This document shows positions 1 through 53,849 of a stretch of DNA of 53,849 nucleotides, piece after piece (positions within the stretch are counted from its first letter, which is position 1; every line of letters begins with the position of its first letter). The translations under genes were made by a program, and so were the position numbers. Source of the DNA: a virus. Its lineage: Duplodnaviria; Caudoviricetes. The notes under the pieces were generated by a model. The model saw only the letters and a program-made list of their open reading frames with translations, was not told the origin of the DNA and ran no database searches. The stretch lies in the IMG/VR virus record IMGVR_UViG_3300047457_000833, positions 1-53,849 of that record. One strand, given 5' to 3'.

Positions 1-138
1 GGGCAACCTGTCGCTCAACGCCGAGGAAGTTGGCCCGATGCTTCGCAAGATGGCAGAGACCAACGGCGAACTCGTTGACGCTGTGATGGGCGCACTGTCG
101 TCCGCTAACGCACAGGCAGAGGCCGCTAACATCTTCGC
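1..138. repeat. Terminal direct repeat / circular assembly overlap, copy 1
   Basis: Identical to 53712-53849 except T127/C53838 and C136/T53847. Confidence 0.95.
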
Positions 139-310
139 CGAACTCGGAACCGCGCATCGCCCAGATTCGGGTGACGCATTCAGTCGCATGACCAAGATGG
201 CGAAGGCTGCCGTCGACGCAGGCGAACACAAGACGATTGAGCAGGCGATTTCCGCGCTGGTCGTATCAAACCCCGAACTCTACGACGCATACCGTCAAGA
301 GAACCGCTAA
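1..310 (+). CDS. 3' part of capsid scaffold protein (begins at 53260 and crosses the junction; about 253 aa)
   Basis: In frame with the ORF starting at 53260 through the terminal overlap; helical, ends NPELYDAYRQENR just upstream of the capsid genes. Confidence 0.8.
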   Translation, partial: GNLSLNAEEVGPMLRKMAETNGELVDAVMGALSSANAQAEAANIFAELGTAHRPDSGDAFSRMTKMAKAAVDAGEHKTIEQAISALVVSNPELYDAYRQENR

Positions 311-328
311 ACAAGGAGCGAAACCAAC

Positions 329-721
329 ATGGCCTACGAAATTGCCAACCACGCAGTCCGCATCACGCTCGAGGCTGGTGAAGACCTCTCGGCGAAGCAG
401 TACTACTTCGTGAAGATCTCGTCAGGGAAGGCTGTTGCTTGCGCTGCAGCGACCGACGCACCAATCGGCGTTCTCCAGAACGACCCTGCATCGGGCGAAG
501 AAGCATCCATCGTCGTCGTCGGCGGCACGAAGATCGTGTCCTCGGCCAGCATCGCTGCAGGCATCAAGATCGGCACGAGCAGCGCAGGTAAGGCCGACGC
601 AAAGGTCGCAGGAACCGACACCACCGAGTACACGGTCGGTCAGGTCATCCTCGGTGCTGGTGCGGATGGTGAAATCCTCACCGCAGTCGTCAACTGCGCG
701 TCCCCGAACCGCGCGGCATAA
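329..721 (+). CDS. Capsid cement/decoration protein (DUF2190-like)
   Basis: AAGGAG RBS; 130 aa Ala/Gly-rich, IGVLQNDP motif; lies between scaffold and major capsid genes. Confidence 0.7.
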   Translation: MAYEIANHAVRITLEAGEDLSAKQYYFVKISSGKAVACAAATDAPIGVLQNDPASGEEASIVVVGGTKIVSSASIAAGIKIGTSSAGKADAKVAGTDTTEYTVGQVILGAGADGEILTAVVNCASPNRAA

Positions 722-751
722 CCCGTCTAACAGGAAACAGGAGCAACAACC

Positions 752-1702
752 ATGCCACAGCCCACCCAGAATCAAGTCCATGTTGACGCGATCCTGACCA
801 ACATCTCGGTCGCGTACCTGCAGAAGCAGGACAACTTCATCGCCAGCAAGGTGTTCCCAATCGTCCCTGTGTCGAAGCAGAGCGACAAGTTCTTCACCTA
901 CACGAAGAACGACTGGTTCCGTGACGAAGCGCAGCGTCGTGCTGATGCCACCGAGTCGGCAGGCGGAGGCTACAACCTCTCCACCGACACCTATCAGGCT
1001 GACGTGTACGCCTTCCACAAGGACATCGGCGACCAGACGCGTGCAAACGCTGACGCGCCGATCAACGTCGACCGTGAAGCCACCGAGTTCGTGACCTCGC
1101 GCATCGCGCTGAAGATGGAGACGCAGTTCGTGTCCTCGTTCTTCACAACGGGTGTGTGGGCAACCGATTCGACGCCGAGCAACCTCTGGTCGGACTACAC
1201 CGCCAGCGATCCGCTCAACGACGTCGAGACGGGCAAGCGTGCAATCCTCTCGACCACTGGTTTCGAGCCAAACACGCTGGTCATCGGCTACGACGTGTTC
1301 AAGAGCCTCAAGAACCACCCAGACCTCGTCGACCGCATCAAGTACACGTCCGCACAGACGTTGACTGCTGATCTCATGGCCAGCCTGTTCGACATCGACC
1401 GCGTGTTCGTTGCGAAGGCTGTGAAGGCCACCAACAACGAAGGCGCGACTGGCGCATACGACTTCACTCACGGCAAGAACGCCCTGTTGTGCTACTCCGC
1501 ACCGTCTGCTGGTCTCCTCCAGCCTTCGGCTGGCTACGTCATGTCGTGGACTGGCGTGTCGGGCGGCCTCGGCGCAACTGTCGGCACGAGCCGTCTCCGC
1601 ATGGAGCAGTACAAGGCCGACCGCATCGAAGCCGAAGTGGCCTTCGACATGAAGGTGATCGGCGCAGACCTCGGCTACTTCTTCTCCAGCGTTGTTGCCT
1701 AA
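752..1702 (+). CDS. Major capsid protein
   Basis: 316 aa; VHVDAILTNISVAY N-terminus and FPIVPVSKQSD typical of capsid protein E-like MCPs; GGAG RBS; position. Confidence 0.85.
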   Translation: MPQPTQNQVHVDAILTNISVAYLQKQDNFIASKVFPIVPVSKQSDKFFTYTKNDWFRDEAQRRADATESAGGGYNLSTDTYQADVYAFHKDIGDQTRANADAPINVDREATEFVTSRIALKMETQFVSSFFTTGVWATDSTPSNLWSDYTASDPLNDVETGKRAILSTTGFEPNTLVIGYDVFKSLKNHPDLVDRIKYTSAQTLTADLMASLFDIDRVFVAKAVKATNNEGATGAYDFTHGKNALLCYSAPSAGLLQPSAGYVMSWTGVSGGLGATVGTSRLRMEQYKADRIEAEVAFDMKVIGADLGYFFSSVVA

Positions 1703-1713
1703 GGCGGTAGTCA

Positions 1714-2130
1714 ATGGCTAACCGACTCACTAAGGGCAAGGGGCTTTTCGGCTCTTTGCGCACCAACGGCCCTGTTCGTGCTGCTCGCGTCTCCGAGACG
1801 AAGGCTGCGAACACGGTCGCGGATGGCGCGTCGATGGTGATCACGGCTGCACAGTTCTACACAGATGGAATTGTGTCCGCGACACCCACGACTGGTCGCA
1901 GCATTCAGGCTCCAACGGCGGCGTCGATTATCGCGCTGGCGAACGGATACACGACGGGTGACACTTTTGATTTCACGCTCATCAATCTGGCGGCGGCTAC
2001 GCACGCTTTGACGTTGACTGTGAACACGGGTCTCACCATCGTGGGGTCTGCATCGGTTGCGGCGGCAACGAGCGGCACATTCTTGTGTCGTATTGCTTCG
2101 TCGACTACGGTGGTGTTGTACCGCAAGTAA
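1714..2130 (+). CDS. Putative virion structural protein
   Basis: Thr/Ala-rich, directly after the MCP gene. Confidence 0.55.
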   Translation: MANRLTKGKGLFGSLRTNGPVRAARVSETKAANTVADGASMVITAAQFYTDGIVSATPTTGRSIQAPTAASIIALANGYTTGDTFDFTLINLAAATHALTLTVNTGLTIVGSASVAAATSGTFLCRIASSTTVVLYRK

Positions 2131-2170
2131 CTTCGGTTAGAGTGACCGAAGTGTCCGAATCGGAGGAACT

Positions 2171-2368
2171 ATGGCTTACAGAGTGCTCAAGCCCATCCCG
2201 AATGGCGATGGCACATACCATCAAACTGGTGATCTTGTCGATGCTGGCGGCTGGCGCAATCTGCGTGCCCTGATCAGTGGTCGCTACCTTGTTGAGGTTG
2301 TGGAGGCCGTTGAGCCTGAGGTCAAGAAGGCGAAGTCGAAGCGAGTCGCTGCCGACGACGCCGAGTAA
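2171..2368 (+). CDS. Small head-associated protein (resembles 5401-5580)
   Basis: GGAGG RBS; MAYRV...GDLVD pattern. Confidence 0.6.
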   Translation: MAYRVLKPIPNGDGTYHQTGDLVDAGGWRNLRALISGRYLVEVVEAVEPEVKKAKSKRVAADDAE

Positions 2369-2389
2369 GGCTGAGGCGGCGGTAGTCGC

Positions 2390-2788
2390 ATGGCGTGGAC
2401 ATACTCTGGTGATCCAGCAGGCTCTGCACGGGACAAGGTGCGTTTCCTCATTGGGGACACTGACACAACCAACCAGTTACTGAACGACGCAGAAATTGCG
2501 TTCCTGCTCGACCAGTGGAACAACAACGCTTACATCGCCGCTTCGGAGGCCTGTAACTCGCTGGCTGCGAAGTTCTCGGCAAAGAGCGACTATTCACGCT
2601 CGGTTGGTGATCTGTCTATCTCCACGCAGTACGGCCAGCAGGCCGACAGATACGCCTCGTTGGGTGGTCAGTTGCGTGCGCAGGCGACCGCATCCGCGCC
2701 TCCTTCGCCTACGTTCTACACGAACGATGCTGGAGATGTCGGTCATGCATCAAAGTTCTACATCGATATGGACGCCAACCTCGAATGA
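2390..2788 (+). CDS. Head-tail adaptor
   Basis: WTYSGDP...DKVRFLIGDTD...LLNDAEI motif; position. Confidence 0.7.
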   Translation: MAWTYSGDPAGSARDKVRFLIGDTDTTNQLLNDAEIAFLLDQWNNNAYIAASEACNSLAAKFSAKSDYSRSVGDLSISTQYGQQADRYASLGGQLRAQATASAPPSPTFYTNDAGDVGHASKFYIDMDANLE

Positions 2789-3120
2789 TTCCAACCTCGA
2801 TTGAACCAGCGTTCCTCGAGTTGATGCCTTCCACCGTGACGATTAACTCGGTGTCCTCAACGAACGAGTACGGGATTCGCACGTTCGGCTCGTCAACGAC
2901 GGTGTCGTGTCGCATCCAGAAGTCCTCGAGGCTGGTGATCACAGAGGACGGGAAGCAGGTTCCAGAGGAAGGCCGCGTGTACTGCTATGGCACGGCGACA
3001 GTGACCGTGAACGACAAGTTGACGCTGCCCGATAACACAGTTGTGCCGATCTTGTCGGTGGAAACGAGGAATAACGAGGCAGGAGCGTTCGTTACAGTTA
3101 TTTCATTTGGACGGGCATAA
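2785..3120 (+). CDS. Head closure/stopper protein
   Basis: 111 aa beta-rich, NEYG motif, ATGA overlap with adaptor gene. Confidence 0.6.
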   Translation: MIPTSIEPAFLELMPSTVTINSVSSTNEYGIRTFGSSTTVSCRIQKSSRLVITEDGKQVPEEGRVYCYGTATVTVNDKLTLPDNTVVPILSVETRNNEAGAFVTVISFGRA

Positions 3121-3563
3121 TGGCCCGTAAAACACTGGTAAACGTGGAACTTGAGGGACTGCGCAAGTTCATTCAGAAGTTCAATTTGTCTGCGCAGCAA
3201 GTTCTTCCTGAGATGGGTGGAGCAATCTACGAAGAAGCCTCGGTTATCGCCGATGAAGCAGACATGCTTGTTCCGTATGACACGGGTGCGTTGGCCTTGT
3301 CGCAGATCGTGCACTCTCCTGCCTATCAAGGAAACCGTGTGTACGTCGACATCACATACGGTGGCCCTTCGGCTCGTTATGCTGAAGTGCAGCACGAAAA
3401 CATGGAATTCAACCACCCGTCGCTCGCTTCAGGTCTCCCACCTAACGGTCGGCAGGCTAAATATCTAGAAGATCCGCTCATGGAGTCCGTCGACGGTGGC
3501 CGCCTAAGTCAAGTTTTGGCGTGGCGTATCGAGGCGCGTCTGCTCCGCAAGATGGGCTACTGA
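3120..3563 (+). CDS. HK97 gp10-like tail completion / minor capsid protein
   Basis: VPYDTGAL-S, YAEVQHE and AKYLEDP motifs. Confidence 0.7.
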   Translation: MARKTLVNVELEGLRKFIQKFNLSAQQVLPEMGGAIYEEASVIADEADMLVPYDTGALALSQIVHSPAYQGNRVYVDITYGGPSARYAEVQHENMEFNHPSLASGLPPNGRQAKYLEDPLMESVDGGRLSQVLAWRIEARLLRKMGY

Positions 3564-3564
3564 T

Positions 3565-3963
3565 ATGGCTCTTTTGGATGCGCTCGCCACACAACTCGTC
3601 GCCGATGGGGTAGGAACGCTCGGCACAACCATTTTCCTCGGCTACATGCCACCCACCCCTGACGCGGTTGTGGTGATCTACGAAGGACGCGGAAACGGCC
3701 CAGATCACGTGTTCGGCTCAAGCGTGTCAGGCATTGACCGTCCTCAGGTGCGTGTGCTGGTGCGTGCAGGACGCAACGATTACCCTGCGGCTCGAGCCAA
3801 AGTGGTTGCTGTTCGGAACAGTCTCGGATCAATCCAAAACGAAACCGTCTCGGGCGTGGCTTTCCTGTCGGTTCAGGCCACATCCGATTATTATCCTGTG
3901 CGTCTCGACGACAAGGAACGCGCCATGTTTGGGCTTGATTTCGTCGCATGGATCAACAACTAG
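3565..3963 (+). CDS. Tail terminator-like protein
   Basis: TIFLGYMPPTPD, RPQVRVLVRA and DDKER motifs; position. Confidence 0.65.
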   Translation: MALLDALATQLVADGVGTLGTTIFLGYMPPTPDAVVVIYEGRGNGPDHVFGSSVSGIDRPQVRVLVRAGRNDYPAARAKVVAVRNSLGSIQNETVSGVAFLSVQATSDYYPVRLDDKERAMFGLDFVAWINN

Positions 3964-4103
3964 TCGACCCCTACGGGCGGAACGCCTCCCAGAGCGACGA
4001 AAACCTGCGTTGTTGGCGTTGTAACAGGCTGCTCGCCCTGCTCGTCACAAGGCCGTATGTCATCGTGTGTGCGCGTTGTAAAGCGTCTAACAAGGGAACA
4101 TAA
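3948..4103 (+). CDS. Mu Com-like zinc-ribbon regulator (51 aa, absent from the ORF track)
   Basis: Translates MDQQLVDPYGRNASQSDENLRCWRCNRLLALLVTRPYVIVCARCKASNKGT, with the RCxxCxxLL...CxRCKxxN pattern. Confidence 0.7.
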   Translation: MDQQLVDPYGRNASQSDENLRCWRCNRLLALLVTRPYVIVCARCKASNKGT

Positions 4104-4195
4104 CGGGTCACGTTATGTCCTTTGTGCGGAAGTGGTTGCTGAAAGGCGTTCCTCATAGCCATGCTGTAGGCGGTCAAACAACAGAGGAGGAGACC

Positions 4196-4438
4196 ATGTC
4201 AACACAAACCCCAGAAGCACCCATAATTGACAGCGAGGCGGCTATCGCCAATGCGCGACGCAAAGACATTCGCGCCCAAGCAGCCAGCACACAGTCCGAA
4301 CTTGACAGTTTGGCAGCCGAACTGTACGCAGAACTCGGATCATGGGCGAAGGTTGCCGAGCAACTTGGCTACGCCAACGGTGCAGTAGCGCGACGCGCTG
4401 GTTTGCGCCACAGAGGCCGTATGGAGATCAACGACTAA
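4196..4438 (+). CDS. Small HTH protein
   Basis: GAGGAGG RBS; SWAKVAEQLGYANGAVARRA helix-turn-helix. Confidence 0.65.
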   Translation: MSTQTPEAPIIDSEAAIANARRKDIRAQAASTQSELDSLAAELYAELGSWAKVAEQLGYANGAVARRAGLRHRGRMEIND

Positions 4439-4530
4439 GGCTCGGTCAAGCATCAAACTTGCTAGGGTGACTTAGCATCAGTGAATAGCGTCGACGCGGA
4501 CACGGATTCCGCTTTATCTCAGGTGGCTGA

Positions 4531-5073
4531 ATGGCACGCAAATTCTCGTTAAGTATCGGCATAGTTTTAGTCAGTTTGATAGGGACGGTGGCGTGGGCGT
4601 CGCCTCTCAAAGCACCAGACGCCCATGTCTATGCTGATCCTTTGGCAGCGCGAGCCAACCAGATCACAGCCGTCGAGGAGCGATCCGTGTCCGTGCCGTC
4701 GTCCTTCAGGAAGGGTGACTGCCGATGGATGAATATCCTTGCCCTCGAGGCAGGCTTCGAGCGCAGCGACCTTCCGACCCTTCGATTTCTCGCTCGACGC
4801 GAATCGGGCTGCTGCCCGAACGTACGCGGAGGCGATGTGACGGATCAGGACTGCAATGTGCTGAAAGTCGTCGACTGGTCACATAGGTCAGACTCGGGCC
4901 TCCTTCAGATCAACGGAGTCCACTGGAAGAAAGACCACCCCGAATATCGGGGTCTGGTTTGCCGTGAAATGAGAGTGTGCTCTCAAGAACCCCTATTCGA
5001 TCCGCTCACCAACCTGCGCGCAGCCAAACTGCTCTACGACGTCGCAGGATGGTCGCCTTGGGGATTGGACTAG
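4531..5073 (+). CDS. Secreted/membrane-anchored lytic transglycosylase (SLT-like)
   Basis: N-terminal hydrophobic segment; RESG catalytic Glu, SGLLQIN, DPLTNLRAA, GWSPW. Confidence 0.75.
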   Translation: MARKFSLSIGIVLVSLIGTVAWASPLKAPDAHVYADPLAARANQITAVEERSVSVPSSFRKGDCRWMNILALEAGFERSDLPTLRFLARRESGCCPNVRGGDVTDQDCNVLKVVDWSHRSDSGLLQINGVHWKKDHPEYRGLVCREMRVCSQEPLFDPLTNLRAAKLLYDVAGWSPWGLD

Positions 5074-5128
5074 ACCCCTGTTGTGAACCGTACTGTTCGG
5101 CTGCTGATCTGGCAGACTGACCAGCCCT

Positions 5129-5314
5129 ATGACTCACAACTCAACACACGCGGTTGATGCCGCCACTATCTGCGAAGCCATCCGACTCCTTCAACGCACT
5201 TGGGTAGGAAGAGGCGACGAGGAACGCCTATTTAATGTGATCGGCCAACTGCGCGGCAGTCTTGCAACCCCACTTGATAAAGGTGCTTCTCGGGTCGTGA
5301 TACCATCGCGTTAA
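5129..5314 (+). CDS. Hypothetical protein
   Basis: 61-aa ORF filling the gap on the coding strand. Confidence 0.4.
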   Translation: MTHNSTHAVDAATICEAIRLLQRTWVGRGDEERLFNVIGQLRGSLATPLDKGASRVVIPSR

Positions 5315-5400
5315 ACGTGTCCAAGTGACCTCGGTGCTCCCAAGTGCCCATTGTGGTCGGGGCGTGTCGAGGCCGCTACGCGTCTGACATTGGGAGCAAC

Positions 5401-5580
5401 ATGGCAAAGTATCGAGTCACGACAGGATTGGATTACCCTCCGAACAAGCGCGCCGAGGCAGGCGACGTCGTGTCTGATTTGCCACCCAAGTCCATCAAGT
5501 GGCTGCGTGAGCAAGGTCTAATCGAGCAGGTTGACGGCGTTGAGGCTGCTGATCCTGTGACAGAGGAAGAGGAGGCCTGA
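5401..5580 (+). CDS. Small virion-associated protein (resembles 2171-2368)
   Basis: GGGAG RBS before ATG 5401; MAKYRV...AGDVVSD...WLREQGLIE. Confidence 0.65.
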   Translation: MAKYRVTTGLDYPPNKRAEAGDVVSDLPPKSIKWLREQGLIEQVDGVEAADPVTEEEEA

Positions 5581-5581
5581 G

Positions 5582-6307
5582 ATGGCGTTTCTGCACGGCA
5601 AAGGCACACGCGTCCTGCACGGTGCTTACGACCTCACGACCTATCTGAACGAGGCCTCCGTCTCCCACGACGTTGAGGCGAATGAAACGACCACTTTCCA
5701 GTCGTCGGGATCGGCCAAAACCTATGTTGTCGGTCTCCGCGATGCGGCTGTCTCGGCGTCGGGCCTGTTTGACGGCTCATCGGACGCGATTGACCAAGTT
5801 CTGACCGCTTCCATCGGCTCGGATTCACTTGCGCCAATCACGATTGCCCCAGACGGCTTCACGGTTGGCAACGGTGTGGTGATCGCTCTCGCCAAAACGA
5901 CTTCCTACGAGGTTTCATCGCCTGTCGCCGACGTTGTTTCTGTTTCTTACGACGCCCAAACCGATGGCGGTGCTGATCGTGCTGTGTCTTTGGCAGCGTT
6001 GGCGTCTGTCTCGAGCACAGGCAACGGAACATCGGTGGATAACTCGGCCTCGAGCACTGGTGGAGGGATCGCACAGGTTCACGTCACCGTTAATACTCGA
6101 AGCGCGGCCACAACACTCAAAGTGCAACACTCTGCCGACAACTCGACGTGGGCCGATCTGGCCACCTTTACTTCGGTGACGAGCACCCAAGTAACTTCGG
6201 AGCGCGTAGCGGTTTCTGGAACGGTCAACCGTTACCTGCGCGCCACACACACCATTGCCTCAGGCACTGGTGCGCTAACATATCAAGCATCGTTCGCAAG
6301 GCGATAA
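5582..6307 (+). CDS. Tail tube-like protein with C-terminal beta-rich extension
   Basis: N-terminal ~125 aa paralogous to 6320-6739 (MAFxHGK, ETTTFQSSGSAKTY, TSYEVSS). Confidence 0.7.
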   Translation: MAFLHGKGTRVLHGAYDLTTYLNEASVSHDVEANETTTFQSSGSAKTYVVGLRDAAVSASGLFDGSSDAIDQVLTASIGSDSLAPITIAPDGFTVGNGVVIALAKTTSYEVSSPVADVVSVSYDAQTDGGADRAVSLAALASVSSTGNGTSVDNSASSTGGGIAQVHVTVNTRSAATTLKVQHSADNSTWADLATFTSVTSTQVTSERVAVSGTVNRYLRATHTIASGTGALTYQASFARR

Positions 6308-6319
6308 GGAGCACAAATC

Positions 6320-6739
6320 ATGGCTTTCGTTCACGGAAAATCGGCAGCATTCAAGTTGGATGACTCGGGCGGCACGCTGCGTGACCTGTCCACGTACCTC
6401 GACGAAGTGTCGATGCCGCGCGACATTGAGACCGCTGAGACGACCACTTTCCAGTCGTCTGGCTCCGCCAAGACCTACATCACAGGCCTGACCGACGCCA
6501 CGATCTCGATTTCGGGCAAGTTCGATGCAACCGCAGACGGCTACCTCGCAGGAGTCCTCGGGCAGGCAGCAACACTGTCTTTCGAGTATGGCCCGTCAGG
6601 AACCACCGCAGGCATGATCAAGTACTCGGGCGAATGCATCATGACCTCGTATGAGGTTTCCTCGTCGGTCGGCGACGCTGTGTCGGCTTCCGCAGATTTC
6701 CAGATCACTGGAGCGATCACTCGCGGCACTTGGTCGTAA
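6320..6739 (+). CDS. Major tail tube protein
   Basis: 139 aa, AAGGAG RBS, directly before the tail chaperone; YSGECIMTSYEVSS...FQITG. Confidence 0.75.
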   Translation: MAFVHGKSAAFKLDDSGGTLRDLSTYLDEVSMPRDIETAETTTFQSSGSAKTYITGLTDATISISGKFDATADGYLAGVLGQAATLSFEYGPSGTTAGMIKYSGECIMTSYEVSSSVGDAVSASADFQITGAITRGTWS

Positions 6740-6774
6740 CCTGTAGGCTGTAAGCCTCAACACAAGGAGAAGGC

Positions 6775-7125
6775 ATGAGTCTCAAAGACAAGATTCTGAA
6801 CATCAACGACGTCACCCGTGAGGTGGTGAAAATTGACGAGTGGGGTCTCGAGGTAGAGGTGCGCTCGATGACTGGCGCGGCTCGAGCAGCCATCGTTCAG
6901 GCAGGAGCAGTCGAAGGCAAAAGCCCAGACCTCAACAGGTTCACAGCCGACATTGTGGTGATGTGCACCTTCGATCCCGAGACTGGCGAACAGGTGTTTG
7001 ATGAAACCGACGCTGCTTCCGTCATGGAAAAGAACGGGGCAGCCCTTGAAAAGATCGTCACCGTAGCGATGCGCCTGTCAGGTTTCGCAAAGGACGCGGT
7101 CGACGTCGTGGGAAAAGACTCTTAG
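6775..7125 (+). CDS. Tail assembly chaperone (gpG-like)
   Basis: Between tube and tape measure genes; ends ...VGKDS at a slippery site. Confidence 0.8.
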   Translation: MSLKDKILNINDVTREVVKIDEWGLEVEVRSMTGAARAAIVQAGAVEGKSPDLNRFTADIVVMCTFDPETGEQVFDETDAASVMEKNGAALEKIVTVAMRLSGFAKDAVDVVGKDS

Positions 7126-7307
7126 TCAACCCTGAACGAAGGTTCCTGTTTGACCTCGCAGAGAACCTCGGAAGAACCGTTGAGGAACTGCTCTACGGCT
7201 CGCCTGCGCACCGACCTATCTCTGCTAATGAGATAATCGAATGGGCGGCAGTCTACAAACTGCGCGCCCACGACGCAGAAAAGGCGTCAAGACGCAGAGG
7301 CAGGTGA
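7110..7307 (+). CDS. -1 frameshift extension of the tail chaperone (gpGT-like)
   Basis: G GGA AAA heptamer at 7110-7116; -1 frame reads RLLVNPERRFLFDLAENLGRTVEELL...EIIEWAAVYKL to TGA 7307, 3 nt before the tape measure ATG. Confidence 0.85.
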   Translation, partial: GKRLLVNPERRFLFDLAENLGRTVEELLYGSPAHRPISANEIIEWAAVYKLRAHDAEKASRRRGR

Positions 7308-7310
7308 TCT

Positions 7311-10300
7311 ATGGCAACCGAGATGGAGGTAATCGCTCGAATAGCAGGCGACGCCTCTGGTGCGGTTGACGCGTTCCATCAAGCGTCTGGGGCTGCACAG
7401 GGCTTCCAAAAAGAGATCGACAAGATGAATGCGATGCTTGTCGGGCTTGGAGCAGCCATCGGCACTGCTGGCTACGCGATCACACGCTTCGGCAAGAACG
7501 CCTTCGATGAGGCTGCTCGAGTGTCCGAACTTGATGTGGCTATGACAGCCATCGGTCGGTCAACGGGTGTTGGTGCAGGCAAACTGAAAGAGGCTGCCGC
7601 CGCGATTAAGGCGAAGGGTATTGAGACTGCCGCCGCCCAGAAGATGGCCATCGAATACGCGCAAGGCGAATTAGATCTTGCTGATGCTGCGAAAATTGCG
7701 CGTGTCGCGCAGGACTTGGCGGTTATCTCACAAAAGAACTCGACAGATACAGCGTTGTTGTTGACTCGAGCCATCAAGACTGGTAACTCGCAGTTGCTGA
7801 AATCGGCTGGTGTGTCCCGTCAAGCGTCCGAGGCATACGAGATGTATGCAACGGAACTTGGCAAATCAACGACCGCTTTAACCGCATCTGAACGTCAACA
7901 GGCCATCGTTAACCTGATCATGGATGAGGGTGAGAAGGTTGCTGGCGTTTATGAGGCGGCGATGCAGGAGGCTGGCAAGGTTCTGCGTTCGTTCCCACGC
8001 TTGTTTAACGACATTCAAGTCGCTATCGGCGGTGCTTTAGTAAACGGATTCGGGCCTTTGATCATGTCGGCCTACGACATGGTGAAAGCATTCTCAAAAG
8101 CGATCTCTGAGGGTGGTTCGCTTTACCCAGTTGTGCAGGCACTCGAGATGGTTGTCACGGAACTAGTCCAGCCGTTCGTTAATGCCTTCGACGCGATAAC
8201 CCACTTCATCAAGGGTCTCAAACTGACGGAAGAACAAGTGCCTGCCATCGCCGAAACGATGCGGAAACTTTTGCCCGTCATAACTGCGGTGTCGGCAGGC
8301 TTGTCGGCGTTCGCAGGGAGAAGCCTGCTCGGGAACCTCCCCGTGATCGGCAGATTTGTTGGCGCATTAAACCCGATGGCTATCGCAATAACCACGCTGA
8401 TCGCGCTTTCGCCGCGCCTGCGGTCGTCGTTCACTGGCTTGATGCAGGAAGCCCAGAAACTCATTCCACCCTTATTGAAGATCGCTAAAGCAATTGCAGA
8501 AGCAGCAGCCGAGTTCGTGGACGAGTTCATCATCCCGATGGCCACCGCGCTGCTGAACCTGCTCGGGCCTGCTATTAACGCCATGTCTGGATTCTTGGAT
8601 GCCTTCAGTGGGTCGGCGGATCGAGCGCGAAACGTCACCGAAGCCCTCAAAACTGCTCTGGTCGTTTTAACAGGCGTTTATGTTGGTCTCAAGGTTGTGG
8701 CAGCAGCCCAACTTGCGATCACAAAAGCCCAAGCCATCTGGGATGGAATCCTCACTGTTGCAACCTTTGTGCTGATCGCCGCAACGGACGGCCTCGCAGC
8801 AGCCTTCGCAGCCCTCGGAGTGACGATCACGGCCACAGGCATCGGCGCGCTGGTCATCGTCATCGGACTCGTTATCGCAGCACTGGTTGTCTGGTATCAG
8901 AAGTCGGTCTGGTTCCGCAACATGGTCAAGCAGGTATTTGAGGGTGTGGTGAACTTCTTTATTTGGGTCGTGAACAAAATCATCGAGTACATCAACATTT
9001 ATCTTGGCATGGCAACTAAAATGATCAACGGCCTGATCGGTATCTACAACAAGGTTGCCGCCATCACAGGCCTCCCAAAGATCGACCCCATTGACCCGTT
9101 AGCGATCAAAACCATCGGCTATCTGAACGTCGGCCTCGAGGAAACCGAGAACCGCGTCAACAGGCTCACGGGAGCGTTCTACAAACTGGTCAACGCCCAG
9201 AAACGGGAGAATCAGGCTCGGTTAGACGGCATGGGCTGGCTAGACGCGTGGAATGAAAAGGCCAAAGAACAGTCGCAAGGGCTTGGCGATGGGGCATCAA
9301 AGGCCGATGACCTTAAGAAAAAGATTGACGACCTGAAGCAAAAGACGCTCGAGTACGTCAAGGACGGCCTTGAGAACGCTCGGCAAGCCCTAAAAGAGCA
9401 GCAGAACGCGATGGAAGAATACGCCCAGAGCGTGTCCTCAACCGTTCGCGCACAACTCAACTTCGGCAACGCGATGTCGATGGTGATCCAGAAACGCAAA
9501 GAGGAAGCCGACGAGATCGCTCGTCAACAGGAAGCCCTCAACAATTACGCTGCGAGCATCTCAGGGGCCGTGAGTAAGGTTCTGTCGCTCTCTGGCGTGC
9601 TTGACGATCAGGCGAAGGCCGCTGACGCGCTGGCTAAAGCCCAAGCCGACGTGGCCAAAGCACAGGACGATTTCGCCGACGCAATACTGCGAGGTGATCT
9701 TGAGGACATTGTGAAGGCTCAGGAAGCGTTCGCTAAAGCCACTCAAGAAGCCAACGCTGCACAGTCGCAGCAAATGACGTTCCTTCAGCGTCTCGCCAAA
9801 CAAGCCGAATCGGCAATAGGGTTCGCCGACCGAATCAAGAAACTTGCTGCGGCAGGTCTCACTCAGGCTGCTCTTGATCAAGTAGTGCAGGCAGGCGCGG
9901 TCGCAGGAACGGCTATCGCGGATGAACTGTTGAAGGGTGGCGCGGAATCAATCACGACGGCAAACAAGTTGTTCGCCGACATCGCGTCTGTTGCTGAAAC
10001 CGTAGGCAAAAAGACTGCTGCAACCTACATGTCTGTTGGTGAGGCGGTCGGAGCGAACCTAATGGATGCGTTGGTTGAGCAGTCAAAGAAGGCTGCCTAC
10101 TTCGCGGAGAAAGTGCGCGAACTGCTGGCAGCAGGGCTGTCTCGGGGAGCGATTCAGGAAGTGCTCGACGCTGGCGTGGAGGCTGGCACAACTATCGCTG
10201 AGGAACTGTTGCAAGGTGGTGCTGATCGGATCAAGCAGACAAACGAACTGGTCGATCAGGTTAAAAGCGTCGGCGACGAGTTGGGCAAACTGCTTGCAAA

Positions 10301-10823
10301 TACCTACTATCAGGCTGGCGTTGATTTGGCGCAGTCCATAGTGGCTGGCTTGGAATCCAAACTGCATGAAGTGGAAATTGCCCTCGCCAAAATCACGACG
10401 CTCAAAGGCGCGCAAGCCTATTTTGACACGGTTTCTGGTGATGTTGACGCAGCCCAACGGCCATTGGGCACTTTGACTCCGCGCACGATCACAGGGCCAC
10501 AACCACTCGAGATTCCATCCGTGCCGATTTATGGGTTCGGCGAGGACGGATTCCTGAAGGACTTCTTCGACTTCTCAAACATCGTCGCACTGGCTTCTGG
10601 TGGCATCGTGAGCAAGCCCACGCTGGCTCTTGTCGGTGAGGCTGGCCCAGAAGCCGTTGTTCCACTTGGCCGAGGCATGAATCCGATAACTGGCGCAGGA
10701 GACATTAACATCACAGTCAACGCTGGCATGGGAGCGAATGGGAACGAGATTGGCCAACAGATCGTTGATCAACTGGTGCGCTGGCAGCGTAGGAACGGCA
10801 AACTTCCAGTTAGTACGGTGTAG
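7311..10823 (+). CDS. Tape measure protein
   Basis: 1170 aa Ala-rich helical, hydrophobic middle, C-terminal LASGGIV...LVGEAGPEAVVPL. Confidence 0.9.
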   Translation: MATEMEVIARIAGDASGAVDAFHQASGAAQGFQKEIDKMNAMLVGLGAAIGTAGYAITRFGKNAFDEAARVSELDVAMTAIGRSTGVGAGKLKEAAAAIKAKGIETAAAQKMAIEYAQGELDLADAAKIARVAQDLAVISQKNSTDTALLLTRAIKTGNSQLLKSAGVSRQASEAYEMYATELGKSTTALTASERQQAIVNLIMDEGEKVAGVYEAAMQEAGKVLRSFPRLFNDIQVAIGGALVNGFGPLIMSAYDMVKAFSKAISEGGSLYPVVQALEMVVTELVQPFVNAFDAITHFIKGLKLTEEQVPAIAETMRKLLPVITAVSAGLSAFAGRSLLGNLPVIGRFVGALNPMAIAITTLIALSPRLRSSFTGLMQEAQKLIPPLLKIAKAIAEAAAEFVDEFIIPMATALLNLLGPAINAMSGFLDAFSGSADRARNVTEALKTALVVLTGVYVGLKVVAAAQLAITKAQAIWDGILTVATFVLIAATDGLAAAFAALGVTITATGIGALVIVIGLVIAALVVWYQKSVWFRNMVKQVFEGVVNFFIWVVNKIIEYINIYLGMATKMINGLIGIYNKVAAITGLPKIDPIDPLAIKTIGYLNVGLEETENRVNRLTGAFYKLVNAQKRENQARLDGMGWLDAWNEKAKEQSQGLGDGASKADDLKKKIDDLKQKTLEYVKDGLENARQALKEQQNAMEEYAQSVSSTVRAQLNFGNAMSMVIQKRKEEADEIARQQEALNNYAASISGAVSKVLSLSGVLDDQAKAADALAKAQADVAKAQDDFADAILRGDLEDIVKAQEAFAKATQEANAAQSQQMTFLQRLAKQAESAIGFADRIKKLAAAGLTQAALDQVVQAGAVAGTAIADELLKGGAESITTANKLFADIASVAETVGKKTAATYMSVGEAVGANLMDALVEQSKKAAYFAEKVRELLAAGLSRGAIQEVLDAGVEAGTTIAEELLQGGADRIKQTNELVDQVKSVGDELGKLLANTYYQAGVDLAQSIVAGLESKLHEVEIALAKITTLKGAQAYFDTVSGDVDAAQRPLGTLTPRTITGPQPLEIPSVPIYGFGEDGFLKDFFDFSNIVALASGGIVSKPTLALVGEAGPEAVVPLGRGMNPITGAGDINITVNAGMGANGNEIGQQIVDQLVRWQRRNGKLPVSTV

Positions 10824-10825
10824 TC

Positions 10826-12082
10826 ATGGCTATCACGATGGCGTGGGGCGGTACTTACACCGTTCTTTTAGAGGTCGGGTTCATTGTTCGGGAATTCACG
10901 CTTAACACATCAACGCTTGACGGCAGTGACGTTCTTGACGGGACGCTCGAGGGCATTGACGCCACCGAGTGGGTGCAAGAAATCTCTATTAACCGAGGAC
11001 GGAGCGACATCTTGCAGGATTTCACGGCTGGTCGCTGCGTTATCGTGCTGAATAACAACGACCGTCGATTTGACCCACTGAACGCATCCTCCCCGTATGT
11101 TGATCCATCAACAGGGGAATCTGGGGTAGTTCCGCGTCGCAAAGTGACAGTGAAATACGGATCGACGACCCTTTTCACAGGTCGAATCACTGATATTGAT
11201 TTCGAGTACGAGCCGACCCCTGTCACAAGAAGCACCTGCACGATTGAGGCCAGCGACGATTTCCTGCGGCTTGCCTCAACCTACATTTCGGCGCACACAC
11301 CGACTTCTGCGCTCTCTGGAGCCGCCGTCTCTGCGATCCTTGATCGCGCTGAGGTGAATTATCCGAGCACACGCTCGATTTCAACAGGCACGGCCACTAT
11401 CGGCGCATATCCGATAGCGGAATCAACCAACACGCTCGATTATTTGCTTGATGTTTCGCGCACCGAGCAGGGATATCTTTTCATTAAAGGCAATGGAGAC
11501 CTGAACTTCACCGACAGGGTGACGGCCTCGTTCGCGTCCCCAACGTTTACTTTCACGGACTCTGGTTCTGGCGTCGGCTACTCAGATTTCGGCGTCCAGT
11601 ACGGCGATGAGTTCCTTTACAACAGGATTCTGGTAGAAAACGCCACAGGCACAACGGTCAATGCCGATGATGCGACAAGTCAAACCACCTACGGAATCAG
11701 TGCGTTGCGGCTCGGGGAATGCTTGTTCGCGTCGGATGCAGCCGCCCAAAGCCTCGCCGACTTTCTGCTGAACGAGTACAAAGAACCAGAATATCGAATC
11801 GACGAAATCAAAGTGGATTTCGCTGGCGCAAACGTGTCGACCGCTAACCAGCAATCCATAGTTGACCTAGATTTAGGTGGCGTGATCGCGGTGGTGAAAT
11901 CGTTCTCGACAGGCACGCCGTCATCGGTTAGCCAGAATCTGGCGATCCAACAGATCAACCACTCGATCTCCCCTCTAGCCCACTCCATTAACTTCAGACT
12001 CTCTCCAGCCCGTGTGCTCGGACAGTTCACACTCAACTCGGCGACCCTCGGCACACTCGATGACAACAATGCGGTAACATAA
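10826..12082 (+). CDS. Minor tail / baseplate hub protein
   Basis: Follows the tape measure; ISINRGR...LNNNDRRFDP motif. Confidence 0.7.
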   Translation: MAITMAWGGTYTVLLEVGFIVREFTLNTSTLDGSDVLDGTLEGIDATEWVQEISINRGRSDILQDFTAGRCVIVLNNNDRRFDPLNASSPYVDPSTGESGVVPRRKVTVKYGSTTLFTGRITDIDFEYEPTPVTRSTCTIEASDDFLRLASTYISAHTPTSALSGAAVSAILDRAEVNYPSTRSISTGTATIGAYPIAESTNTLDYLLDVSRTEQGYLFIKGNGDLNFTDRVTASFASPTFTFTDSGSGVGYSDFGVQYGDEFLYNRILVENATGTTVNADDATSQTTYGISALRLGECLFASDAAAQSLADFLLNEYKEPEYRIDEIKVDFAGANVSTANQQSIVDLDLGGVIAVVKSFSTGTPSSVSQNLAIQQINHSISPLAHSINFRLSPARVLGQFTLNSATLGTLDDNNAVT

Positions 12083-12089
12083 GGGCACT

Positions 12090-12356
12090 ATGGCTGGACT
12101 TGGGGCAAAACTTTGGACTAGCGGCGAAGTGGTCACTGCCGCGAACGTTAACGGCTACCTTCAGGATCAGACCGTTATGCGTTTTGCTGATGAGGCCACT
12201 CGAACGGCAGCGTTCGGTGGTGCTGGCGAGCCGACACTGGCATCTGGAATGATGAGTTATCTTGTTGATGTTGCACAGGTTCAGGTTTACAACGGCAGCG
12301 CGTGGGTTGCCATCGGTGGCGGCGCAGATATTCTTCAGGTTCAGGTTTTCAGTTAG
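12090..12356 (+). CDS. Minor tail protein
   Basis: SGEVVTAANVNGYL and YNGSAWV motifs seen in actinophage tail proteins. Confidence 0.65.
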   Translation: MAGLGAKLWTSGEVVTAANVNGYLQDQTVMRFADEATRTAAFGGAGEPTLASGMMSYLVDVAQVQVYNGSAWVAIGGGADILQVQVFS

Positions 12357-12365
12357 GAGATCGAC

Positions 12366-12728
12366 ATGGCAACATACACCAAGCAGAAACTGAGCGCGTC
12401 AACAGACGGTCGCGCCATCAAAGTCGCTGCAACAGCAACGGCTGGCACAACCATCCACACTGGATCGGCAACTGCTACCACCTACGATGAGGTGTGGCTG
12501 TATGCACAGAACACTGATACATCTGCAGTGAAACTCACGATTGAGTGGGGTGGCACTACTGCACCTGACGATCTGATTGAAGTGACTGTGCAGCCTGAGG
12601 CTGGCTTGGTGGCGATTGCTACTGGTCTGCTGATCAAGGGCAATGCGACTCCTCTTGTGATTCGTGCGTTCGCAGCGACTGCGAATGTGATCACCATTCA
12701 TGGCTTCGTGAACCAGATCACGGCATAG
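12366..12728 (+). CDS. Putative tail-associated beta-sandwich protein
   Basis: AGGAG RBS; Thr/Ala-rich, in tail module. Confidence 0.55.
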   Translation: MATYTKQKLSASTDGRAIKVAATATAGTTIHTGSATATTYDEVWLYAQNTDTSAVKLTIEWGGTTAPDDLIEVTVQPEAGLVAIATGLLIKGNATPLVIRAFAATANVITIHGFVNQITA

Positions 12729-12735
12729 GGGCTTT

Positions 12736-13611
12736 ATGTCTCGCAGGCTTCTTGGGTATGTGAGTGCGCTGAGCAGTCAGTCCTTGACTCGTTATGGTTG
12801 GGCTTCTGGCGGTACTGGCTCTATCACGCCATTCACGACTGCTGGCATCACCTACAACGGTGTCTATTTCAATTCTGATGGCACTCTTACTGTTACTACT
12901 GGCGGTTTGTTTGATGTGCTTCTTGTCGGCGGTGGTGGTGGAGGCGGTAACGGTGGTTCATCTGGCTACAACGGTGGTGGCGGTGGTGGTGGGCAAGTAT
13001 TGCAATCCACTATCTATCTAGCAGCAGGTTCGTATTCGGTTGATGTTGGTGCTGGCGGTGCATCCAGAACGGCTGGTAATCCAACGACTATTTATTCAGG
13101 AACAAACTCGTTGCTCATTGCTCTTGCTGGTGGTGCTGGAGGTCTAACAGTTGAAGGTTCGGCAGTCGCAATAGGTGGCTTCTCATCTGGCGGTGGTGGT
13201 TCAGGAACAGGCGGTTCTGGAGCGAACGGTGGTTCTGCAGCGATTAGCACGATTACTGGTTACGCAGGCGGTAACGGGAACACAGGCGGTGGTGGTGGTG
13301 GCGGTGGTGGTGCAGGAGCAGTTGGTAGCAACTCTGGTGGCGCAACAGGAGGCGCAGGTGGGAATGGTGTTGCATCATCATTCACAGGTTCATCCATAAC
13401 ATTTGGTGGTGGCGGTGGTGGTGCAGGAGCAGGTGCAGCAGGTGGTGCTGGAGGGTCTGGTGGTGGCGGTGCTGGAGCGACATCTGGTGCTGGAACGGCT
13501 GGAACGGCAAACACGGGAGGCGGTGGCGGTGGTGGTTCTTACACGGGTGCTGGTGCTGGTGCTGCTGGTGGATCGGGTATCGCTTATGTTCGATGGGCGG
13601 TGAACGCATGA
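12736..13611 (+). CDS. Glycine-rich tail fibre-like protein 1
   Basis: DVLLVGGGGGGG, ANTGGGGGG and GGSGIxYVR pattern. Confidence 0.7.
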   Translation: MSRRLLGYVSALSSQSLTRYGWASGGTGSITPFTTAGITYNGVYFNSDGTLTVTTGGLFDVLLVGGGGGGGNGGSSGYNGGGGGGGQVLQSTIYLAAGSYSVDVGAGGASRTAGNPTTIYSGTNSLLIALAGGAGGLTVEGSAVAIGGFSSGGGGSGTGGSGANGGSAAISTITGYAGGNGNTGGGGGGGGGAGAVGSNSGGATGGAGGNGVASSFTGSSITFGGGGGGAGAGAAGGAGGSGGGGAGATSGAGTAGTANTGGGGGGGSYTGAGAGAAGGSGIAYVRWAVNA

Positions 13612-14453
13612 GACCAAGTGGATATGTGAGTGCAGGTCAGGTGCAGCAGATTGCGTACACGCCGTACGGGAATGGATCGGGTGGTTCTTCTTCCACGATC
13701 ACGGTGTCTGGTCAGTCGTACACGCTTCTGTCTTTTACAAGCGATGGAACTTTGACTGTGAATCGATCTGGTTTGTTTGATGTTCTTCTTGTCGGCGGTG
13801 GTGGTGGTGGTGGTTCAAGTTCAGACGCTCAGTATGGTGGTGCTGGTGGTGGCGGTGGAGCAGTAGTTGAATCAACGATTTACATTCCAGCAGGAACTCA
13901 ATCCATCACGATTGGTTCTGGTGGGGCGATAAACGGCGGTTCTGGTGGGAATGCTGCTTGCAACGGTGGTGTGTCTAAAGTTGGCTCGATAATCTTCGCC
14001 ACTGGTGGCGGTGGCGGCTCGTCTTCTGCCGAAACTGGTACAGGTCCACAAGCAAGGAATGGTGGTTCAGGTGGCGGTCGTGCGTATTTCAACGACAGCA
14101 ACTATGGGCTTCCCGATGGTTGTGGTTATGGATTCCGAGGTGGCACTGGTGGAGGTAGTGGTGGCGCTGGTGGCGGTGGCGGTGCTGGGGCAATCGGTGG
14201 CAATGCTTCTGGTTCATATGTCGGTGGTACTGGTGGTGCTGGTAGGGATATTTCTCTCTGGATAGGTCAGTCTGCTGGTACTACTTACAAGGCTGGTGGT
14301 GGTGGTGGAACGGGGAACTCTGGTGGCACTGGCGGCACTGGTGGTGGTGGCAATCGTGGTTCTGCTGGAACGGCTAATTCTGGCGGTGGCGGTGGTGCAA
14401 ATAACACTGGTGGTTCAGGCATCGTTTATGTTCGTTTCCGTGACAACGCATAA
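13608..14453 (+). CDS. Glycine-rich tail fibre-like protein 2 (paralog of 12736-13611)
   Basis: Same architecture; ATGA overlap; near-identical 38-bp stretch at 12904-12941 and 13770-13807. Confidence 0.7.
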   Translation: MRPSGYVSAGQVQQIAYTPYGNGSGGSSSTITVSGQSYTLLSFTSDGTLTVNRSGLFDVLLVGGGGGGGSSSDAQYGGAGGGGGAVVESTIYIPAGTQSITIGSGGAINGGSGGNAACNGGVSKVGSIIFATGGGGGSSSAETGTGPQARNGGSGGGRAYFNDSNYGLPDGCGYGFRGGTGGGSGGAGGGGGAGAIGGNASGSYVGGTGGAGRDISLWIGQSAGTTYKAGGGGGTGNSGGTGGTGGGGNRGSAGTANSGGGGGANNTGGSGIVYVRFRDNA

Positions 14454-14462
14454 GGAGAAACT

Positions 14463-14690
14463 ATGTCGCAGTATTTCGCACAACTAAACGAGAACAATGT
14501 CGTGACTCACGTTGCTGTCGTGACAGCAGAGTTCATGGCAGAGAATCCAGATCGCTATGAAGGTCGATGGGTTGAGACCTTCTTTGACACGAAAGGCAAA
14601 ACCTACGCTGGCATTGGGTTCACCTATGATGAGGACACTGAGGATTTCACTCCTCCTGTAGCACCAGAGCCACTAGCCGATCCTGAGTGA
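14463..14690 (+). CDS. Small acidic protein associated with Gly-rich fibres
   Basis: AAGGAG RBS; YFAQL...N-V...YAGIGFTYD...F-PP. Confidence 0.65.
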   Translation: MSQYFAQLNENNVVTHVAVVTAEFMAENPDRYEGRWVETFFDTKGKTYAGIGFTYDEDTEDFTPPVAPEPLADPE

Positions 14691-14743
14691 CGGCCACCTG
14701 CTGAACGGCACTTAGGCTGCGCCGTTTGATATTGTGAAACGCG

Positions 14744-15013
14744 ATGCCAAGTTCAGACACCTTCTCGCGTTTTAGGACACTTCCAGTTGACCCTGCAACA
14801 TCTGCGGCTGCCGTGACTCCCCACAATACGAACGACCTCACTTACGTCACGCGCGCGTTGTACGTAGGTACAGGTGGGGACGTCAAAGTGAATATGGCAG
14901 ACAGTGGCACTGTCACATTTGTGGGTGTGCCAACTGGAACTACTCTCGCGGTTCGTGCGTCGCGCGTTTATTCAACAGGCACTACGGCCACCGATATTGT
15001 TGCTTTGTGGTGA
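14744..15013 (+). CDS. Putative spike-base-like virion protein
   Basis: AVTPHNTNDL...TRALYVGTGGDV...STGTTATDIVALW. Confidence 0.6.
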   Translation: MPSSDTFSRFRTLPVDPATSAAAVTPHNTNDLTYVTRALYVGTGGDVKVNMADSGTVTFVGVPTGTTLAVRASRVYSTGTTATDIVALW

Positions 15014-15022
15014 TCCCACGTG

Positions 15023-15163
15023 ATGATATCGCCTTCGGCGATCACGGTTAGTCGTGGCGGCATTTCGTTTGATGCCTTATCGGCGTGGCTTGCAGGCGTT
15101 GCGCAAGCCCTCAAACTTGACGATCTAATTCGAGGGGTCTTGGACAACGACTTCTTGTTGTGA
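15023..15163 (+). CDS. Possible 46-aa hypothetical protein
   Basis: Fills the gap; stop overlaps the GTG start of 15160; LKLDDLIRGVLDND resembles FTLNSATLGTLDDN in 10826-12082. Confidence 0.35.
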   Translation: MISPSAITVSRGGISFDALSAWLAGVAQALKLDDLIRGVLDNDFLL

Positions 15164-16590
15164 GAACCTCAAGATGGTCGCGCTGGATCATTGCGCTCGC
15201 ACCGCTGATCGCTCTCGGCCTGACTAGCACAGAAGCGCGCGCAGAGGCGCAGGTAGGGCTTTACGCAACTGGCTACATTTATCCGTCCGACCAGATACCT
15301 GTGCGATCAACAAGCCTGTATCCGACGTGCGGCTCAGAGGTCGAGAACAACATCAACCGCAACTTTGATGGTGAACCTTTCCAAGCCTGCGGATGGGATT
15401 TCTTTATGGTGCACTACGAGGGCTTCATCCAAATCCCTGAGCATCAAACCATCGAGTTCATGGTGGCGGCAGATGATGGTGGGACGGTCTCTATCGCAGG
15501 AGCCGAATTTGGGACATGGAATCTTAAGGGATGCTCGTGGAGCGCGCCTGCTGATCTGTCTGGCCTTGAAGGGGAGCAGCCTCTTGATGGGTGGTTCTTC
15601 GAGTACGGTGGCGGCACATGCTTTATGCTGGCGTGGAAAATTGATGACGAGTATTGGGAGATAGTTCCAGATTGGGCATATACAACGGAATCCACACCGT
15701 CGACAACGACCTCTACTACTACTGTCCTCGAAACGACTGTCCCTGCCACCACCACTACTTCTACGACGCTTCAGGCAACTACGACAACGCCAAGTACGTC
15801 GACAACAGCATCAACGATATCCACCACAACATCTAGCACCTCCTCCACCACAACGACAACTGAACCAGAAACCACAACGACTTCATCTACGAGTACGTCG
15901 CTAGTTGCCACGTCAACCACACAAGGATGGGTATCTCCACCGCCATCAGCCACGACTGAACCTTCCACGACGGCTCCAACAACAACCACAACGGAAGAAC
16001 CAGCACCCCAAACATCAGAAGCAACAGTTCAATCCACTCCATCTACCGACCTCCCCGTCGCAACAACTGATTCGCCGTCCACCACACGCCCAACAGAACC
16101 AGCCACGTCCGTGCCTGTGGAAACTGCCACCACACAAGCAGAATCAACAACCACACTTCCCGACCTCCTTGACGGCTCGAACGACCCACAGTTTAGTGAG
16201 GTTGAGGCTGAACAGGCGCGCGCATTAGTCGACGAGGCCATAAATGACGGGCTGACAGCCGAGGTTGTCGCGGCTTTGGCTGCTGATCCAGCCGTCATCG
16301 AGAACGTGAGCGTTGACCAAGCAGCGGAAATCTTTGAAGCCCTGAATGACGCGTCGTTAACCGACGCACAGGTGGATGCCGTTACTGAAGTCATGAACAA
16401 TGCGCCTGATGAAATCAAAGAGGAGTTCGAGTCGGCGGTCAACATATTCGGCAAGGGCTTTGACAATTACGTTCCTCTCGGCTCGAGCATCTCGGTCGGG
16501 GTTCGTCGAGTGGTGATCGCTTCCAGTGCGCTATTATCGGCTGTGCCGAGCGTTCGGGCCGAGGGAACTAGCAGGCGGCAAAGGGTCTGA
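15160..16590 (+). CDS. Surface protein: signal peptide, PA14-like domain, Thr/Ser-rich linker, acidic helical C-terminus
   Basis: FMVHYEGFI, AADDGG and WFFEYGGG PA14-type motifs; long T/S/P tract. Confidence 0.7.
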   Translation: MRTSRWSRWIIALAPLIALGLTSTEARAEAQVGLYATGYIYPSDQIPVRSTSLYPTCGSEVENNINRNFDGEPFQACGWDFFMVHYEGFIQIPEHQTIEFMVAADDGGTVSIAGAEFGTWNLKGCSWSAPADLSGLEGEQPLDGWFFEYGGGTCFMLAWKIDDEYWEIVPDWAYTTESTPSTTTSTTTVLETTVPATTTTSTTLQATTTTPSTSTTASTISTTTSSTSSTTTTTEPETTTTSSTSTSLVATSTTQGWVSPPPSATTEPSTTAPTTTTTEEPAPQTSEATVQSTPSTDLPVATTDSPSTTRPTEPATSVPVETATTQAESTTTLPDLLDGSNDPQFSEVEAEQARALVDEAINDGLTAEVVAALAADPAVIENVSVDQAAEIFEALNDASLTDAQVDAVTEVMNNAPDEIKEEFESAVNIFGKGFDNYVPLGSSISVGVRRVVIASSALLSAVPSVRAEGTSRRQRV

Positions 16591-16592
16591 AC

Positions 16593-16757
16593 ATGGAAAA
16601 GTGGCTAGAAGAAGCGCATGGCTTGGTCTGGACGCTGGCTGGCACGGGCATGGTGCTGATCACACTTAGCGGCCAAACACTCAAGTGGGGTGTCATCATC
16701 AGCGTTCTGGGCCTTTTGTTACACTTGGGGCTGTCCGTTCTTAAAGGAGACAATTGA
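16593..16757 (+). CDS. Small two-TM membrane protein (54 aa, absent from the ORF track)
   Basis: MEKWLEEAHGLVWTLAGTGMVLITLSGQTLKWGVIISVLGLLLHLGLSVLKGDN; TGATG coupling to the next gene. Confidence 0.6.
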   Translation: MEKWLEEAHGLVWTLAGTGMVLITLSGQTLKWGVIISVLGLLLHLGLSVLKGDN

Positions 16758-17014
16758 TGACGAAGGCTAAAGAGATCGCGCAGAGATTGGCGTCTCTGTT
16801 CTTGATGAATGCTTTGGGTATCATCACGGGATCGGCGATCATCGCGCCTGAACTCGAAGTTTGGAAGTCGGCTGCCCTCGCTGGATGTGTGGCCTGTTTT
16901 AAGGTGGCAGAAGCCCTCGCTCGAGCGTCTGTTGATGGGTCGCTCACGAAGGATGAAATTGACGCCGCGTTCGGTGGCAATCCGTCCGCGAAGTCAAAGC
17001 CTCGTCGCAAGTAG
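16757..17014 (+). CDS. Holin-like membrane protein
   Basis: Hydrophobic helices, basic C-terminus, directly before the endolysin; AAGGAG RBS. Confidence 0.55.
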   Translation: MTKAKEIAQRLASLFLMNALGIITGSAIIAPELEVWKSAALAGCVACFKVAEALARASVDGSLTKDEIDAAFGGNPSAKSKPRRK

Positions 17015-17026
17015 GGCTGCTGAAAC

Positions 17027-17617
17027 ATGGCCAAGAAGGGGCAAAACCTGCTTCCCATTGCGAAGGTGCGGCTTCCAGCCGATCTCAAGGGTGTGGAGAA
17101 CGGCAAACTACCCAAAGAACTGCTACGGCCTATCAAGCCGTCTGGTCGAATGCATCATCGCGCCGCGCTCGGGTGGCAGGCTTTGCAGATTCTTGCGGCT
17201 CGAGAAGGCTTGACGCTGGTTCATGTTGGCGATTACAGGCCGTATGAGCAGCAGTTGAGCCTGTTTATGTCCCGAATGAAGGACTATCCCGACGCCAAGA
17301 AGGCCGAACAGACGACACGCAAGTTTGATGGCAAGGTCTGGTATTTGCATCAGGGTGCGCCAGTCGCCACGCCTGCTACATCGAATCACGGGTGGGGACT
17401 GGCCATTGACGCCGCCCTGAAGGACGCTAAGGGCCAGATCGTCACGATCACAGCCAAACCGAAGGGTGCGAAACGCTCTGGTCTTGACTTCCTCCTTGAG
17501 TTTGCTGAACCTTGCGGCTTTTCGTGGGAACTTCAGAGCGAGGCATGGCACGTGAGGTGGGTGGTAGGCGACCAAGTGCCTGCCCTCGTCCTCGACACGA
17601 TTGCACAGGGCGCGTAA
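17027..17617 (+). CDS. Endolysin, M15 (VanY-like) zinc peptidase
   Basis: YRPYEQQ, PATSNHGWGLAID (SxHxxGxAxD) and EAWH motifs. Confidence 0.85.
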   Translation: MAKKGQNLLPIAKVRLPADLKGVENGKLPKELLRPIKPSGRMHHRAALGWQALQILAAREGLTLVHVGDYRPYEQQLSLFMSRMKDYPDAKKAEQTTRKFDGKVWYLHQGAPVATPATSNHGWGLAIDAALKDAKGQIVTITAKPKGAKRSGLDFLLEFAEPCGFSWELQSEAWHVRWVVGDQVPALVLDTIAQGA

Positions 17618-17620
17618 TCA

Positions 17621-17872
17621 ATGGATATGGGCCTGTCTGGCGTGTTGGCGGCCCTCATTTCGGCGGTCGGATTGGTGCTGGCGACCCTCGTGCAAAAGGT
17701 GCGCAGAGAGAACAGAAATGATCACGCGGTGGTGATCGAGGAACTAAGATGGTTGCGACGCCTAGTAGAGAAGGTAGACGCAAAACATGACGCACACATC
17801 CAAGCCTTCCACGACAGTGAGGCAAAGCCTTCGAGCCGAAGTCGAGCGCGAACGAACAAGACAGGGCTGTAG
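17621..17872 (+). CDS. Single-TM lysis-cassette protein
   Basis: N-terminal TM followed by ENRNDH coiled segment. Confidence 0.55.
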   Translation: MDMGLSGVLAALISAVGLVLATLVQKVRRENRNDHAVVIEELRWLRRLVEKVDAKHDAHIQAFHDSEAKPSSRSRARTNKTGL

Positions 17873-18050
17873 AGACCTAGAGGATTTTCTGGCCTCGGCG
17901 GATGAGGCGGATCGGGCCGAGTGGCTCGAGGTGCTCGCTGACACGCAGATTCAAACGGCTCAAATTCATCGGGTGCTGAAAAAGCGCGGAATCATCGTCT
18001 CGTACTCGACTGTCGCGCGCTACCGAGATCGCTTAAGGCAGGACGCATGA
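17787..18050 (+). CDS. Hypothetical protein, possible HTH
   Basis: AQIHRVLKKRGIIVSYSTVARYR; ATGA overlap with next gene; start uncertain. Confidence 0.5.
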   Translation: MTHTSKPSTTVRQSLRAEVERERTRQGCRDLEDFLASADEADRAEWLEVLADTQIQTAQIHRVLKKRGIIVSYSTVARYRDRLRQDA

Positions 18051-19102
18051 ACTTGCGGAACGAAATCAACGCCGATAACGAGGACACTTCAGAACTCTCA
18101 AAGGTGCGGCGTCAGCGCGACTCCGCTAAACACGAACTTGATCGAGTCCGCGAGGAACTTGATTCTTTGAGGCGATCTTTAGAAGTCGTGTCTCAAGTTG
18201 AGCGCACTAACATCAAGCCACCTAAATGGCTTGCGCCGACAGCGACAAAGAAAACCTCTGCGACCCTTGTGGTGATGCTGTCCGACCTTCATCTTGACGA
18301 GGTTGTTAATCCAGACGAAGTGGACGGACTTAACGCCTACAACCGCGAGATAGCACGGCTACGGCTTCGCAAGTGGGCCAACAACGTCATCAAAATGGCT
18401 CGCGACCATTTTAACGGTGTCTCCTACGACGGAGTGGTGATCTTGCTTGGCGGCGACATCTTCTCGGGAGACATCCACGAAGAACTCAAGGAAACGAACT
18501 CCGACACGCTGCTCGGCTCGATGTTGTTCTGGTCAGAAGAATTGGCCGCTGCGATAGACATGCTGCTCACGGAATTCAAACAAGGACAGGTTGTGTCGGT
18601 GGTCGGGAATCATGGGCGGACGACCCGTAAACCTCGAGCCAAACTTCGCGCACGCACCAACTTTGACTGGTTGCTCGCCAAAATGCTCGAACGCCACTTC
18701 ACGAAAGACAAACGCGTCAACTTCATTATCCCTGAGGGAGCAGACGCTTACTTTGAGATCTACGGGCAGGGCCATCTCCTGACGCATGGTGATCAGACCA
18801 ACGGCGGCGGCGGTATCGGCGGAATTTGGCCTCCCGTAATGCGGTTGCGCGCTCGTAAAGCCGAACGGTATCTCGCTGTCGGTGGGCAGTTCCTCACTCT
18901 CTGGATGGGCCACTGGCATCAATACATCTCAACCCCGAGCCTCGTGGTGAACGGCAGCCTTAAAGGGGTCGACGAGTACGCCTTTTTGCAGAACTTCCGC
19001 TACGAACTGCCACAACAGGCTTTGGCTATTGTGGCTCCGAATCACAACATCACGGTGCACGCGCCTGTGTTCTGCGTCGACCGCAAGGCCGAGGGCTGGT
19101 AG
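18047..19102 (+). CDS. Calcineurin-like metallophosphoesterase with N-terminal coiled coil
   Basis: SDLH, GGD, GNHGR, HGD and GHWH motifs in canonical order. Confidence 0.85.
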   Translation: MNLRNEINADNEDTSELSKVRRQRDSAKHELDRVREELDSLRRSLEVVSQVERTNIKPPKWLAPTATKKTSATLVVMLSDLHLDEVVNPDEVDGLNAYNREIARLRLRKWANNVIKMARDHFNGVSYDGVVILLGGDIFSGDIHEELKETNSDTLLGSMLFWSEELAAAIDMLLTEFKQGQVVSVVGNHGRTTRKPRAKLRARTNFDWLLAKMLERHFTKDKRVNFIIPEGADAYFEIYGQGHLLTHGDQTNGGGGIGGIWPPVMRLRARKAERYLAVGGQFLTLWMGHWHQYISTPSLVVNGSLKGVDEYAFLQNFRYELPQQALAIVAPNHNITVHAPVFCVDRKAEGW

Positions 19103-19127
19103 CCGCCTAAAAGGACATTCGTCCTAC

Positions 19128-19156
19128 TTGACCCTGCTACACCCTGCCTGTACCGT
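19128..19156 (+). promoter_or_regulatory. Putative sigma70/SigA-type promoter
   Basis: TTGACC-17 bp-TACCGT upstream of the recombination module. Confidence 0.45.
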
Positions 19157-19174
19157 CTCTGCCGAGGTACAGAA

Positions 19175-19378
19175 ATGGGCTGTGAAATGTGCGACGACAA
19201 CAAGGTGGTGATCCTGCCGACAGGCGACGATGTCGACCTGTTCCCGTGCCCATGCTGCCAAGCATGGCCACAGGGATTTGGCGGACTCAAAATCAAGGTG
19301 CGCGGTCGCATCCACTGGCTGATTCTGCCCTCCGCACCGAACGAGTGCGCCATCTACCAACCGAGGAGAATCAAATGA
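19175..19378 (+). CDS. Small Cys-rich hypothetical protein
   Basis: CEMC...CPCC; GAGG RBS; ATGA overlap with next gene. Confidence 0.45.
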   Translation: MGCEMCDDNKVVILPTGDDVDLFPCPCCQAWPQGFGGLKIKVRGRIHWLILPSAPNECAIYQPRRIK

Positions 19379-19626
19379 AAGCCAAGAGAGTCAAGGTTCC
19401 AACGCTGTTAAAGCAGCGCAAGTTCGTTGGAGCGAACCTGCGCGAGATGCGAGTCAAGTCGAATCTCACCCAGACCGCGCTCGCACAAATGTGCGACATT
19501 GACCGCAAAACGATCAACCGCATCGAGAACGGCCACTTCTCGCCATCAGTCGACACACTGGTGCGAATCGCCAAAGCCTGCGCAACCACGCCAGCGACCG
19601 TGCTGAAAGGAATCGATCAACTGTGA
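19375..19626 (+). CDS. XRE-family HTH transcriptional regulator
   Basis: LREMR...LTQTALAQMCDIDRKTINRIENGHFSPSVDTLVRIA; GAGGAG RBS. Confidence 0.9.
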   Translation: MKAKRVKVPTLLKQRKFVGANLREMRVKSNLTQTALAQMCDIDRKTINRIENGHFSPSVDTLVRIAKACATTPATVLKGIDQL

Positions 19627-20171
19627 GCATCATCCCACACGAACTCGACGAGGTCACGGAGAGTCCCGAGCGTGAACACTTCCGCGTCAACGACGACGGA
19701 GCAGCCGCTTGGGCCATTGAACGGCTCGCCGAGGTGAAAGCCGAGATGGCCAAGCATCAAGCCCTCCGCGACAAAGGAGTGCAGCGTCTGGACGACTGGC
19801 TCGAGCACGTGCAGAAGCCTCTGGTGGCGAACGCATCGTTCTTTGAGCATCTGCTCGCCGACTACGCTCGTCGTCAACGGCTCGAGAGCGACCGCAAAAC
19901 CATCGCGCTGCCACACGGCAAAGTGTCAACCCGAGTGACGAAGCCAAAGTTGCTGATCGATCCTGAGAGGTTCCTCGAGTGGGCGCGCGCCAACCGACCA
20001 GCGTTCATCCGCATCAAAGAGGAAGCCAACATCACGGAGATGAACGCGTCGGTGGTGATCCAAGACGCCAAAGTGATCGATCCTGACACGGGTCAAATCA
20101 TCGACGGCGTGTCGGCCACTAGCGAAGAGTTGTCAATCAAAATAACGGTCAACGAGGAGGAAAATCAATGA
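19623..20171 (+). CDS. Mu Gam-like host-nuclease inhibitor
   Basis: FRVNDDGAAAWAI, coiled coil, KTIALPHGKVSTR. Confidence 0.75.
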   Translation: MSIIPHELDEVTESPEREHFRVNDDGAAAWAIERLAEVKAEMAKHQALRDKGVQRLDDWLEHVQKPLVANASFFEHLLADYARRQRLESDRKTIALPHGKVSTRVTKPKLLIDPERFLEWARANRPAFIRIKEEANITEMNASVVIQDAKVIDPDTGQIIDGVSATSEELSIKITVNEEENQ

Positions 20172-21115
20172 CCATGTTCCAGCCAGCAACAAAGAAACAG
20201 GCACGCGCCCGTGTCGCCATGTCTGGGCCATCAGGCTCAGGCAAAACGATGTGGGCGTTGATCTGGGCCACGACGCTCGCCAACGGCGGCAAGGTGGCAT
20301 TCATCGACACCGAACGAGGATCGGCATCCCTGTACGCCGACCGCTTCCAGTTCGATGTGCTTCAGATGGCTCCACCGTTCCACCCAGATCGACTCATCCA
20401 AGCCCTCAACGACGCCCAGAAAGCAGGATACGACGCGGTGATCGTTGATTCGCTCACACACTTCTGGAGTGGAGCAGGTGGCGTGCTCGAGATCGTCGAC
20501 GAGGCTTCGGCACGCTTCAAAGGCAACAGCCACGCTGCATGGCAGGTTGGCACACCGATCCAGCAAAAGATGGTGGACGCGCTGCTCGCCTTTGACGGGC
20601 ATCTCATCGCCACGATGCGAGCCAAAACCGAATGGGTGATGGAACAAGGCCAAAACGGCAAGATGACGCCACGCAAGGTTGGTCTCGCACCGCAGCAACG
20701 CTCAGACATCGAGTTTGAGTTCACGCTGTTCTTGGACATCGATCACGAGCACCGCGCAACGGTCGGCAAGACACGATACGCCAAGTTTCAGAACCGTGTG
20801 ATCGGGCCTGACGACGCAGTCGGTGCTGCTAAAGACTTCGCCGAATGGTTGATGTCTGGTGAAACCGCCACGCCAGCCGTCAAAACGGTGACGCCGAGCG
20901 AGCCTGTCGGCGACCGTGCACCAATCGCAGCCATCGCCGAGATTCGTGCGCGCGTCAATGCGCTACCTGCTGAAGCCAAAACGAAACTGCGTGATACATG
21001 GAATCAGATTCTGCTTCCAAAGATTGATCTGCTCACCGCCGATCAGGTCACGCTCGCGCACGCAGCCATCGACGCCGTCACAGAGTTTGACGACGGCGAA
21101 CTTCTCGACGCATAA
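20168..21115 (+). CDS. AAA_24 / Sak4-like ATPase recombinase
   Basis: GPSGSGKT Walker A, IDTERGS, IVDSLTHFW, LIATMRAK, EFEF. Confidence 0.85.
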   Translation: MTMFQPATKKQARARVAMSGPSGSGKTMWALIWATTLANGGKVAFIDTERGSASLYADRFQFDVLQMAPPFHPDRLIQALNDAQKAGYDAVIVDSLTHFWSGAGGVLEIVDEASARFKGNSHAAWQVGTPIQQKMVDALLAFDGHLIATMRAKTEWVMEQGQNGKMTPRKVGLAPQQRSDIEFEFTLFLDIDHEHRATVGKTRYAKFQNRVIGPDDAVGAAKDFAEWLMSGETATPAVKTVTPSEPVGDRAPIAAIAEIRARVNALPAEAKTKLRDTWNQILLPKIDLLTADQVTLAHAAIDAVTEFDDGELLDA

Positions 21116-21334
21116 ACCTCGTTCCCCACAAGGTGCGTCGAGTCGCTACCTGCCGCAGGGTCATGGTCAACCCTGCGGCAGGAGCATTTTGGGCGTGACG
21201 ACGCGCACCCGAGGAGAAGGACAGTGCGCGCCGACCAGCACTGAGACTGGCTAAATGAATCTATCCGACAAAGGACGGTAACCATAGTTGCGTTGCATCT
21301 CTGTTGATGGCATAGTGGCGCGCGAGGAGGCCGC

Positions 21335-22072
21335 ATGAGCGGATTATTGCTAGACGAACAGTTCGTGGCCGTGTTCCCAAGCCTTGTGAAACGGTTGGGT
21401 GGAATGAACGAGGCAGCGGTGCTCCAGACCGTGCACTTCGCCAGCCGACTGAGTGAGGTGCATCACGAAAACTTTGTGTGGGTCGAATTAACTTCAACGG
21501 CGATTAGCCGTCAAACAGGGCTGTCGAGCGACCAAGTGTTTCGCGCTCTGTCAACGCTTCGGGAGCAGGGCGTGCTGATCGCCAAGACAAGCCCGAAGGG
21601 TGGCCGCAAATTGATCTGGCGAATCGACATGGACATCCTCGAGGGGATACCGCGAAATCGCGGAATCGATACCGCGAAATCGCGTAATGCATTCCGCGAA
21701 TCCGCAACATCCACTACATATAAAGAAGATAAAGAAGAATCTAAGAACAACACTCTTTTCCCTGAAGCGAAAATCCTTCCGATCCGACCTTCTGAGCCAC
21801 CGAGCGGAAGCACGGTGGTGATCGCCTTCGTTGAGGAGTTCAAAGCCGCCCACTCCCGTGAGCCTGATTCGGGGTCTGTGGGCAGAATCGGGCAGACCGC
21901 TAAACGGCTGCTGAAAACAGGCTCAACCGTTGACGATCTGGTTGAGGCGGCGAAACTGTGCGCTCGAGCAGGCCACGCCAATCTGTCGGCCAGCCTGCTG
22001 AAACACATCGCCAAACCCACAGAGCCGAAGGGCTTCAAAGGAATCAGGGAGTTCCTTGATGACGAAGAATGA
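21335..22072 (+). CDS. Replication initiator with N-terminal winged HTH
   Basis: LLLDEQFVAVFPSL...NEAAVLQ, HTH, internal iterons, followed by a helicase-loader-like gene. Confidence 0.7.
   Translation: MSGLLLDEQFVAVFPSLVKRLGGMNEAAVLQTVHFASRLSEVHHENFVWVELTSTAISRQTGLSSDQVFRALSTLREQGVLIAKTSPKGGRKLIWRIDMDILEGIPRNRGIDTAKSRNAFRESATSTTYKEDKEESKNNTLFPEAKILPIRPSEPPSGSTVVIAFVEEFKAAHSREPDSGSVGRIGQTAKRLLKTGSTVDDLVEAAKLCARAGHANLSASLLKHIAKPTEPKGFKGIREFLDDEE
21646..21750. repeat. Putative replication origin: iterons plus A-rich tract
   Basis: GATACCGCGAAATCGCG at 21646 and 21668, third CCGCGAA core at 21694 (22-bp period), then an A-rich stretch ~21714-21750. Confidence 0.65.
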
Positions 22073-22526
22073 GGTCGCCAAACTGCTCGCCATCTGTAGC
22101 GCAGCATTTCCCCATGTCACCGTGTCAAAAGAAACCGCGTCCGTGTACGCCGAAATGCTCGGCGATCTCGACTTTGAGCAGGCTTTGCGAGGCCTTCGTC
22201 GAGTGCTTGCAACCAGCCACTTCTTCCCATCAATCGCGGCGATACGAGACGCCTACGTCGCAGTAAGTGGGCATCGCCCACCATCAATCGAGGAAGCGTG
22301 GGGTGAGGTGATCCATGCCGCCAAAACAGTCGGCGCGTCAACGCTGCCAACATGGAGTCATGAAGCAGTCGCTAGTGCAGTCTCGGCTCTAGGATGGAGA
22401 GAAATCTGCATGGCCGATAACGCGAGCGTCCTGCGCGCCCACTTCTTCAAAGTGTACGAAGGCGCGGTCAAAACGGTGCTCGAGCGCGCACTCCCATCAA
22501 ACGCCAGACCAGCGTTGAATTCGTGA
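22059..22526 (+). CDS. Helicase loader/inhibitor (SPP1 G39P-like)
   Basis: MTKNEVAKLLA...AFP...LGDLDF...FFPSIAAIR...EEAWGEV. Confidence 0.7.
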   Translation: MTKNEVAKLLAICSAAFPHVTVSKETASVYAEMLGDLDFEQALRGLRRVLATSHFFPSIAAIRDAYVAVSGHRPPSIEEAWGEVIHAAKTVGASTLPTWSHEAVASAVSALGWREICMADNASVLRAHFFKVYEGAVKTVLERALPSNARPALNS

Positions 22527-22855
22527 AGCGTTCCAAGCCGATCCGTCGCACGCCACTCAAGCGTGGCCAGCCACCGAAAAGGAAAACCATGCTCAAAAAC
22601 AAGCGCGGAGACAGTGCCAAACTCCGCAAAGCCCGAAACCTCTCCTTCGAGCGCGCAGAAGGCCTCTGTGAGGCCTTCTGGGAGGGCTGTACGCGCAGAG
22701 GCGAGGCAGCCCACCATGTGCGCCGCAGATCGCAAGGAGGAGCCGACACACCCGAGAATCTGCTGATCGTCTGCACCCACTGTCACACACAAATCCACGC
22801 GAACCCCGAAATAGCGCACCATAAAGGACATCTGAAGTTCGGCGAAGATGCTTGA
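22523..22855 (+). CDS. HNH endonuclease
   Basis: CE...C...HHVRRRSQGG...NLLIVCTHCH. Confidence 0.85.
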   Translation: MKRSKPIRRTPLKRGQPPKRKTMLKNKRGDSAKLRKARNLSFERAEGLCEAFWEGCTRRGEAAHHVRRRSQGGADTPENLLIVCTHCHTQIHANPEIAHHKGHLKFGEDA

Positions 22856-23279
22856 CCCAAACCTCGACGACCTTTACCGTGATCCTGTGGCCTACGTGAC
22901 GAGCGTCCTGCACTACGGCAAACGGCCCGTCACCCTGAACGCCGAACGTCGAATGCATCACTTCGAGCGCGCCAAAATTGTTAAAGAGTGGCGCAACGCA
23001 TTTGCGTGGCTCGCCAAACTTAATCATGTGCCACGCCACGACCGAGTGGTGATAATCGCCCAACCCCACCTCAAAGGCGGCAGAATGCAGGACTGCGACG
23101 CCTGCCACCCATCCGTCAAAGCAGCCATCGACGGCTTAGTCGACGCTGGAGTGCTGATCGACGACAGCCCACCGCACGTCCTCGAGATTCGCTACATGGC
23201 CCCTCTCCCGTCAAGCGACGACGGTCTCACGATCACAGTCATCTCCCGAAACACGACCGAAAAGGAGCCAACCACATGA
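22848..23279 (+). CDS. RusA-like Holliday junction resolvase
   Basis: DCDA...KAAIDGLVDAGVLIDDS. Confidence 0.75.
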   Translation: MLDPNLDDLYRDPVAYVTSVLHYGKRPVTLNAERRMHHFERAKIVKEWRNAFAWLAKLNHVPRHDRVVIIAQPHLKGGRMQDCDACHPSVKAAIDGLVDAGVLIDDSPPHVLEIRYMAPLPSSDDGLTITVISRNTTEKEPTT

Positions 23280-23755
23280 ACGAACCCACCCTGCCGTACA
23301 ACGGCCACTCAGGTGCAGTGACCGCCTCCGACACATCGCTCGAGCGCGCCCTCGCCGAGGACGCGAACGGCACGACCGCCGCCCGATGCAACCTGATCCT
23401 CGAGCACCTCAAGATGCGCACACACGGCCTCACATGGGCCGAACTCGGTGCGATGCTGAATCTTCATCACGGACAGGTGTCGGGCGCACTATCAATCATG
23501 CACAAAAACGGGCAAATCTTTGCGCTTCGCGCCAAACGAAACCGTTCCCACCCCTACGTCCACGCCTGCTACCGCGACCTTTACGAACCCACCCACCGCT
23601 TCGATGAGCCAGTCAAAACGAAAGCCAGACAGGAACGCGAAGCCCTACAGGAACTACTTGAGGCAGTCGACGCGCTCCTCGATCAAACCACATGGGACAC
23701 GATCCGCAGGCTACGAGTCGCTCGAGCGACCGTGTCCGATATCGACCTCCAGTAG
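23276..23755 (+). CDS. Hypothetical winged-HTH protein
   Basis: GLTWAELGAMLNLHHGQVSGALSIMHK; AAGGAG RBS. Confidence 0.55.
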   Translation: MNEPTLPYNGHSGAVTASDTSLERALAEDANGTTAARCNLILEHLKMRTHGLTWAELGAMLNLHHGQVSGALSIMHKNGQIFALRAKRNRSHPYVHACYRDLYEPTHRFDEPVKTKARQEREALQELLEAVDALLDQTTWDTIRRLRVARATVSDIDLQ

Positions 23756-23805
23756 CGTCAGCCACCTCACCCTGCTAAAGTAAGCGCGGTAAAGGCAGGA
23801 GACTC

Positions 23806-24036
23806 ATGGCTACCCAAACCCAAGACCCCGAACTCGTCAACGCGCTACTTCAAAAAGCCGCCGAACTAACGGAAATGATGCGTCAACATCAAACCGCCGT
23901 CCAACGCATCGGCGAGCACCGCCGAGTGGTGATCCGATCCTTACGCGAGCACGGCTGCCCCTACCGCCTCATCGCCACCACCTGCGGCGTAACCGACCAA
24001 GCCCTCTACGCAGACCTAAGGAAGCACCCAGAATGA
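23806..24036 (+). CDS. Small HTH protein
   Basis: GCPYRLIATTCGVTDQALY; AGGAG RBS. Confidence 0.6.
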   Translation: MATQTQDPELVNALLQKAAELTEMMRQHQTAVQRIGEHRRVVIRSLREHGCPYRLIATTCGVTDQALYADLRKHPE

Positions 24037-24266
24037 ACCCCACCTACCGTCTAGTGGTGATCCCCGACGACGAACGCCTCGAGTCCGTCAACGCCTACAT
24101 TTGGGCTGTCACAGCCGACATCGGAGAAGCCAAATGGCTGGTAATCGCCGAGAACGCCGACGACGCCATCCACATCGCTGTCGGTCGAAGCGGCATCGCT
24201 GCGCCAGCCCTCACAGTCAAACGGGCCACGTTCGCCGACCTTGACGCTGTGATCGACGCCGACTAG
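24033..24266 (+). CDS. Hypothetical protein
   Basis: ATGA overlap with upstream gene. Confidence 0.5.
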   Translation: MNPTYRLVVIPDDERLESVNAYIWAVTADIGEAKWLVIAENADDAIHIAVGRSGIAAPALTVKRATFADLDAVIDAD

Positions 24267-24312
24267 CCCTAAACGGTGCTGAAACCGCGCAAATGCGCGA
24301 CTGAACAAGTGG

Positions 24313-24342
24313 TTGACTTATCCCTTCAAGCGTCCGTAAATT
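24313..24342 (+). promoter_or_regulatory. Putative promoter of the C5 methyltransferase
   Basis: TTGACT-18 bp-TAAATT. Confidence 0.5.
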
Positions 24343-24373
24343 CGTCCCGACCTATGGATAACGACAGGCCTTC

Positions 24374-25387
24374 ATGACGGCGACGAAACCGACATTTGGA
24401 TCGCTTTTTGCAGGGGTCGGTGGCTTCGATATGGGCATGGAGCAGGCAGGTTGGGATTGCAGGTTCCAAGTCGAATGGGACTTTAACTGCCAGACGATTC
24501 TCGGCAAACATTGGCCACTCGTACCGAAGTGGGGAGACGTGTCGAGCGTGGAAGGCAGCGACCTTCCGCCAGTTGACTGCATCATCTTCGGCTCACCCTG
24601 CCAAGACCTGTCGGTCGCTGGAAAACGGGATGGGCTACGCGGTCAACGATCAGGACTGTTTTACGACGCAATTCGAATAATAAAGGAGATGCGAGATGCA
24701 ACAAATGGAACTTTTCCCCGATGGGCAATTTGGGAAAACGTCGCAGGAGCCTTGTCCTCAAACGCTGGACGAGATTTTGGCGCAGTCATCAATGAAATGG
24801 TTAAAGCAGGGTCGGTTCTCGTCGAATACGCTCTGTTGGATGCGCAGTACTTTGGAATCGCCCAACGAAGAAAGCGCGTGTTCGTGGTCGCTTGCTTCGA
24901 TTCTTCAACGGCCAGACACTGTCCCGATCCGTTACTCCCTGTCGGCGAGAGCCTGCGAGGGGATTTTGAGACGGGCAGCCAAAACGCGCAAAGAGTTGCC
25001 AGCGTGGCTGCATCGGTCGCTCGAGATGCTGATCTTCACAACGAAGCAGAGGTAGTTTTACTGGACGGAACTCGGGTAAATGACGTTCGCGTATATCATC
25101 CGCCAGTGCAAACCCTCAAGTCGCGCATGGGGACGGGTGGGAACAACGTTCCAGTCATCGCCCACCCTGTGCACGGAATAAGACGCCTGACGCCCCTCGA
25201 GTGTGAAAGGTTGATGGGCTGGCCTGACGATCACACGCGCTGGAGGGCAGACGGCACGGAGCAGGCCGACACCCACCGCTACAAGCAGTGTGGGAACGGC
25301 GTGGCTTCGCCAGTCGCCAGATGGATCGGCAGCCATGTGCTGAAAGCGCACGTTTCGGCCCTTGAAGGGCTTAACTGCGCGGAATGA
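24374..25387 (+). CDS. DNA (cytosine-5) methyltransferase
   Basis: SLFAGVGG, GSPCQDLS, ENV, QRRKRVF, RRLTPLECERLMG, GNGV motifs. Confidence 0.95.
   Translation: MTATKPTFGSLFAGVGGFDMGMEQAGWDCRFQVEWDFNCQTILGKHWPLVPKWGDVSSVEGSDLPPVDCIIFGSPCQDLSVAGKRDGLRGQRSGLFYDAIRIIKEMRDATNGTFPRWAIWENVAGALSSNAGRDFGAVINEMVKAGSVLVEYALLDAQYFGIAQRRKRVFVVACFDSSTARHCPDPLLPVGESLRGDFETGSQNAQRVASVAASVARDADLHNEAEVVLLDGTRVNDVRVYHPPVQTLKSRMGTGGNNVPVIAHPVHGIRRLTPLECERLMGWPDDHTRWRADGTEQADTHRYKQCGNGVASPVARWIGSHVLKAHVSALEGLNCAE
24696..25055 (+). CDS. Out-of-frame nested ORF, M.EcoHK31I beta-like polypeptide
   Basis: AAGGAG 7 nt before ATG; LASIL...PIRYSLSARACEGILRRA...ELPAWL. Confidence 0.55.
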   Translation: MQQMELFPDGQFGKTSQEPCPQTLDEILAQSSMKWLKQGRFSSNTLCWMRSTLESPNEESACSWSLASILQRPDTVPIRYSLSARACEGILRRAAKTRKELPAWLHRSLEMLIFTTKQR

Positions 25388-25395
25388 CGGGATGG

Positions 25396-25425
25396 TTGAC
25401 TTCATACCCTCAATGCCCCTAAAGT
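25396..25425 (+). promoter_or_regulatory. Putative early promoter
   Basis: TTGACT-18 bp-TAAAGT, then AAGGAGG RBS and ATG 25444. Confidence 0.6.
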
Positions 25426-25443
25426 GGGGTCAAGGAGGTCATC

Positions 25444-25788
25444 ATGGAACACAAAGCACCACGACTGGTCAGCCAGTACGGTGAGGATTGCACAGGGTAC
25501 GGGGATCACGTCTCCGTAAGCACATTCTCGTGGGAGGTCTTGGAATACCGAGACATCCAGTGCGAGATCGAGTACCAGTTCATCGGGTACGACGACGAGG
25601 GCGGCGACATCATCCTCTCTCGCTACGTCCTCGCAATGGAGACGAGCAAGGGACACGTTGAAGAACGCTACGAAAGCGAGTGGATCGTTGCTCGTCGCAT
25701 TGACTACCTACTTGACTCCGCCGAAGGGGTGGCGCACTCCGACGACACCGAGCAATTCGTCCGAGAAGTCGAAACGGCCAGCCGATGA
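25444..25788 (+). CDS. Acidic hypothetical protein
   Basis: Strong RBS, upstream promoter. Confidence 0.6.
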   Translation: MEHKAPRLVSQYGEDCTGYGDHVSVSTFSWEVLEYRDIQCEIEYQFIGYDDEGGDIILSRYVLAMETSKGHVEERYESEWIVARRIDYLLDSAEGVAHSDDTEQFVREVETASR

Positions 25789-26276
25789 CCAAGTGCCGAT
25801 ACTGCCAAGACGAGGTGATCTGGCGCACTAGCGCGAAGGGAAACAAATACCTCGCCGTCCAAGCGGAGATTCGTGGAGACGACGGGCGCGTCATCAAGGT
25901 GATCTACCCTGCCCACGAATGTCGTGCCACACCCGAGGAACGCGCAGCCATCGACGCTGCCCGACCAGCCGCACCATTCAAACGCGGAGACGAGGTGGTG
26001 CTGATCGACCATCCGCACATCTACGGCCAAGTGTTCTTCGTCAAACTCCACGAGGAGGACGAGTACCGCATCGGCTTCGGCAGGAAACAGTACAAAGCGG
26101 CCAGCAAAGGCGACTGGACGGTCGGCGTCGACTGGATCACGGTCGCCGAGCCAGCCGACAGCAAACTCAAAATCAAGCAGTACGTCAAGTCTGACGCACT
26201 CAGAATCCTCACCGAGGCCGACAAAGACGAAATCGTCCAGATAGTGCTGAAACAGAGACAAGGAGAAACCCAATGA
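25785..26276 (+). CDS. Hypothetical protein with N-terminal Zn-ribbon
   Basis: CRYC...W...HEC; ATGA coupling. Confidence 0.55.
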   Translation: MTKCRYCQDEVIWRTSAKGNKYLAVQAEIRGDDGRVIKVIYPAHECRATPEERAAIDAARPAAPFKRGDEVVLIDHPHIYGQVFFVKLHEEDEYRIGFGRKQYKAASKGDWTVGVDWITVAEPADSKLKIKQYVKSDALRILTEADKDEIVQIVLKQRQGETQ

Positions 26277-26482
26277 GCATGCTGAGAATGTTCACGATCA
26301 AATGCGACGGCTGCGGAAACGACGGCGACGACGAAGGCCTCTACGGCCCTTACTCGAGCGACGTCCGCGACGACGCCCGAGGCTACGGCTGGCGCATCGG
26401 CAACAAGGATTACTGCCCTGACTGCGTCGCCAAAATGTTATGCCCAACCTGCCAAACCCCGATCAGAGAGGAACAACAATGA
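26273..26482 (+). CDS. Small Zn-finger protein
   Basis: CDGC...GW...DYCPDC...CPTC; AAGGAG RBS. Confidence 0.6.
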   Translation: MSMLRMFTIKCDGCGNDGDDEGLYGPYSSDVRDDARGYGWRIGNKDYCPDCVAKMLCPTCQTPIREEQQ

Positions 26483-26628
26483 AACTGGACTGGTGGAAGT
26501 ACCTGCCCGAACAAGTCCAAAACGGGAACGAGCCGTTGACCGACGACGACTTCTGGGAAGCCGTAGCCGAATCGCGTGGCTGCGACCCATCAGAGATCGC
26601 AGACGGCGACCCCGAAGAATGGCTCTAA
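26479..26628 (+). CDS. Small acidic hypothetical protein
   Basis: GAGG RBS; ATGA coupling; 49 aa. Confidence 0.45.
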   Translation: MKLDWWKYLPEQVQNGNEPLTDDDFWEAVAESRGCDPSEIADGDPEEWL

Positions 26629-26655
26629 ACCACACGACCCGAAAGGAAACTAACC

Positions 26656-26877
26656 ATGATTGACCTGCGAGACCTCACCGTCAAGGTGAACTACCTGCGC
26701 GACGGCGCACTCCACGCCGACGCCGACATCAAACTGCTTGGCCCAGAAGGCGCGCACCGCGCGTTAGGCGAACGCGTCATCGCGCTCATCGACAACCTCA
26801 ACCCAGAGACCCGTGACTACATCGTCTGCGCCTACATCGAGGGCTACCTGCTGAAAATGCTTAACCCGAACCTGTAA
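26656..26877 (+). CDS. Hypothetical protein
   Basis: AAAGGA RBS; 73 aa. Confidence 0.55.
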   Translation: MIDLRDLTVKVNYLRDGALHADADIKLLGPEGAHRALGERVIALIDNLNPETRDYIVCAYIEGYLLKMLNPNL

Positions 26878-26916
26878 ATCCTTTCGCAGCCACCCGAACC
26901 GAACTAGGGTGGCTAA

Positions 26917-27363
26917 ATGGGCCAGTCACTCATCCCTCGACCATCATGGTGGGATGACGCATTGTGCCGAGGAATGGGTGTCGATCTGTTCTTCGGGCCT
27001 GAACCGACGGCTGCTGAAACCGTCGCCAAACGACGCCAACGCGAAGCCGAAGCCAAACGGGTCTGCGCAGGCTGCCACGTGTCCGTCGAATGCCTCGCCG
27101 ACGCACTCGCATTCAACGACGAAGGCGTCCGAGGCGGCCTGACACGCCACGAACGACTCCGCATCGCCGAACCCAAACCAGTCATCGGAGGATGGGTGGT
27201 GATCGCCACCAGCCCCAAACTTGGCGACGAAACCGTCATCGAACGCCGAACCCCACTAATGGCATCGCTCACCGACGAATACCGTGTCCGACGCAACAAC
27301 AAAATCATCCTCACAACCACAGACGAGGCTCAAGCATGGCGCACCCTGCACAACCACAAATAG
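26917..27363 (+). CDS. whiB: WhiB-family Fe-S transcription factor with C-terminal extension
   Basis: WWDDALC...DLFF...AKRVCAGCHVSVECL...GVRGGLT-xx-ER. Confidence 0.9.
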   Translation: MGQSLIPRPSWWDDALCRGMGVDLFFGPEPTAAETVAKRRQREAEAKRVCAGCHVSVECLADALAFNDEGVRGGLTRHERLRIAEPKPVIGGWVVIATSPKLGDETVIERRTPLMASLTDEYRVRRNNKIILTTTDEAQAWRTLHNHK

Positions 27364-28520
27364 GCAACGCGGAGAGCGTCCCCATTGATCTGCTGAAACC
27401 CCACCCGTCAAACCCTCGACGCGGCGACATCAAACTCATCGCCCACAGCCTCGCCACACACGGCCAATACCGACCGATAGTTGCGCAACGCTCCACCAAC
27501 CGCATCCTCGCAGGCAACCACACATGGGAAGCGGCACGACGCCTCAAATGGCCCTACATCGCCGTCACATGGGTCGACGTCGACGACACCGCCGCCACCC
27601 AAATCATGCTCGCCGACAACCGCGCCAGCGACCTCGCAAACTACGACCATGACGCGCTCTGCGCACTACTCCAAACCATCGACACGCTTGACGGCACAGG
27701 CTACGACCTCCACGACGTCCAAGAACTGCTGAAAGAACCCGAAGGCGACCTCAACATCACACCCATCGAACGCGACCCCACCCTCAAACCCGACATCGAA
27801 ATCGGGCCACATCAACTTTGGGTCGACCCGAACGCCACCGAGATTTGGCTCAAACTCCACGAACGAGACACACCCAAAGACACCGTCATCCATCTCCGCA
27901 ACCTCCTCAACATGCCCGAACCACCCAAACCGAAGCCGCTGCCAGCCACCGTCCCACACATCCACGAACACGCCGTCCAACTCGACACCGTCATCCCACA
28001 CCCACTCAACGCCCGACAAGGCGACATCGGCGCGATCTCCGAATCACTCCGCACACTCGGCCAATACAGACCCATCGTGGTGAACCTCCAAACCATGCAC
28101 ATCCTCGTCGGAAACCACACATGGCAAGCCGCCAAAACCCTCAAATGGGCAACCATCCGCGTCAACTGGGTAGACATCCCCGTCGACAAAGAACTCGCCA
28201 TTCTGCTGATCGACAACCGAACCGCCGACCTCGCCACCTACGACGACCGCCTCCTCCTCGAAGCCCTCAAAACCACACCCCTCACAGGCACAGGCTTCAC
28301 AAACGACGACCTTGACGACCTCATCCAAGACGTCAACAACAACCGCCCATACCGACGCTCCGCCAAAACCAGCGACATCCGATGCCGCGTCTACGAATGG
28401 AAATGGAAACTCCCACGCAGCCAATGGGACGAATGGAACACCCATGCTGATCCCCACCACCATGTCGCCACACAACTAAACCTTCCTGTAAACTCATGGA
28501 CAAAGGAGAAACCCCAATGA
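27336..28520 (+). CDS. Protein with two tandem ParB/Srx-like domains
   Basis: Two copies of PHPxNxRxGDI...SL...GQYRPIV...ILxGNHTWxAA...DNRxxDLAxYD. Confidence 0.85.
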   Translation: MAHPAQPQIGNAESVPIDLLKPHPSNPRRGDIKLIAHSLATHGQYRPIVAQRSTNRILAGNHTWEAARRLKWPYIAVTWVDVDDTAATQIMLADNRASDLANYDHDALCALLQTIDTLDGTGYDLHDVQELLKEPEGDLNITPIERDPTLKPDIEIGPHQLWVDPNATEIWLKLHERDTPKDTVIHLRNLLNMPEPPKPKPLPATVPHIHEHAVQLDTVIPHPLNARQGDIGAISESLRTLGQYRPIVVNLQTMHILVGNHTWQAAKTLKWATIRVNWVDIPVDKELAILLIDNRTADLATYDDRLLLEALKTTPLTGTGFTNDDLDDLIQDVNNNRPYRRSAKTSDIRCRVYEWKWKLPRSQWDEWNTHADPHHHVATQLNLPVNSWTKEKPQ

Positions 28521-29791
28521 CAAACCCCAACGTCGCTAAAGACCTCGAGAGTCTGCTGATCCCCATCGACAACCTCAAACTCCTCGACAAAAACCCACGC
28601 AAAGGCTCAGTCGACGCCGTCATCGCCTCCTACCAACAGTTCGGCCAAATGAAGCCCATCGTCGCGCGCCTCGACAAGAAACAGATCGACGGCAAACCGA
28701 CAGGCACAGTCATCGCAGGCAACCATCAACTCCTCGCAGCACGCAAACTCGGCTGGACGCACATCGCCGTCGTATTCACAGACGCCGACCTCAAAACCGC
28801 CAAAGCATTCGCGCTCGCCGACAACCGAACCCACGACCTCGGAACCTACGACAAACAACTCCTCGTCGACCTCCTCAAAGACCTCGAAGGAGAACCCGAC
28901 CTACTCGCCGCCACAGGCTACGACGACAAAGCCATCAAGGTGCTGATCGCCGCCACAGGCGGCAACACCCCAACAGACGGCCTCACAGACCCAGAAAACG
29001 TCCCCGACATCCCCACCACACGCACCTCCACACTCGGCTCACTCTGGATACTCGGAAACCACCGTCTCATCTGCGGAGACTCAACCAACCCAGAAGTCTG
29101 GGAACGCCTCCTCGAAGGCACAAAAGCCGACATGTGCTTCACAGACCCTCCCTACAACGTCAACTACGGCAACACCCTCAAAGGCCAAAACGAAGCCTTC
29201 CACCGCACAATGGACGGCAAAGGCGAACGCCCAATCCTCAACGACAACCTCGGCGACGACTTCTACCCCTTCCTGCTGAACGCCTGCGAAAACATCGTCG
29301 AACACACCCTCGGCGGCTGCTACATCTGCATGTCCTCCAGCGAACTCCACACCCTCCAAGACGCATGGCAATCCGCAGGAGGCCACTGGTCAACCTTCAT
29401 CATCTGGGCCAAAAACACGTTCACACTCGGACGCTCCGACTACCAACGCCAATACGAAGCCATCCTCTACGGCTGGCCCGAGAAAGGCAAACGATACTTC
29501 GTCGACATCCGCAACGAATCAGACGTCTGGGAATACGACCGACCGCGCCGCAACGACCTCCACCCAACCATGAAACCCATACCCCTCGTCGAACGCGCCA
29601 TCGCTAACTCCAGCCTCCCCGACAACACAGTCGTCGACCCCTTCGGCGGCTCAGGAACAACCCTCATCGCTGCTGAAAGACTCGGACGACACGCACGCCT
29701 CATCGAACTCGACCCTGCCTACTGCGACACCATCGCCAAACGATGGGCAGAATTCACAGGCCAAACCCCAATCCACCACCCACCCAAATAA
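28517..29791 (+). CDS. ParB-N fused N4/N6 DNA methyltransferase
   Basis: NPRKG...IAGNH...ADNR ParB part; FTDPPYN, HPTMKP and DPFGGSGTT. Confidence 0.9.
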   Translation: MTNPNVAKDLESLLIPIDNLKLLDKNPRKGSVDAVIASYQQFGQMKPIVARLDKKQIDGKPTGTVIAGNHQLLAARKLGWTHIAVVFTDADLKTAKAFALADNRTHDLGTYDKQLLVDLLKDLEGEPDLLAATGYDDKAIKVLIAATGGNTPTDGLTDPENVPDIPTTRTSTLGSLWILGNHRLICGDSTNPEVWERLLEGTKADMCFTDPPYNVNYGNTLKGQNEAFHRTMDGKGERPILNDNLGDDFYPFLLNACENIVEHTLGGCYICMSSSELHTLQDAWQSAGGHWSTFIIWAKNTFTLGRSDYQRQYEAILYGWPEKGKRYFVDIRNESDVWEYDRPRRNDLHPTMKPIPLVERAIANSSLPDNTVVDPFGGSGTTLIAAERLGRHARLIELDPAYCDTIAKRWAEFTGQTPIHHPPK

Positions 29792-29794
29792 GCG

Positions 29795-30241
29795 ATGGCA
29801 CGCCCAACAAAACTCACTAAAGAGGTACAGGAACGCATCCTGCAAGCCGTCCAAGCAGGCAACTACCTCGACACAGCCGCCCAATACGCTGGAATCGACG
29901 CCTCCACGATGCGTCGATGGGTGGTGAAAGGCGAAGCACCGAACGCAGCCGAACCGTATCGCTCGTTTTGCACGGCCCTAAAAAGCGCGAGAGCGACCGC
30001 CGAAGTGCGCTCAGTTGCCCTCATCCAGTCCGCAGCATCGAACGGCACATGGCAGGCCGCAGCATGGTACTTGGAACGCTCCTACCCCGACAGATGGGGA
30101 CGAACCCGAGTCGAAGTTACAGGTGGCTCAGATGGTGAAACTCAACCAATCCGAGTGCAGGTGTCCGCCGAGGCACTTGAGGCTAAACTGCGCACACTTG
30201 CACTCAAGCAAGCCAAACGGGCAAAGGATGCCACCAGATGA
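29795..30241 (+). CDS. Terminase small subunit (HTH)
   Basis: RPTKLT, AAQYAGIDASTMRRW and WQAAAWYLER; upstream of terL. Confidence 0.75.
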   Translation: MARPTKLTKEVQERILQAVQAGNYLDTAAQYAGIDASTMRRWVVKGEAPNAAEPYRSFCTALKSARATAEVRSVALIQSAASNGTWQAAAWYLERSYPDRWGRTRVEVTGGSDGETQPIRVQVSAEALEAKLRTLALKQAKRAKDATR

Positions 30242-30729
30242 CGAACTATTTCTCACGGCTCCAAGCCCAAGAACTTGCGCTTGCTAAGAAAATATTTGAG
30301 GTGTCTCACGATGTCGGATTGACTGGAAGCCAAACAACATACTTTCAGATCAAGACCGTTACCACCGCGCCGATGATTCTGCACCTCGAAGTGTCGTCGT
30401 CCGACCAGCCTTGCAAGTTGACCGTCCTTGAGAATCCAACCGTCACGTTAGGGACGACCGCGATAACTCCGTACAACATGTATCGGCTGTCCACGAATCA
30501 GGCTGTGACGCTCTTTTATTCCAATCCGACGAGCATCTCGGGTGGAACGGCGATCAACACACACATCATCACGGCAGGCAAGGGAGGTAGCGCGGTATCT
30601 GCCGAAAGCGGTGTTTGGATTCTCAAGAAAAACACGTCTTACGTGCTGAAAGTGGAACAGTTGTCCAATCAGGCGACCACGATTGCTTTCAATATTGTGT
30701 TTGCCGAAGAGTACGGCTCGGCCCCGTGA
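30238..30729 (+). CDS. Hypothetical beta-rich protein
   Basis: ATGA coupling; 163 aa. Confidence 0.55.
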   Translation: MTNYFSRLQAQELALAKKIFEVSHDVGLTGSQTTYFQIKTVTTAPMILHLEVSSSDQPCKLTVLENPTVTLGTTAITPYNMYRLSTNQAVTLFYSNPTSISGGTAINTHIITAGKGGSAVSAESGVWILKKNTSYVLKVEQLSNQATTIAFNIVFAEEYGSAP

Positions 30730-30953
30730 ACCCTCTCTGGTCGTGGGTGCTTGCTTTGACGGCCCTCGTCGCTTTGACGTTGACCAATGGTCAACATCGC
30801 ACGGGCGGCTACGCGCTTCTCGTCATCAATCAGGTGATCTGGATCATCTATGCCACACGGACGCACCAATACGGCTTCTACCTCACAGCCACCTTCAACC
30901 TGCTGGCATTCGGCCTAGCGTGGGCCAAACAAATCGCCAGCATCGATGAATGA
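30726..30953 (+). CDS. Small three-TM membrane protein
   Basis: GTG start overlapping the upstream stop; WSWVLA...NQVIWIIYA...QYGF. Confidence 0.55.
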   Translation: MNPLWSWVLALTALVALTLTNGQHRTGGYALLVINQVIWIIYATRTHQYGFYLTATFNLLAFGLAWAKQIASIDE

Positions 30954-32572
30954 ACTCCGCGCACGTCCTTGACGAACTGTTGGCACTTCCAGCCAAGCAG
31001 CGCGCTGCAGTGCTCGAGCAACTGAAACCAGCCGAACTGGCCGCTTTATCGACGCTTGCTGATCAACATCTACTTAATCCATTCGCGCGTTTTGAGGACG
31101 ACCCTGTCGGCTTCGTGGAGCACGGCCTAAACGAACGACTCTGGTCACGCCAACGAGAAATCCTCGAATCCGTCCGCGACAATAAACGCACCGCCGTCCC
31201 TGCGTCACACGCCAATGGCAAATCCCATCTCGCGGCTCGAGCCATCGCATGGTGGATTAGCGTCCACCCTGTAGGCACAGCGATGGCGGTCACAACCGCC
31301 ACCACGTTCCGTCAGGTGCGTGCTGTTCTCTGGTCACACGTCCGCCGCGTCCATCAAAGACACGGACTGATCGGCCACACAACCCAAATCGAGTGGCGCA
31401 TCGACAACGAACTGGTCGCCTACGGCTTCTCCCCTCGAGACACCGATGAAACCGCCGTTCAAGGAATCCACGCACCGCACCTGCTCGTCGTCGTCGACGA
31501 GGCAGGCGGCATCTCAAACGTCCTCGGCAACGCCCTCGAATCAATTATGACTGGAGGCCACACCCGTCTCCTCGCTATCGGCAACCCACCAACAGACGTC
31601 GAGGACTCATGGTTCGAGCGCGCCTGCCACAGCGATCTCTGGACAACCATCCCGATCTCCGTCTACGACACACCGAACTTCACAGGCGAGGACGCAGGAA
31701 CATGCCTCTCCTGCCCACCTGAAGTTGCGCCACACGACATCAAAACACACCTCGTCGACGAATCATGGGTCAACGACGTGCTTGCTGAATTCGGCGAAAC
31801 ATCCGCCTTTGTCGAAGCCCGTGTCCACGCACGATTCCCACGCTCAGCCCCAAACAAGGTGCTACCCCTCTCATGGATCGAAGCCGCCGCCGACAACGAC
31901 GACCCCGTCCAGTCAAACGAAATCAGGCTCGGCGTCGACATCGCCGCCGATGGAGGGGATGAATTCGTTATCGCTCGAGCAGACGGCATGATCGTCACGA
32001 TCCGCCACAAATCGTCAGGTTCCGCCAATCAGAACGCTGTCGATGTCGCAGGCGTCGTGCTGAACCATATTCGTGAAGCCGAACGAGACCGCCTCGAGCG
32101 ACGCATCAACCAGCCAGTGCGCGTCAAAATCGATACCATCGGCGTCGGATGGGGTGTCGTGAGCATCCTGCAACGCTGGAAAGACGAGCAGATGCACGAC
32201 AGTCTGGTGATCCCCGTCAACGTGGCCGAACGAGCCGCCGAAGCCGCCAAGTTCGCAAACCAGCGCGCAGAAATGTGGTGGAACATGCGCACGCTTGTGC
32301 AAGCCCACCAGACACAGTCAGGTGTCCCTCAGATCGACCTGAAACTCGATCTTGACCGTCGCACCATTGCCCAGTTGTCTGCACCGCAATACAAATCAGA
32401 CTCGTCGGGTCGCATCAAAATCGAGTCAAAGGTCGACATGAAGCGGCGTGGAACATCATCGCCTGACCGTGCTGAAGCCGTCTTGCTGGCCCTCTACGAG
32501 CCACCAAACTCAGGAATCAACCCTGTGGTCGCACCAATCGTGCTCGACCAGTCGAACCCGTTTAGTTTCTAG
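30950..32572 (+). CDS. terL: Terminase large subunit
   Basis: SHANGKS Walker A, VVVDEAG Walker B, IGNP, GVDIA, IDTIGVG, SPDRAEA. Confidence 0.92.
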   Translation: MNSAHVLDELLALPAKQRAAVLEQLKPAELAALSTLADQHLLNPFARFEDDPVGFVEHGLNERLWSRQREILESVRDNKRTAVPASHANGKSHLAARAIAWWISVHPVGTAMAVTTATTFRQVRAVLWSHVRRVHQRHGLIGHTTQIEWRIDNELVAYGFSPRDTDETAVQGIHAPHLLVVVDEAGGISNVLGNALESIMTGGHTRLLAIGNPPTDVEDSWFERACHSDLWTTIPISVYDTPNFTGEDAGTCLSCPPEVAPHDIKTHLVDESWVNDVLAEFGETSAFVEARVHARFPRSAPNKVLPLSWIEAAADNDDPVQSNEIRLGVDIAADGGDEFVIARADGMIVTIRHKSSGSANQNAVDVAGVVLNHIREAERDRLERRINQPVRVKIDTIGVGWGVVSILQRWKDEQMHDSLVIPVNVAERAAEAAKFANQRAEMWWNMRTLVQAHQTQSGVPQIDLKLDLDRRTIAQLSAPQYKSDSSGRIKIESKVDMKRRGTSSPDRAEAVLLALYEPPNSGINPVVAPIVLDQSNPFSF

Positions 32573-33549
32573 AACTTCTCTTTGCCGATACCGAACTCGT
32601 CGGTGAACGCGTTCGCCACCTGCAACGCTTCCGAGATCGTCATGTCGACACGCACGACTTTGACGTTAAGGTCGCCCAGACCGTCCTTCGAGTCTGCGCC
32701 GACTGCGGCAGCCCAACGGTGATGGCCGTCAATCACATAATTGTCTTTTGACACGTAGATCGTGCCTGAGTCCCACTTCTTGGAGTCCATGATGCCTGCG
32801 ACCTTGTCGCTCTTCAGTTCGGCCTGCGACGCTTTGAGGCTGGCAGCAGGAACCTTTTCTTCGGTTACTTTCACGCCTTCGCCTTTGAGGAACTTGAGGA
32901 ACGCTGGCCCTGCGTCAACCTGACCCTTGTCGTCGGCGATCTTCGCCGCTTCGCTGCCTTCGCGTGCTGTTCCCGACAACTGTGGCATCTCAGCGCGAGG
33001 AAGTGGCTTGCCGTCCGCGTCGGCGAGTGACTGACCGCAGAACACGTTCGTGCCTTTCACTGACACGTTGCAAAGGTTGATGCGCACCTTCTCGCCGCGC
33101 TCCTTCGCTTCATTGACCATTTTGTGTAGTTCTTTGAGAAGCGTGTTCACTTGCTTCTCGTCCTCGAGTTCAACGACCTCACCCTTCGCCATCCGTTTGA
33201 TCGCCTCTTCGACCGTCTTGACGCGGATCGGCTCAGGCCGCTTCACAAGCATCGCCTTTGCTGATCGTTTGCCCGACTTCAAATCACGCACGATGCCCGA
33301 CGCCTGCGACTCGGTTCCAACACCTGAGGCGTCAACCCACTGATTCCCTCTAAATGGATGACCTTCGTAGTCGCCCTTGCGCAAGGCCTGCGCCTTCAAC
33401 ATCGCGGAAGCAAGCGCGCGGCGTGCTGAAACTGACGAACCCTCGACACCTTTGCGCTCGATCTCTTTGCGAACGATTCCCCATGTCGGGTCGTCAAGCG
33501 TCGAGTACGGTCGCAGCGAATCAACAATTCTTAGTTCGTGTTCAAACAC
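32569..33549 (-). CDS. GHPFRGNQW-tagged protein with C-terminal ParB/Srx-like domain
   Basis: KGDYEGHPFRGNQWVDASG near aa 58; LKASQAE...IYVSKDNYVIDGHHRWAA. Confidence 0.8.
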   Translation of the reverse strand: MFEHELRIVDSLRPYSTLDDPTWGIVRKEIERKGVEGSSVSARRALASAMLKAQALRKGDYEGHPFRGNQWVDASGVGTESQASGIVRDLKSGKRSAKAMLVKRPEPIRVKTVEEAIKRMAKGEVVELEDEKQVNTLLKELHKMVNEAKERGEKVRINLCNVSVKGTNVFCGQSLADADGKPLPRAEMPQLSGTAREGSEAAKIADDKGQVDAGPAFLKFLKGEGVKVTEEKVPAASLKASQAELKSDKVAGIMDSKKWDSGTIYVSKDNYVIDGHHRWAAAVGADSKDGLGDLNVKVVRVDMTISEALQVANAFTDEFGIGKEKF

Positions 33550-33618
33550 GCCCCAGAGTGTAACGCATCAACTAGGTGCGGTGGATGAGGCGAGGGGTGG
33601 CCCCATCCACCGCATGAT

Positions 33619-33885
33619 CTAGATGGTTTGCTGATCGCTCGAGCGTCGAAGGCTGCGCATCCTGCGCACGAACTCGTCGCGCGCGGTCTCGGACGGCAGA
33701 GGCCTGCTCACGTTTTGCAGAAGCCAGAACGACAAGCCGATCAACCCGATGAACGCAGGGATGGATGGAGCCTTGTCGGTTCCTGCTCCCTCAAGTCCGC
33801 CTCCGCACCACAGCGCACCGAAGAAGCAGGCGGCCAGCACCTTGATTTTGGCTTGACGCCACTTGCGATGGTTGACGACTCTCAC
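33619..33885 (-). CDS. Two-TM membrane protein
   Basis: Two hydrophobic segments; GAGGAGG RBS; overlaps the upstream stop. Confidence 0.55.
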   Translation of the reverse strand: MRVVNHRKWRQAKIKVLAACFFGALWCGGGLEGAGTDKAPSIPAFIGLIGLSFWLLQNVSRPLPSETARDEFVRRMRSLRRSSDQQTI

Positions 33886-34565
33886 GAGTGCACCTCCTCA
33901 CGCTGGTCGGCTGCCCTGTCGGCGTTCGGGTCGCGCACCTCGAAGCGTGCTGATCCGATCCTGCGGAACCTGTCTGGGCGTTCGTTGACCTGCCTGCGGA
34001 TGAGCGCAGCGTTGATGCCCAACGATTCGGCCAGTTCGCTCACTTTGAATTCGGCGTACAGGTTGGCGTCCGCCCACACGTGCAACGCTTCCGTTCCGTC
34101 GAGAGGGTATTCGCTCAACTTGTCGGGTCGGTAGTCGTGGTAGGCCTCGCGCATCGGTTCGCCTCCCCAGACCGCAGCCGAGCCGTCGCGGTTCCATTTG
34201 ATGAACCTGTATTTCGCCTTCGGCTGGCTTCGATGGTAAAGCGTCTGCCCTTCCTGCCAGTGGGTGGGTGTCGGCTTGTCGTCGTGGACGGCTGCGACGA
34301 ACTGCGGAGCCTCGACGATGGCTTTGACCTGCTCGAGTGCCTCCTTGACGGCTTCTGGGCTTGGCCCTCGCCTCTCTGCTGATCCTTCGTCTCGAGCCTG
34401 AATCTTGGCGTCGAGCCGTCCCGAGGCGAGCCTCGCTTCGTGTCGCATGGCAGCGCGTCGCGCCACCGAGCCGTTCGCGTAGTGCATGGCCTCAGCGACG
34501 GCAGCCCATGTCTGGCCTGCCTCGTGCGCCTCCCACGCCTGCCTGTCTGTGTCCAATGTGCTCAT
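33882..34565 (-). CDS. HTH-containing hypothetical protein
   Basis: AAGGAG RBS before ATG 34565; N-terminal TWAAVAEAMHYANGSVARRA and C-terminal VSELAESLGI HTH-like segments. Confidence 0.65.
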   Translation of the reverse strand: MSTLDTDRQAWEAHEAGQTWAAVAEAMHYANGSVARRAAMRHEARLASGRLDAKIQARDEGSAERRGPSPEAVKEALEQVKAIVEAPQFVAAVHDDKPTPTHWQEGQTLYHRSQPKAKYRFIKWNRDGSAAVWGGEPMREAYHDYRPDKLSEYPLDGTEALHVWADANLYAEFKVSELAESLGINAALIRRQVNERPDRFRRIGSARFEVRDPNADRAADQREEVHS

Positions 34566-34592
34566 GGGTCTCCTTCCCCGTAGGTAGGAACG

Positions 34593-34621
34593 ACAATAGG
34601 ACACAACTAAACCCGAGTCAA
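34593..34621 (-). promoter_or_regulatory. Putative leftward promoter
   Basis: On minus strand TTGACT-17 bp-TATTGT, ~28 nt upstream of ATG 34565. Confidence 0.55.
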
Positions 34622-34671
34622 GCACCGAAAGACCGCGAAAAGACGCCATCTCACGGCACTCCTACCCTAAG

Positions 34672-34929
34672 ATGCTGATCGTGGCCGACAAACCCGACCC
34701 CATCGAAGCCGAGGCACGCACCATCGCTTCCTACGCCTTCTGCCCTGCCGTCGTCGTCGTCCCCACCGCCGAAGGCGCAGCCGTTGTTGGCCCGTTTGCC
34801 GATCAAACCGCCGCATGGGTGTGGATCGACCACTATGAGGCGTTCCTGCCCAAAACAGGCGTTGTCGCCGTCACACCCCTCGACCCCAAAACCGCGATCC
34901 AAGACCTCGTCGATGAAGGACTGCTCTAA
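34672..34929 (+). CDS. Hypothetical protein
   Basis: 85-aa ORF, VVGPF...AAW pattern. Confidence 0.45.
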   Translation: MLIVADKPDPIEAEARTIASYAFCPAVVVVPTAEGAAVVGPFADQTAAWVWIDHYEAFLPKTGVVAVTPLDPKTAIQDLVDEGLL

Positions 34930-34933
34930 ATCC

Positions 34934-34963
34934 TTGACTCACCGCCCAACTACGGTTTAGTGT
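34934..34963 (+). promoter_or_regulatory. Putative rightward promoter
   Basis: TTGACT-18 bp-TAGTGT, then AAGGAG RBS and ATG 34990. Confidence 0.5.
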
Positions 34964-34989
34964 CAACAGTCCGAGAGAAGGAGAACCCA

Positions 34990-35163
34990 ATGCCATACCA
35001 ACCCGTCCCACCACGCGAGTACATCTACATGGCCCCAGAAGGCGAATGCACCTACTGCGACCGCGCCCGAGCGACTGGTGATCAGATGATGCCGTCCCAC
35101 ACAGCGTCAGTCACCTGCCAGTCGGGCAGCCACAACCACTGCACCTGCGACCGCTGCTACTAG
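34990..35163 (+). CDS. Small Cys/His-rich protein
   Basis: CTYC...PSH...C-SG...HCTCDRCY; AAGGAG RBS. Confidence 0.6.
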   Translation: MPYQPVPPREYIYMAPEGECTYCDRARATGDQMMPSHTASVTCQSGSHNHCTCDRCY

Positions 35164-35171
35164 GAGGAACC

Positions 35172-35384
35172 GTGAACTCAAACCATCCAGTATTCGGATG
35201 GCGAGCGTCGCTGGCCCCGTGCCCACGCTGCGGCGAACGCTACGACCAGTCTCGGCCAGCCATATCCAGAACCGACGACGAAACCTCAGTCTGCTCCGAC
35301 TGCGGTCAGGAGGAAGCCATCGAGTGCTGGCTGTCCCGTCTGACACCGCAAACCGAGTGGCACATCAACGAGGTGAAATCGTGA
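35172..35384 (+). CDS. Small Zn-ribbon protein
   Basis: CPRC...PAISRTDDETSVCSDCGQEEA; AGGAGG RBS. Confidence 0.6.
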   Translation: MNSNHPVFGWRASLAPCPRCGERYDQSRPAISRTDDETSVCSDCGQEEAIECWLSRLTPQTEWHINEVKS

Positions 35385-35450
35385 CGCTGCTCTGCCTCTG
35401 CCGAATCCCGTTCCTGTGGACACAGAACCCGATCTGTGGGGAGACTGACG

Positions 35451-35852
35451 ATGACGAATAGCCCCAACCCCATCGAAGCCGACCGCGACAGATGGCAGAC
35501 ACTCGCGCTGAAAGCCGCAGACGTCCTACCGTGCTTCTGTGCGCTCAACTCGGTGCGCAAATGCGTCCGATGCCAAATCAACGACGCACAGGCAGGCAAC
35601 TTCACATTCCGCAACACGATGACCACCCAAGAACTCATCGACTGCCTTCTCCGCGCCGATCAATTCACAACCCACTCTCGAGCGATCTTCATCAAAGACG
35701 CCGCCGACAGGCTCCAACAACTCGACACCGAATCAACGAAATGGCGCAACGTCGCAGGAATAATGCACGAAGCATTCCTCGACCAAGACGAAGAAGTCCT
35801 TCTGACCGCCTACCACGAAGCCTGCCAACCAGAAACAGAGGTGAACCCGTGA
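35451..35852 (+). CDS. Hypothetical protein
   Basis: GGAG RBS; CFC...CVRC. Confidence 0.5.
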   Translation: MTNSPNPIEADRDRWQTLALKAADVLPCFCALNSVRKCVRCQINDAQAGNFTFRNTMTTQELIDCLLRADQFTTHSRAIFIKDAADRLQQLDTESTKWRNVAGIMHEAFLDQDEEVLLTAYHEACQPETEVNP

Positions 35853-36067
35853 GCATCCACCAAGACACACTCGAACCCCGATTCATCACGATCATGGCCG
35901 ACTACGACGGCTTCGCCCGATGGGTGGCCGAAGTCCGCAACGCCGACACAGGCAACGTCGCGCTCGAGGTGCTGATCGTCCTCGAAGAAGATGGGAGCAT
36001 CGCGCTCGCCACACGCCCGAGCAGCGACTGCACATGGTCGCCACCCATCATGGCTATCCGACGCTAA
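35849..36067 (+). CDS. Hypothetical protein
   Basis: GAGGTG RBS; GTGA coupling. Confidence 0.5.
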   Translation: MSIHQDTLEPRFITIMADYDGFARWVAEVRNADTGNVALEVLIVLEEDGSIALATRPSSDCTWSPPIMAIRR

Positions 36068-36091
36068 AACGCGGTGCGCTAACATGGCTGC

Positions 36092-36256
36092 GTGCTCCAC
36101 CGCGACCAACCCCTGTCACCCATGCAATTGGCGGCCTTCTCGCTGCACGAACTGTTCACGACGCTTCAGGAGGCTGGATTCTCCGAAGAACAGTCGCTGG
36201 TGCTGATCGGCAACCTCATGGAGAAAACGGCGCATGGGAATCCACGCAACAGTTAA
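36092..36256 (+). CDS. Small helical protein (54 aa, absent from the ORF track)
   Basis: LSPMQLAAFSLHELFTTLQEAGFSEEQSLVLI, a pattern common in small phage proteins. Confidence 0.5.
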   Translation: MLHRDQPLSPMQLAAFSLHELFTTLQEAGFSEEQSLVLIGNLMEKTAHGNPRNS

Positions 36257-36515
36257 CGACCTGCAACCACTCGACATCGTCAAAGTTGTGTGGGAGGACG
36301 CCCACAACCTAGAGGATGGATGGAAAACCCTTGCTGATCTCACCGAAGAAGCGATCTCGTGCCGCATCGAGACCGTTGGCTTCTGGTTGATGCAAACGAA
36401 CGCGTTCGCGGTTCTCTGCTCCGATGTCGACCGTTCAAGTGAGCCAGTACACTTCCACACGGTGCTCACCATCCCGTTGCACTGCATCATCGAAATTGAG
36501 CGACTAAATGGCTAA
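36234..36515 (+). CDS. Hypothetical phage protein
   Basis: VKVVWEDAH...GW...TVGF...IPLHCI; GGAG RBS. Confidence 0.6.
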   Translation: MGIHATVNDLQPLDIVKVVWEDAHNLEDGWKTLADLTEEAISCRIETVGFWLMQTNAFAVLCSDVDRSSEPVHFHTVLTIPLHCIIEIERLNG

Positions 36516-37926
36516 AACAGACGGCTACGACTTTCAGGAGATCGGCTCCTCAGGACTCAAACGAGTCGCTGGTTTCATTGACGACGAAATCGTAAATTCG
36601 TTACGCGGCCTACAAGGCGCGAAAACCTATCGTGAGATGGCCGACAACGATCCCGTCATCGGCGCGATGCTTTACGCCATCGAGCGACTCATCATCCAAA
36701 TTGACTGGCGTGTCGAGCCATTCAGGGACGAAAACGACGAGACGACGAAGAAAGACGAAGAGATCGCCCAATTCGTTGAATCATGCCTGTACGACATGTC
36801 GGACTCATGGGAATCCACCCTCTCAAACCTCCTCACATTCCTCACCTACGGGTACGCATACTGCGAAATCGTCTACAAACGCCGCCTCGGACGCGACCAA
36901 GACGACCCGACGAAACGCTCCCAATTCGACGACGGACGGATCGGCTGGCGCAAGATCGCGCTCCGCGCCCAAGAAACCACATGGGAGTGGATGCTCGACG
37001 AAAAAGGCGGCATTCAAGGCCTCAAGCAGTTAGACCCATCAGTCGGGCCACTCGTAGAAATCCCCATTGAGAAGGCTCTGCTGTTCCGCGCCTCCACCGC
37101 CCGAAACAACCCCGAAGGACGCAGCATCCTCCGCAACGCATACCGCGCATGGCGATTCAAAAAGACCATCGAGGAAATCGAAGCCATCGGCATGGAACGC
37201 GACCTCGCAGGTATGCCCGTCGCCTATGTCCCTCCGTCAATGTTGTCGTCTGCCGCCACAAACGCCGAAGTTTCGGCCCGTTCCGCTATCGAGAACCTTG
37301 TGCGCGGCATCAAACGAAACGAGAACGAAGGAATCCTGTTCCCTCTCGCCTACGATTCCGAGGGCCGTCAAACCTACAAACTGGAACTGCTGAACGCTGG
37401 CGGCAACCGCCAATTCGACACCGACAAAATCATCACGCGCTACGACCAGCGCATCGCAATGACCGTGCTCGCCGACTTCATCCTGCTCGGCCACGCCAAC
37501 GTCGGATCGTTCGCGCTCGGCGCATCCAAAATCGATCTGTTCACGACCGCTATCGGCCAGATCGCACAGTCAATTGCTGAAACCTTCAACCAACACGCGC
37601 TCCCACGCCTCCTCAAACTGAACGGCATGGACACATCTCGAGCACCCGAACTGACGTTCGGCGAAATCACTCACGTCGACCTTGCACTGCTCGCCGACTT
37701 CATCCAGAAGGCGTCCGCAAGTGGCGCACTCATCATCGATCAGGGCATGGACGAGTACCTGCGCCTCATCTCGGGTCTCCCAGAGCGCGATCAAGAGTCT
37801 GCTGAAGGCGTGCCCCAAATGCCGAACAACGCCGCTTCTCAGCCACCTGCACCTCAACCTGCCGCCAAGCCAGAACCCAAACCTGAAGCCGATGCGCAGA
37901 CCGAAACACCGCCACAGCCGCAGTAA
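36508..37926 (+). CDS. Portal protein (Mu gp29/DUF935-like)
   Basis: EIGSSGL, YREMADNDP, NPEGRSILRNAYRAW, ERDLAGMP, GSFALG. Confidence 0.88.
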   Translation: MAKTDGYDFQEIGSSGLKRVAGFIDDEIVNSLRGLQGAKTYREMADNDPVIGAMLYAIERLIIQIDWRVEPFRDENDETTKKDEEIAQFVESCLYDMSDSWESTLSNLLTFLTYGYAYCEIVYKRRLGRDQDDPTKRSQFDDGRIGWRKIALRAQETTWEWMLDEKGGIQGLKQLDPSVGPLVEIPIEKALLFRASTARNNPEGRSILRNAYRAWRFKKTIEEIEAIGMERDLAGMPVAYVPPSMLSSAATNAEVSARSAIENLVRGIKRNENEGILFPLAYDSEGRQTYKLELLNAGGNRQFDTDKIITRYDQRIAMTVLADFILLGHANVGSFALGASKIDLFTTAIGQIAQSIAETFNQHALPRLLKLNGMDTSRAPELTFGEITHVDLALLADFIQKASASGALIIDQGMDEYLRLISGLPERDQESAEGVPQMPNNAASQPPAPQPAAKPEPKPEADAQTETPPQPQ

Positions 37927-38881
37927 CCACAGGCATCAACGCCGACCAGTCGCCAAGCAAGACTTCCGCGACGGCGAATTCGCGTCAGACCTCGAAGCCA
38001 TCTTCGCGCGCGAACTGTTGAACGCCATCGCCAAACTGCGCCGATCCGTCACATCCGCAGAAGTTGAGGCGGCCATTCGCCGATCCGTCGCCGACGCCGT
38101 GCGCGCCCTCGACGCCGCGTTCTCCGAGGTTGATCTCACAAACATCGTGAACTCGATGACAAAAGAAATCATCCGAGCAGGCCTCGAGCAAACCCCAGAA
38201 CTCGCGGCTGGAGGCATCAACATCCGCTTCGATGTGTCCGACCCACGCGCCATCCAATGGGCACAGAACAGGGCAGGTCTGCTGATCCGCAACATCACAG
38301 ACGAAGTCCGTCTCAAAGTGAGCGACGTCACCCAACGCCTCCTCACAGGCGACATCTCGCTACGAGAAGCACGCAACGAGATTTCACGCACAGTCGGCCT
38401 CCACGACCGATGGCAGAAAGCCGTCGACAACTCCTACGAGAAAACCCTCGAGCAACTCCTCGAGGCTGGCATCGACATCGACGAAGCCGAAACACTCGCA
38501 CAGGAAGCCGCCGACAACTACGCGCAACGCCTGCTGAAAACCCGAGCATCAAACATCGCTCGAACCGAAATGTCGACTGCCATGAATCAAGGCCGCTACC
38601 TGCACTGGCAGCAACTCGCCGAAGCAGGCGTCATTGACTCCGTTCGCTCAGTAAAAGAGTGGAGAACCGCACCCGAGTTCGTGTCATCAAAGACCGATGT
38701 TTGCCCGATTTGTGAGCCAATGAACGGCATTCAGGCTCCGATGTGGGCAGAGTTCCCAGAGGTTGGTGTGGTGATGCCTCCAGCCCACCCGAACTGTCGC
38801 TGCCGAGCAGTTCTTATCGTGGAACCTATCGCAGATGTCATTGATTATGTGACGTCGATGCGCGAGCAACTTGGCTATTAG
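37892..38881 (+). CDS. MuF (SPP1 gp7-like) head morphogenesis protein
   Basis: RASNIARTE, KEWRTA, CPIC, PPAHPNCRC; follows portal; start uncertain. Confidence 0.88.
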   Translation: MRRPKHRHSRSNHRHQRRPVAKQDFRDGEFASDLEAIFARELLNAIAKLRRSVTSAEVEAAIRRSVADAVRALDAAFSEVDLTNIVNSMTKEIIRAGLEQTPELAAGGINIRFDVSDPRAIQWAQNRAGLLIRNITDEVRLKVSDVTQRLLTGDISLREARNEISRTVGLHDRWQKAVDNSYEKTLEQLLEAGIDIDEAETLAQEAADNYAQRLLKTRASNIARTEMSTAMNQGRYLHWQQLAEAGVIDSVRSVKEWRTAPEFVSSKTDVCPICEPMNGIQAPMWAEFPEVGVVMPPAHPNCRCRAVLIVEPIADVIDYVTSMREQLGY

Positions 38882-38890
38882 ACTGCACGC

Positions 38891-39070
38891 ATGGCCGACA
38901 CTCTGATCGCTACGCGCGACAACGACAAACTTTACTGCGAAGGCACAGCGACCCGTCAAGACGGCGTAACCGTGTGGTACGGCTACATCATCGATGAGAA
39001 CGGCGGCAAAATCCCTGTGCCGAACATCGAGGTGCTACTCGGACACGGCTATTGGGACGAAATAGTCTGA
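38891..39070 (+). CDS. 59-aa hypothetical protein (absent from the ORF track)
   Basis: MADTLIATRDNDKLYCEGTATRQDGVTVWYGYIIDENGGKIPVPNIEVLLGHGYWDEIV fills the MuF-polyprotein gap. Confidence 0.6.
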   Translation: MADTLIATRDNDKLYCEGTATRQDGVTVWYGYIIDENGGKIPVPNIEVLLGHGYWDEIV

Positions 39071-39084
39071 ACTAGACTCCTCGC

Positions 39085-42000
39085 GTGCCGTACCGCGTAG
39101 AACGCCGAGGGTCTTGCCCACCAGACCGCCCATTTGCAGTTGTTCTCGAGTCGTCAGGGGAGACGGTCGCCTGCCACGCGACACGCGCTGGTGCGGAGCG
39201 TCAAATCGCCGCCATCTACGCCTCTGAGCACGATTTGGAGAAGGAGCAGCCCACGTCGTCGGGTGTGCATGTTGACACGATCATGGGTGAGGAAGAAAAG
39301 CGTCGTCGCCTGCTGAAATTCGCGCCAGTGGCCGTGATCAAAGGAGACTATGTCGGTCATCCATTCAGAGGCAACCAATGGACGGACGCGTCTGGAGTCT
39401 CAAGGCAGCCAGCCGAATCTATGCGCGATATGAGTCGCGCAGGTCAATCATTGAACCCGACCGACGATCCTCTCGTTGCTGAAACAGAAGGCCGCCCGTT
39501 TGAGGGCTTCCTTGATTTGTCTCCAGAAACTCAAGCGATGCTTGATGCTCGCGATGCGTACTTCATTCGAGTGCGCGAAGTTCGTGACGAAGCGAAACGC
39601 ATCGTTGGTGAAAAAGAAGCAAAGGCATTCACAACCCCTGACGCACTGTTTGACGAGGCACAACGCATCGATCCGTCGTTCGCAGAGACACGGAAAGACG
39701 CGGTGTACACAGGCCCAAACGTCTACAAGATCGTTGACAAAATCAAAACCGATATGTTGCTCGCGTACGGAGCGAAACCGCTTCCTGAGGGCGAAACCGC
39801 GCCGACTCTCTATTATGCTGCTTTCACACGCGAAGAGTCGGGTCGCCTTACGTCCGAACAACGCACCATCGATCCTAAAGTAGACGTCACCCCGTTGCGC
39901 GAACGCGGTATGTCGGATCAACAAATAGGCGAACTGGTGCATGCCGTTGAAGTGAAAGCAAACCGTTTGCTTGACGGCCCCGAAGTCCGTTCCGCACAGT
40001 TCGGGCAGTCAGTTCCCGATCAGATCGCCGCAGAACGCAAATTGATCCCCGTGCTCGAGGAAGAACTCAAGAACGCTCGAGTGAGCGTCACAGTCACTCC
40101 ACGAATCCTGTCAAACATCCTCGCCGATGAACGGTTCAAGACGCAGTTTGAGACAGGGAAGTCAAGAGGATATAACTCAACGCAGGCCCGTCAAGACGAA
40201 GAACTAGCACGGTTCGGCTACCCCACACAGATGCCAGCCGACAAACGACCTGTTTACGGGATGATCGAGGTTGGTGGCCTGCGCACCCCGAGCGAACGCG
40301 GAAACCTCCAATATGGCAATGTGCTGGTGGTGCTGAAACCAGAAGTTGCCGACCGCACCACGTTCTCCGCAGATGATTCTCTCAGCAATTACCGTCCAAG
40401 CGCACCGCTTCGTGAACCGAATACGCGCGGCATTTTGTCGGCCTTCGTGGAGAACACTCACACGGCAGACGAGATTCGGTCAGGCGAAATGTATCTTGAG
40501 GCTCAAGTGCACGGTGGAGTCAAGTTGTCCGATATTGGGATGGTCATCTTCGAGTCTGGCGTCCAAATCGAGAACCGTAGCGGAGACAAAGTCAAGACGG
40601 CGACCGCGCCGAGCGCAGCCCTGCTGAAACGACTCGAGAAGGCTGGCATTCCGTACCAGATCGTGACGTCAGGCGCAGACATTAAGCCTGTCGAAAAAGC
40701 AGTCGGCTTTGACCCGACGCTACTCATCAAAGGCGATTATGTCGGCCACCCGTTTCGCGGCAACCAGTGGACAGACGCGTCAGGAGTGTCTCGTCGGCAA
40801 GCCATGTCGGGTGCTGATCGCTCGAGTGGTATCGCCAACTTGCAGGCTGTAGACACCGTTGAGGAGGCGCGTGCCACAGGCCGCCCACTCAAGATTCTGC
40901 AACCCGAGCACTATCCACCACAGGTCAAAGCAGCGTTAGCGGCCCATCGACAGGCCCAAGACGCGATCAACGCGCTACACGAAGAGATTGTAGGACAACC
41001 CGAAACCGAAGAAGCCACTAAACGCTTTTATGCTGATCGACGCGTACAAGTCGCGGAACTTGCACTTCAGTTAGCACTAGATGAAGCCAGAGTGCAACTC
41101 ACTACCGAACTTGCAAAGAAATATGGATTCACAGTTGAACAAAACCCAGAAGCACCCTATGAACGCATTCCATACGAGAACGTTTGGCGTGATCCCGATG
41201 GCCGTCTCAAGCGCGAAGAAGCATATTTTTACCCATCGAAGTTTGCGGAAGGATATCGCTGGACTGCCGCACCGTTAACACTGCTTAACCCAGATGGCTC
41301 TTACCGTCTTGTTTATCAGGGCGAAAACAAAGAACAAAAGTTGGGCTACGAATCGTTCTACGGGATTCCTATCGAGTCCTTGCGCACAGGGAAACCACCT
41401 TTTAGTTCATACGACGCTTCGGGCAATCCTGATCAACCACAACAAGACCAGAAGGCTGTTGATGCAGCGCGACAAATATTAATTAAAGAGGCCAAAGACC
41501 TCGGTATCGATTTGCCTGAAACCACTCAACCGCCACGCCTATCCGCCAAAAACCTTAAAGGAAGCCTGTCTGACGACGACATAGGTGTGCTTGGAAGCCA
41601 CATTTTCCAAACGGGTATGCGAGCGTTTCTTGGGGAAACTAAAGAAATCGATACGACGTTGTCTTGGACTGACCCAAAGGGCGACGTCACGGCGACCCTC
41701 ATTGCGAGGCAGGGCCGATTAGTGACAGACGACGCTCCGCTTTCGGTGACTGTTCCAGCGAACAAGGTTGGAGCGATTCTCAAGGATGGCCGCCTAAAAA
41801 GCCAGTTTGAGACAGGCAGATCGGGTGGCAAGAACGATCCCGAGATTCGTGCCGATTGGGAGGCCGCCATGTTCGGCTATCCGCGTGGCATGAATCCCGA
41901 GCAGAGGCCGATTTACGGGATGGTTGAAACAGGTGGCCCAAAGCCGTCCTCGACGCGAGGCAATGAGCAGTATGGCACGGTCACGCTTGTGCTGAAAGAT

Positions 42001-44754
42001 GACGTGAAGGATCGAGCGACCTTCACGAACGGCGACTCTCTTAACATGAACAGACAGTTTGTTCCAGTGCGTGACCCGTCAAGCCGTCTGGCCCAAGAAA
42101 GAGTGTCGGGTCGTATGGAGGTCGGAGATGACAACGACACCTACTACGAAACCCAGATTCACGGTGGAGTCAAAACATCCGACATCGCTAAAGTCATCAT
42201 CGACACACGAACCTACAAAGACTTCAAATGGATTAGCGTTCCTCCGTCTGCTGCGCTGCTGAAATCACTAGACAAGGCTGGCATCCCCTACGAGATCGTG
42301 GCAGGCAAGAACTTCCAAGACCCCGAAGCGCATAAAAGCGCGACACCCATCCTCGCCAAAGGCGACTATGAAGGCCACCCTTTCCGAGGTAACCAGTGGG
42401 TCGACGCGTCAGGCGCACGACCAGCATTCGCAATCCCCGACAACGGCGTTGATTTCAACCCGTACAGTGCTGAAGCCAAAGACTATTCGGAGATGGATCG
42501 CCGCAACGAACGCATCGAGTTCTCTGCGAACGCGTCCGTCGCCTTCGACGACGCGCGTCAAGCCGACCTGCTTCGTCTCAACGATCTGCGCGGAGTGGGC
42601 ATTATCGAGGTTCCTGCACCAGCCGACAAAACGAATCCGCGTCGCTACAGGCTTGTGGTGCGTCTCGGCGGCTACGACACAACCCTTGTTCTTGATTCCT
42701 TGAAGGAGCATCGCAACTTTGATGAGGCTTTGAAACGCAAGCCGAAGGTGCAGGAACTGCTCGAGGAATTCGTCAACAACCCAACACTCAAAGTTCGTGC
42801 CATCGACGCCGACGTGTGGGAGTACGAGTATGTCGCACAGTCAGGGCCGAACAAGGGTCGCACCATCACGAAGCGCACATCGTTCGTGAAACCGCAGTAT
42901 TCGCAGCAGCCCGATGTGGTTCTGAAGTCACTCAGCGTGACCAAAGGCGACTATGTGGGCCACCCGTTCAGGGGTAACCAGTGGATGGACGCCAACGGCG
43001 TGCCGCGTGGTGAAAGCAGGTCAGGAGAGTCAATCAAGATCGAGCGTCCCGAGATAGGCGACCTTGTGCTTGCTGCCGAACATGATGTCGGTCACACGGA
43101 CACGGTGGCCATGTTCCTCACCGACGACATCAGGCGACGCGACAACGCCCTAACCGAGTCACGCAATCAGGCTTTAGGTCTTGAGGGATTTCAGGGCGAA
43201 GGAACCTACGGCGCGTCGTTCTTTAAGCATCAGGTTGCTTTGGGTGTTGCTGAAACCCTGTCGTCAGTCCCGTTTGACGAATCCAAAACCGCCTTCACTG
43301 ACCTTATGGCGTTACAAGGCTATGAGGATGAGGCGCGCATCTTTACTGACGGTTTGCGCGGCTTGGTGAAAATTGATGATTCCGTGATTGTTAAGCCAGC
43401 CGAATACGAAGGCATGGTTTCAATCACGATCAACGGCGAGGAATCCCTTCACACCATTTCAGACCTCATCACAGACGGTGGAGCGATTCTTTCTCTGCCT
43501 AACCCAAATTCAAAGATTCGCGGCATCATTGGCTTTGACGAAAAAGCATTCAAGAATGTGCTGGAGGCGGAAGGTCTCAGCGTTTTATGGAACCTCGACT
43601 ACATCCCAGAATCCCCGAGAGAGCCTGATCCGCGACTCAAAGATAAACGAGAAGCGTGGCTACGCGCCTTCAAGGCGGGCCTCACAAGCCCAAACGCTGG
43701 CCAAGACATCGTTGTCGACGTGAGCGAATCGTTCCCAAGAATTGATGGTGGTCTAGAGATTCGGCGAGTGGAGGACGGTTTTAGGGAATTGTCACGCATC
43801 CCTCGGAATCGTGGCGAAAATATCAAGAGTCTTTATCTTGATCTAGGGAATCAAGCGTCTCGAGACCTTCAGACCCTCATCCCTAACGGCTTGGTCTTTG
43901 ACAAAGAAACGGTCGTCGGTTATGGGCTGGCGACGCAACTTGTCGGGAACTGGGCCAAAACTGCCAACGACTCGCACGTTGTAGCGCACCTAATTCAGGA
44001 CGTGGCCCGTCAAGAATTCGGTCTTGAACAAGCCACTGACTGGTCTACTAAAACGATGACCCTCACTGGTGAACCGCAAATTCAGGAACAAAGCCGCGCA
44101 CTGCTCAAACAGAACGGGCCGCTTGTCAAAACGATAGGGCTTGCACTGCGCTCGATGCATGACGCCACTCAACGCCATTTTGAGGCACAAGGAATCCAAT
44201 ACGTGCTGCTTTATCGTGGTGAAGGCGACACACCTGATTCCACAGAAAGCGATTCACTCACGACGCAAGTTAACCAATTGGGTAACATCGGGAAAGGCGT
44301 TACTTCTATCGCTACCACTCGCCCACTGTCGTCGTGGGCAGCGACCGTGTCGACTGCTGAACAGTTCTCCTATGGGTCGCGGAGCGCGATAGCGCGAGCC
44401 ATAGTACCCATCCAAGACATTCTGTCCATCCCATCTACAGGCTTCGGTTGCTTCGACGAGGATGAATTCGTGGTTCTCGGGCGGCCTCGCATGGTGGACG
44501 TGAACCTTGCCAGCACGATGGGTAGCCGTGCGTCTCTTGCAGTTGGTGGAGCACGACGCGTTCTTGACTTGGCAGAGAGCGTAGAGATGGCGTACCCGAG
44601 GGGATCTAATCGCGGTCGGGAGATGCGAGCATATTTTGAGATTCAACCAGTGAACACGGGCTACAAGGATGAAGCAGAGCGAGCGACGCAAGAAGCCCTT
44701 GACTCAGTCATCCGTCAACTTGAAGCCGATCCGAACACGATGATTCCAGCGTGA
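39085..44754 (+). CDS. 1889-aa multi-effector polyprotein: four GHPFRGNQW tags, two DUF3626-like domains, C-terminal ADP-ribosyltransferase
   Basis: Tags at 39340, 40729, 42358 and 42943; duplicated QFETG...RPxYG...QYG...HGGV domain; LYRG/LSSW/EDEFVV. Confidence 0.85.
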   Translation: MPYRVERRGSCPPDRPFAVVLESSGETVACHATRAGAERQIAAIYASEHDLEKEQPTSSGVHVDTIMGEEEKRRRLLKFAPVAVIKGDYVGHPFRGNQWTDASGVSRQPAESMRDMSRAGQSLNPTDDPLVAETEGRPFEGFLDLSPETQAMLDARDAYFIRVREVRDEAKRIVGEKEAKAFTTPDALFDEAQRIDPSFAETRKDAVYTGPNVYKIVDKIKTDMLLAYGAKPLPEGETAPTLYYAAFTREESGRLTSEQRTIDPKVDVTPLRERGMSDQQIGELVHAVEVKANRLLDGPEVRSAQFGQSVPDQIAAERKLIPVLEEELKNARVSVTVTPRILSNILADERFKTQFETGKSRGYNSTQARQDEELARFGYPTQMPADKRPVYGMIEVGGLRTPSERGNLQYGNVLVVLKPEVADRTTFSADDSLSNYRPSAPLREPNTRGILSAFVENTHTADEIRSGEMYLEAQVHGGVKLSDIGMVIFESGVQIENRSGDKVKTATAPSAALLKRLEKAGIPYQIVTSGADIKPVEKAVGFDPTLLIKGDYVGHPFRGNQWTDASGVSRRQAMSGADRSSGIANLQAVDTVEEARATGRPLKILQPEHYPPQVKAALAAHRQAQDAINALHEEIVGQPETEEATKRFYADRRVQVAELALQLALDEARVQLTTELAKKYGFTVEQNPEAPYERIPYENVWRDPDGRLKREEAYFYPSKFAEGYRWTAAPLTLLNPDGSYRLVYQGENKEQKLGYESFYGIPIESLRTGKPPFSSYDASGNPDQPQQDQKAVDAARQILIKEAKDLGIDLPETTQPPRLSAKNLKGSLSDDDIGVLGSHIFQTGMRAFLGETKEIDTTLSWTDPKGDVTATLIARQGRLVTDDAPLSVTVPANKVGAILKDGRLKSQFETGRSGGKNDPEIRADWEAAMFGYPRGMNPEQRPIYGMVETGGPKPSSTRGNEQYGTVTLVLKDDVKDRATFTNGDSLNMNRQFVPVRDPSSRLAQERVSGRMEVGDDNDTYYETQIHGGVKTSDIAKVIIDTRTYKDFKWISVPPSAALLKSLDKAGIPYEIVAGKNFQDPEAHKSATPILAKGDYEGHPFRGNQWVDASGARPAFAIPDNGVDFNPYSAEAKDYSEMDRRNERIEFSANASVAFDDARQADLLRLNDLRGVGIIEVPAPADKTNPRRYRLVVRLGGYDTTLVLDSLKEHRNFDEALKRKPKVQELLEEFVNNPTLKVRAIDADVWEYEYVAQSGPNKGRTITKRTSFVKPQYSQQPDVVLKSLSVTKGDYVGHPFRGNQWMDANGVPRGESRSGESIKIERPEIGDLVLAAEHDVGHTDTVAMFLTDDIRRRDNALTESRNQALGLEGFQGEGTYGASFFKHQVALGVAETLSSVPFDESKTAFTDLMALQGYEDEARIFTDGLRGLVKIDDSVIVKPAEYEGMVSITINGEESLHTISDLITDGGAILSLPNPNSKIRGIIGFDEKAFKNVLEAEGLSVLWNLDYIPESPREPDPRLKDKREAWLRAFKAGLTSPNAGQDIVVDVSESFPRIDGGLEIRRVEDGFRELSRIPRNRGENIKSLYLDLGNQASRDLQTLIPNGLVFDKETVVGYGLATQLVGNWAKTANDSHVVAHLIQDVARQEFGLEQATDWSTKTMTLTGEPQIQEQSRALLKQNGPLVKTIGLALRSMHDATQRHFEAQGIQYVLLYRGEGDTPDSTESDSLTTQVNQLGNIGKGVTSIATTRPLSSWAATVSTAEQFSYGSRSAIARAIVPIQDILSIPSTGFGCFDEDEFVVLGRPRMVDVNLASTMGSRASLAVGGARRVLDLAESVEMAYPRGSNRGREMRAYFEIQPVNTGYKDEAERATQEALDSVIRQLEADPNTMIPA

Positions 44755-44779
44755 TCTCACGCGCAGGTAGAGTGGCGTC

Positions 44780-45736
44780 GTGCTGAACCTTGATCCGACA
44801 CCGTTGGCAGCCGACTGGATGCGTGTCGTCGCGTTCAACGCAGAGTTCGGGCCAATCAACACGCTGGATGAATTTATCGACAAGATGGGGATCAGTCGCT
44901 CGTCGGCATTGCGTCCACAGTTAGCGCAGTACGCGTCGATGGCGTGGCTTCATTTGCTGCCGTACCCTGTGCAGCAGGCGATCAAGGAGGCGGCGAGAGT
45001 CTCGAAGGCTGTGCCGATGTTTGGGCCGTCCGTGCTGATCAAAGGCGATTATGTTGGCCACCCATTTAGAGGCAACCAATGGACAGATTCATCGGGTGTA
45101 AGCCGTAGCGGTCAGGGGTCTGGTGCGCGCCCGAGCGACAAAACGCTGCGCACCATCGCGTTTGAGATGGACTCAAAGATGGAAGTTCTAAAAGATGAAG
45201 GCGCGCGTCTCGTCAAGTTCGCTGGCGGCATCGAATTCGTAGACAGGCAGGCCTACATCGACCAACTTCCGCTTGTGTCGCGTGCAACACCGAATCATCA
45301 GGTGATCGCCAGTGGCGTGACAATGACAGAGGAAGCCCTGAATGACGAAGCCGATGTCGCTGTCATAGAGGATCGTGACGGACAGGTTTGTGGCGCAATT
45401 TCAATGAGCAGCAAGCCGTACACTTCTCAGGAGTTGTCGGAGTTTCTTGGTGGGGTCGACCCGAACTCAACTTGGATCGAGATGCGTAGCGCAGGCTCGA
45501 CAATGAAAGTTGATGGTGTCGGCTCGGGCTTGTTCGCGGCAGCGATTTCTAAGGCTGCCGAATCGGGGTCTGGCCTGTATTTGTCGCCGCTTGACGAGAG
45601 TGCCAGACAGTTCTGGGCTTCTAAAGGTTTCAGGGAGGCGGAACGCGTCGGTGGTAGCGAAGGCACCTACCAGTATCTGGACGCCGAATCGGTGCGAATC
45701 ATCGCCAACAACCTCGAGGAAGGGTGGGGCGCGTGA
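44780..45736 (+). CDS. Tagged protein with GNAT acetyltransferase-like domain
   Basis: Tag at 45041; DGVGSGLF...LYLSPLDESARQFWASKGF. Confidence 0.75.
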   Translation: MLNLDPTPLAADWMRVVAFNAEFGPINTLDEFIDKMGISRSSALRPQLAQYASMAWLHLLPYPVQQAIKEAARVSKAVPMFGPSVLIKGDYVGHPFRGNQWTDSSGVSRSGQGSGARPSDKTLRTIAFEMDSKMEVLKDEGARLVKFAGGIEFVDRQAYIDQLPLVSRATPNHQVIASGVTMTEEALNDEADVAVIEDRDGQVCGAISMSSKPYTSQELSEFLGGVDPNSTWIEMRSAGSTMKVDGVGSGLFAAAISKAAESGSGLYLSPLDESARQFWASKGFREAERVGGSEGTYQYLDAESVRIIANNLEEGWGA

Positions 45737-47865
45737 TTCCAGCCTTCGATCTATTTGATGTCGCTTTAACGGACGAGGATGTGCTGAAAGGCGACTACGT
45801 AGGTCATCCGTTTAGGGGAAACCAGTGGATGGACGCGAACGGTGTCGCTCGAGGCGACGCAGGGTCATCTCCCGATCAAGACAAGCAGGCCTACGACCTG
45901 CGTCAACAGGGCAAATCTTGGGAAGAGATCGCCAAGATTCTCGGCTACGCGAACGGTGGCTCGGTGCGTCGTCTGGCGATGCGTCACGAGAAACGACTGA
46001 AGGACGGCGGTCAGGAAGTGGTGAAACCTGAACCCAAACCTGAGCCGAAGGTTAAGCCGCCGAAGGGTCGTGAACCTGAAAATTATGACGAGGCTGTTGC
46101 GCTGGCTAAATCGCTAATCAAGGCCACGTTCAACGGTGACGCCATCGCCACGCTCACTAAATTGATGGCGGATTCAGGGAAAACCTTTGATCCGAACGAT
46201 GAGGCATACAAACTGACTGATGCCGAACGCGTAATGGAGGAGAAGGTTCTAATGGTCGGGGACGCTGTGCGGATGGCGTTGGCGTTCGCTCAAGCCCAAG
46301 CAAGTGGCCTCGACCCGAAGGAAGCGGCGCGTGTCCGAGAGGAGCATGACGCGCTTAAGAATGCGTGGCAGAAACTAGTAGACGCCCGTGCGGAAGCAGA
46401 AAAAACCGCGCTGGCGGATGCCAGAAAAGCATTGACTGGATCAAAACAAGGTGCATCTTGGAATCCAACTTTCACAGTTAGCAGTTTCGCGGATCAGATA
46501 GCCGCTGCGAGAGCACTAGCCGAGCGTGACGGTCTGCTGAAACCAGACGAATCAATCCAATACATCGGTGGGAGCGTGGCGTTAGGTTTTGCTGGAGCAA
46601 AAGCATCAACAGAACTGCAAACCCTTGTGGATCAGTTAAAAGCCGACGAACCCACTGCCGATGTTAGAACTCGCGGCAAAGATCTATTCGTGCCAGTAGA
46701 CCCTCGCAGCACTACCGCGAGCCTTGTGCGCGCCGTGTACGACGCCAACAAAGACGCATTGCAGTTGATTGAGGCACTCTCGAGCGAAGTCACCGCAGGC
46801 AGAAAAACCGTTGCCGAGGTGAAACAAATCTTGTCCTCGCCCACAGCCATTGTTGACCAGATGAACCGCACCTATGTGCTTCCAGAAAACAAAGGGGAAC
46901 GAACCGACAACGATTACCGTGACACCCATGCAGGTTGGAGTGGTCGTCAAGTGTCGCTGCTGAAACCAGAAACACGACAAGAAATGCTCGTCGCCGCAGT
47001 CCAGAAAGCGGCCCAAAGTTCCAACATTGTCGACTCCATCGGTGCGGTAATGAGCCGACCGATTGGTGATCTCGTCGGCGTCAACATAGGAAAACTTGAC
47101 CCGACGATGACCTATCGGCAGGTTCAGGAACGTCAAATTGAAATCAACACTAAAATTAGAGAACAAAACGAAAAGCAAGAAGCAAGCGGAATCTCTCGCG
47201 GAACTGTCGTTAGACGCGTCCTTGAAGATGTCGGTGTCAAAATGGCCTCTCCTGACCTGTTGCGTGTCAACTTTGATCCGAAGCGCAAGGATGCTGCGGA
47301 ATTGACTGCGGCGGCACGCGAAATCTCGATGATGCTCCCTCGAGCGTTCGTGCTTGGTTCTGATTCGCTCAAACCTCAGTTCTCTGGCGGTGGCCACATG
47401 ACGGCGGAACTCAAGTTCGGTGGCGGTCGCGCCCACGCCCAGAATCTGATGGGTGGCAAATTCATCATCAAACATGAAACCATTCCTACAAACTCGGCCA
47501 GAGGCCTTACTTCGTGGAAGTCGGTGTTTCTTCACGAGACGGTGCACGGAATGGAGTACGCAAATCCCCTAATCCGCTACCTCGAATACTTGACTTGGAC
47601 TCGGCGTGGCGAAGGCGAGCCTTTGCGAACACTAAAATCGATCACAGGCGCGTCGGGGTATCAGTCTTACGAAAAGGGCAAGAAGGATGCGTGGGGAAAC
47701 GCTTACGCTGGCAAAGAATACGGTAAAAGCGGAACGTCAACGTATGAGATCATGACCACAGGAATGCAAAGCCTCTATTTTGGGGATGAGCGCGCCGACC
47801 GCGAGCATTTGAATGCGGTGCTCGGAATTTTGGCGGCGGCAAGCACACTGGCAGGCAACAAATGA
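45733..47865 (+). CDS. Tagged protein with HTH and C-terminal zincin metallopeptidase
   Basis: Tag at 45787; SWEEIAKILGYANGGSVRR; FLHETVHGME...YAGKEY...YEIMTTGMQ. Confidence 0.75.
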   Translation: MIPAFDLFDVALTDEDVLKGDYVGHPFRGNQWMDANGVARGDAGSSPDQDKQAYDLRQQGKSWEEIAKILGYANGGSVRRLAMRHEKRLKDGGQEVVKPEPKPEPKVKPPKGREPENYDEAVALAKSLIKATFNGDAIATLTKLMADSGKTFDPNDEAYKLTDAERVMEEKVLMVGDAVRMALAFAQAQASGLDPKEAARVREEHDALKNAWQKLVDARAEAEKTALADARKALTGSKQGASWNPTFTVSSFADQIAAARALAERDGLLKPDESIQYIGGSVALGFAGAKASTELQTLVDQLKADEPTADVRTRGKDLFVPVDPRSTTASLVRAVYDANKDALQLIEALSSEVTAGRKTVAEVKQILSSPTAIVDQMNRTYVLPENKGERTDNDYRDTHAGWSGRQVSLLKPETRQEMLVAAVQKAAQSSNIVDSIGAVMSRPIGDLVGVNIGKLDPTMTYRQVQERQIEINTKIREQNEKQEASGISRGTVVRRVLEDVGVKMASPDLLRVNFDPKRKDAAELTAAAREISMMLPRAFVLGSDSLKPQFSGGGHMTAELKFGGGRAHAQNLMGGKFIIKHETIPTNSARGLTSWKSVFLHETVHGMEYANPLIRYLEYLTWTRRGEGEPLRTLKSITGASGYQSYEKGKKDAWGNAYAGKEYGKSGTSTYEIMTTGMQSLYFGDERADREHLNAVLGILAAASTLAGNK

Positions 47866-48188
47866 TTCGTATAACCGCGATGTCGGGTGGTGAAACGCTG
47901 CAGGCCACCGAAATGGAGGTTGGCCTGTGGAGCGTCAGTCCTCTCGAGTTCGCAGACTTCTTTGACTCGGCCACTGTTCCGTCGAGCATCGTGGTGTTGG
48001 GTGGCACTCAAATCGTTTACCCCGACTGGCGGTCAGATGACCCGATGATTCGGCTCTACGCTGCGCAATATGTCATCCAGCGATACTTTGATTTGACGTA
48101 CGGCGAAGCACGACCCATCGAATACACGATCACAGGCATTGCTGAGCAGCCAGATACGGATGATCTGCCACCAGACACGGTGTTCTAG
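47862..48188 (+). CDS. Small acidic protein coupled to the metallopeptidase gene
   Basis: ATGA overlap; 108 aa; ends DDLPPDTVF. Confidence 0.6.
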   Translation: MIRITAMSGGETLQATEMEVGLWSVSPLEFADFFDSATVPSSIVVLGGTQIVYPDWRSDDPMIRLYAAQYVIQRYFDLTYGEARPIEYTITGIAEQPDTDDLPPDTVF

Positions 48189-48191
48189 ACT

Positions 48192-49718
48192 GTGACCATG
48201 ATTTCTGTCGGAGACATCCTCGAGCGTCCACGCAAATCAGGCGGTGTTGAGCGCGCTCTGGTTGAGAAGGTGCGCACGTCAGGCAACGTGCTGATCAACG
48301 GCTCGCAGGTAGCCGCAACCTCCGAGAACCCTGTGGTCACAGCCAGAATCGTGGTACTGGACGGCGAGTCGGTGCTCAAGACTCGAGCCACACGCACTTT
48401 CGTGCACAAAATGCACGGCGACGACCATGAGATGGGCGTTTATACGCTTGTTCCGCGCCAGAAGGCGATGTACGAGATGTATGAGGCCATCGTCGGGCAG
48501 ATGGGCCAGTTTGATAAAAGTGTTGGTGGGAATGGTGCTCACTACGCGGACGGCACGGAGAACGTGTTCCTGTCGGAGGGGATGCAGTGCGCTAACTGCG
48601 TGTTTTACTGCGGTGGCCGAGCCTGCGAAGTTGTTGCTGGAGACATCGACCCGTTGGGCATCTGCAAACTGTGGATCATCGCTGAGCCTCTTCTCGGCCA
48701 GCAGGCTACGCCTGTGCTGATCTCTGAGCGCGAACTAGGGATTGAGAAGGCATCAAACTTCACTCCACCGCAAGCGGTGCGTGACGCCGCGCAACGGGCC
48801 GTCAAATGGATCGAGGAAGGGAAGGCTGGCGACGGCTTCACGGCGGTCGGTGCAGGCCGTGCGCGCGATCTCGCAGCAGGACGGGCAGTGTCGCTCGAGA
48901 CCGTCAAGCGGATCTCCAACTTCCTGTCGCGCCACGAAGTTGACAAGAAGGCCGAAGGCTTCAGTCAAGGGGAGAACGGCTACCCCTCGGCAGGTCGTGT
49001 CGCTTGGGATGCATGGGGAGGTGATCCTGCGAAGAGTTGGGTGAGTGGAATCCTTGCCGATGTCCAAAAGGCCGCCAAACTGAAGGAAGGCCAGTTCGTT
49101 CGCTGGAACTCGTCAGGTGGCCCTGCGCAAGGCCGCATCGAGCACGTGATGGAAGAAGGCACGCTCGGCGTCCCGAACTCAAGGTTCAAGATTAACGCGC
49201 AGCCCGACGACCCTGCGGTGCTGATCCGCATCTATCAAGAGGGTGCGGACGGATGGGTGGAAACCCCAACCCTTGTCGGTCACAAGGCGTCGACGCTTCG
49301 TCGTATCGAGCCTCTGTCAAAAGCGACACGCCTCATCAAGCAGGCCACCGAGGAACGCTTCACTCTAGCCCCTTGGTATATTCCAGAAAAATATGATGCG
49401 CAGAACGAGTGGACGGACGCGCGCGAACTTCAGAAAGCGTTGTGGGAATACGTTCAGTCTGGTGATCGCACCATCCGTTTGCAGCACAACAAGAATGTGC
49501 GCGCTGGCGAATGGGTGGAAGCAATGACGTTGCCGCACTCGTGGACGACCCCGATGACGAAAGCCAACGGCGCAACCACCGAGATCACATACCCTGCTGG
49601 AACCGTGCTTCTGGGCGTCATCTGGGACGACTGGGCGTGGGACATGGTCAAGAAAGGCGAGATCACGGGCTTCTCCATCGGTGGCTCAGCGGAACGCCTC
49701 GACCTCGAAATGCCCTAA
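48192..49718 (+). CDS. Multidomain prohead protease (C-terminal XkdF/S78-like) with HiPIP-like and DUF2945-like domains
   Basis: ERFTLAPWYIP...DAQNEW...ELQKA...LQH...VKKGEITGFSIGG; CANCVFY...C...C-LW; VRWNSSGG. Confidence 0.8.
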   Translation: MTMISVGDILERPRKSGGVERALVEKVRTSGNVLINGSQVAATSENPVVTARIVVLDGESVLKTRATRTFVHKMHGDDHEMGVYTLVPRQKAMYEMYEAIVGQMGQFDKSVGGNGAHYADGTENVFLSEGMQCANCVFYCGGRACEVVAGDIDPLGICKLWIIAEPLLGQQATPVLISERELGIEKASNFTPPQAVRDAAQRAVKWIEEGKAGDGFTAVGAGRARDLAAGRAVSLETVKRISNFLSRHEVDKKAEGFSQGENGYPSAGRVAWDAWGGDPAKSWVSGILADVQKAAKLKEGQFVRWNSSGGPAQGRIEHVMEEGTLGVPNSRFKINAQPDDPAVLIRIYQEGADGWVETPTLVGHKASTLRRIEPLSKATRLIKQATEERFTLAPWYIPEKYDAQNEWTDARELQKALWEYVQSGDRTIRLQHNKNVRAGEWVEAMTLPHSWTTPMTKANGATTEITYPAGTVLLGVIWDDWAWDMVKKGEITGFSIGGSAERLDLEMP

Positions 49719-49747
49719 AACCGCGCAACGACGCCACTAAACGGTAG

Positions 49748-49776
49748 TTGACTACGGCCCAGAAATGCCGTACCTT
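49748..49776 (+). promoter_or_regulatory. Putative promoter of an inserted (moron-like) unit
   Basis: TTGACT-17 bp-TACCTT, then GAGGAGGAG RBS and ATG 49805. Confidence 0.55.
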
Positions 49777-49804
49777 CTTCGAGACACATACGAGGAGGAG
49801 CAAG

Positions 49805-50422
49805 ATGGCTTCACGGCAGCGATACGACGAAGAACAGGTTCTACGCGGTTTGGTATCCGCTTGGATACAACTTCGATCCCAACTCACGGCCACACCGAAC
49901 GCCTGCATCCTTGCAGCCAACTTCGCTCGCCGAATCCTGCCACGCTTCTACGTCTCGACTTTCGTCCGACCTGTCGGCGTGATCGCCTTCAACCGTGAAG
50001 GATGGGAAGCGATCTGCTACGGGCAACCGTTAACGGGTGACGCGTGGAGCGTCGGATGCTCGAGCCGATTCACAACATCAGACTTCGCCTACGACGGTCA
50101 TGTGGTGATCCAAACCTCAAACTGGTATCTCGACCTGACCGCAGAAGCCTTCGAGCGACCAGAGCACAACATCGTCATGGGTGGCCCTGTGCTGATCCCA
50201 CTCGCCAAACTCGGTGTCATACCGAAGGATCATCGTCTGCACGAATTAACGCAAACGACACGCACATATTCAATCCCACTTAACACGGGCATCTACACAT
50301 TCTTTGACGAACCGAACAACCTGAAGTTCCGTTCTGCACCCGACTGGCAAGTCGACTGGCATGATTTGCGAGGCGCGGAAGCAGAACAAATCATCAACGA
50401 TCATCTGCGGAGCAACCAGTGA
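49805..50422 (+). CDS. Hypothetical protein with possible Cys-His-Asp triad
   Basis: Strong RBS; NACILA, DGHVVI, YLDLT. Confidence 0.6.
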   Translation: MASRQRYDEEQVLRGLVSAWIQLRSQLTATPNACILAANFARRILPRFYVSTFVRPVGVIAFNREGWEAICYGQPLTGDAWSVGCSSRFTTSDFAYDGHVVIQTSNWYLDLTAEAFERPEHNIVMGGPVLIPLAKLGVIPKDHRLHELTQTTRTYSIPLNTGIYTFFDEPNNLKFRSAPDWQVDWHDLRGAEAEQIINDHLRSNQ

Positions 50423-50844
50423 ACAGAACCCAACGGCGATCAAGGAAACATGCGGTGAAAGAATTTGCGGCACTCGACAACGCGCTCCAGTCCGCAGATA
50501 ACGCTGCCCGTATCTTGCTCAAAGACCCCACCAGCCCTGCTGAAAGCCGTTACACGGCGGCTTGGGCCGAGATTCCGATGTGTGACCGCAACAAGCCACT
50601 CTTGCGCATCTGTGACCGCTACAGGATCGGGATGCAGGGGATCGGGATGCGTGAAACAGGCTCGGTTCAGGCGCGCGTGTTCAAACCTCGAGCCGATTCA
50701 CGGCTGTCACGCGAACTGTGGCGTCAAGCGTCAACGGAGCGTCGCATGGCTGCCGAGGTTGACTGGGCCACAGAGTTCGTTGCGTGCCTCCGCAGGTGGG
50801 AGTTCGTCGCGTCTGCTCACTGCCGTGTCGGCGATAACGGTTGA
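50419..50844 (+). CDS. Hypothetical basic protein
   Basis: GGAG RBS, GTGA coupling, MNRTQRR start. Confidence 0.45.
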   Translation: MNRTQRRSRKHAVKEFAALDNALQSADNAARILLKDPTSPAESRYTAAWAEIPMCDRNKPLLRICDRYRIGMQGIGMRETGSVQARVFKPRADSRLSRELWRQASTERRMAAEVDWATEFVACLRRWEFVASAHCRVGDNG

Positions 50845-50857
50845 CGGGTGGGCTACT

Positions 50858-52024
50858 ATGGCGACTGAGATGAACCAAGACGCGATCTACAAGATGTTTG
50901 CGGCGTCCCCTGTCGGGAAGTCGATGTCGGCTGCTGATCTTGACGCGATGCGTCAAATGCTCGAGACGACCCCTGTCACACAGATCGGTGGCTGGTACGG
51001 GGAGCAGATTCGCAAGGCTGCCCGTCTCGCCAAAGGCGATTACGTTGGGCATCCGTTCCGAGGCAACCAATACACCGACGCATCAGGCGTGGGACGAGGC
51101 TCCTCAAGTGGGCCTTCCAGCCGTCGCAGCACCGCCGAGATTGACGCCATCAACGAGCGTCTGGCACGCACAGGCGACAAGCAGTTGATGATGGACGGGC
51201 TTCTCAGCAGTGCTCGAGCAGACGTTGACGCAGCGATGCGTGCAGGGAAAAACAACGTACCGTTGATTGACGGTCTTGCGCTGCTGGAAACCGCGAACCG
51301 TGCAGGCGTTAACACTCCAGAAGGCAAGCAGGCACTTCAACGCGCCTTCGACTGGCTCGAGAACGAGAACTATCACGGGCTTGCTGAAGGCGTCCATAAC
51401 ATCATGCAGGCCAGAGGCCCGAAGAACGGCTACATGGAATTTGAGCGGGATGCAAAAGACTTCGTGTCGTCGCAGATCGCGGAGACCGCACTCTTCGCGG
51501 AAACCGACCTGAAACGACAGATGGACGGCATCGACGGAATCATCGAGACATCAAAAGGCGCAATCGACAACGCCGACGTCAAAGCCGAAAGAAGCGAGAA
51601 TTTTGAGAGCGAGGACGCCGCGAAAGATCGCAAGGACGCATCCGATGTGACTCGCGCTGAGACGCGACTCCAACGGCACGCGAAGGAAGTCAAATCAGTC
51701 TTGGAATCCCTGATCGTATACAGTCGGAATGGGCGCACCGATTCAAACGCTGGTGATATCGAGCGCGCCTACAAGAACCTGTTCAGTAAGGCCTCTCAAC
51801 TTCAGATGCTTCGCTCTGAGATCATGCGCGATAGCGAATTTGAGCGCACCGCAAGCCGTCAAGGTTTTGCTGGCGGCAAGAGCGTCACTGGCAAGTACGG
51901 TTTGCTTCTCGGCAGCATTCGGCAGGCATTAGAGGCGATCAACGAAGTCCAGTCTGAGGTTGATAGTTCCAGCGAATCGATCCGTCAATCCGCCGAACAA
52001 ATGTACGCAGACTCGAAGGGATAA
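50858..52024 (+). CDS. Tagged helical/coiled-coil protein
   Basis: ATG 50858 after the 50844 stop; KGDYVGHPFRGNQYTDASG at 51032. Confidence 0.75.
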   Translation: MATEMNQDAIYKMFAASPVGKSMSAADLDAMRQMLETTPVTQIGGWYGEQIRKAARLAKGDYVGHPFRGNQYTDASGVGRGSSSGPSSRRSTAEIDAINERLARTGDKQLMMDGLLSSARADVDAAMRAGKNNVPLIDGLALLETANRAGVNTPEGKQALQRAFDWLENENYHGLAEGVHNIMQARGPKNGYMEFERDAKDFVSSQIAETALFAETDLKRQMDGIDGIIETSKGAIDNADVKAERSENFESEDAAKDRKDASDVTRAETRLQRHAKEVKSVLESLIVYSRNGRTDSNAGDIERAYKNLFSKASQLQMLRSEIMRDSEFERTASRQGFAGGKSVTGKYGLLLGSIRQALEAINEVQSEVDSSSESIRQSAEQMYADSKG

Positions 52025-52028
52025 TAAA

Positions 52029-53174
52029 GTGGCCGAAGTTCGCAAGTGTTCATGTGGTGAAGGTAACCAGCAGGTGCTCGACACGCTGCGCTCCACCACG
52101 CTGGCCGAGATGCCTGTGGACGAATTCAACGAGATCGTCGACGACGTCAACAAGGCTGGCGGCATCCGCAACCTGTCAGGTTTGTCTCGGGTGCTGATCG
52201 AGAAGGCGTTGAACGATTTGCGTGCAGGTGTAGAGAAGGGCGACTACGAAGGTCATCCATTCCGAGGAAATCAGTGGACTGATTCGTCAGGTACTGGACG
52301 TGGCGGCGCAGGCGGTGGGCCAAAAGGTTCTAAGAATCAACGGGCTAGATATTTTGACAGTGCACCTGACCGCCCACAGACCGCTGGTGCTAGATATTTT
52401 GACAGTGCGCCCGACCGCCCACAGGCCGCTGGTGCTAAATATATCGACATGAAAGGGAATTCTCCTCGTCGCGCTGAGAGTGTGCAACAGGAACTGAATC
52501 GCCTGTCTAGAGAAGGCCTACAAAGTCAAATCGATGAACTGAAGATGTATATCGATGACCATAAGGGAATGGCTGAAGTTCTACGCGACCTCGGCAACGA
52601 GGATGGCGCACGACAAGCAGAAGCCAACGCTGCGAAAGCAGAGAAAGAGGTGCGCGGCCTAAAAGCGGAGATCGACAGGCGTCAAAAGCGATTCGAAATG
52701 GATCAAAAAACGGAGTCCGCTAAGACAAAAGTCACCGAGGACAACATTGATTCCAAATTGAAAGGCGATGACCTAAAGCAGTTCAAAGCGCAGGTCAAGG
52801 AAGCCGAGACTGCTGTCAAAGAATTCCGTAAAACTGTCGCAGATATACAAAAGCGCGTGGCCGCCGAAGGAGTTCGTGGCGTTGCTTCTATTCTTAAAGA
52901 AGCACTCAATGAGGCTCGGACGTTTGAGAAGTTGGTGCGCGACGCCAAAGCAGCACCAACCATTCGTCAAGCGGTACGAATGACGTCGTTAGGAACAAAT
53001 GCTGGCGAAAACGCTAAGGGTGCGCTTCGAGAGGTTTTGGGGAAACTAAAGGGCGGCGAAAGCGATGCTGATACAGAAGCAATAAATGCTCTGCAAACTG
53101 CTGGCGACAAATATTTTGGTCTTTCGCCAGACCGATACAACCTTGATGATGCCTTTGATTTCATTGATAGTTGA
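52029..53174 (+). CDS. Tagged coiled-coil protein
   Basis: GTG 52029; KGDYEGHPFRGNQWTDSSG at 52236; K/E/A-rich helices. Confidence 0.75.
   Translation: MAEVRKCSCGEGNQQVLDTLRSTTLAEMPVDEFNEIVDDVNKAGGIRNLSGLSRVLIEKALNDLRAGVEKGDYEGHPFRGNQWTDSSGTGRGGAGGGPKGSKNQRARYFDSAPDRPQTAGARYFDSAPDRPQAAGAKYIDMKGNSPRRAESVQQELNRLSREGLQSQIDELKMYIDDHKGMAEVLRDLGNEDGARQAEANAAKAEKEVRGLKAEIDRRQKRFEMDQKTESAKTKVTEDNIDSKLKGDDLKQFKAQVKEAETAVKEFRKTVADIQKRVAAEGVRGVASILKEALNEARTFEKLVRDAKAAPTIRQAVRMTSLGTNAGENAKGALREVLGKLKGGESDADTEAINALQTAGDKYFGLSPDRYNLDDAFDFIDS
52344..52442 (+). repeat. 45-bp in-frame tandem repeat (about 2.2 copies)
   Basis: Units start at 52344, 52389 and 52434, encoding ARYFDSAPDRPQ[T/A]AG. Confidence 0.9.
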
Positions 53175-53259
53175 GGCTTGCCAAGTCCTGAATCACGCGC
53201 TGGACAGTTCAACCGACGTTTAGTTGTCGGTCTTGTCTGGTCATCTACACTCAAGACAA

Positions 53260-53849
53260 ATGGGTGCGCGCAAGATGGTGAAACTCAAGGTCGAAGAGAC
53301 CTCTGGGGTCGATCATCCAGCGCATCTGGAAGAAGGTTGGATCGTCATGAAGTCAGCGAGCAAGGGAGCGAAAGTGGCCAAGCAGCCCAACATCGAGATC
53401 GAAGTCGGAGCAGAGGAAGAGGAGATGAACGAGGAAATGGAAACCGAGAAGGCCGCGTCTGAAGAGACTGATTTCGAGGCGATGTTCGCCAAGATGAAGG
53501 AAGAGCGCGACATGTACAAGGGCAAGTACGAGGACTTGATGAAGGAAATGTCGCCCGAGGACGATGAGGCCTCGATGGAAAAGGCGATGCCTGAGGCTGT
53601 CCGCGAAATGCTGAACAAGGCTCGCAACGAGGCCGAGGCGGCACGCACCGAACTCCGCAAGGAAGTTGAGCGTCGTCAGGATCGCGAGTATGTGGCAAAG
53701 GCTGCTGCTTGGGGCAACCTGTCGCTCAACGCCGAGGAAGTTGGCCCGATGCTTCGCAAGATGGCAGAGACCAACGGCGAACTCGTTGACGCTGTGATGG
53801 GCGCACTGTCGTCCGCTAACGCACAGGCAGAGGCCGCCAACATCTTTGC
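53260..53849 (+). CDS. Capsid scaffold protein, 5' part (continues through the junction to 310)
   Basis: Open frame MGARKMVKLKVEETSGVDHPAHLEEGWIVMKS..., acidic coiled coil; missing from the ORF track because it has no stop before the window end. Confidence 0.8.
   Translation, partial: MGARKMVKLKVEETSGVDHPAHLEEGWIVMKSASKGAKVAKQPNIEIEVGAEEEEMNEEMETEKAASEETDFEAMFAKMKEERDMYKGKYEDLMKEMSPEDDEASMEKAMPEAVREMLNKARNEAEAARTELRKEVERRQDREYVAKAAAWGNLSLNAEEVGPMLRKMAETNGELVDAVMGALSSANAQAEAANIF
53712..53849. repeat. Terminal direct repeat / circular overlap, copy 2
   Basis: Matches 1-138 with two synonymous mismatches. Confidence 0.95.

Follow-up and report, generated by a model that had tools for sequence, protein, structure and literature searches.

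A conserved peptide of about 20 residues heads unrelated protein modules in the head-gene region of mostly uncultured tailed phages

The window analysed here, the whole stretch of 53,849 nucleotides, is a circularly closing phage genome in which the genes for large terminase (TerL), portal, MuF, cargo proteins, protease, scaffold and major capsid protein (MCP) follow one another in this order. On the plus strand, the large terminase gene (30950..32572) is followed by a portal gene of the Portal_Mu type (36508..37926) and by a gene for a MuF-like head morphogenesis protein without a tag (37682..38881), a frame that overlaps the portal and whose true start lies further downstream. A polyvalent cargo frame of 1889 aa with four copies of the peptide described below, hereafter the tag, occupies 39085..44754 (plus strand); its public gene call begins at residue 67 (protein P0019, 1823 aa). 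The prohead protease fusion, also untagged (48192..49718, plus strand), comprises a Cys-rich N-terminus, a phrog_2859 segment, Hva1_TUDOR (300-346) and an XkdF-type Peptidase_S78_2 domain (381-503). A scaffold-like gene (phrog_13547; 53224..53849, plus strand) crosses the window end and goes on at 2-310, and the Phage_cap_E-like MCP, encoded at 752..1702 (plus strand), shares 60-68% identity with its counterparts in many tag-bearing relatives.

Nine copies of the motif K-G-D-Y-x-G-H-P-F-R-G-N-Q-[WY]-x-D-x-x-G are present in the window, each heading an unrelated protein module. The first-pass annotation had given the K codons of all nine exactly, including the minus-strand copy at 33378-33322, and its placement of eight copies between MuF (end 38881) and the scaffold gene (start 53224), around the XkdF-type protease, is borne out; the ninth lies beside the large terminase. 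The G of GH begins at 39355, 40744, 42373, 42958, 45056, 45802, 51047 and 52251 on the plus strand and at 33363 on the minus strand. When GHPFRGNQ is back-translated into a degenerate 24-nt pattern, the window matches it nine times and 100 dinucleotide-preserving shuffles not once, and a protein search across the whole record likewise returns nine sites; the number of copies expected by chance is none.

Within the 1889-aa frame, copy 1 (KGDYVGHPFRGNQWTDASG; 39340..39396, plus strand) and copy 2 (40729..40785, plus strand) head modules 1 and 2, both of which are DUF3626-like, as first annotated (E 2e-10 and 2e-13). Copy 3 (42358..42414, plus strand) heads a 170-aa module with no family match, and copy 4 (42943..42999, plus strand) a 578-aa module once assigned to the ART family, an assignment that finds no Pfam support and remains unconfirmed, the module offering just LYRG and EDE motifs. 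Copy 5 (45041..45097, plus strand) lies in a 318-aa ORF (44780-45736) whose proposed GNAT payload is confirmed by its fold, and copy 6 (45787..45843, plus strand) in a 713-aa ORF (45724-47865), where the proposed combination of HTH and zincin comes down to an HTH-like stretch and, for the zincin, to a HETVH motif and PHROG matches. Copy 7, a GNQY variant (51032..51088, plus strand), stands in the frame 50465-52024, the start of which is uncertain, with several Met at residues 132-165, and copy 8 (52236..52292, plus strand) in the 404-aa frame 51960-53174, which continues with a Gly-rich linker, short repeats and a coiled-coil-like payload. Copy 9 (33322..33378, minus strand) belongs to a 326-aa ORF (32569-33549) that abuts TerL; the ParB/Srx-like character of its C-terminus (DGHHRW) was retained as a weak match. 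Beyond the tag, no sequence likeness was found among the payloads or between payloads and scaffold, and a search of solved structures with payload queries gave nothing useful.

The tag is under protein-level selection, as had been proposed. Thirteen of the 19 aligned codon columns are invariant among the nine window tags, mean identity is 83% for protein and 74% for DNA, and the invariant Arg is encoded by AGA, CGC, CGA and AGG; over 684 codon pairs (19 aligned codons, nine tags), 299 synonymous differences stand against 116 non-synonymous ones. A functionless tag, maintained as the edge of a recombining cassette or left over as a neutral linker, would suit the free shuffling of modules among phages and positions, yet this reading is highly improbable: at 63-74% identity, with synonymous drift, the DNA copies are too dissimilar for upkeep by gene conversion, eight residues are invariant across 142 sequences (a set itself ascertained with the core pattern), and nine orthologues share an unchanging tag ahead of payloads with just 34-60% identity. 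A metal site was also considered and is unlikely, since the second His is not conserved.

Beyond the window, the motif takes the general form h-x-K-G-D-h-x-G-H-x-F-[RH]-G-N-Q-[WY]-T-x-G(-x-G), about 20 residues, and is found in 1,890 protein clusters at E<=1e-3 (412 at E<=1e-10) of 1.84 billion representatives, with a maximum of nine tags per protein and 25 per genome. The search of viral metagenomes that the first-pass annotation had proposed reveals widespread homologues, with 117 tag stretches on 76 IMG/VR contigs; tags are present on each of the 30 longer contigs examined, with a maximum of 25 in a single record, and a word-indexed homologue search on the tag region yielded 11 candidates only. 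The carriers are numerous tailed phages, most of them uncultured. Queried by tblastn with a GHEFHGNQW-type tag and two tags from the window, 50,697 cultured phage records yielded a single carrier, Xanthomonas phage Rb1, on which no paper was found; the multi-tag protein P0012 gave no match, and the window DNA no near match, to cultured phages. Prophage carriers belong to Verrucomicrobiota and Pseudomonadota. In a pattern scan of bacterial genome contigs, 34 of 51 matches, with the core only and in short frames, were discarded because their count is about that estimated from pattern information and database size; 6 of the 17 judged genuine are Portal_Mu-tag fusions, three of them ending in PBECR nucleases, and the remainder include carriers of DarA_N, DarA_C, ddrB-ParB or LPD3. 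No Pfam family was found for the tag, its profile gave only chance matches among solved structures (Kaede, E 1.6), and a literature search, in agreement with the first-pass annotation, found no functional description. Positions 15-26 of the 49-position profile of phrog_12491 align to the tag (E 3e-6), yet this family carries no annotation or function label in PHROGs v4.

The placement of the tag follows a simple grammar, derived from 150 proteins with 549 tags: it nearly always heads a module of about 100-450 residues, the first tag lies at median residue 57, successive tags are a median of 216 residues apart, and the stretch from the last tag to the C-terminus has a median length of 264 residues (5th percentile 92). 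In 491 non-redundant tags, no position outside -7 to +15 carries sequence information; K occupies position -5 in 61%, and positions +10 to +15 are Gly-rich. AlphaFold2 predicts an intrinsically disordered header: in the 318-aa protein, pLDDT is below 50 at residues 59-114 and 80-93 over the GNAT payload, and the tag folded alone reaches 65, without secondary structure.

Portal, MuF, prohead protease, DarA/InPase and a wide variety of effector domains are linked through the tag, with no fixed order. MuF is present in 7, portal in 2 and XkdF protease in 3 of 74 tag-bearing ORFs, and MuF-tag fusions account for 6 of 70 proteins in a second set; 37/74 and 40/70, respectively, have no Pfam match at all. 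In Rb1, the tag is found in an InPase-DarA_N protein annotated 'internal head protein'. One relative (G005), whose portal, TerL and MCP candidate are unlike those of the window, has the same layout, with 25 tags filling the stretch from a portal-MuF fusion, ordered portal-tag-MuF-tag, to the MCP candidate. Fusions of portal, MuF and prohead protease, polyvalent proteins with DarA, InPase, PBECR and ART domains, and positions between terminase or portal and MCP mark the carriers as the kind of protein for which packaging in the head is predicted. The proposed link to head modules holds for genes in or beside the head-packaging module and is incomplete in large relatives, where some small tagged proteins adjoin ParB-like, helicase and small-terminase (TerS) genes, outside the portal-MCP interval.

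A shared peptide ahead of nine head-locus modules, together with its recurrence in many uncultured phages, probably marks capsid-internal proteins. We tentatively favour, at a probability of roughly 0.45, the reading that the tag heads capsid-internal cargo modules and serves as a procapsid docking signal, a processing signal or both. The header would be recognised by a conserved head component as the procapsid assembles; candidate partners are the portal, the scaffold or core, and the inner surface of the shell. Such recognition would hold every module within the capsid. The chain may then be cut, either just upstream of the header (at a weak h-x-K|G) or in the Gly-rich linker, giving separate modules able to exit with the DNA, so that the header would be a combined docking and processing mark rather than a pure address. 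A precedent for docking is the binding of P1 DarA-Hdf pairs to the inner capsid surface, as described in the accessible part of PMC12810830. The idea of an upstream cut site is weak; in head-internal proteins outside the tags, [VLI]-x-K-[GSA] occurs 23 times against 13.9 expected (P about 0.012, for a single motif picked after looking).

Against the favoured docking and processing role stands the lack of any head protein family common to all carriers. XkdF protease is present in 16 of 30 records, the MCP type of the window in 15 of 30 and MuF in 11 of 31 (4/5, 4/5 and 1/5, respectively, among records at least 90% complete), figures in which the absence of a family counts little, many carrier records being fragments. 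A single universal partner was rejected on co-occurrence, each of the three being missing from many carriers. Alternatively, so invariant a motif, having no conserved partner among the phage proteins, could target DNA, a host factor or itself.

The first-pass annotation had proposed that the tag is a portable address for loading the head. It is indeed a portable, protein-level element on unrelated payloads, but an address alone does not fit the distribution and is only partly supported, because tags also follow portal, MuF and protease domains, none of which needs help to reach the procapsid; the distribution is equally consistent with docking or processing where modules meet. In the strongest form of the idea, which we consider unlikely, the tag would be a universal cargo-loading code: any protein that bears it would be docked at a structurally conserved feature inside the procapsid and released on maturation, across unrelated MCP, portal and protease lineages, as a phage counterpart of the encapsulin loading peptides.

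We also regard as doubtful a role in processing only, in which the header is a recognition element for cutting polyproteins into modules, by the prohead protease, a cargo-borne zincin or self-cleavage, while loading relies on other signals or anchors such as portal and MuF. Morphogenetic modules, like effectors, are set apart by tags, not only in G005 but also in a protein that runs from Acb1 to an XkdF protease (P0108) and in two with effectors first and MuF at the C-terminus (P0053 and P0125), and long multi-domain protease frames are frequent in tag-rich relatives. Even the shortest leaders keep h-x-[KL] before G-D, and two viral ORFs begin directly with M-G-D; N-terminal Met removal is an established process and, if it acts here, would leave these proteins starting like the product of a K|G cut. 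Asn-driven cleavage at N-Q would be paralleled by some virus capsid maturation cuts. Nearly all conserved residues nevertheless lie C-terminal to the putative cut, unlike in ordinary protease sites, and eight invariant residues far exceed the needs of known prohead-protease sites, such as those of T4 and phiKZ. A cut would also bring little gain to single-module proteins with leaders of 6-24 residues (45/149), XkdF protease is missing in 14 of 30 records and was not found in Rb1, and self-cleavage would be unexpected of a disordered 20-mer. Peptidase processing of polyvalent proteins was, on the other hand, predicted by Iyer et al. 2017, in the accessible part of that article (PMC5512222).

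Distinctly less likely is an action at or after ejection, the header binding packaged DNA or a conserved host factor or serving as a handle for unfolding, tail passage and refolding. Phages that differ in MCP candidate, portal and protease, as well as prophages in Verrucomicrobiota and Pseudomonadota, share an invariant core, as would suit a partner not specific to phages. Within a single protein, positions +2 and +4 are free to vary, and P1 DarA-Hdf also contact DNA, according to the accessible part of PMC12810830. For hosts in such distant phyla, however, only a highly conserved host partner would do, and DNA binding cannot bring proteins into the procapsid ahead of packaging; the tethering of effectors to packaged DNA, another early suggestion, found no support here. 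No tag was found in 72,556 plasmid records, whose conjugative polyvalent proteins meet the same hosts, an absence that argues only weakly against such action since cultured phages nearly lack the tag too (1/50,697 records). Seven plasmid matches were at chance level; of the two inspected, one falls in a pentapeptide-repeat protein and the other is antisense to a regulator gene, so that neither is a tag.

The choice and injection of head cargo are understood in detail for very few models, such as T4, P1 and the giant phages, and the header, which marks cargo-module boundaries, is sharply defined and widespread. If it is a loading or release signal, it would allow the injected effectors of metagenomic phages to be predicted by a sequence rule, among them anti-defence enzymes with, for example, Acb1-like, ART, DarA-like or nuclease domains, delimit the modules of giant polyvalent proteins, which often lack a family assignment, and offer a candidate short tag for putting chosen proteins into phage capsids.

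Encapsulin cargo-loading peptides are disordered, flexibly linked to unrelated cargo enzymes and associated with an HK97-fold shell. The header, as modelled, resembles them in its disorder, its flexible Gly-rich linker, its unrelated payloads and its putative association with such a shell, and differs in that encapsulin peptides are usually C-terminal and single. The T4 capsid-targeting sequence, a short N-terminal peptide on internal proteins and Alt, is tied to prohead-protease processing, is removed at L/I-x-E and is poorly conserved. By description, header and T4 signal are both short peptides on unrelated head-internal proteins, with a link to prohead-protease processing that for the header is a proposed one; the first tag of a protein lies near the N-terminus, but most tags are internal. 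Unlike the T4 signal, the header has about 20 residues, eight of them invariant, recurs inside polyproteins and spans many phage lineages, and the L/I-x-E consensus is absent at the tag, where h-x-K precedes G-D. The cleavage motif of the giant phages SPN3US and phiKZ is short, and their propeptides are not known to carry a long conserved header like this one. In these phages, the prohead protease cuts many head-internal proteins during maturation, as set out in the accessible parts of PMC7411985 and PMC10052503.

In phage P1, which was not among the GenBank phage records matched by tag searches (Rb1 alone was), DarA and Hdf are head-internal anti-defence proteins that are anchored inside the capsid and leave it along with the DNA; these proteins bind through helical bundles (P1 data from the accessible part of PMC12810830). 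DarA_N or DarA_C domains also occur in Pseudomonadota carriers and in Rb1. MuF polymorphic toxins (Jamet et al. 2017) combine an N-terminal MuF with a C-terminal toxin; the window MuF is a separate gene that ends without tag or toxin, and fusions occur in relatives. Polyvalent proteins and portal- or MuF-fused effectors (PMC5512222, in its accessible part, and PMC5576092) are likewise large, multi-domain and encoded with portal, MuF and terminase, and packaging and injection are predicted for phage-type polyvalent proteins and tag carriers alike. Neither article refers to such a peptide between modules; the strings 'GNQ' and 'GHP' are absent from the accessible text of PMC5512222, and the words 'motif', 'linker', 'cleavage' and 'junction' from PMC5576092, supplements aside in both cases. 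The 1889-aa frame has at least two effector-type domains in one polypeptide (two DUF3626 and two more modules) and is encoded beside portal, terminase and head genes, as expected of the polyvalent class. Searches of the window found just DUF3626, the GNAT fold and the HExxH motif, with no match to the class-typical MPTase or ART-PolyVal. The class-typical families are present in relatives, which share ART-PolyVal, PBECR1-3, DarA, ddrB-ParB, InPase, LPD3 and Zeta toxin domains with the polyvalent proteins.

The nine copies of the tag reported by the first-pass annotation lie exactly where it placed them. A six-frame motif scan puts their lysine codons at 39340, 40729, 42358, 42943, 45041, 45787, 51032 and 52236 on the plus strand, with a further copy on the minus strand at 33378-33322, and a protein search of the entire record recovers the same nine sites. 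A degenerate back-translation of GHPFRGNQ also matches the window nine times and gives zero matches in 100 dinucleotide-preserving shuffles. Selection acts on the tag at the level of the protein rather than the DNA, as that annotation had also held: 13 columns are invariant over the 19 aligned codons of the nine tags, pairwise identity averages 83% for protein versus 74% for DNA, and the 684 codon pairs compared hold 299 synonymous and 116 non-synonymous differences, the invariant Arg being encoded by AGA, CGC, CGA and AGG. A header without any function ranks last among the explanations considered here and is highly improbable.

The window, 53,849 bases long, is a viral contig from IMG/VR. The large terminase gene (30950-32572) is followed by a tagged ParB/Srx-like gene on the minus strand (32569-33549), a Mu-type portal (36508-37926), MuF (ending at 38881), a 1889-aa frame with four tags (39085-44754), tagged proteins of 318 aa (44780-45736) and 713 aa (45724-47865), a multi-domain protein with a C-terminal XkdF-type protease (48192-49718), two tagged helical proteins (50465-53174) and the scaffold (from 53224 to the end). 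Bases 1-138 are repeated at 53712-53849 with 2 mismatches, and the genome is therefore self-closing, with the scaffold-like gene resuming across the junction at 2-310, ahead of a decoration-like protein (329-721) and the MCP (752-1702); yet the record is classed as linear and 87% complete. The prohead protease makes up the C-terminal domain in a fusion of 508 aa, which further comprises an N-terminal Cys-rich region, an Hva1_TUDOR domain and a segment with a match to phrog_2859, the PHROG also matched by the tagged ParB-like protein. Tag-rich relatives, too, have protease frames that measure 500-690 aa. The cargo block further includes three untagged ORFs without a family match (38891-39070, 47862-48188 and 49748-50422; 59, 108 and 224 aa).

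Salmonella SopF is an ADP-ribosyltransferase. The DUF3626 family, linked to SopF in PMC6682159, is matched by profile in modules 1 and 2 of the 1889-aa frame, and the payload of the 318-aa protein has a confident fold that matches GNAT acetyltransferases, including tRNA-acetylating toxins, so that two of the payload types first proposed stand. The zincin label of the 713-aa protein comes from an HETVH motif and PHROG matches only, the ParB label of the minus-strand gene from weak matches, and the ART label for module 4 of the long frame found no profile support. Comparison of the payloads in the window with one another found no similarity outside the tag. In the ORF at 51960-53174, the tag and an adjoining Gly run lead directly into 2-3 tandem copies of a ~15-residue peptide (ARYFDSAPDRPQ.AG-like; ~52330-52470).

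The tag is widespread in viral metagenomes. Scanned for exact matches to a 27-nt pattern, IMG/VR yielded 117 stretches on 76 contigs, with chance matches estimated at ~0.1. They contain 152 distinct tags, and a single frame often has several of them. Run against 1.84 billion proteins, a profile (A1) built from 142 tags, whose core is invariant by ascertainment, matched 1,890 cluster representatives at E<=1e-3; of these, 412 reach E<=1e-10 and 55 reach E<=1e-30, and one protein can have up to nine tags. Tags are present in all 30 of the 76 contigs examined, which were picked by length (22-178 kb, one 24 kb contig not included), and the contigs G005, G014, G009, G017 and G022 carry 25, 25, 22, 21 and 20, respectively. 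Xanthomonas phage Rb1 is the only carrier among 50,697 GenBank phage records, and the tag was found in none of 72,556 plasmids. Among 185,579 species genomes there were 51 pattern matches, 17 of them genuine; the other 34, core-only matches in short frames at about the number expected by chance, were dropped.

In 491 non-redundant tags selected by the pattern GH.F[RH]GNQ, the information is limited to positions -7 to +15, and the general motif reads h-x-K-G-D-h-x-G-H-x-F-[RH]-G-N-Q-[WY]-T-x-G-x-G. The most frequent cores are GHPFRGNQ[WY] and GHEFHGNQ[WY], and single proteins may hold several core variants. In the best 150 of the 1,890 protein clusters (549 tags), the first tag lies at a median of residue 57, tags are spaced by a median of 216 residues, and the last tag precedes the C-terminus by a median of 264 residues (5th percentile 92, minimum 14); the tag accordingly stands at the start of modules rather than at their end. 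Across nine orthologues of the 318-aa protein the tag is invariant, while payload identity is 34-60% and leader length varies. The shortest leaders ahead of a first tag are six residues long and retain the h-x-[KL] positions, and two viral ORFs start with M-G-D directly at the tag. One locus, L114, has an in-frame stop three residues upstream of its tag, where its homologue L119 has Gln; this could be due to read-through or an error, or the gene may be broken.

The modules joined to the tag are varied. In 74 of 112 distinct tag-bearing viral ORFs (those of sufficient length, within the residue total scanned), MuF was found in seven, the XkdF protease in three and a portal in two, one of them a Phage_portal-tag-Zeta toxin fusion; ART families occur in eight and DUF3626 in six, the remaining Pfam domains are Zeta toxin, 2H/Acb1-like, PI3/4-kinase-like, DUF6321, DUF5872, DUF7178 and DUF6496, and 37 ORFs have no Pfam match. 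A second scan covered 70 of the best 150 representatives, namely the shortest of at least 350 residues, and gave Pfam matches in 30, comprising ART families, MuF (6), Topoisom_I (4), XkdF protease (3), Acb1, InPase and Zeta toxin, with MuF or the protease occupying the C-terminal chain end in some proteins. Portal_Mu-tag fusions from Verrucomicrobiota account for 6 of the 17 genuine bacterial-genome matches, three of them ending in PBECR1, 2 or 3, and matches from Pseudomonadota carry DarA_N, DarA_C, ddrB-ParB, PBECR1 or LPD3. In G005, the TerL, portal and MCP candidate all differ from those of the window; tags stand on a portal-MuF fusion, and the 25 tags occupy the stretch from the terminase to the MCP candidate. 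The tagged protein of Rb1 is an InPase-DarA_N-tag fusion annotated 'internal head protein'. Its single tag copy follows an acidic run (locus L126; PQ569993.1, 51801-55466), and the neighbouring genes encode a DarA_N protein, a reprolysin-like peptidase and a giant helicase-like protein. In large relatives, small tagged proteins with conserved leaders form a second group, adjoining ParB-like, helicase and small-terminase genes; a paralogue in G017 (L179:161-520) keeps the N-terminal leader (NPF..D.L.PSW..VGVLK) and lacks the tag.

From this context, the tagged modules are likely capsid-internal cargo of the polyvalent kind, in the sense outlined by Iyer et al. 2017 (PMC5512222), and what the same group sets out on NAD/ADPr systems in viruses (PMC9503650) is also consistent. 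A role of the header at or after ejection comes third in our ranking and is doubtful. The first-pass annotation had read the tag as a portable address for loading into the head; the context favours its capsid-internal part, but tags also lie behind portal, MuF and protease domains, and a pure address is therefore insufficient. The pattern [VLI]-x-K-[GSA] occurs outside the tags 23 times in the window's head-internal proteins versus 13.9 expected from shuffles (P ~0.012), and 13 times versus 15.9 expected in the remainder of the genome, which is only suggestive of a protease cut just upstream of the header. Conservation lies almost entirely downstream of the likely cut, and single modules with short leaders are also tagged, so that a pure cleavage site is likewise insufficient; processing alone, with the tag as a joint between modules, ranks second and is unlikely. 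Since neither suffices by itself, we favour a header that combines docking and processing, with a probability of roughly 0.45. The nearest structural precedent is P1 DarA-Hdf, bound to the inner surface of the capsid (PMC12810830). AF2 gives the isolated tag no secondary structure (pLDDT 65) and, in the 318-aa protein, places residues 59-114 below pLDDT 50 beside a confident payload; the tag behaves like a short linear motif, one that would fold only once bound to a partner.

A search of solved structures with the tag profile found none with the motif, Pfam and NCBIfam hold no model for it, and phrog_12491 touches it. The earlier statement that the motif lacks a functional description agrees with literature searches, in which GHPFRGNQ and related strings, as well as topical queries, returned no paper on it; 'GNQ' and 'GHP' are absent from the text of PMC5512222, as are motif-related words from that of PMC5576092, and the supplements of either could hold the motif.

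There is no head protein family that all carriers share. The XkdF protease occurs in 16 of 30 records (four of the five that are at least 90% complete), the window's MCP type in 15 of 30 (four of five) and MuF in 11 of 31 (one of five), many records being fragments in which absences weigh little. The XkdF protease was not found in Rb1, and the tag searches gave no matches in those cultured phages whose MCP is related (54% identity or less). Of the 15 records, seven have an MCP that is 60-68% identical to that of the window and three have one at ~32%; the remaining five (G014, G009, G018, G008 and G030; e.g. G014:C1:73624-74685) show a match split into two blocks, residues 1-138 and 150-315, each at 60-68%. 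Both blocks sit in a single frame of 360 aa (300 aa in G030), which therefore has inserted sequence compared with the MCP of the window. Directly upstream of the window's small-terminase-like gene (29795-30241) lie a C5 cytosine methylase gene (24374-25387), then a ParB_N gene and an N6/N4 methylase gene (27090-29791); a similar ParB-like gene in the large relatives is adjoined by small tagged proteins.

Follow-up and report, generated by a model that had tools for sequence, protein, structure and literature searches.

To our knowledge, how proteins that are packed into the head and later ejected are selected is known for only a few model tailed phages. [quoted passage not shown] In herpesviruses the assemblin-fold protease/scaffold has a C-terminal MCP-binding tail, and a cut at the adjacent M-site releases scaffold and protease after assembly. 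Encapsulin cargo-loading peptides are short, conserved, terminal, modular and transferable and load varied cargo into an HK97-fold shell, with no instance of self-mimicry known to us, and in Staphylococcus aureus phage 80alpha the capsid and scaffold proteins have an N-terminal cleavage motif in common with ribosomal protein L27, cut by Prp. Short peptides near the N-terminus, the CTS of T4 IPIII and the N-terminal signal of P1 DarB, are described as sufficient for head targeting, and the CTS as being removed by the prohead protease after loading, the packaged protein then being ejected (PMC9024508). According to Iyer et al. (2017; PMC5512222), phage polyvalent proteins are presumably packaged and then processed by assemblin-like peptidases; in a word search of that article, 'linker' and 'DUF3626' each occur 0 times.

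The window, by which is meant the whole stretch of 53,849 nucleotides that was analysed (IMG/VR record IMGVR_UViG_3300047457_000833, positions 1-53,849; Caudoviricetes), encodes a polyvalent cargo protein of 1889 residues with four tags and two DUF3626 domains (39085..44754; this and all features below lie on the + strand). The assignment as a polyvalent protein follows from its length, its multidomain make-up with effector-type domains and its place downstream of the portal and MuF genes, and its homologues contain ART, topoisomerase, acetyltransferase and MuF domains. The leader opens with a small domain (residues 1-50, GTG start; 39085..39234) that matches no Pfam family, is 40-46% identical to the domains opening the equivalent genes in genomes G004 and G005, and begins with the start codons GTG-CCG-TAC common to the window, L097 and L099. 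It is followed by the context LEKE (L51-E54; 39235..39246), by the peptide of interest, QPTSSGVHVDTIM (residues 55-67; 39247..39285), by a basic run and spacer, GEEEKRRRLLKFAPVAVI (G68-I85; 39286..39339), and by the first KGDYVGHPFRGNQWTDASGV tag (K86-V105; 39340..39399), which is invariant in the alignment of leader homologues; the first copy of the KGDYVGHPFRGNQW tag begins at K86, 19 residues past the peptide.

The peptide resembles the tip of the N-arm of the MCP encoded in the same window (752..1702). This MCP has the HK97 fold: it passes PF03864 (Phage_cap_E) with 23.5 bits against a cut-off of 22.9, its sole sequence match to a solved structure is 3BJQ (E=4.6e-22), and Foldseek matches its model to 3BJQ, HK97, lambda, T7 and others, encapsulin shells also being among the fold matches, while neither sequence nor Foldseek structure searches found a solved capsid of a close relative. 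The monomer model was built from an alignment of 150 diverse representatives (an earlier alignment of 22 sequences gave an unusable model, pLDDT 38) and has a mean pLDDT of 88.4, with residues 1-20 at only ~45-54; these residues are predicted to be unstructured, as expected of an N-arm that needs a partner. The tip, QPTQNQVHVDAIL (residues 3-15; 758..796), lies in this low-pLDDT region and belongs to a family-wide motif, M-[PAS]-Q-P-T-x-S-D-V-H-V-[DN]-x-P-L-T-N, in a family for which one search returned more than 6000 relatives. The downstream LTN motif allowed 103 of the 150 representatives examined to be anchored, and among these the P is found in 95, the H in 95 and the V in 82. The MCP starts no more than 4 residues from the motif in 113/150 representatives, and unextended MCPs have P, A, S or T after Met, so that removal of Met is possible and would leave an equivalent x-QPT end. 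Another 16 of the 150 have N-terminal extensions of 7-37 residues that end in phi-x-K-[ASNTD] directly before QPT, an ending that suits a plain cleavage site equally well.

Polyprotein residues 55-67 and MCP residues 3-15 are identical at 8 of 13 positions without gaps, in agreement with the initial annotation, which had counted 8 identities in 12 positions and left out the last one. Its statement that the peptide comes right after a Lys holds loosely, since Lys53 stands two residues before Gln55 (LEK-E-QPT). Taken within the window alone, the likeness is of marginal significance: BLASTP of the polyprotein against the MCP gives E=0.12, and shuffled polyproteins reach at least 8/13 to the specific MCP 13-mer in 1/5000 cases and somewhere in the entire MCP in 13/200. 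On the comparative data the likeness to the cognate MCP tip is beyond chance, because the core of the peptide is invariant in leader homologues, because 85 modules of this kind exist (see below) and because of a profile test that gave the same outcome in six of six genomes. In that test a hidden Markov model was built from 49 distinct modules, MCPs excluded; the MCP N-terminus is its top non-module match in 6/6 genomes (11.3-17.8 bits), the next unrelated match scores 8.1 bits, and in the window the polyprotein peptide ranks top with 31.1 bits. The module and MCP copies differ in their synonymous codons, which indicates that the peptide is what selection maintains and that the likeness is preserved in the protein rather than by recent DNA exchange. 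The same differences led us to reject recent gene conversion involving the module and the 5' end of the MCP gene as a source of the likeness. Nor is the module an exact copy of the tip: position 11 is T or S in the module versus always A in MCPs, and position 13 is M versus always L.

Covariation was evaluated with 29 distinct MCP/module pairs, each from one locus. P2, V7, H8 and D10 are identical within all 29 pairs and I12 within 28, position 4 is either polar in both partners or hydrophobic in both in 28/29 (the exception being Ile versus Ala), and in locus L011 the string QPTSTQVHVD is exactly common to MCP and module. When all 29 pairs are permuted, 0/5000 permutations reach the observed score; when permutation is confined to clades, 825/5000 and 2914/5000 do. 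The expectation that cargo and MCP copies co-vary is therefore borne out only as one difference between two clades, with no signal inside either of them.

Homologues of the polyprotein might have lacked the peptide, an outcome named in the initial annotation as one that would refute its interpretation. Instead it is conserved at the identical position (L097, L099/L101, P0006-P0009, P0020, P0022), and K53, Q55, P56, S58, V61, H62, V63, T65 and M67 are invariant in 10 aligned leader homologues. Relatives were reached through a degenerate DNA pattern together with a word-index protein search. A back-translated pattern picked out 27 stretches in IMG/VR, of which 15 are non-MCP modules, 8 are MCP N-termini and 4 are chance matches, and a second, Lys-anchored scan gave at least 119; an exact-word search of IMG/VR with the back-translated leader found no relatives, and tblastn of the leader against cultured phages gave no match. 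Full-text literature searches with the tag and peptide strings returned nothing relevant, which does not prove the module unpublished.

In the IMG/VR loci examined there are 85 distinct modules of ~35 residues, with the consensus hydrophobic-E-K-x, then [QD]P[TS]x[SN]xVHVD[TS][IV]M, then a Lys/Arg-rich run. The commonest context is the C-terminal tail of XkdF-type prohead proteases of ~240 residues (55/85), in the form ...GGKAERLFVDIDLE-KN-DPTVSDVHVDTIM-SPSKKKPKKEETV-stop. Eight modules lie downstream of a protease domain in the same ORF, two are other C-terminal tails, and 20 are internal or otherwise placed, one of these belonging to an N-terminally extended MCP; L195 has the module directly ahead of the protease domain. 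Of 35 modules sampled with no Lys requirement, 30 have Lys at -2 and 34 have a hydrophobic residue at -4. A basic run stands behind every module, with 5-10 K/R (median 7) in the 20 residues that follow it.

The module is optional in this group of phages. It is present in two of the six near-complete genomes (the window and G003), in at least 4 of the 39 loci of the window's clade whose sequence extends 3 kb or more upstream of the MCP, and in 8 of 9 sister-clade loci chosen in the same way; 4/39 is a lower bound, as the window's own copy lies ~15 kb upstream of the MCP. Among cultured relatives, phages Ottawa and ValentiniPuff have the MCP tip motif, and the MCP of Arthrobacter phage Laroye starts ...PEHIDALLTN, with the inner half only and no QPxxxxV tip, which shows that the tip is not essential for building this capsid. 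None of the protease C-termini of these three phages has a look-alike tail. In a tblastn search with a tailed protease, the alignments of all 30 matches listed, of 38, end at or before query residue 212, ahead of the module at 226-238; no cultured carrier of the module was found among these matches and the three C-termini that were read.

These contexts point to an encapsidation signal: the module sits on head-bound proteins (the protease and polyvalent leaders), at their termini or in their leaders, and is portable between cargoes. They lend support to the proposal of the initial annotation that the peptide anchors the cargo, above all through the 55/85 modules that are protease tails. Our main reading, to which we give a probability of roughly one half, is that the module is a procapsid-loading signal that imitates the tip of the MCP N-arm and is released by the protease through a cut at Lys; from sequence we thus infer a function in encapsidation, a receptor and cleavage. 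During assembly the module would bring proteins into the procapsid by binding to the partner of the N-arm tip. Candidates for this partner are a neighbouring MCP subunit and the acidic scaffolding protein, on which the basic run would add an electrostatic hold. The XkdF-type protease bears the module as its C-terminal tail in most relatives, and in the window phage the module has moved into the leader of a polyvalent cargo, with the small N-domain on one side and the first GHPFRGNQW tag on the other. The protease would then cut at the Lys two residues upstream and free the cargo once loaded, much as at the T4 CTS or the herpesvirus M-site. The Lys at -2, with its counterpart in extended MCPs, is a candidate release site; Lys53 may possibly be that site or a stand-in for a free N-terminal charge. 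If K53 and K85 were both cut, the peptide would end up on a 32-residue fragment, and any anchoring of the cargo by it would then be limited to the time before processing. It is plausible that the peptide is a second, independent signal beside the tag, as had been suggested. The receptor was initially taken to be the capsid site normally used by the MCP N-arm; it might just as well be the scaffolding protein or the protease.

A more specific form of the loading signal, which we regard as possible and hold tentatively, is self-mimicry: protease and cargo would carry a decoy of the MCP tip that plugs into the receptor, a scaffold or neighbouring subunit that normally holds N-arm tips, as the arm of a pseudo-subunit, to be released by a Lys-specific cut. 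A very large family of HK97-fold capsids would in that case have in the module an encapsidation tag that is portable and defined by its sequence. As it stands, proteases and polyvalent cargo alike bear a module of ~35 residues in an uncultured and highly abundant group of phages, and if loading does occur by imitation of the N-arm, this would provide a simple structural rule for cargo selection, would make packaged effectors predictable from sequence, and would offer a candidate tag for placing foreign proteins in HK97-fold particles.

The known systems resemble the module in part. Like the HK97 gp4 tail, the 55 protease-borne modules are short C-terminal tails on an assemblin-like prohead protease of an HK97-fold procapsid, whereas the module of the window is on cargo. 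The herpesvirus layout of a cut site followed by a shell-binding tail recalls that of K-x, peptide and tail, although the herpesvirus tail has another sequence, belongs to a eukaryotic virus and is an amphipathic helix rather than an MCP look-alike. Encapsulin peptides are likewise short and modular and load cargo into an HK97-fold shell, but their consensus differs and their binding site is a pocket inside the shell. The T4 CTS occupies the extreme N-terminus and directs its protein to the scaffolding core, and no likeness to the MCP is described for it (PMC9024508); unlike the CTS, the module stands behind a 50-residue domain and also occurs at C-termini.

The window has both a protease and a candidate scaffold. 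Its XkdF-type prohead protease (48192..49718; PF14550, Hva1_TUDOR) is fused to upstream domains and is putatively active, with 49.3 bits to PF14550 (Peptidase_S78_2; cut-off 24) and with the motifs LQHN (His) and GFSIGG (GxSxGG, Ser); its C-terminus, ...GFSIGGSAERLDLEMP, has no look-alike tail. A scaffolding-like gene crosses the contig junction, its 5' part at 53224..53849 and its 3' remainder at 139..310; the window ends overlap by 138 bp, and L004 spans the junction. Its product is conserved across 28 aligned homologues, and Pfam has no family for it or for the decoration-like protein of the window. Prediction of a complex of MCP 18-316, scaffold and polyprotein 54-90 gave a score of 0.00 (mark 0.32) with no controls and is neutral on binding.

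The strongest alternative, doubtful in our estimation, is that the peptide is merely a common recognition and cleavage site of the XkdF-type protease, cut after Lys (phi-x-K/x-QPT...VHVD): extended MCPs would be trimmed, polyproteins and protease tails would carry the site in order to be cut, and a single specificity with no docking would account for the likeness. The residues at -2 (30/35) and -4 (34/35) conform to this, as do the 16/150 MCP extensions ending in phi-x-K-[ASNTD] and the matching x-QPT end of unextended MCPs, and the GHPFRGNQW tag and the tags of relatives likewise have a Lys just before them. The 80alpha motif common to capsid, scaffold and L27 is a precedent for an MCP N-terminal motif found on other proteins by way of one protease; there it is removed from the MCP, whereas in the present family it forms the retained start of most MCPs. 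The 113/150 MCPs that start within 4 residues of the motif have nothing to remove and still retain it, which argues for another role in the MCP. Conservation moreover extends 13 residues beyond the presumed cut (V7, H8, D10 and M13 are invariant), far exceeding the usual protease subsites, and a cleavage site leaves both the constant basic run and the commonest position, the extreme C-terminus of the protease, unexplained.

It is unlikely that the module is instead a ligand of the protease, with the tail lying in the groove as a pseudo-substrate until displaced by the MCP tips of the procapsid, and with the module on cargo recruiting the protease. The prevalence of the protease's own tail as context, the module directly before the protease domain in L195 and the same Lys context all fit such a ligand; yet the window protease is tail-less and four of the six near-complete genomes are without any module, so that pseudo-substrate regulation cannot be general. 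Very unlikely is a role after assembly, in which the K/R-rich run found behind every module would bind packaged DNA and the peptide would be a portal-exit or positioning handle unrelated to any N-arm partner: this would suit cargo of the polyvalent, presumably ejected kind, but it leaves unexplained both the likeness to the MCP tip and the occurrence of the module on the protease, for which ejection is not expected. Chance resemblance, or a functionless vestige left by duplication of the MCP 5' end and now decaying, has next to no probability, the pairwise E value and the 13/200 shuffles that would allow it being refuted by the comparative data, namely the 85 distinct conserved modules, the core invariant across leader homologues, the amino acids conserved despite synonymous changes and the profile test in all six genomes.

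The leader itself varies in content and in what follows it. Three leaders (P0015, G004 and G005) have the tag and no peptide. In P0008 and P0009 the identical arrangement of N-domain, peptide and tag precedes an ADP-ribosyltransferase domain, from which it follows that a constant leader is combined with exchanged cargo. Gene models, too, are corrected by the module: the public call for the polyprotein (P0005, 1823 residues) begins at Met67, just past the look-alike peptide, and the longer reading frame is supported by homologues, in which residues 1-66 are conserved as protein, and by the shared GTG-CCG-TAC start.

The initial annotation had described a mimic of the major capsid protein (MCP) N-terminus in the 1889-aa polyvalent cargo protein, and both peptides are found as claimed: QPTSSGVHVDTIM of the polyprotein (residues 55–67, nt 39247–39285) aligns without gaps to QPTQNQVHVDAIL of the MCP (residues 3–15, nt 758–796), with 8 of 13 positions identical. 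Taken alone the similarity is weak (BLASTP of polyprotein against MCP, E = 0.12); an 8/13 match anywhere between the two proteins arose in 13 of 200 shuffles, and a match to this particular MCP 13-mer in only 1 of 5000. An HMM was built from 49 distinct modules (a hydrophobic-E-K-x stretch, the look-alike peptide and a Lys/Arg-rich run) without any MCP, and searched against six-frame ORFs of six genomes. It recovered the modules of the window and of G003, a near-complete genome, and its next match in 6/6 genomes was the MCP N-terminus (11.3–17.8 bits; best unrelated match, 8.1 bits).

The 76 loci that carry both MCP tip and module yield 29 distinct pairs, in which P2, V7, H8 and D10 are identical throughout and I12 in 28; in locus L011 the string QPTSTQVHVD is common to both copies exactly. 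Synonymous codons differ between the two copies, and the likeness is therefore upheld at the protein level. Two positions always differ: 11, with A in the MCP against T or S in modules, and 13, with L in the MCP against M in modules. The suggestion that cargo and MCP copies co-vary holds only as a single between-clade difference, at position 4, where the window's clade has a polar residue in each peptide and the sister clade a hydrophobic one, bar one Ile/Ala pair; within clades, permutations are non-significant (825/5000 and 2914/5000). As judged from these comparisons, the MCP likeness of the module is specific and selected.

Public annotation (P0005, 1823 aa) starts the polyprotein at Met67, just past the peptide, and leaves out both the peptide and a conserved N-terminal domain. 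Residues 1–66 are nevertheless kept at the protein level in relatives, the equivalent genes of near-complete genomes G004 and G005 open with the same small domain, and a GTG-CCG-TAC start is common to the window and loci L097 and L099; on these sequence grounds the peptide is translated. The conserved GTG lies at 39085, 14 nt past the stop of a 59-codon ORF (38891–39070), with no obvious Shine-Dalgarno sequence upstream. The 50-residue N-domain (39085–39234; also in loci L088 and L089) reads MPYRVER..C..D.PFAVV...G..VACH....A..QI.AIYASE, matches no Pfam family, and starts the post-MuF gene in several relatives regardless of tag or cargo.

Conservation of the peptide in polyprotein homologues, on which the proposal depended, is borne out by ten aligned leaders (window, L097, L099 and proteins P0006–P0009, P0020, P0022 and P0030), in which K53, Q55, P56, S58, V61, H62, V63, T65 and M67 are invariant, a conservation equal to that of the GHPFRGNQW tag downstream. 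The identical layout of N-domain, peptide, basic run and tag precedes differing cargo, an ADP-ribosyltransferase domain in P0008/P0009 versus the 1.8-kaa DUF3626 protein in the window; P0008 probably derives from a contig of 51,310 bp, the MCP of which shares 99% identity with that of the window. In P0015, G004 and G005 the tag follows the N-domain directly, without the peptide.

Scanning of IMG/VR with the back-translated pattern QPxxxxVH[VT]Dx[IV]M matched 27 stretches, comprising 15 non-MCP copies, 8 MCP N-termini (of the QPSASDVHVDAIM type) and 4 chance matches; relaxing the first residue gave many more, and a Lys-anchored pattern matched at least 119. Among the 85 distinct modules in the loci collected, 55 form the extreme C-terminal tail of ~240-aa XkdF-type prohead proteases (...GGKAERLFVDIDLE-KN-DPTVSDVHVDTIM-SPSKKKPKKEETV-stop), 8 follow the protease domain inside larger polyproteins, 2 form C-terminal tails of another sort, and 20 have internal or different placements (in leaders, behind a TUDOR-like domain, once directly ahead of the protease domain), one of these being actually an MCP with an N-terminal extension. 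In 35 modules gathered without the Lys requirement the P, V, H and M residues never vary; upstream, 34 have a hydrophobic residue at −4, 19 a Glu at −3 and 30 a Lys at −2, and 5–10 K/R fall within the 20 positions that follow. The module occurs in two of six near-complete genomes (window and G003). Among loci extending 3 kb or more beyond the MCP on its upstream side it is found in 8/9 of the sister clade, as a protease tail, and in at least 4/39 of the window's clade, a lower bound because the window's own copy lies ~15 kb upstream of the MCP.

The module is best read, from its sequence and distribution, as an encapsidation or anchoring signal, because it is short, portable and strongly conserved, sits on exactly those proteins that need to enter the head, is mostly a protease tail and always carries the basic run. 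The resemblance to the MCP tip suggests engagement of the tip's own partner. N-arms touch scaffolds in other phages, and the basic run would suit an acidic stretch of scaffold; the acidic scaffolding protein is for these reasons the likeliest partner by analogy, with the groove of the protease or an adjacent MCP subunit as other candidates. The upstream Lys might serve as a release cut or substitute for the charge of a free N-terminus.

The main rival explanation is that all of the likeness reflects one protease specificity, with cutting after Lys ahead of x-QPT. Of 150 MCP representatives (50% identity), the downstream LTN motif served as an anchor for 103, and these begin M-[PAS]-Q-P-T-x-S-D-V-H-V-[DN]-x-P-L-T-N-I-S-V-A-Y (P and H in 95/103); with a small residue following Met, the mature N-terminus is predicted to be x-QPT. 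Sixteen representatives (P0186, P0189, P0194, P0222, P0237, P0240, P0243, P0247, P0260, P0261, P0266, P0271, P0279, P0281, P0292 and P0323) carry extensions of 7–37 residues ending phi-x-K-[ASNTD] right ahead of QPT, the same context as in the modules, a pattern suggestive of a short propeptide with cleavage after Lys, and one that favors the cleavage-site explanation. A cleavage site as the whole story is disfavored by the length of conservation past the putative cut, by the basic run and by the number of MCPs that have no extension. In the monomer model MCP residues 1–20 have pLDDT ~45–54 and the rest is confident, as expected if the N-arm needs a partner.

An encapsidation signal of this sort has parallels in the tail of the HK97 protease, the loading peptides of encapsulins, and the scaffold tail of herpesviruses with the M-site next to it. 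The T4 CTS and the P1 DarB signal are parallel head-targeting signals (PMC9024508), and packaging and peptidase processing have been proposed for polyvalent proteins (PMC5512222), in whose word-searched text neither "linker" nor "DUF3626" appears. The searchable full-text literature gave no report of the peptide or the tags; the module is accordingly classed as a capsid-targeting signal, a known kind, whose new element is self-likeness to the MCP N-arm tip.

Cultured relatives Ottawa and ValentiniPuff have the MCP tip and an XkdF protease without the look-alike tail. The Laroye protease gene likewise ends without it, and Laroye gp26, the MCP (L242, 6282–7241), starts ...PEHIDALLTN, lacking the outer QPxxxxV half of the tip, with a stop codon just 10 codons upstream. 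In these Arthrobacter phages, Ottawa gp87 (L001, 14142–15281) and Laroye gp18 (L242, 1882–3003) have a C-terminal XkdF domain despite annotation as "RNA ligase" or "aldolase"; Ottawa gp85 ("hypothetical protein") matches MuF, and Laroye gp17, annotated "head maturation protease", adjoins the portal on its downstream side.

The window spans one entire IMG/VR virus record, 53,849 bp in length. Positions 1–138 are identical to 53712–53849, and contig L004 spans the end junction at 99–99.8% identity; the genome is therefore probably closed in effect, although the label on its record reads "linear, 87% complete". The head module opens with the portal (36508–37926), followed by a MuF-like protein, the 59-codon ORF, the polyprotein ORF (DUF3626; 39085–44754, plus strand), further tag-bearing proteins, a 508-aa protein ending in the XkdF-type domain (48192–49718; PF14550, 49.3 bits), and the acidic scaffolding-like gene across the record junction (53224–53849 plus 139–310). 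A small ORF without a Pfam match, in the place of the cement/decoration-like gene of Ottawa and ValentiniPuff, separates the latter from the HK97-fold MCP (752–1702). This capsid protein scores weakly against PF03864 and has a match to 3BJQ (E = 4.6e-22), and Foldseek relates its predicted structure (pLDDT 88.4) to many capsids.

The tag KGDY[VE]GHPFRGNQ[WY] occurs nine times, each copy starting with Lys, with GNQ[WY] codons at 39370, 40759, 42388, 42973, 45071, 45817, 51062 and 52266 (plus strand) and 33348 (minus strand). Four copies lie in the polyprotein, and single copies in ORFs 44780–45736, 45724–47865, 50465–52024 and 51960–53174 (plus) and 32569–33549 (minus). Close relatives have different tags at equivalent sites, HLPGQHSQKTH / HLDGQHDQSTHG and FGGDRSxAGRYAAxxRW; the tags resemble a second set of interchangeable signals or cleavage sites on head proteins. 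In the scaffolding-like protein the N-terminal motif E.S.VDHPAH..EGW...K is invariant in 28/28 aligned homologues (alignment A4). Every XkdF domain terminates directly past the GFSIGG serine motif, and it is conceivable that the scaffold N-terminus might complete or dock the protease.

Follow-up and report, generated by a model that had tools for sequence, protein, structure and literature searches.

Genes of the head module and its cargo

The window, which is the whole stretch of DNA that was analysed (53,849 nucleotides), is an entire 53.8-kb phage contig, with ends that overlap by 138 nt, 136 bases of which are identical. The head module has the order portal (36508), MuF, cargo, protease (48192–49718), scaffold (53275) and capsid (752). 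The XkdF-type protease gene therein has portal and MuF to one side and scaffold and capsid to the other, and the interval from portal to capsid encodes enzyme-like cargo proteins of about 5,000 residues in total. The tags named in the following list belong to the GHPFRGNQ tag family, defined here as G-[DE]-x-x-G-H-P-F-R-G-N-Q-[WYHF] with a hydrophobic residue at position -3 and a Gly/Ser-rich stretch after it.

36508..37926, + strand: Mu-type portal protein (Pfam Portal_Mu, E 1.1e-35)
37947..38881, + strand: MuF-like head protein (Pfam Phage_Mu_F, E 1.6e-9)
39085..44754, + strand: 1889-aa polyvalent cargo protein, leader domain aa 1–48 and four tag-led modules
40108..40464, + strand: DUF3626 (SopF-type domain) copy 1, module A (PF12294, E 2.7e-10, module alone)
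41767..42057, + strand: DUF3626 copy 2, module B (PF12294, E 7.6e-23 whole protein, 2.6e-13 module)
44780..45736, + strand: 318-aa cargo protein, 85-aa leader, tag, Gly/Ser linker and weakly GNAT-like module
45724..47865, + strand: 713-aa cargo protein, 22-aa leader, tag, middle part and C-terminal HExxH domain (phrog_33618)
47221..47862, + strand: HExxH domain of the 713-aa protein (aa 500–713, HExxH motif)
47862..48188, + strand: 108-aa protein without a tag, conserved in one relative
48192..49718, + strand: 508-aa protease polyprotein (AlphaFold model, candidate Lys cut sites)
49332..49700, + strand: XkdF-type (Peptidase_S78_2) protease domain (PF14550, E 6.1e-13)
50465..52024, + strand: tagged coiled-coil protein, homologue in relative G010
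51960..53174, + strand: tagged coiled-coil protein, tag VEK↓GDYE
53275..53849, + strand: scaffold protein, first part (phrog_13547)
2..310, + strand: scaffold protein, last part, the gene running across the contig ends
752..1702, + strand: major capsid protein, lambda gpE-like (Pfam Phage_cap_E, E 3.5e-5)
32569..33549, - strand: tagged ParB-like protein (phrog_2859), C-terminal DGHHR motif

The start of the MuF-like head protein is uncertain, and PHROG head morphogenesis families also match it. The major capsid protein has no N-terminal delta domain. The true start of ORF 50465..52024 is probably well downstream of the listed one. The ParB-like protein has a homologue of 64% identity in relative G008, its ParBc_2 match reaching an E of 0.13 only.

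The 1889-aa protein has two features of a phage-type polyvalent protein, beginning 204 nt after the MuF gene and combining two DUF3626 domains with two further modules. According to PMC6682159, Salmonella SopF carries DUF3626. As an earlier sequence-only reading had stated, there are four tag-led modules, which begin at aa 87, 550, 1093 and 1288. The public gene call of this ORF (row P0021) starts at M67 and gives 1823 aa; residues 1–107 of the longer form have 70% identity to a relative. In the AlphaFold model, aa 1–48 are folded confidently, while pLDDT is under 50 at 49–159, 529–586 and 1075–1200. These are the stretches that hold the tags, so that tags and entry sites lie in low-confidence regions separating folded parts. 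Because the model was built on 11 sequences (mean pLDDT 51), this low confidence is weak evidence of disorder.

The GNAT match of the 318-aa protein (E 0.034) is under the Pfam cut-off. Its module is encoded here as a separate gene, whereas in two relatives it closes polyproteins of 956 and 1489 aa as their last cassette. The modules of the 1889-aa protein are likewise found in relatives in other orders or as separate genes, with reshuffling at the tags. The neighbouring 713-aa protein has a HExxH domain that might be the metallopeptidase domain associated with polyvalent proteins; neither a Pfam match nor a PDB sequence match was found for it, and its ESM Atlas structure neighbours (MuF-associated, DdrB-like and zincin clusters) are leads only.

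Lysine sites before the tags and within the protease polyprotein

Nine copies of K-GDY[VE]GHPFRGNQ[WY] were found in the window by searching six frames with the pattern G-x-[YFWLH]-x-G-[HN]-x-[FYW]-x-G-[NQ]-[QP]. All nine fit the tag family definition, six of them inside 39085..49718 and three outside. Each is preceded by [V/L]-x-K (9/9), and the entries VIK, LIK, LAK, VTK, VLK, VEK and LRK of the sequence-only reading were confirmed across them. An arrow marks the proposed cut.

39334..39381, + strand: tag 1 and entry site VIK↓GDYVGHPFRGNQW, tag start 39343, 1889-aa ORF
40723..40770, + strand: tag 2 and entry site LIK↓GDYV, tag start 40732, 1889-aa ORF
42352..42399, + strand: tag 3 and entry site LAK↓GDYE, tag start 42361, 1889-aa ORF
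42937..42984, + strand: tag 4 and entry site VTK↓GDYV, tag start 42946, 1889-aa ORF
45035..45082, + strand: tag of the 318-aa protein, LIK entry, tag start 45044, ORF 44780–45736
45781..45828, + strand: tag of the 713-aa protein, VLK entry, tag start 45790, ORF 45724–47865
51026..51073, + strand: tag LAK↓GDYV...GNQY, tag start 51035, ORF 50465–52024
52230..52277, + strand: tag VEK↓GDYE, tag start 52239, ORF 51960–53174
33337..33384, - strand: tag LRK↓GDYE, tag start 33375, ORF 32569–33549

DNA identity among the nine tags is 69–93%, with third codon positions merely 21–86% identical. Since the synonymous positions have diverged, the peptide including its lysine is under selection rather than being the product of recent duplication. 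The sequence-only reading is borne out in its observations and partly in its interpretation. The conserved signal after the proposed cut, the three outside tags and the HExxH domain as a second possible protease are points absent from it.

Similar sites had been said to close domains. VEK538↓AVG, 11 residues upstream of tag 2, and VLK1281↓SLS, 6 residues upstream of tag 4, are present as quoted in the 1889-aa protein, as is VSK76↓AVP in the 318-aa protein. A second site is found 5–12 residues upstream of the tag in six of the nine window tags. Such second sites characterise the window and not the tag family, in which 34 of 214 K-type tags have one against a background of 13%.

In the ten head and cargo proteins, [VLIM]xK[GAS] occurs 39 times against 16.0 expected from within-protein shuffles that keep composition (2.4-fold). 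Excluding the nine tag sites leaves 30 against 16.0 (Poisson p about 1e-3), and all other called proteins show no enrichment (30 against 27.2). The scaffold, in which the previously noted VMK↓SA, VAK↓QP and MEK↓AM are present, has 6 sites against 1.1 expected. These counts bear on the alternative that the motifs say nothing about processing: amphipathic helices and Lys/Ala-rich coiled coils often contain hydrophobic-x-Lys-small, and the XkdF association would be a shared lineage marker only. In line with this, Lys and Ala are abundant in the scaffold and in both tagged coiled-coil proteins, and K519, K1060, K1064 and K415 are in predicted helices. However, the shuffled proteins fall well short of the observed count, the helical tail tape-measure protein shows 9 sites against 5.7 only, and K186 and K383 of the protease ORF are conserved in low-confidence linkers; this explanation is considered very unlikely.

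The XkdF-like protease recognised from sequence alone is borne out by a Peptidase_S78_2/XkdF domain above the Pfam cut-off (49.3 bits against 24; residues 381–503, profile positions 5–125 of 126). His432 and Ser495, invariant across 120 aligned homologues, are a candidate catalytic pair, judging from the family. The literature naming XkdF gives, in its accessible text, no cleavage specificity for it. The AlphaFold model of the ORF has a beta domain at 1–75, a Cys-rich low-confidence part, a helical part at 190–294, a Tudor domain at 302–372 and the protease at 390–494.

48747..48749, + strand: candidate cut after K186 (IEK↓ASN), protease ORF
49068..49070, + strand: candidate cut after K293 (VQK↓AAK), protease ORF
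49320..49322, + strand: candidate cut after K377 (LSK↓ATR), protease ORF
49338..49340, + strand: candidate cut after K383 (LIK↓QAT), protease ORF

These four sites, which had been proposed to separate the modules of this ORF, are present, and K186, K293 and K377/K383 are at all three domain borders of the model. Four of the seven [VLIM]xK[GAS]-type sites thus fall within 7% of the residues (p 8e-4). Lysine is found in 38 of 42 aligned homologues at K186 and in 103 of 119 at K383. Both lie where pLDDT is under 50, and the homologues share them as linear motifs within linkers of low confidence. Sites are enriched at the predicted domain borders of the protease ORF, but the other three sites there (K415, K457 and K488) are inside predicted helices or folded parts, as are three of the seven in residues 1–1200 of the 1889-aa protein (K519, K1060 and K1064). 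Because several copies are so placed, the tripeptide alone is no border marker, and these six count against cleavage.

Loading of the cargo into the head and its cleavage there are probable, because the tags follow a lysine site that resembles the cutting site of this phage's own head protease. The HK97 gp5 sequence reads F101-N-K103↓S104, hydrophobic-x-Lys followed by a small residue, and its K103–S104 bond is the known maturation cut. On the strength of this F-N-K↓S site, the best reading, to which about even confidence is given, is that an XkdF-type protease cleaves after lysine in a capsid-cargo system. The portal-to-scaffold block would be that system. Nine cargo cassettes share one layout, in which hydrophobic-x-Lys, at the end of a leader or of the module before, is followed by the 13-residue tag, a Gly/Ser-rich linker and a folded module. 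The modules include two SopF-type DUF3626 domains, the weakly GNAT-like, HExxH and ParB-like ones and the two coiled-coil proteins, with four cassettes fused within the 1889-aa protein. Cargo proteins would enter the procapsid, where the serine protease, itself produced as a four-part polyprotein, would cut after lysine with a hydrophobic P3, Lys at P1 and Gly, Ala or Ser at P1'. Cutting would release tag-headed modules, split the protease ORF where its domains meet, and degrade the scaffold. Packaging, cleavage and delivery into the host are all steps that we infer. Because the conserved part follows the proposed cut and stays on the products, the tag must have a job of its own beyond marking the cut, e.g. 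loading, retention or exit.

The tag family and the residue preceding it

The tag profile matches 1,656 protein clusters, with as many as nine tags in one protein, and the tag is absent from all papers reached by full-text literature search. Lysine is at -1 in 100 of 164 distinct IMG/VR tags and in 230 of the 359 tags in the top 150 clusters, and V, L, I, A, F or M is at -3 in 140 of the 164 and 282 of the 359. A single -1 residue is used throughout in 95 of 116 multi-tag proteins (shuffles: mean 38, maximum 48). The first tag is at most 40 residues from the start in 93 of 221 tag proteins. Leaders are often 5–30 residues, and those of 5 residues still end in hydrophobic-x-K, or in x-L or x-F. 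Other lineages share the order of portal, tagged cargo and head protease, and tags come directly after the MuF and protease domains of proteins that are internal to the head. Domains in the tag clusters include ADP-ribosyltransferase, topoisomerase IB, Zeta-toxin, 2H-phosphoesterase, NUDIX, ParB and SopF-type, and possibly metallopeptidase domains are present on tag-bearing proteins.

Conservation of -3 to +13 as one block, kept even with 5-residue leaders, would also fit polyvalent proteins that are packaged and delivered whole, with tags, including the Lys and the -3 residue, that bind a head component or space the modules. Some polyvalent virion proteins, the N4 virion RNA polymerase among them, are packaged unprocessed (main text of Iyer, Burroughs, Anand, de Souza and Aravind 2017, PMC5512222), and the short leaders fit equally well if the Lys and the -3 hydrophobic residue belong to the tag's binding surface, which counts against cleavage. 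Anchoring without cutting, however, does not explain the tag-less hydrophobic-x-K sites found at domain borders in the protease ORF and at high density in the scaffold, nor why the -1 residue switches with protease family while the remainder of the tag is fixed. It is considered rather improbable.

The main new result is that the protease family and the residue at -1 covary across contigs, whereas the other tag residues do not change. A PF14550 or P0005 homologue is present in 14 of 15 contigs with K or R at -1 (the window, G002, G006, G017–G026 and G029) and in none of 12 with F, L, D, S, A or the start Met (27 contigs, Fisher p 7.5e-7, shared ancestry ignored). The contigs were hand-chosen from the tag list and many are incomplete (27–100% by CheckV). 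The K-type fragments G007–G010 (at most 17% complete, no P0005 match) and G011 were left out; including G007–G010, 14 of 19 K/R contigs have an XkdF-type protease. The sole K/R contig without PF14550, G001, has a weak Peptidase_S78 match adjoining a tag. Two L-type contigs have a Mu-like protease adjoining the tags instead, and one F-type contig has a phrog_18402 protease. That the table ignores phylogeny favours a lineage marker without processing, but the K-type contigs are diverse, at 34–118 kb with differing tag variants and XkdF scores from E 3e-7 to 6e-29, which speaks against it.

This link to a serine protease family is left unexplained if it is the HExxH domain of the 713-aa protein that recognises the tag and cuts the polyproteins, either within the head or once they have been injected. 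A conserved enzyme would account for a conserved tag, and such domains are predicted to process polyvalent proteins (Iyer et al. 2017, PMC5512222, main text). Besides the HExxH motif, ESM Atlas neighbours include matrixin, M30, MA-type zincin and DdrB-like clusters (leads only), and phrog_33618 is beside tagged genes in G004 and G005. Among G000, G001, G002, G003 and G011, however, phrog_33618 is in the window only, G002 lacking it although rated 100% complete and carrying at least 11 tags, and the domain has neither a Pfam nor a PDB sequence match. Cutting by this metallopeptidase is hardly probable.

By anti-restriction, host takeover and toxin action, the proteins that phages inject with their DNA decide how an infection begins in its first minutes. 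To our knowledge, they are hard to recognise except in T4, P1, N4 and giant phages. Tentatively, and with something short of even confidence, GDxxGHPFRGNQ[WY] can be seen as a portable address label of proteins that phages of many bacterial phyla carry in the head and inject with the DNA, with -1 tuned to the head protease of each phage (Lys/Arg for XkdF-type, Leu for Mu-type). In that case sequence alone would suffice to list the proteins that a phage injects, and the tag with its matching site would define a general protein-loading route into HK97-fold capsids. Cargo could be recognised in metagenomes by a conserved tag whose entry site matches the protease, and the link between -1 residue and protease family yields a simple, experimentally testable prediction. 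Such a tag would also carry the T4 'load, cut, inject' principle over to proteases of the HK97/XkdF clan, with another residue at P1.

Comparison with known systems

In T4, according to PMC9026906, the cargo proteins IPI–III and Alt, an ADP-ribosyltransferase among them, are taken into the prohead, trimmed by the gp21 prohead protease at L/I-x-E and injected, and a short N-terminal capsid-targeting sequence can be moved from one cargo protein to another, unrelated one. T4 and the window have in common a three-residue motif whose P3 is hydrophobic. Here, however, the sites end in Lys rather than Glu at P1 and the protease is of the XkdF/S78 type (PF14550) rather than S77. The conserved peptide is on the P' side of the proposed cut and would remain on the product, unlike the T4 targeting peptide, which is removed; this counts against the capsid-cargo and cleavage reading. 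Also unlike T4, the cassettes are fused into polyproteins and the tag is common to phages of many lineages, not one family.

In phiKZ and SPN3US the prohead protease (gp175/gp245) recognises a short motif and processes many proteins inside the head, ejection proteins included, and no shared downstream tag is reported in the accessible parts of PMC9026906 and PMC10052503. Their protease is T4-type with Glu at P1, whereas an XkdF-type protease and Lys are found here.

Polyvalent proteins are multi-domain effectors encoded beside portal and MuF, for which packaging, processing and injection have been predicted (Iyer et al. 2017, PMC5512222). The tag-bearing proteins resemble them in carrying ART, ParB-like, Zeta-toxin, 2H and NUDIX domains. 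The main text of that paper contains neither a 'GNQ' motif nor the word 'linker', and in it the processing enzyme is a metallopeptidase domain, in contrast to the head protease proposed here.

The HK97 gp4 protease (Peptidase_S78) belongs to a family related to that of the protease in the window. HK97 trims its capsid protein's own delta domain, which the capsid protein here lacks; the proposed substrates here are instead a separate scaffold, the protease polyprotein and the cargo.

Tags and gene order in the window

The window is an entire record of 53,849 bp. Its ends overlap, with positions 1-138 repeated at 53712-53849 (136 identical bases over 138 nt), so the phage contig is circularly closed or terminally redundant.

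Gene order in the window (positions in nt)
53275 to 310: scaffold ORF, running across the contig ends, its gene split by the linearisation point
Between the scaffold ORF and the capsid gene: small cement-like protein
752-1702: capsid protein, lambda gpE-like, without a delta domain
7-17 kb: tail genes
18-30 kb: replication and methylase genes
30950-32572: large terminase
32569-33549, minus strand: tag-bearing ORF
36508-37926: Mu-type portal, followed by a MuF-like protein and then the cargo/protease block
39085-44754: 1889-aa cargo ORF, tag-led modules A to D
44780-45736: 318-aa cargo ORF
45724-47865: 713-aa cargo ORF
48192-49718, plus strand: 508-aa protease ORF, ending in an XkdF-type domain (PF14550)
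49748-50422: 224-aa ORF, after the protease gene and before the tagged coiled-coil genes, without the tag and without a Pfam or PHROGs match
50465-52024: tag-bearing ORF
51960-53174: tag-bearing ORF

A tandem pair of paralogous genes with a Gly_rich_2 domain (12736-14453) follows the tape-measure and tail genes and probably encodes tail fibre or tip proteins. There is a C5 cytosine methylase at 24374-25387, and a ParB-N domain opens both of two adjoining genes at 27090-29791, the second of which also has an N6/N4 DNA methylase.

Nine copies of K-GDY[VE]GHPFRGNQ[WY] were found in a six-frame scan of the window. Of these, the 1889-aa ORF has four, and the 318-aa and 713-aa ORFs have one apiece; the remaining three are outside the stretch from the 1889-aa ORF to the protease ORF, in 50465-52024, 51960-53174 and 32569-33549 (minus strand). 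The sequence-only reading had every tag entered through a hydrophobic-x-Lys site, and V/L-x-K does precede 9/9 tags. The other Lys sites that it quoted are likewise present in window proteins, and the observation is real and significant. A Gly/Ser-rich stretch follows every window tag. The third positions of the tag codons are just 21-86% identical among the copies, which rules out recent duplication or gene conversion and indicates that the peptide, including its Lys, has been kept by selection.

The public call of the giant protein begins at Met67 (1823 aa). A longer, GTG-started form of 1889 aa is likely, since the 66 upstream codons (39085-39282) are conserved in one relative and residues 1-48 fold with confidence in the AlphaFold model. 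The first ~130 codons of the 50465-52024 ORF (50465-50860) are Arg/Ser/Cys-rich and look unlike protein, and this stretch is overlapped by an ORF at 50419-50844; the true start is probably an internal ATG.

The tag family and its cassettes

A degenerate DNA pattern matches at least 169 IMG/VR stretches, containing at least 187 tags, of which at least 164 are distinct. Using a profile of 149 tag stretches (alignment A1), 1,656 of 1.84 billion cluster representatives were found at E <= 1e-3 and 323 at E <= 1e-10, with up to nine matched stretches per protein. The best 150 of the 1,656 clusters have 359 tags by a strict regular expression, at a median spacing of 256 residues. Among the matches listed, the domains in tag proteins are MuF, ART, topoisomerase IB, Zeta-toxin, 2H, NUDIX, ParB, DUF3626 and XkdF. 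The first tag is no more than 40 residues from the start in 93 of the 221 tag proteins examined, and in this set leaders down to five residues long still finish in hydrophobic-x-K, or in x-L or x-F.

In a reference set of one genome per species, the DNA pattern matches 51 stretches, about 18 of which are real in-frame tags, with Asp before the tag Gly (-1) in betaproteobacterial genomes and Asn in Akkermansiaceae; the others are chance or out-of-frame matches. Ideonella livida TBM-1 (stretch L199) and Hydromonas duriensis DSM 102852 (L231) have in-frame tags with Asp at -1 behind an acidic leader, and an Akkermansia muciniphila MAG (L233) has one with Asn at -1. These cultured or named bacteria may serve as experimental systems. 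In 50,697 phage records there was no match for the 1889-aa gene (megablast) or for the 318-aa protein or a 42-residue tag stretch (tblastn), and the 713-aa protein was matched through its final 100 residues only. The closest cultured relatives of the protease, from Arthrobacter phage Edmundo and Microbacterium phage ValentiniPuff, have no tag in the regions compared. These searches and comparisons therefore yielded no tag-bearing cultured phage. A full-text literature search found GHPFRGNQ in no publication; of FRGNQ, HPFRG and GHPF only the last is present among the matches listed, in unrelated contexts. Iyer et al. 2017 (PMC5512222) make no mention of the tag motif in their main text.

Close relatives, with portals 82-87% identical, carry the same modules in different orders and fusions. 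A 956-aa and a 1489-aa polyprotein each have as final cassette the module found here in the 318-aa protein, a 1639-aa ORF likewise closes with the 713-aa protein, and modules A and B trade places in one relative. Alignments between relatives stop at the tags, and from these arrangements the cassettes appear to be units.

In contig G002, MuF is fused with two tagged cassettes, and a single ORF (L174:7570-9009, minus strand) has an XkdF protease domain, a tag, GDFEGHPFRGNQY, behind Lys, and a Zeta-toxin/AAA_33 kinase domain. In many XkdF proteases that end in a Zeta-toxin module (proteins P0265, P0276, P0290 and P0309), a different tag-like peptide immediately follows the protease domain; it comes behind a hydrophobic-x-Lys|Ala site and ends in AANQRW. 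Its position is that of the GHPFRGNQ tag in G002, which suggests that a wider group of such tags exists.

Lysine sites and domain borders

Counts of [VLIM]xK[GAS] were compared with 300 within-protein shuffles, over a gene set of crude longest ORFs hand-corrected at eight spots. The ten head and cargo proteins have 39 sites against 16.0 expected, and 30 against 16.0 once the nine tag sites are removed (p about 1e-3), whereas all remaining called proteins have 30 against 27.2. The scaffold has 6 sites against 1.1 expected.

The protease ORF was modelled with AlphaFold from an alignment of 120 sequences (mean pLDDT 77.8).

Parts of the protease ORF in the AlphaFold model (residues)
1-75: beta domain
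Between the beta and helical domains: Cys-rich low-confidence part, with 159-186 below pLDDT 50
190-294: helical domain
302-372: Tudor domain
Between the Tudor domain and the protease: linker, with 378-385 below pLDDT 50
390-494: protease

The Lys sites that the earlier proposal put between modules of this ORF, K186, K293 and K377/K383, are at its three borders in the model; K415, K457 and K488 are within the protease fold. The borders, which were set after the model was seen, cover about 7% of the residues and contain four of the seven sites (p 8e-4). Among aligned homologues of the family, K186 is Lys in 38/42, with Ala next in 29/43, and K383 is Lys in 103/119, with a hydrophobic P3 in 108/119. 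Alignment is poor around K293 and K377, which makes those columns uninformative. Hydrophobic-x-K is right before the protease core in nearly all of 105 distinct homologues, regardless of the preceding sequence. The whole multi-domain model had no PDB match at E <= 0.001 (Foldseek). The helical domain (48750-49070) and the ParB-like end of the tagged protein on the minus strand (32569-32920) match separate parts of a single long PHROG, phrog_2859 (740 positions); this family is also present in a 965-aa ORF of contig G004.

For the 1889-aa protein, residues 1-1200 were modelled from just 11 sequences (mean pLDDT 51). The leader domain (1-48) is folded confidently in this model. Stretches below pLDDT 50, flanked by modules that are predicted better, contain K86 and tag 1, K538, K549 and tag 2, and K1092 and tag 3; K519, K1060 and K1064 lie within helices. 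An extra cut site ahead of each tag was rejected as a general rule for the family, being found in 34/214 against a 13% background.

The -1 residue, the protease and known systems

Lys is the -1 residue in 61-64% of tags, among the IMG/VR matches listed and the best 150 of the 1,656 clusters, the others being Leu, Phe, Asp, Arg, Asn, Ser or Ala. Of 116 proteins with several tags, 95 use a single -1 residue throughout, where shuffles reach at most 48. Among 15 contigs with Lys or Arg at -1, 14 encode an XkdF domain or a homologue of protein P0005, compared with 0 of 12 with other residues (Fisher p 7.5e-7, over hand-picked, often incomplete contigs and ignoring shared ancestry). This tally leaves out four short Lys-type fragments with no protease match and one Arg-type contig outside the PF14550 search. 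In contig G001, the sole Lys-type miss, a tag is immediately preceded by a weak match to the HK97-type S78 family. XkdF adjoins the tag in an Arg-type contig (n=1). In two Leu-type contigs, probably kin, a Mu-like protease adjoins the tags, while a third lacks it. In a Phe-type contig the tagged polyproteins are followed by a protease that belongs to a different PHROG. HK97-type Peptidase_S78, considered as the protease of the non-Lys lineages, was found in 0/5.

Of the tests made, this comparison bears most on cleavage. The covariation of the -1 residue with the protease family backs the earlier reading that the XkdF-type protease would cut after the -1 Lys, which is the best supported reading and which we rate at about an even chance. 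A second candidate protease is the HExxH domain in the 713-aa protein; two near-complete contigs rich in tags lack its PHROG, so it probably does not serve as a general protease for the tags. Complex prediction for the XkdF-type protease domain (alignment A2, residues 386-508) with tag alignment A1 gave a score of 0.01 and a mark of 0.32, which have no bearing on binding either way.

The sequence of HK97 gp5 reads F-N-K103 followed by S104, and this junction is the maturation cut. A literature search on the Lys specificity of prohead proteases gave nothing usable. The T4 capsid-targeting sequence is removed, according to PMC9026906. In contrast, the conserved signal here lies downstream of the proposed cut; since it would remain on the products after cleavage by the XkdF-type protease, the tag would have a separate function. 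That it stays invariant among phages whose proteases and hosts differ points to a universal partner or role. The system would be a variant of T4-style 'load, cut, inject', and likewise of the polyvalent proteins.
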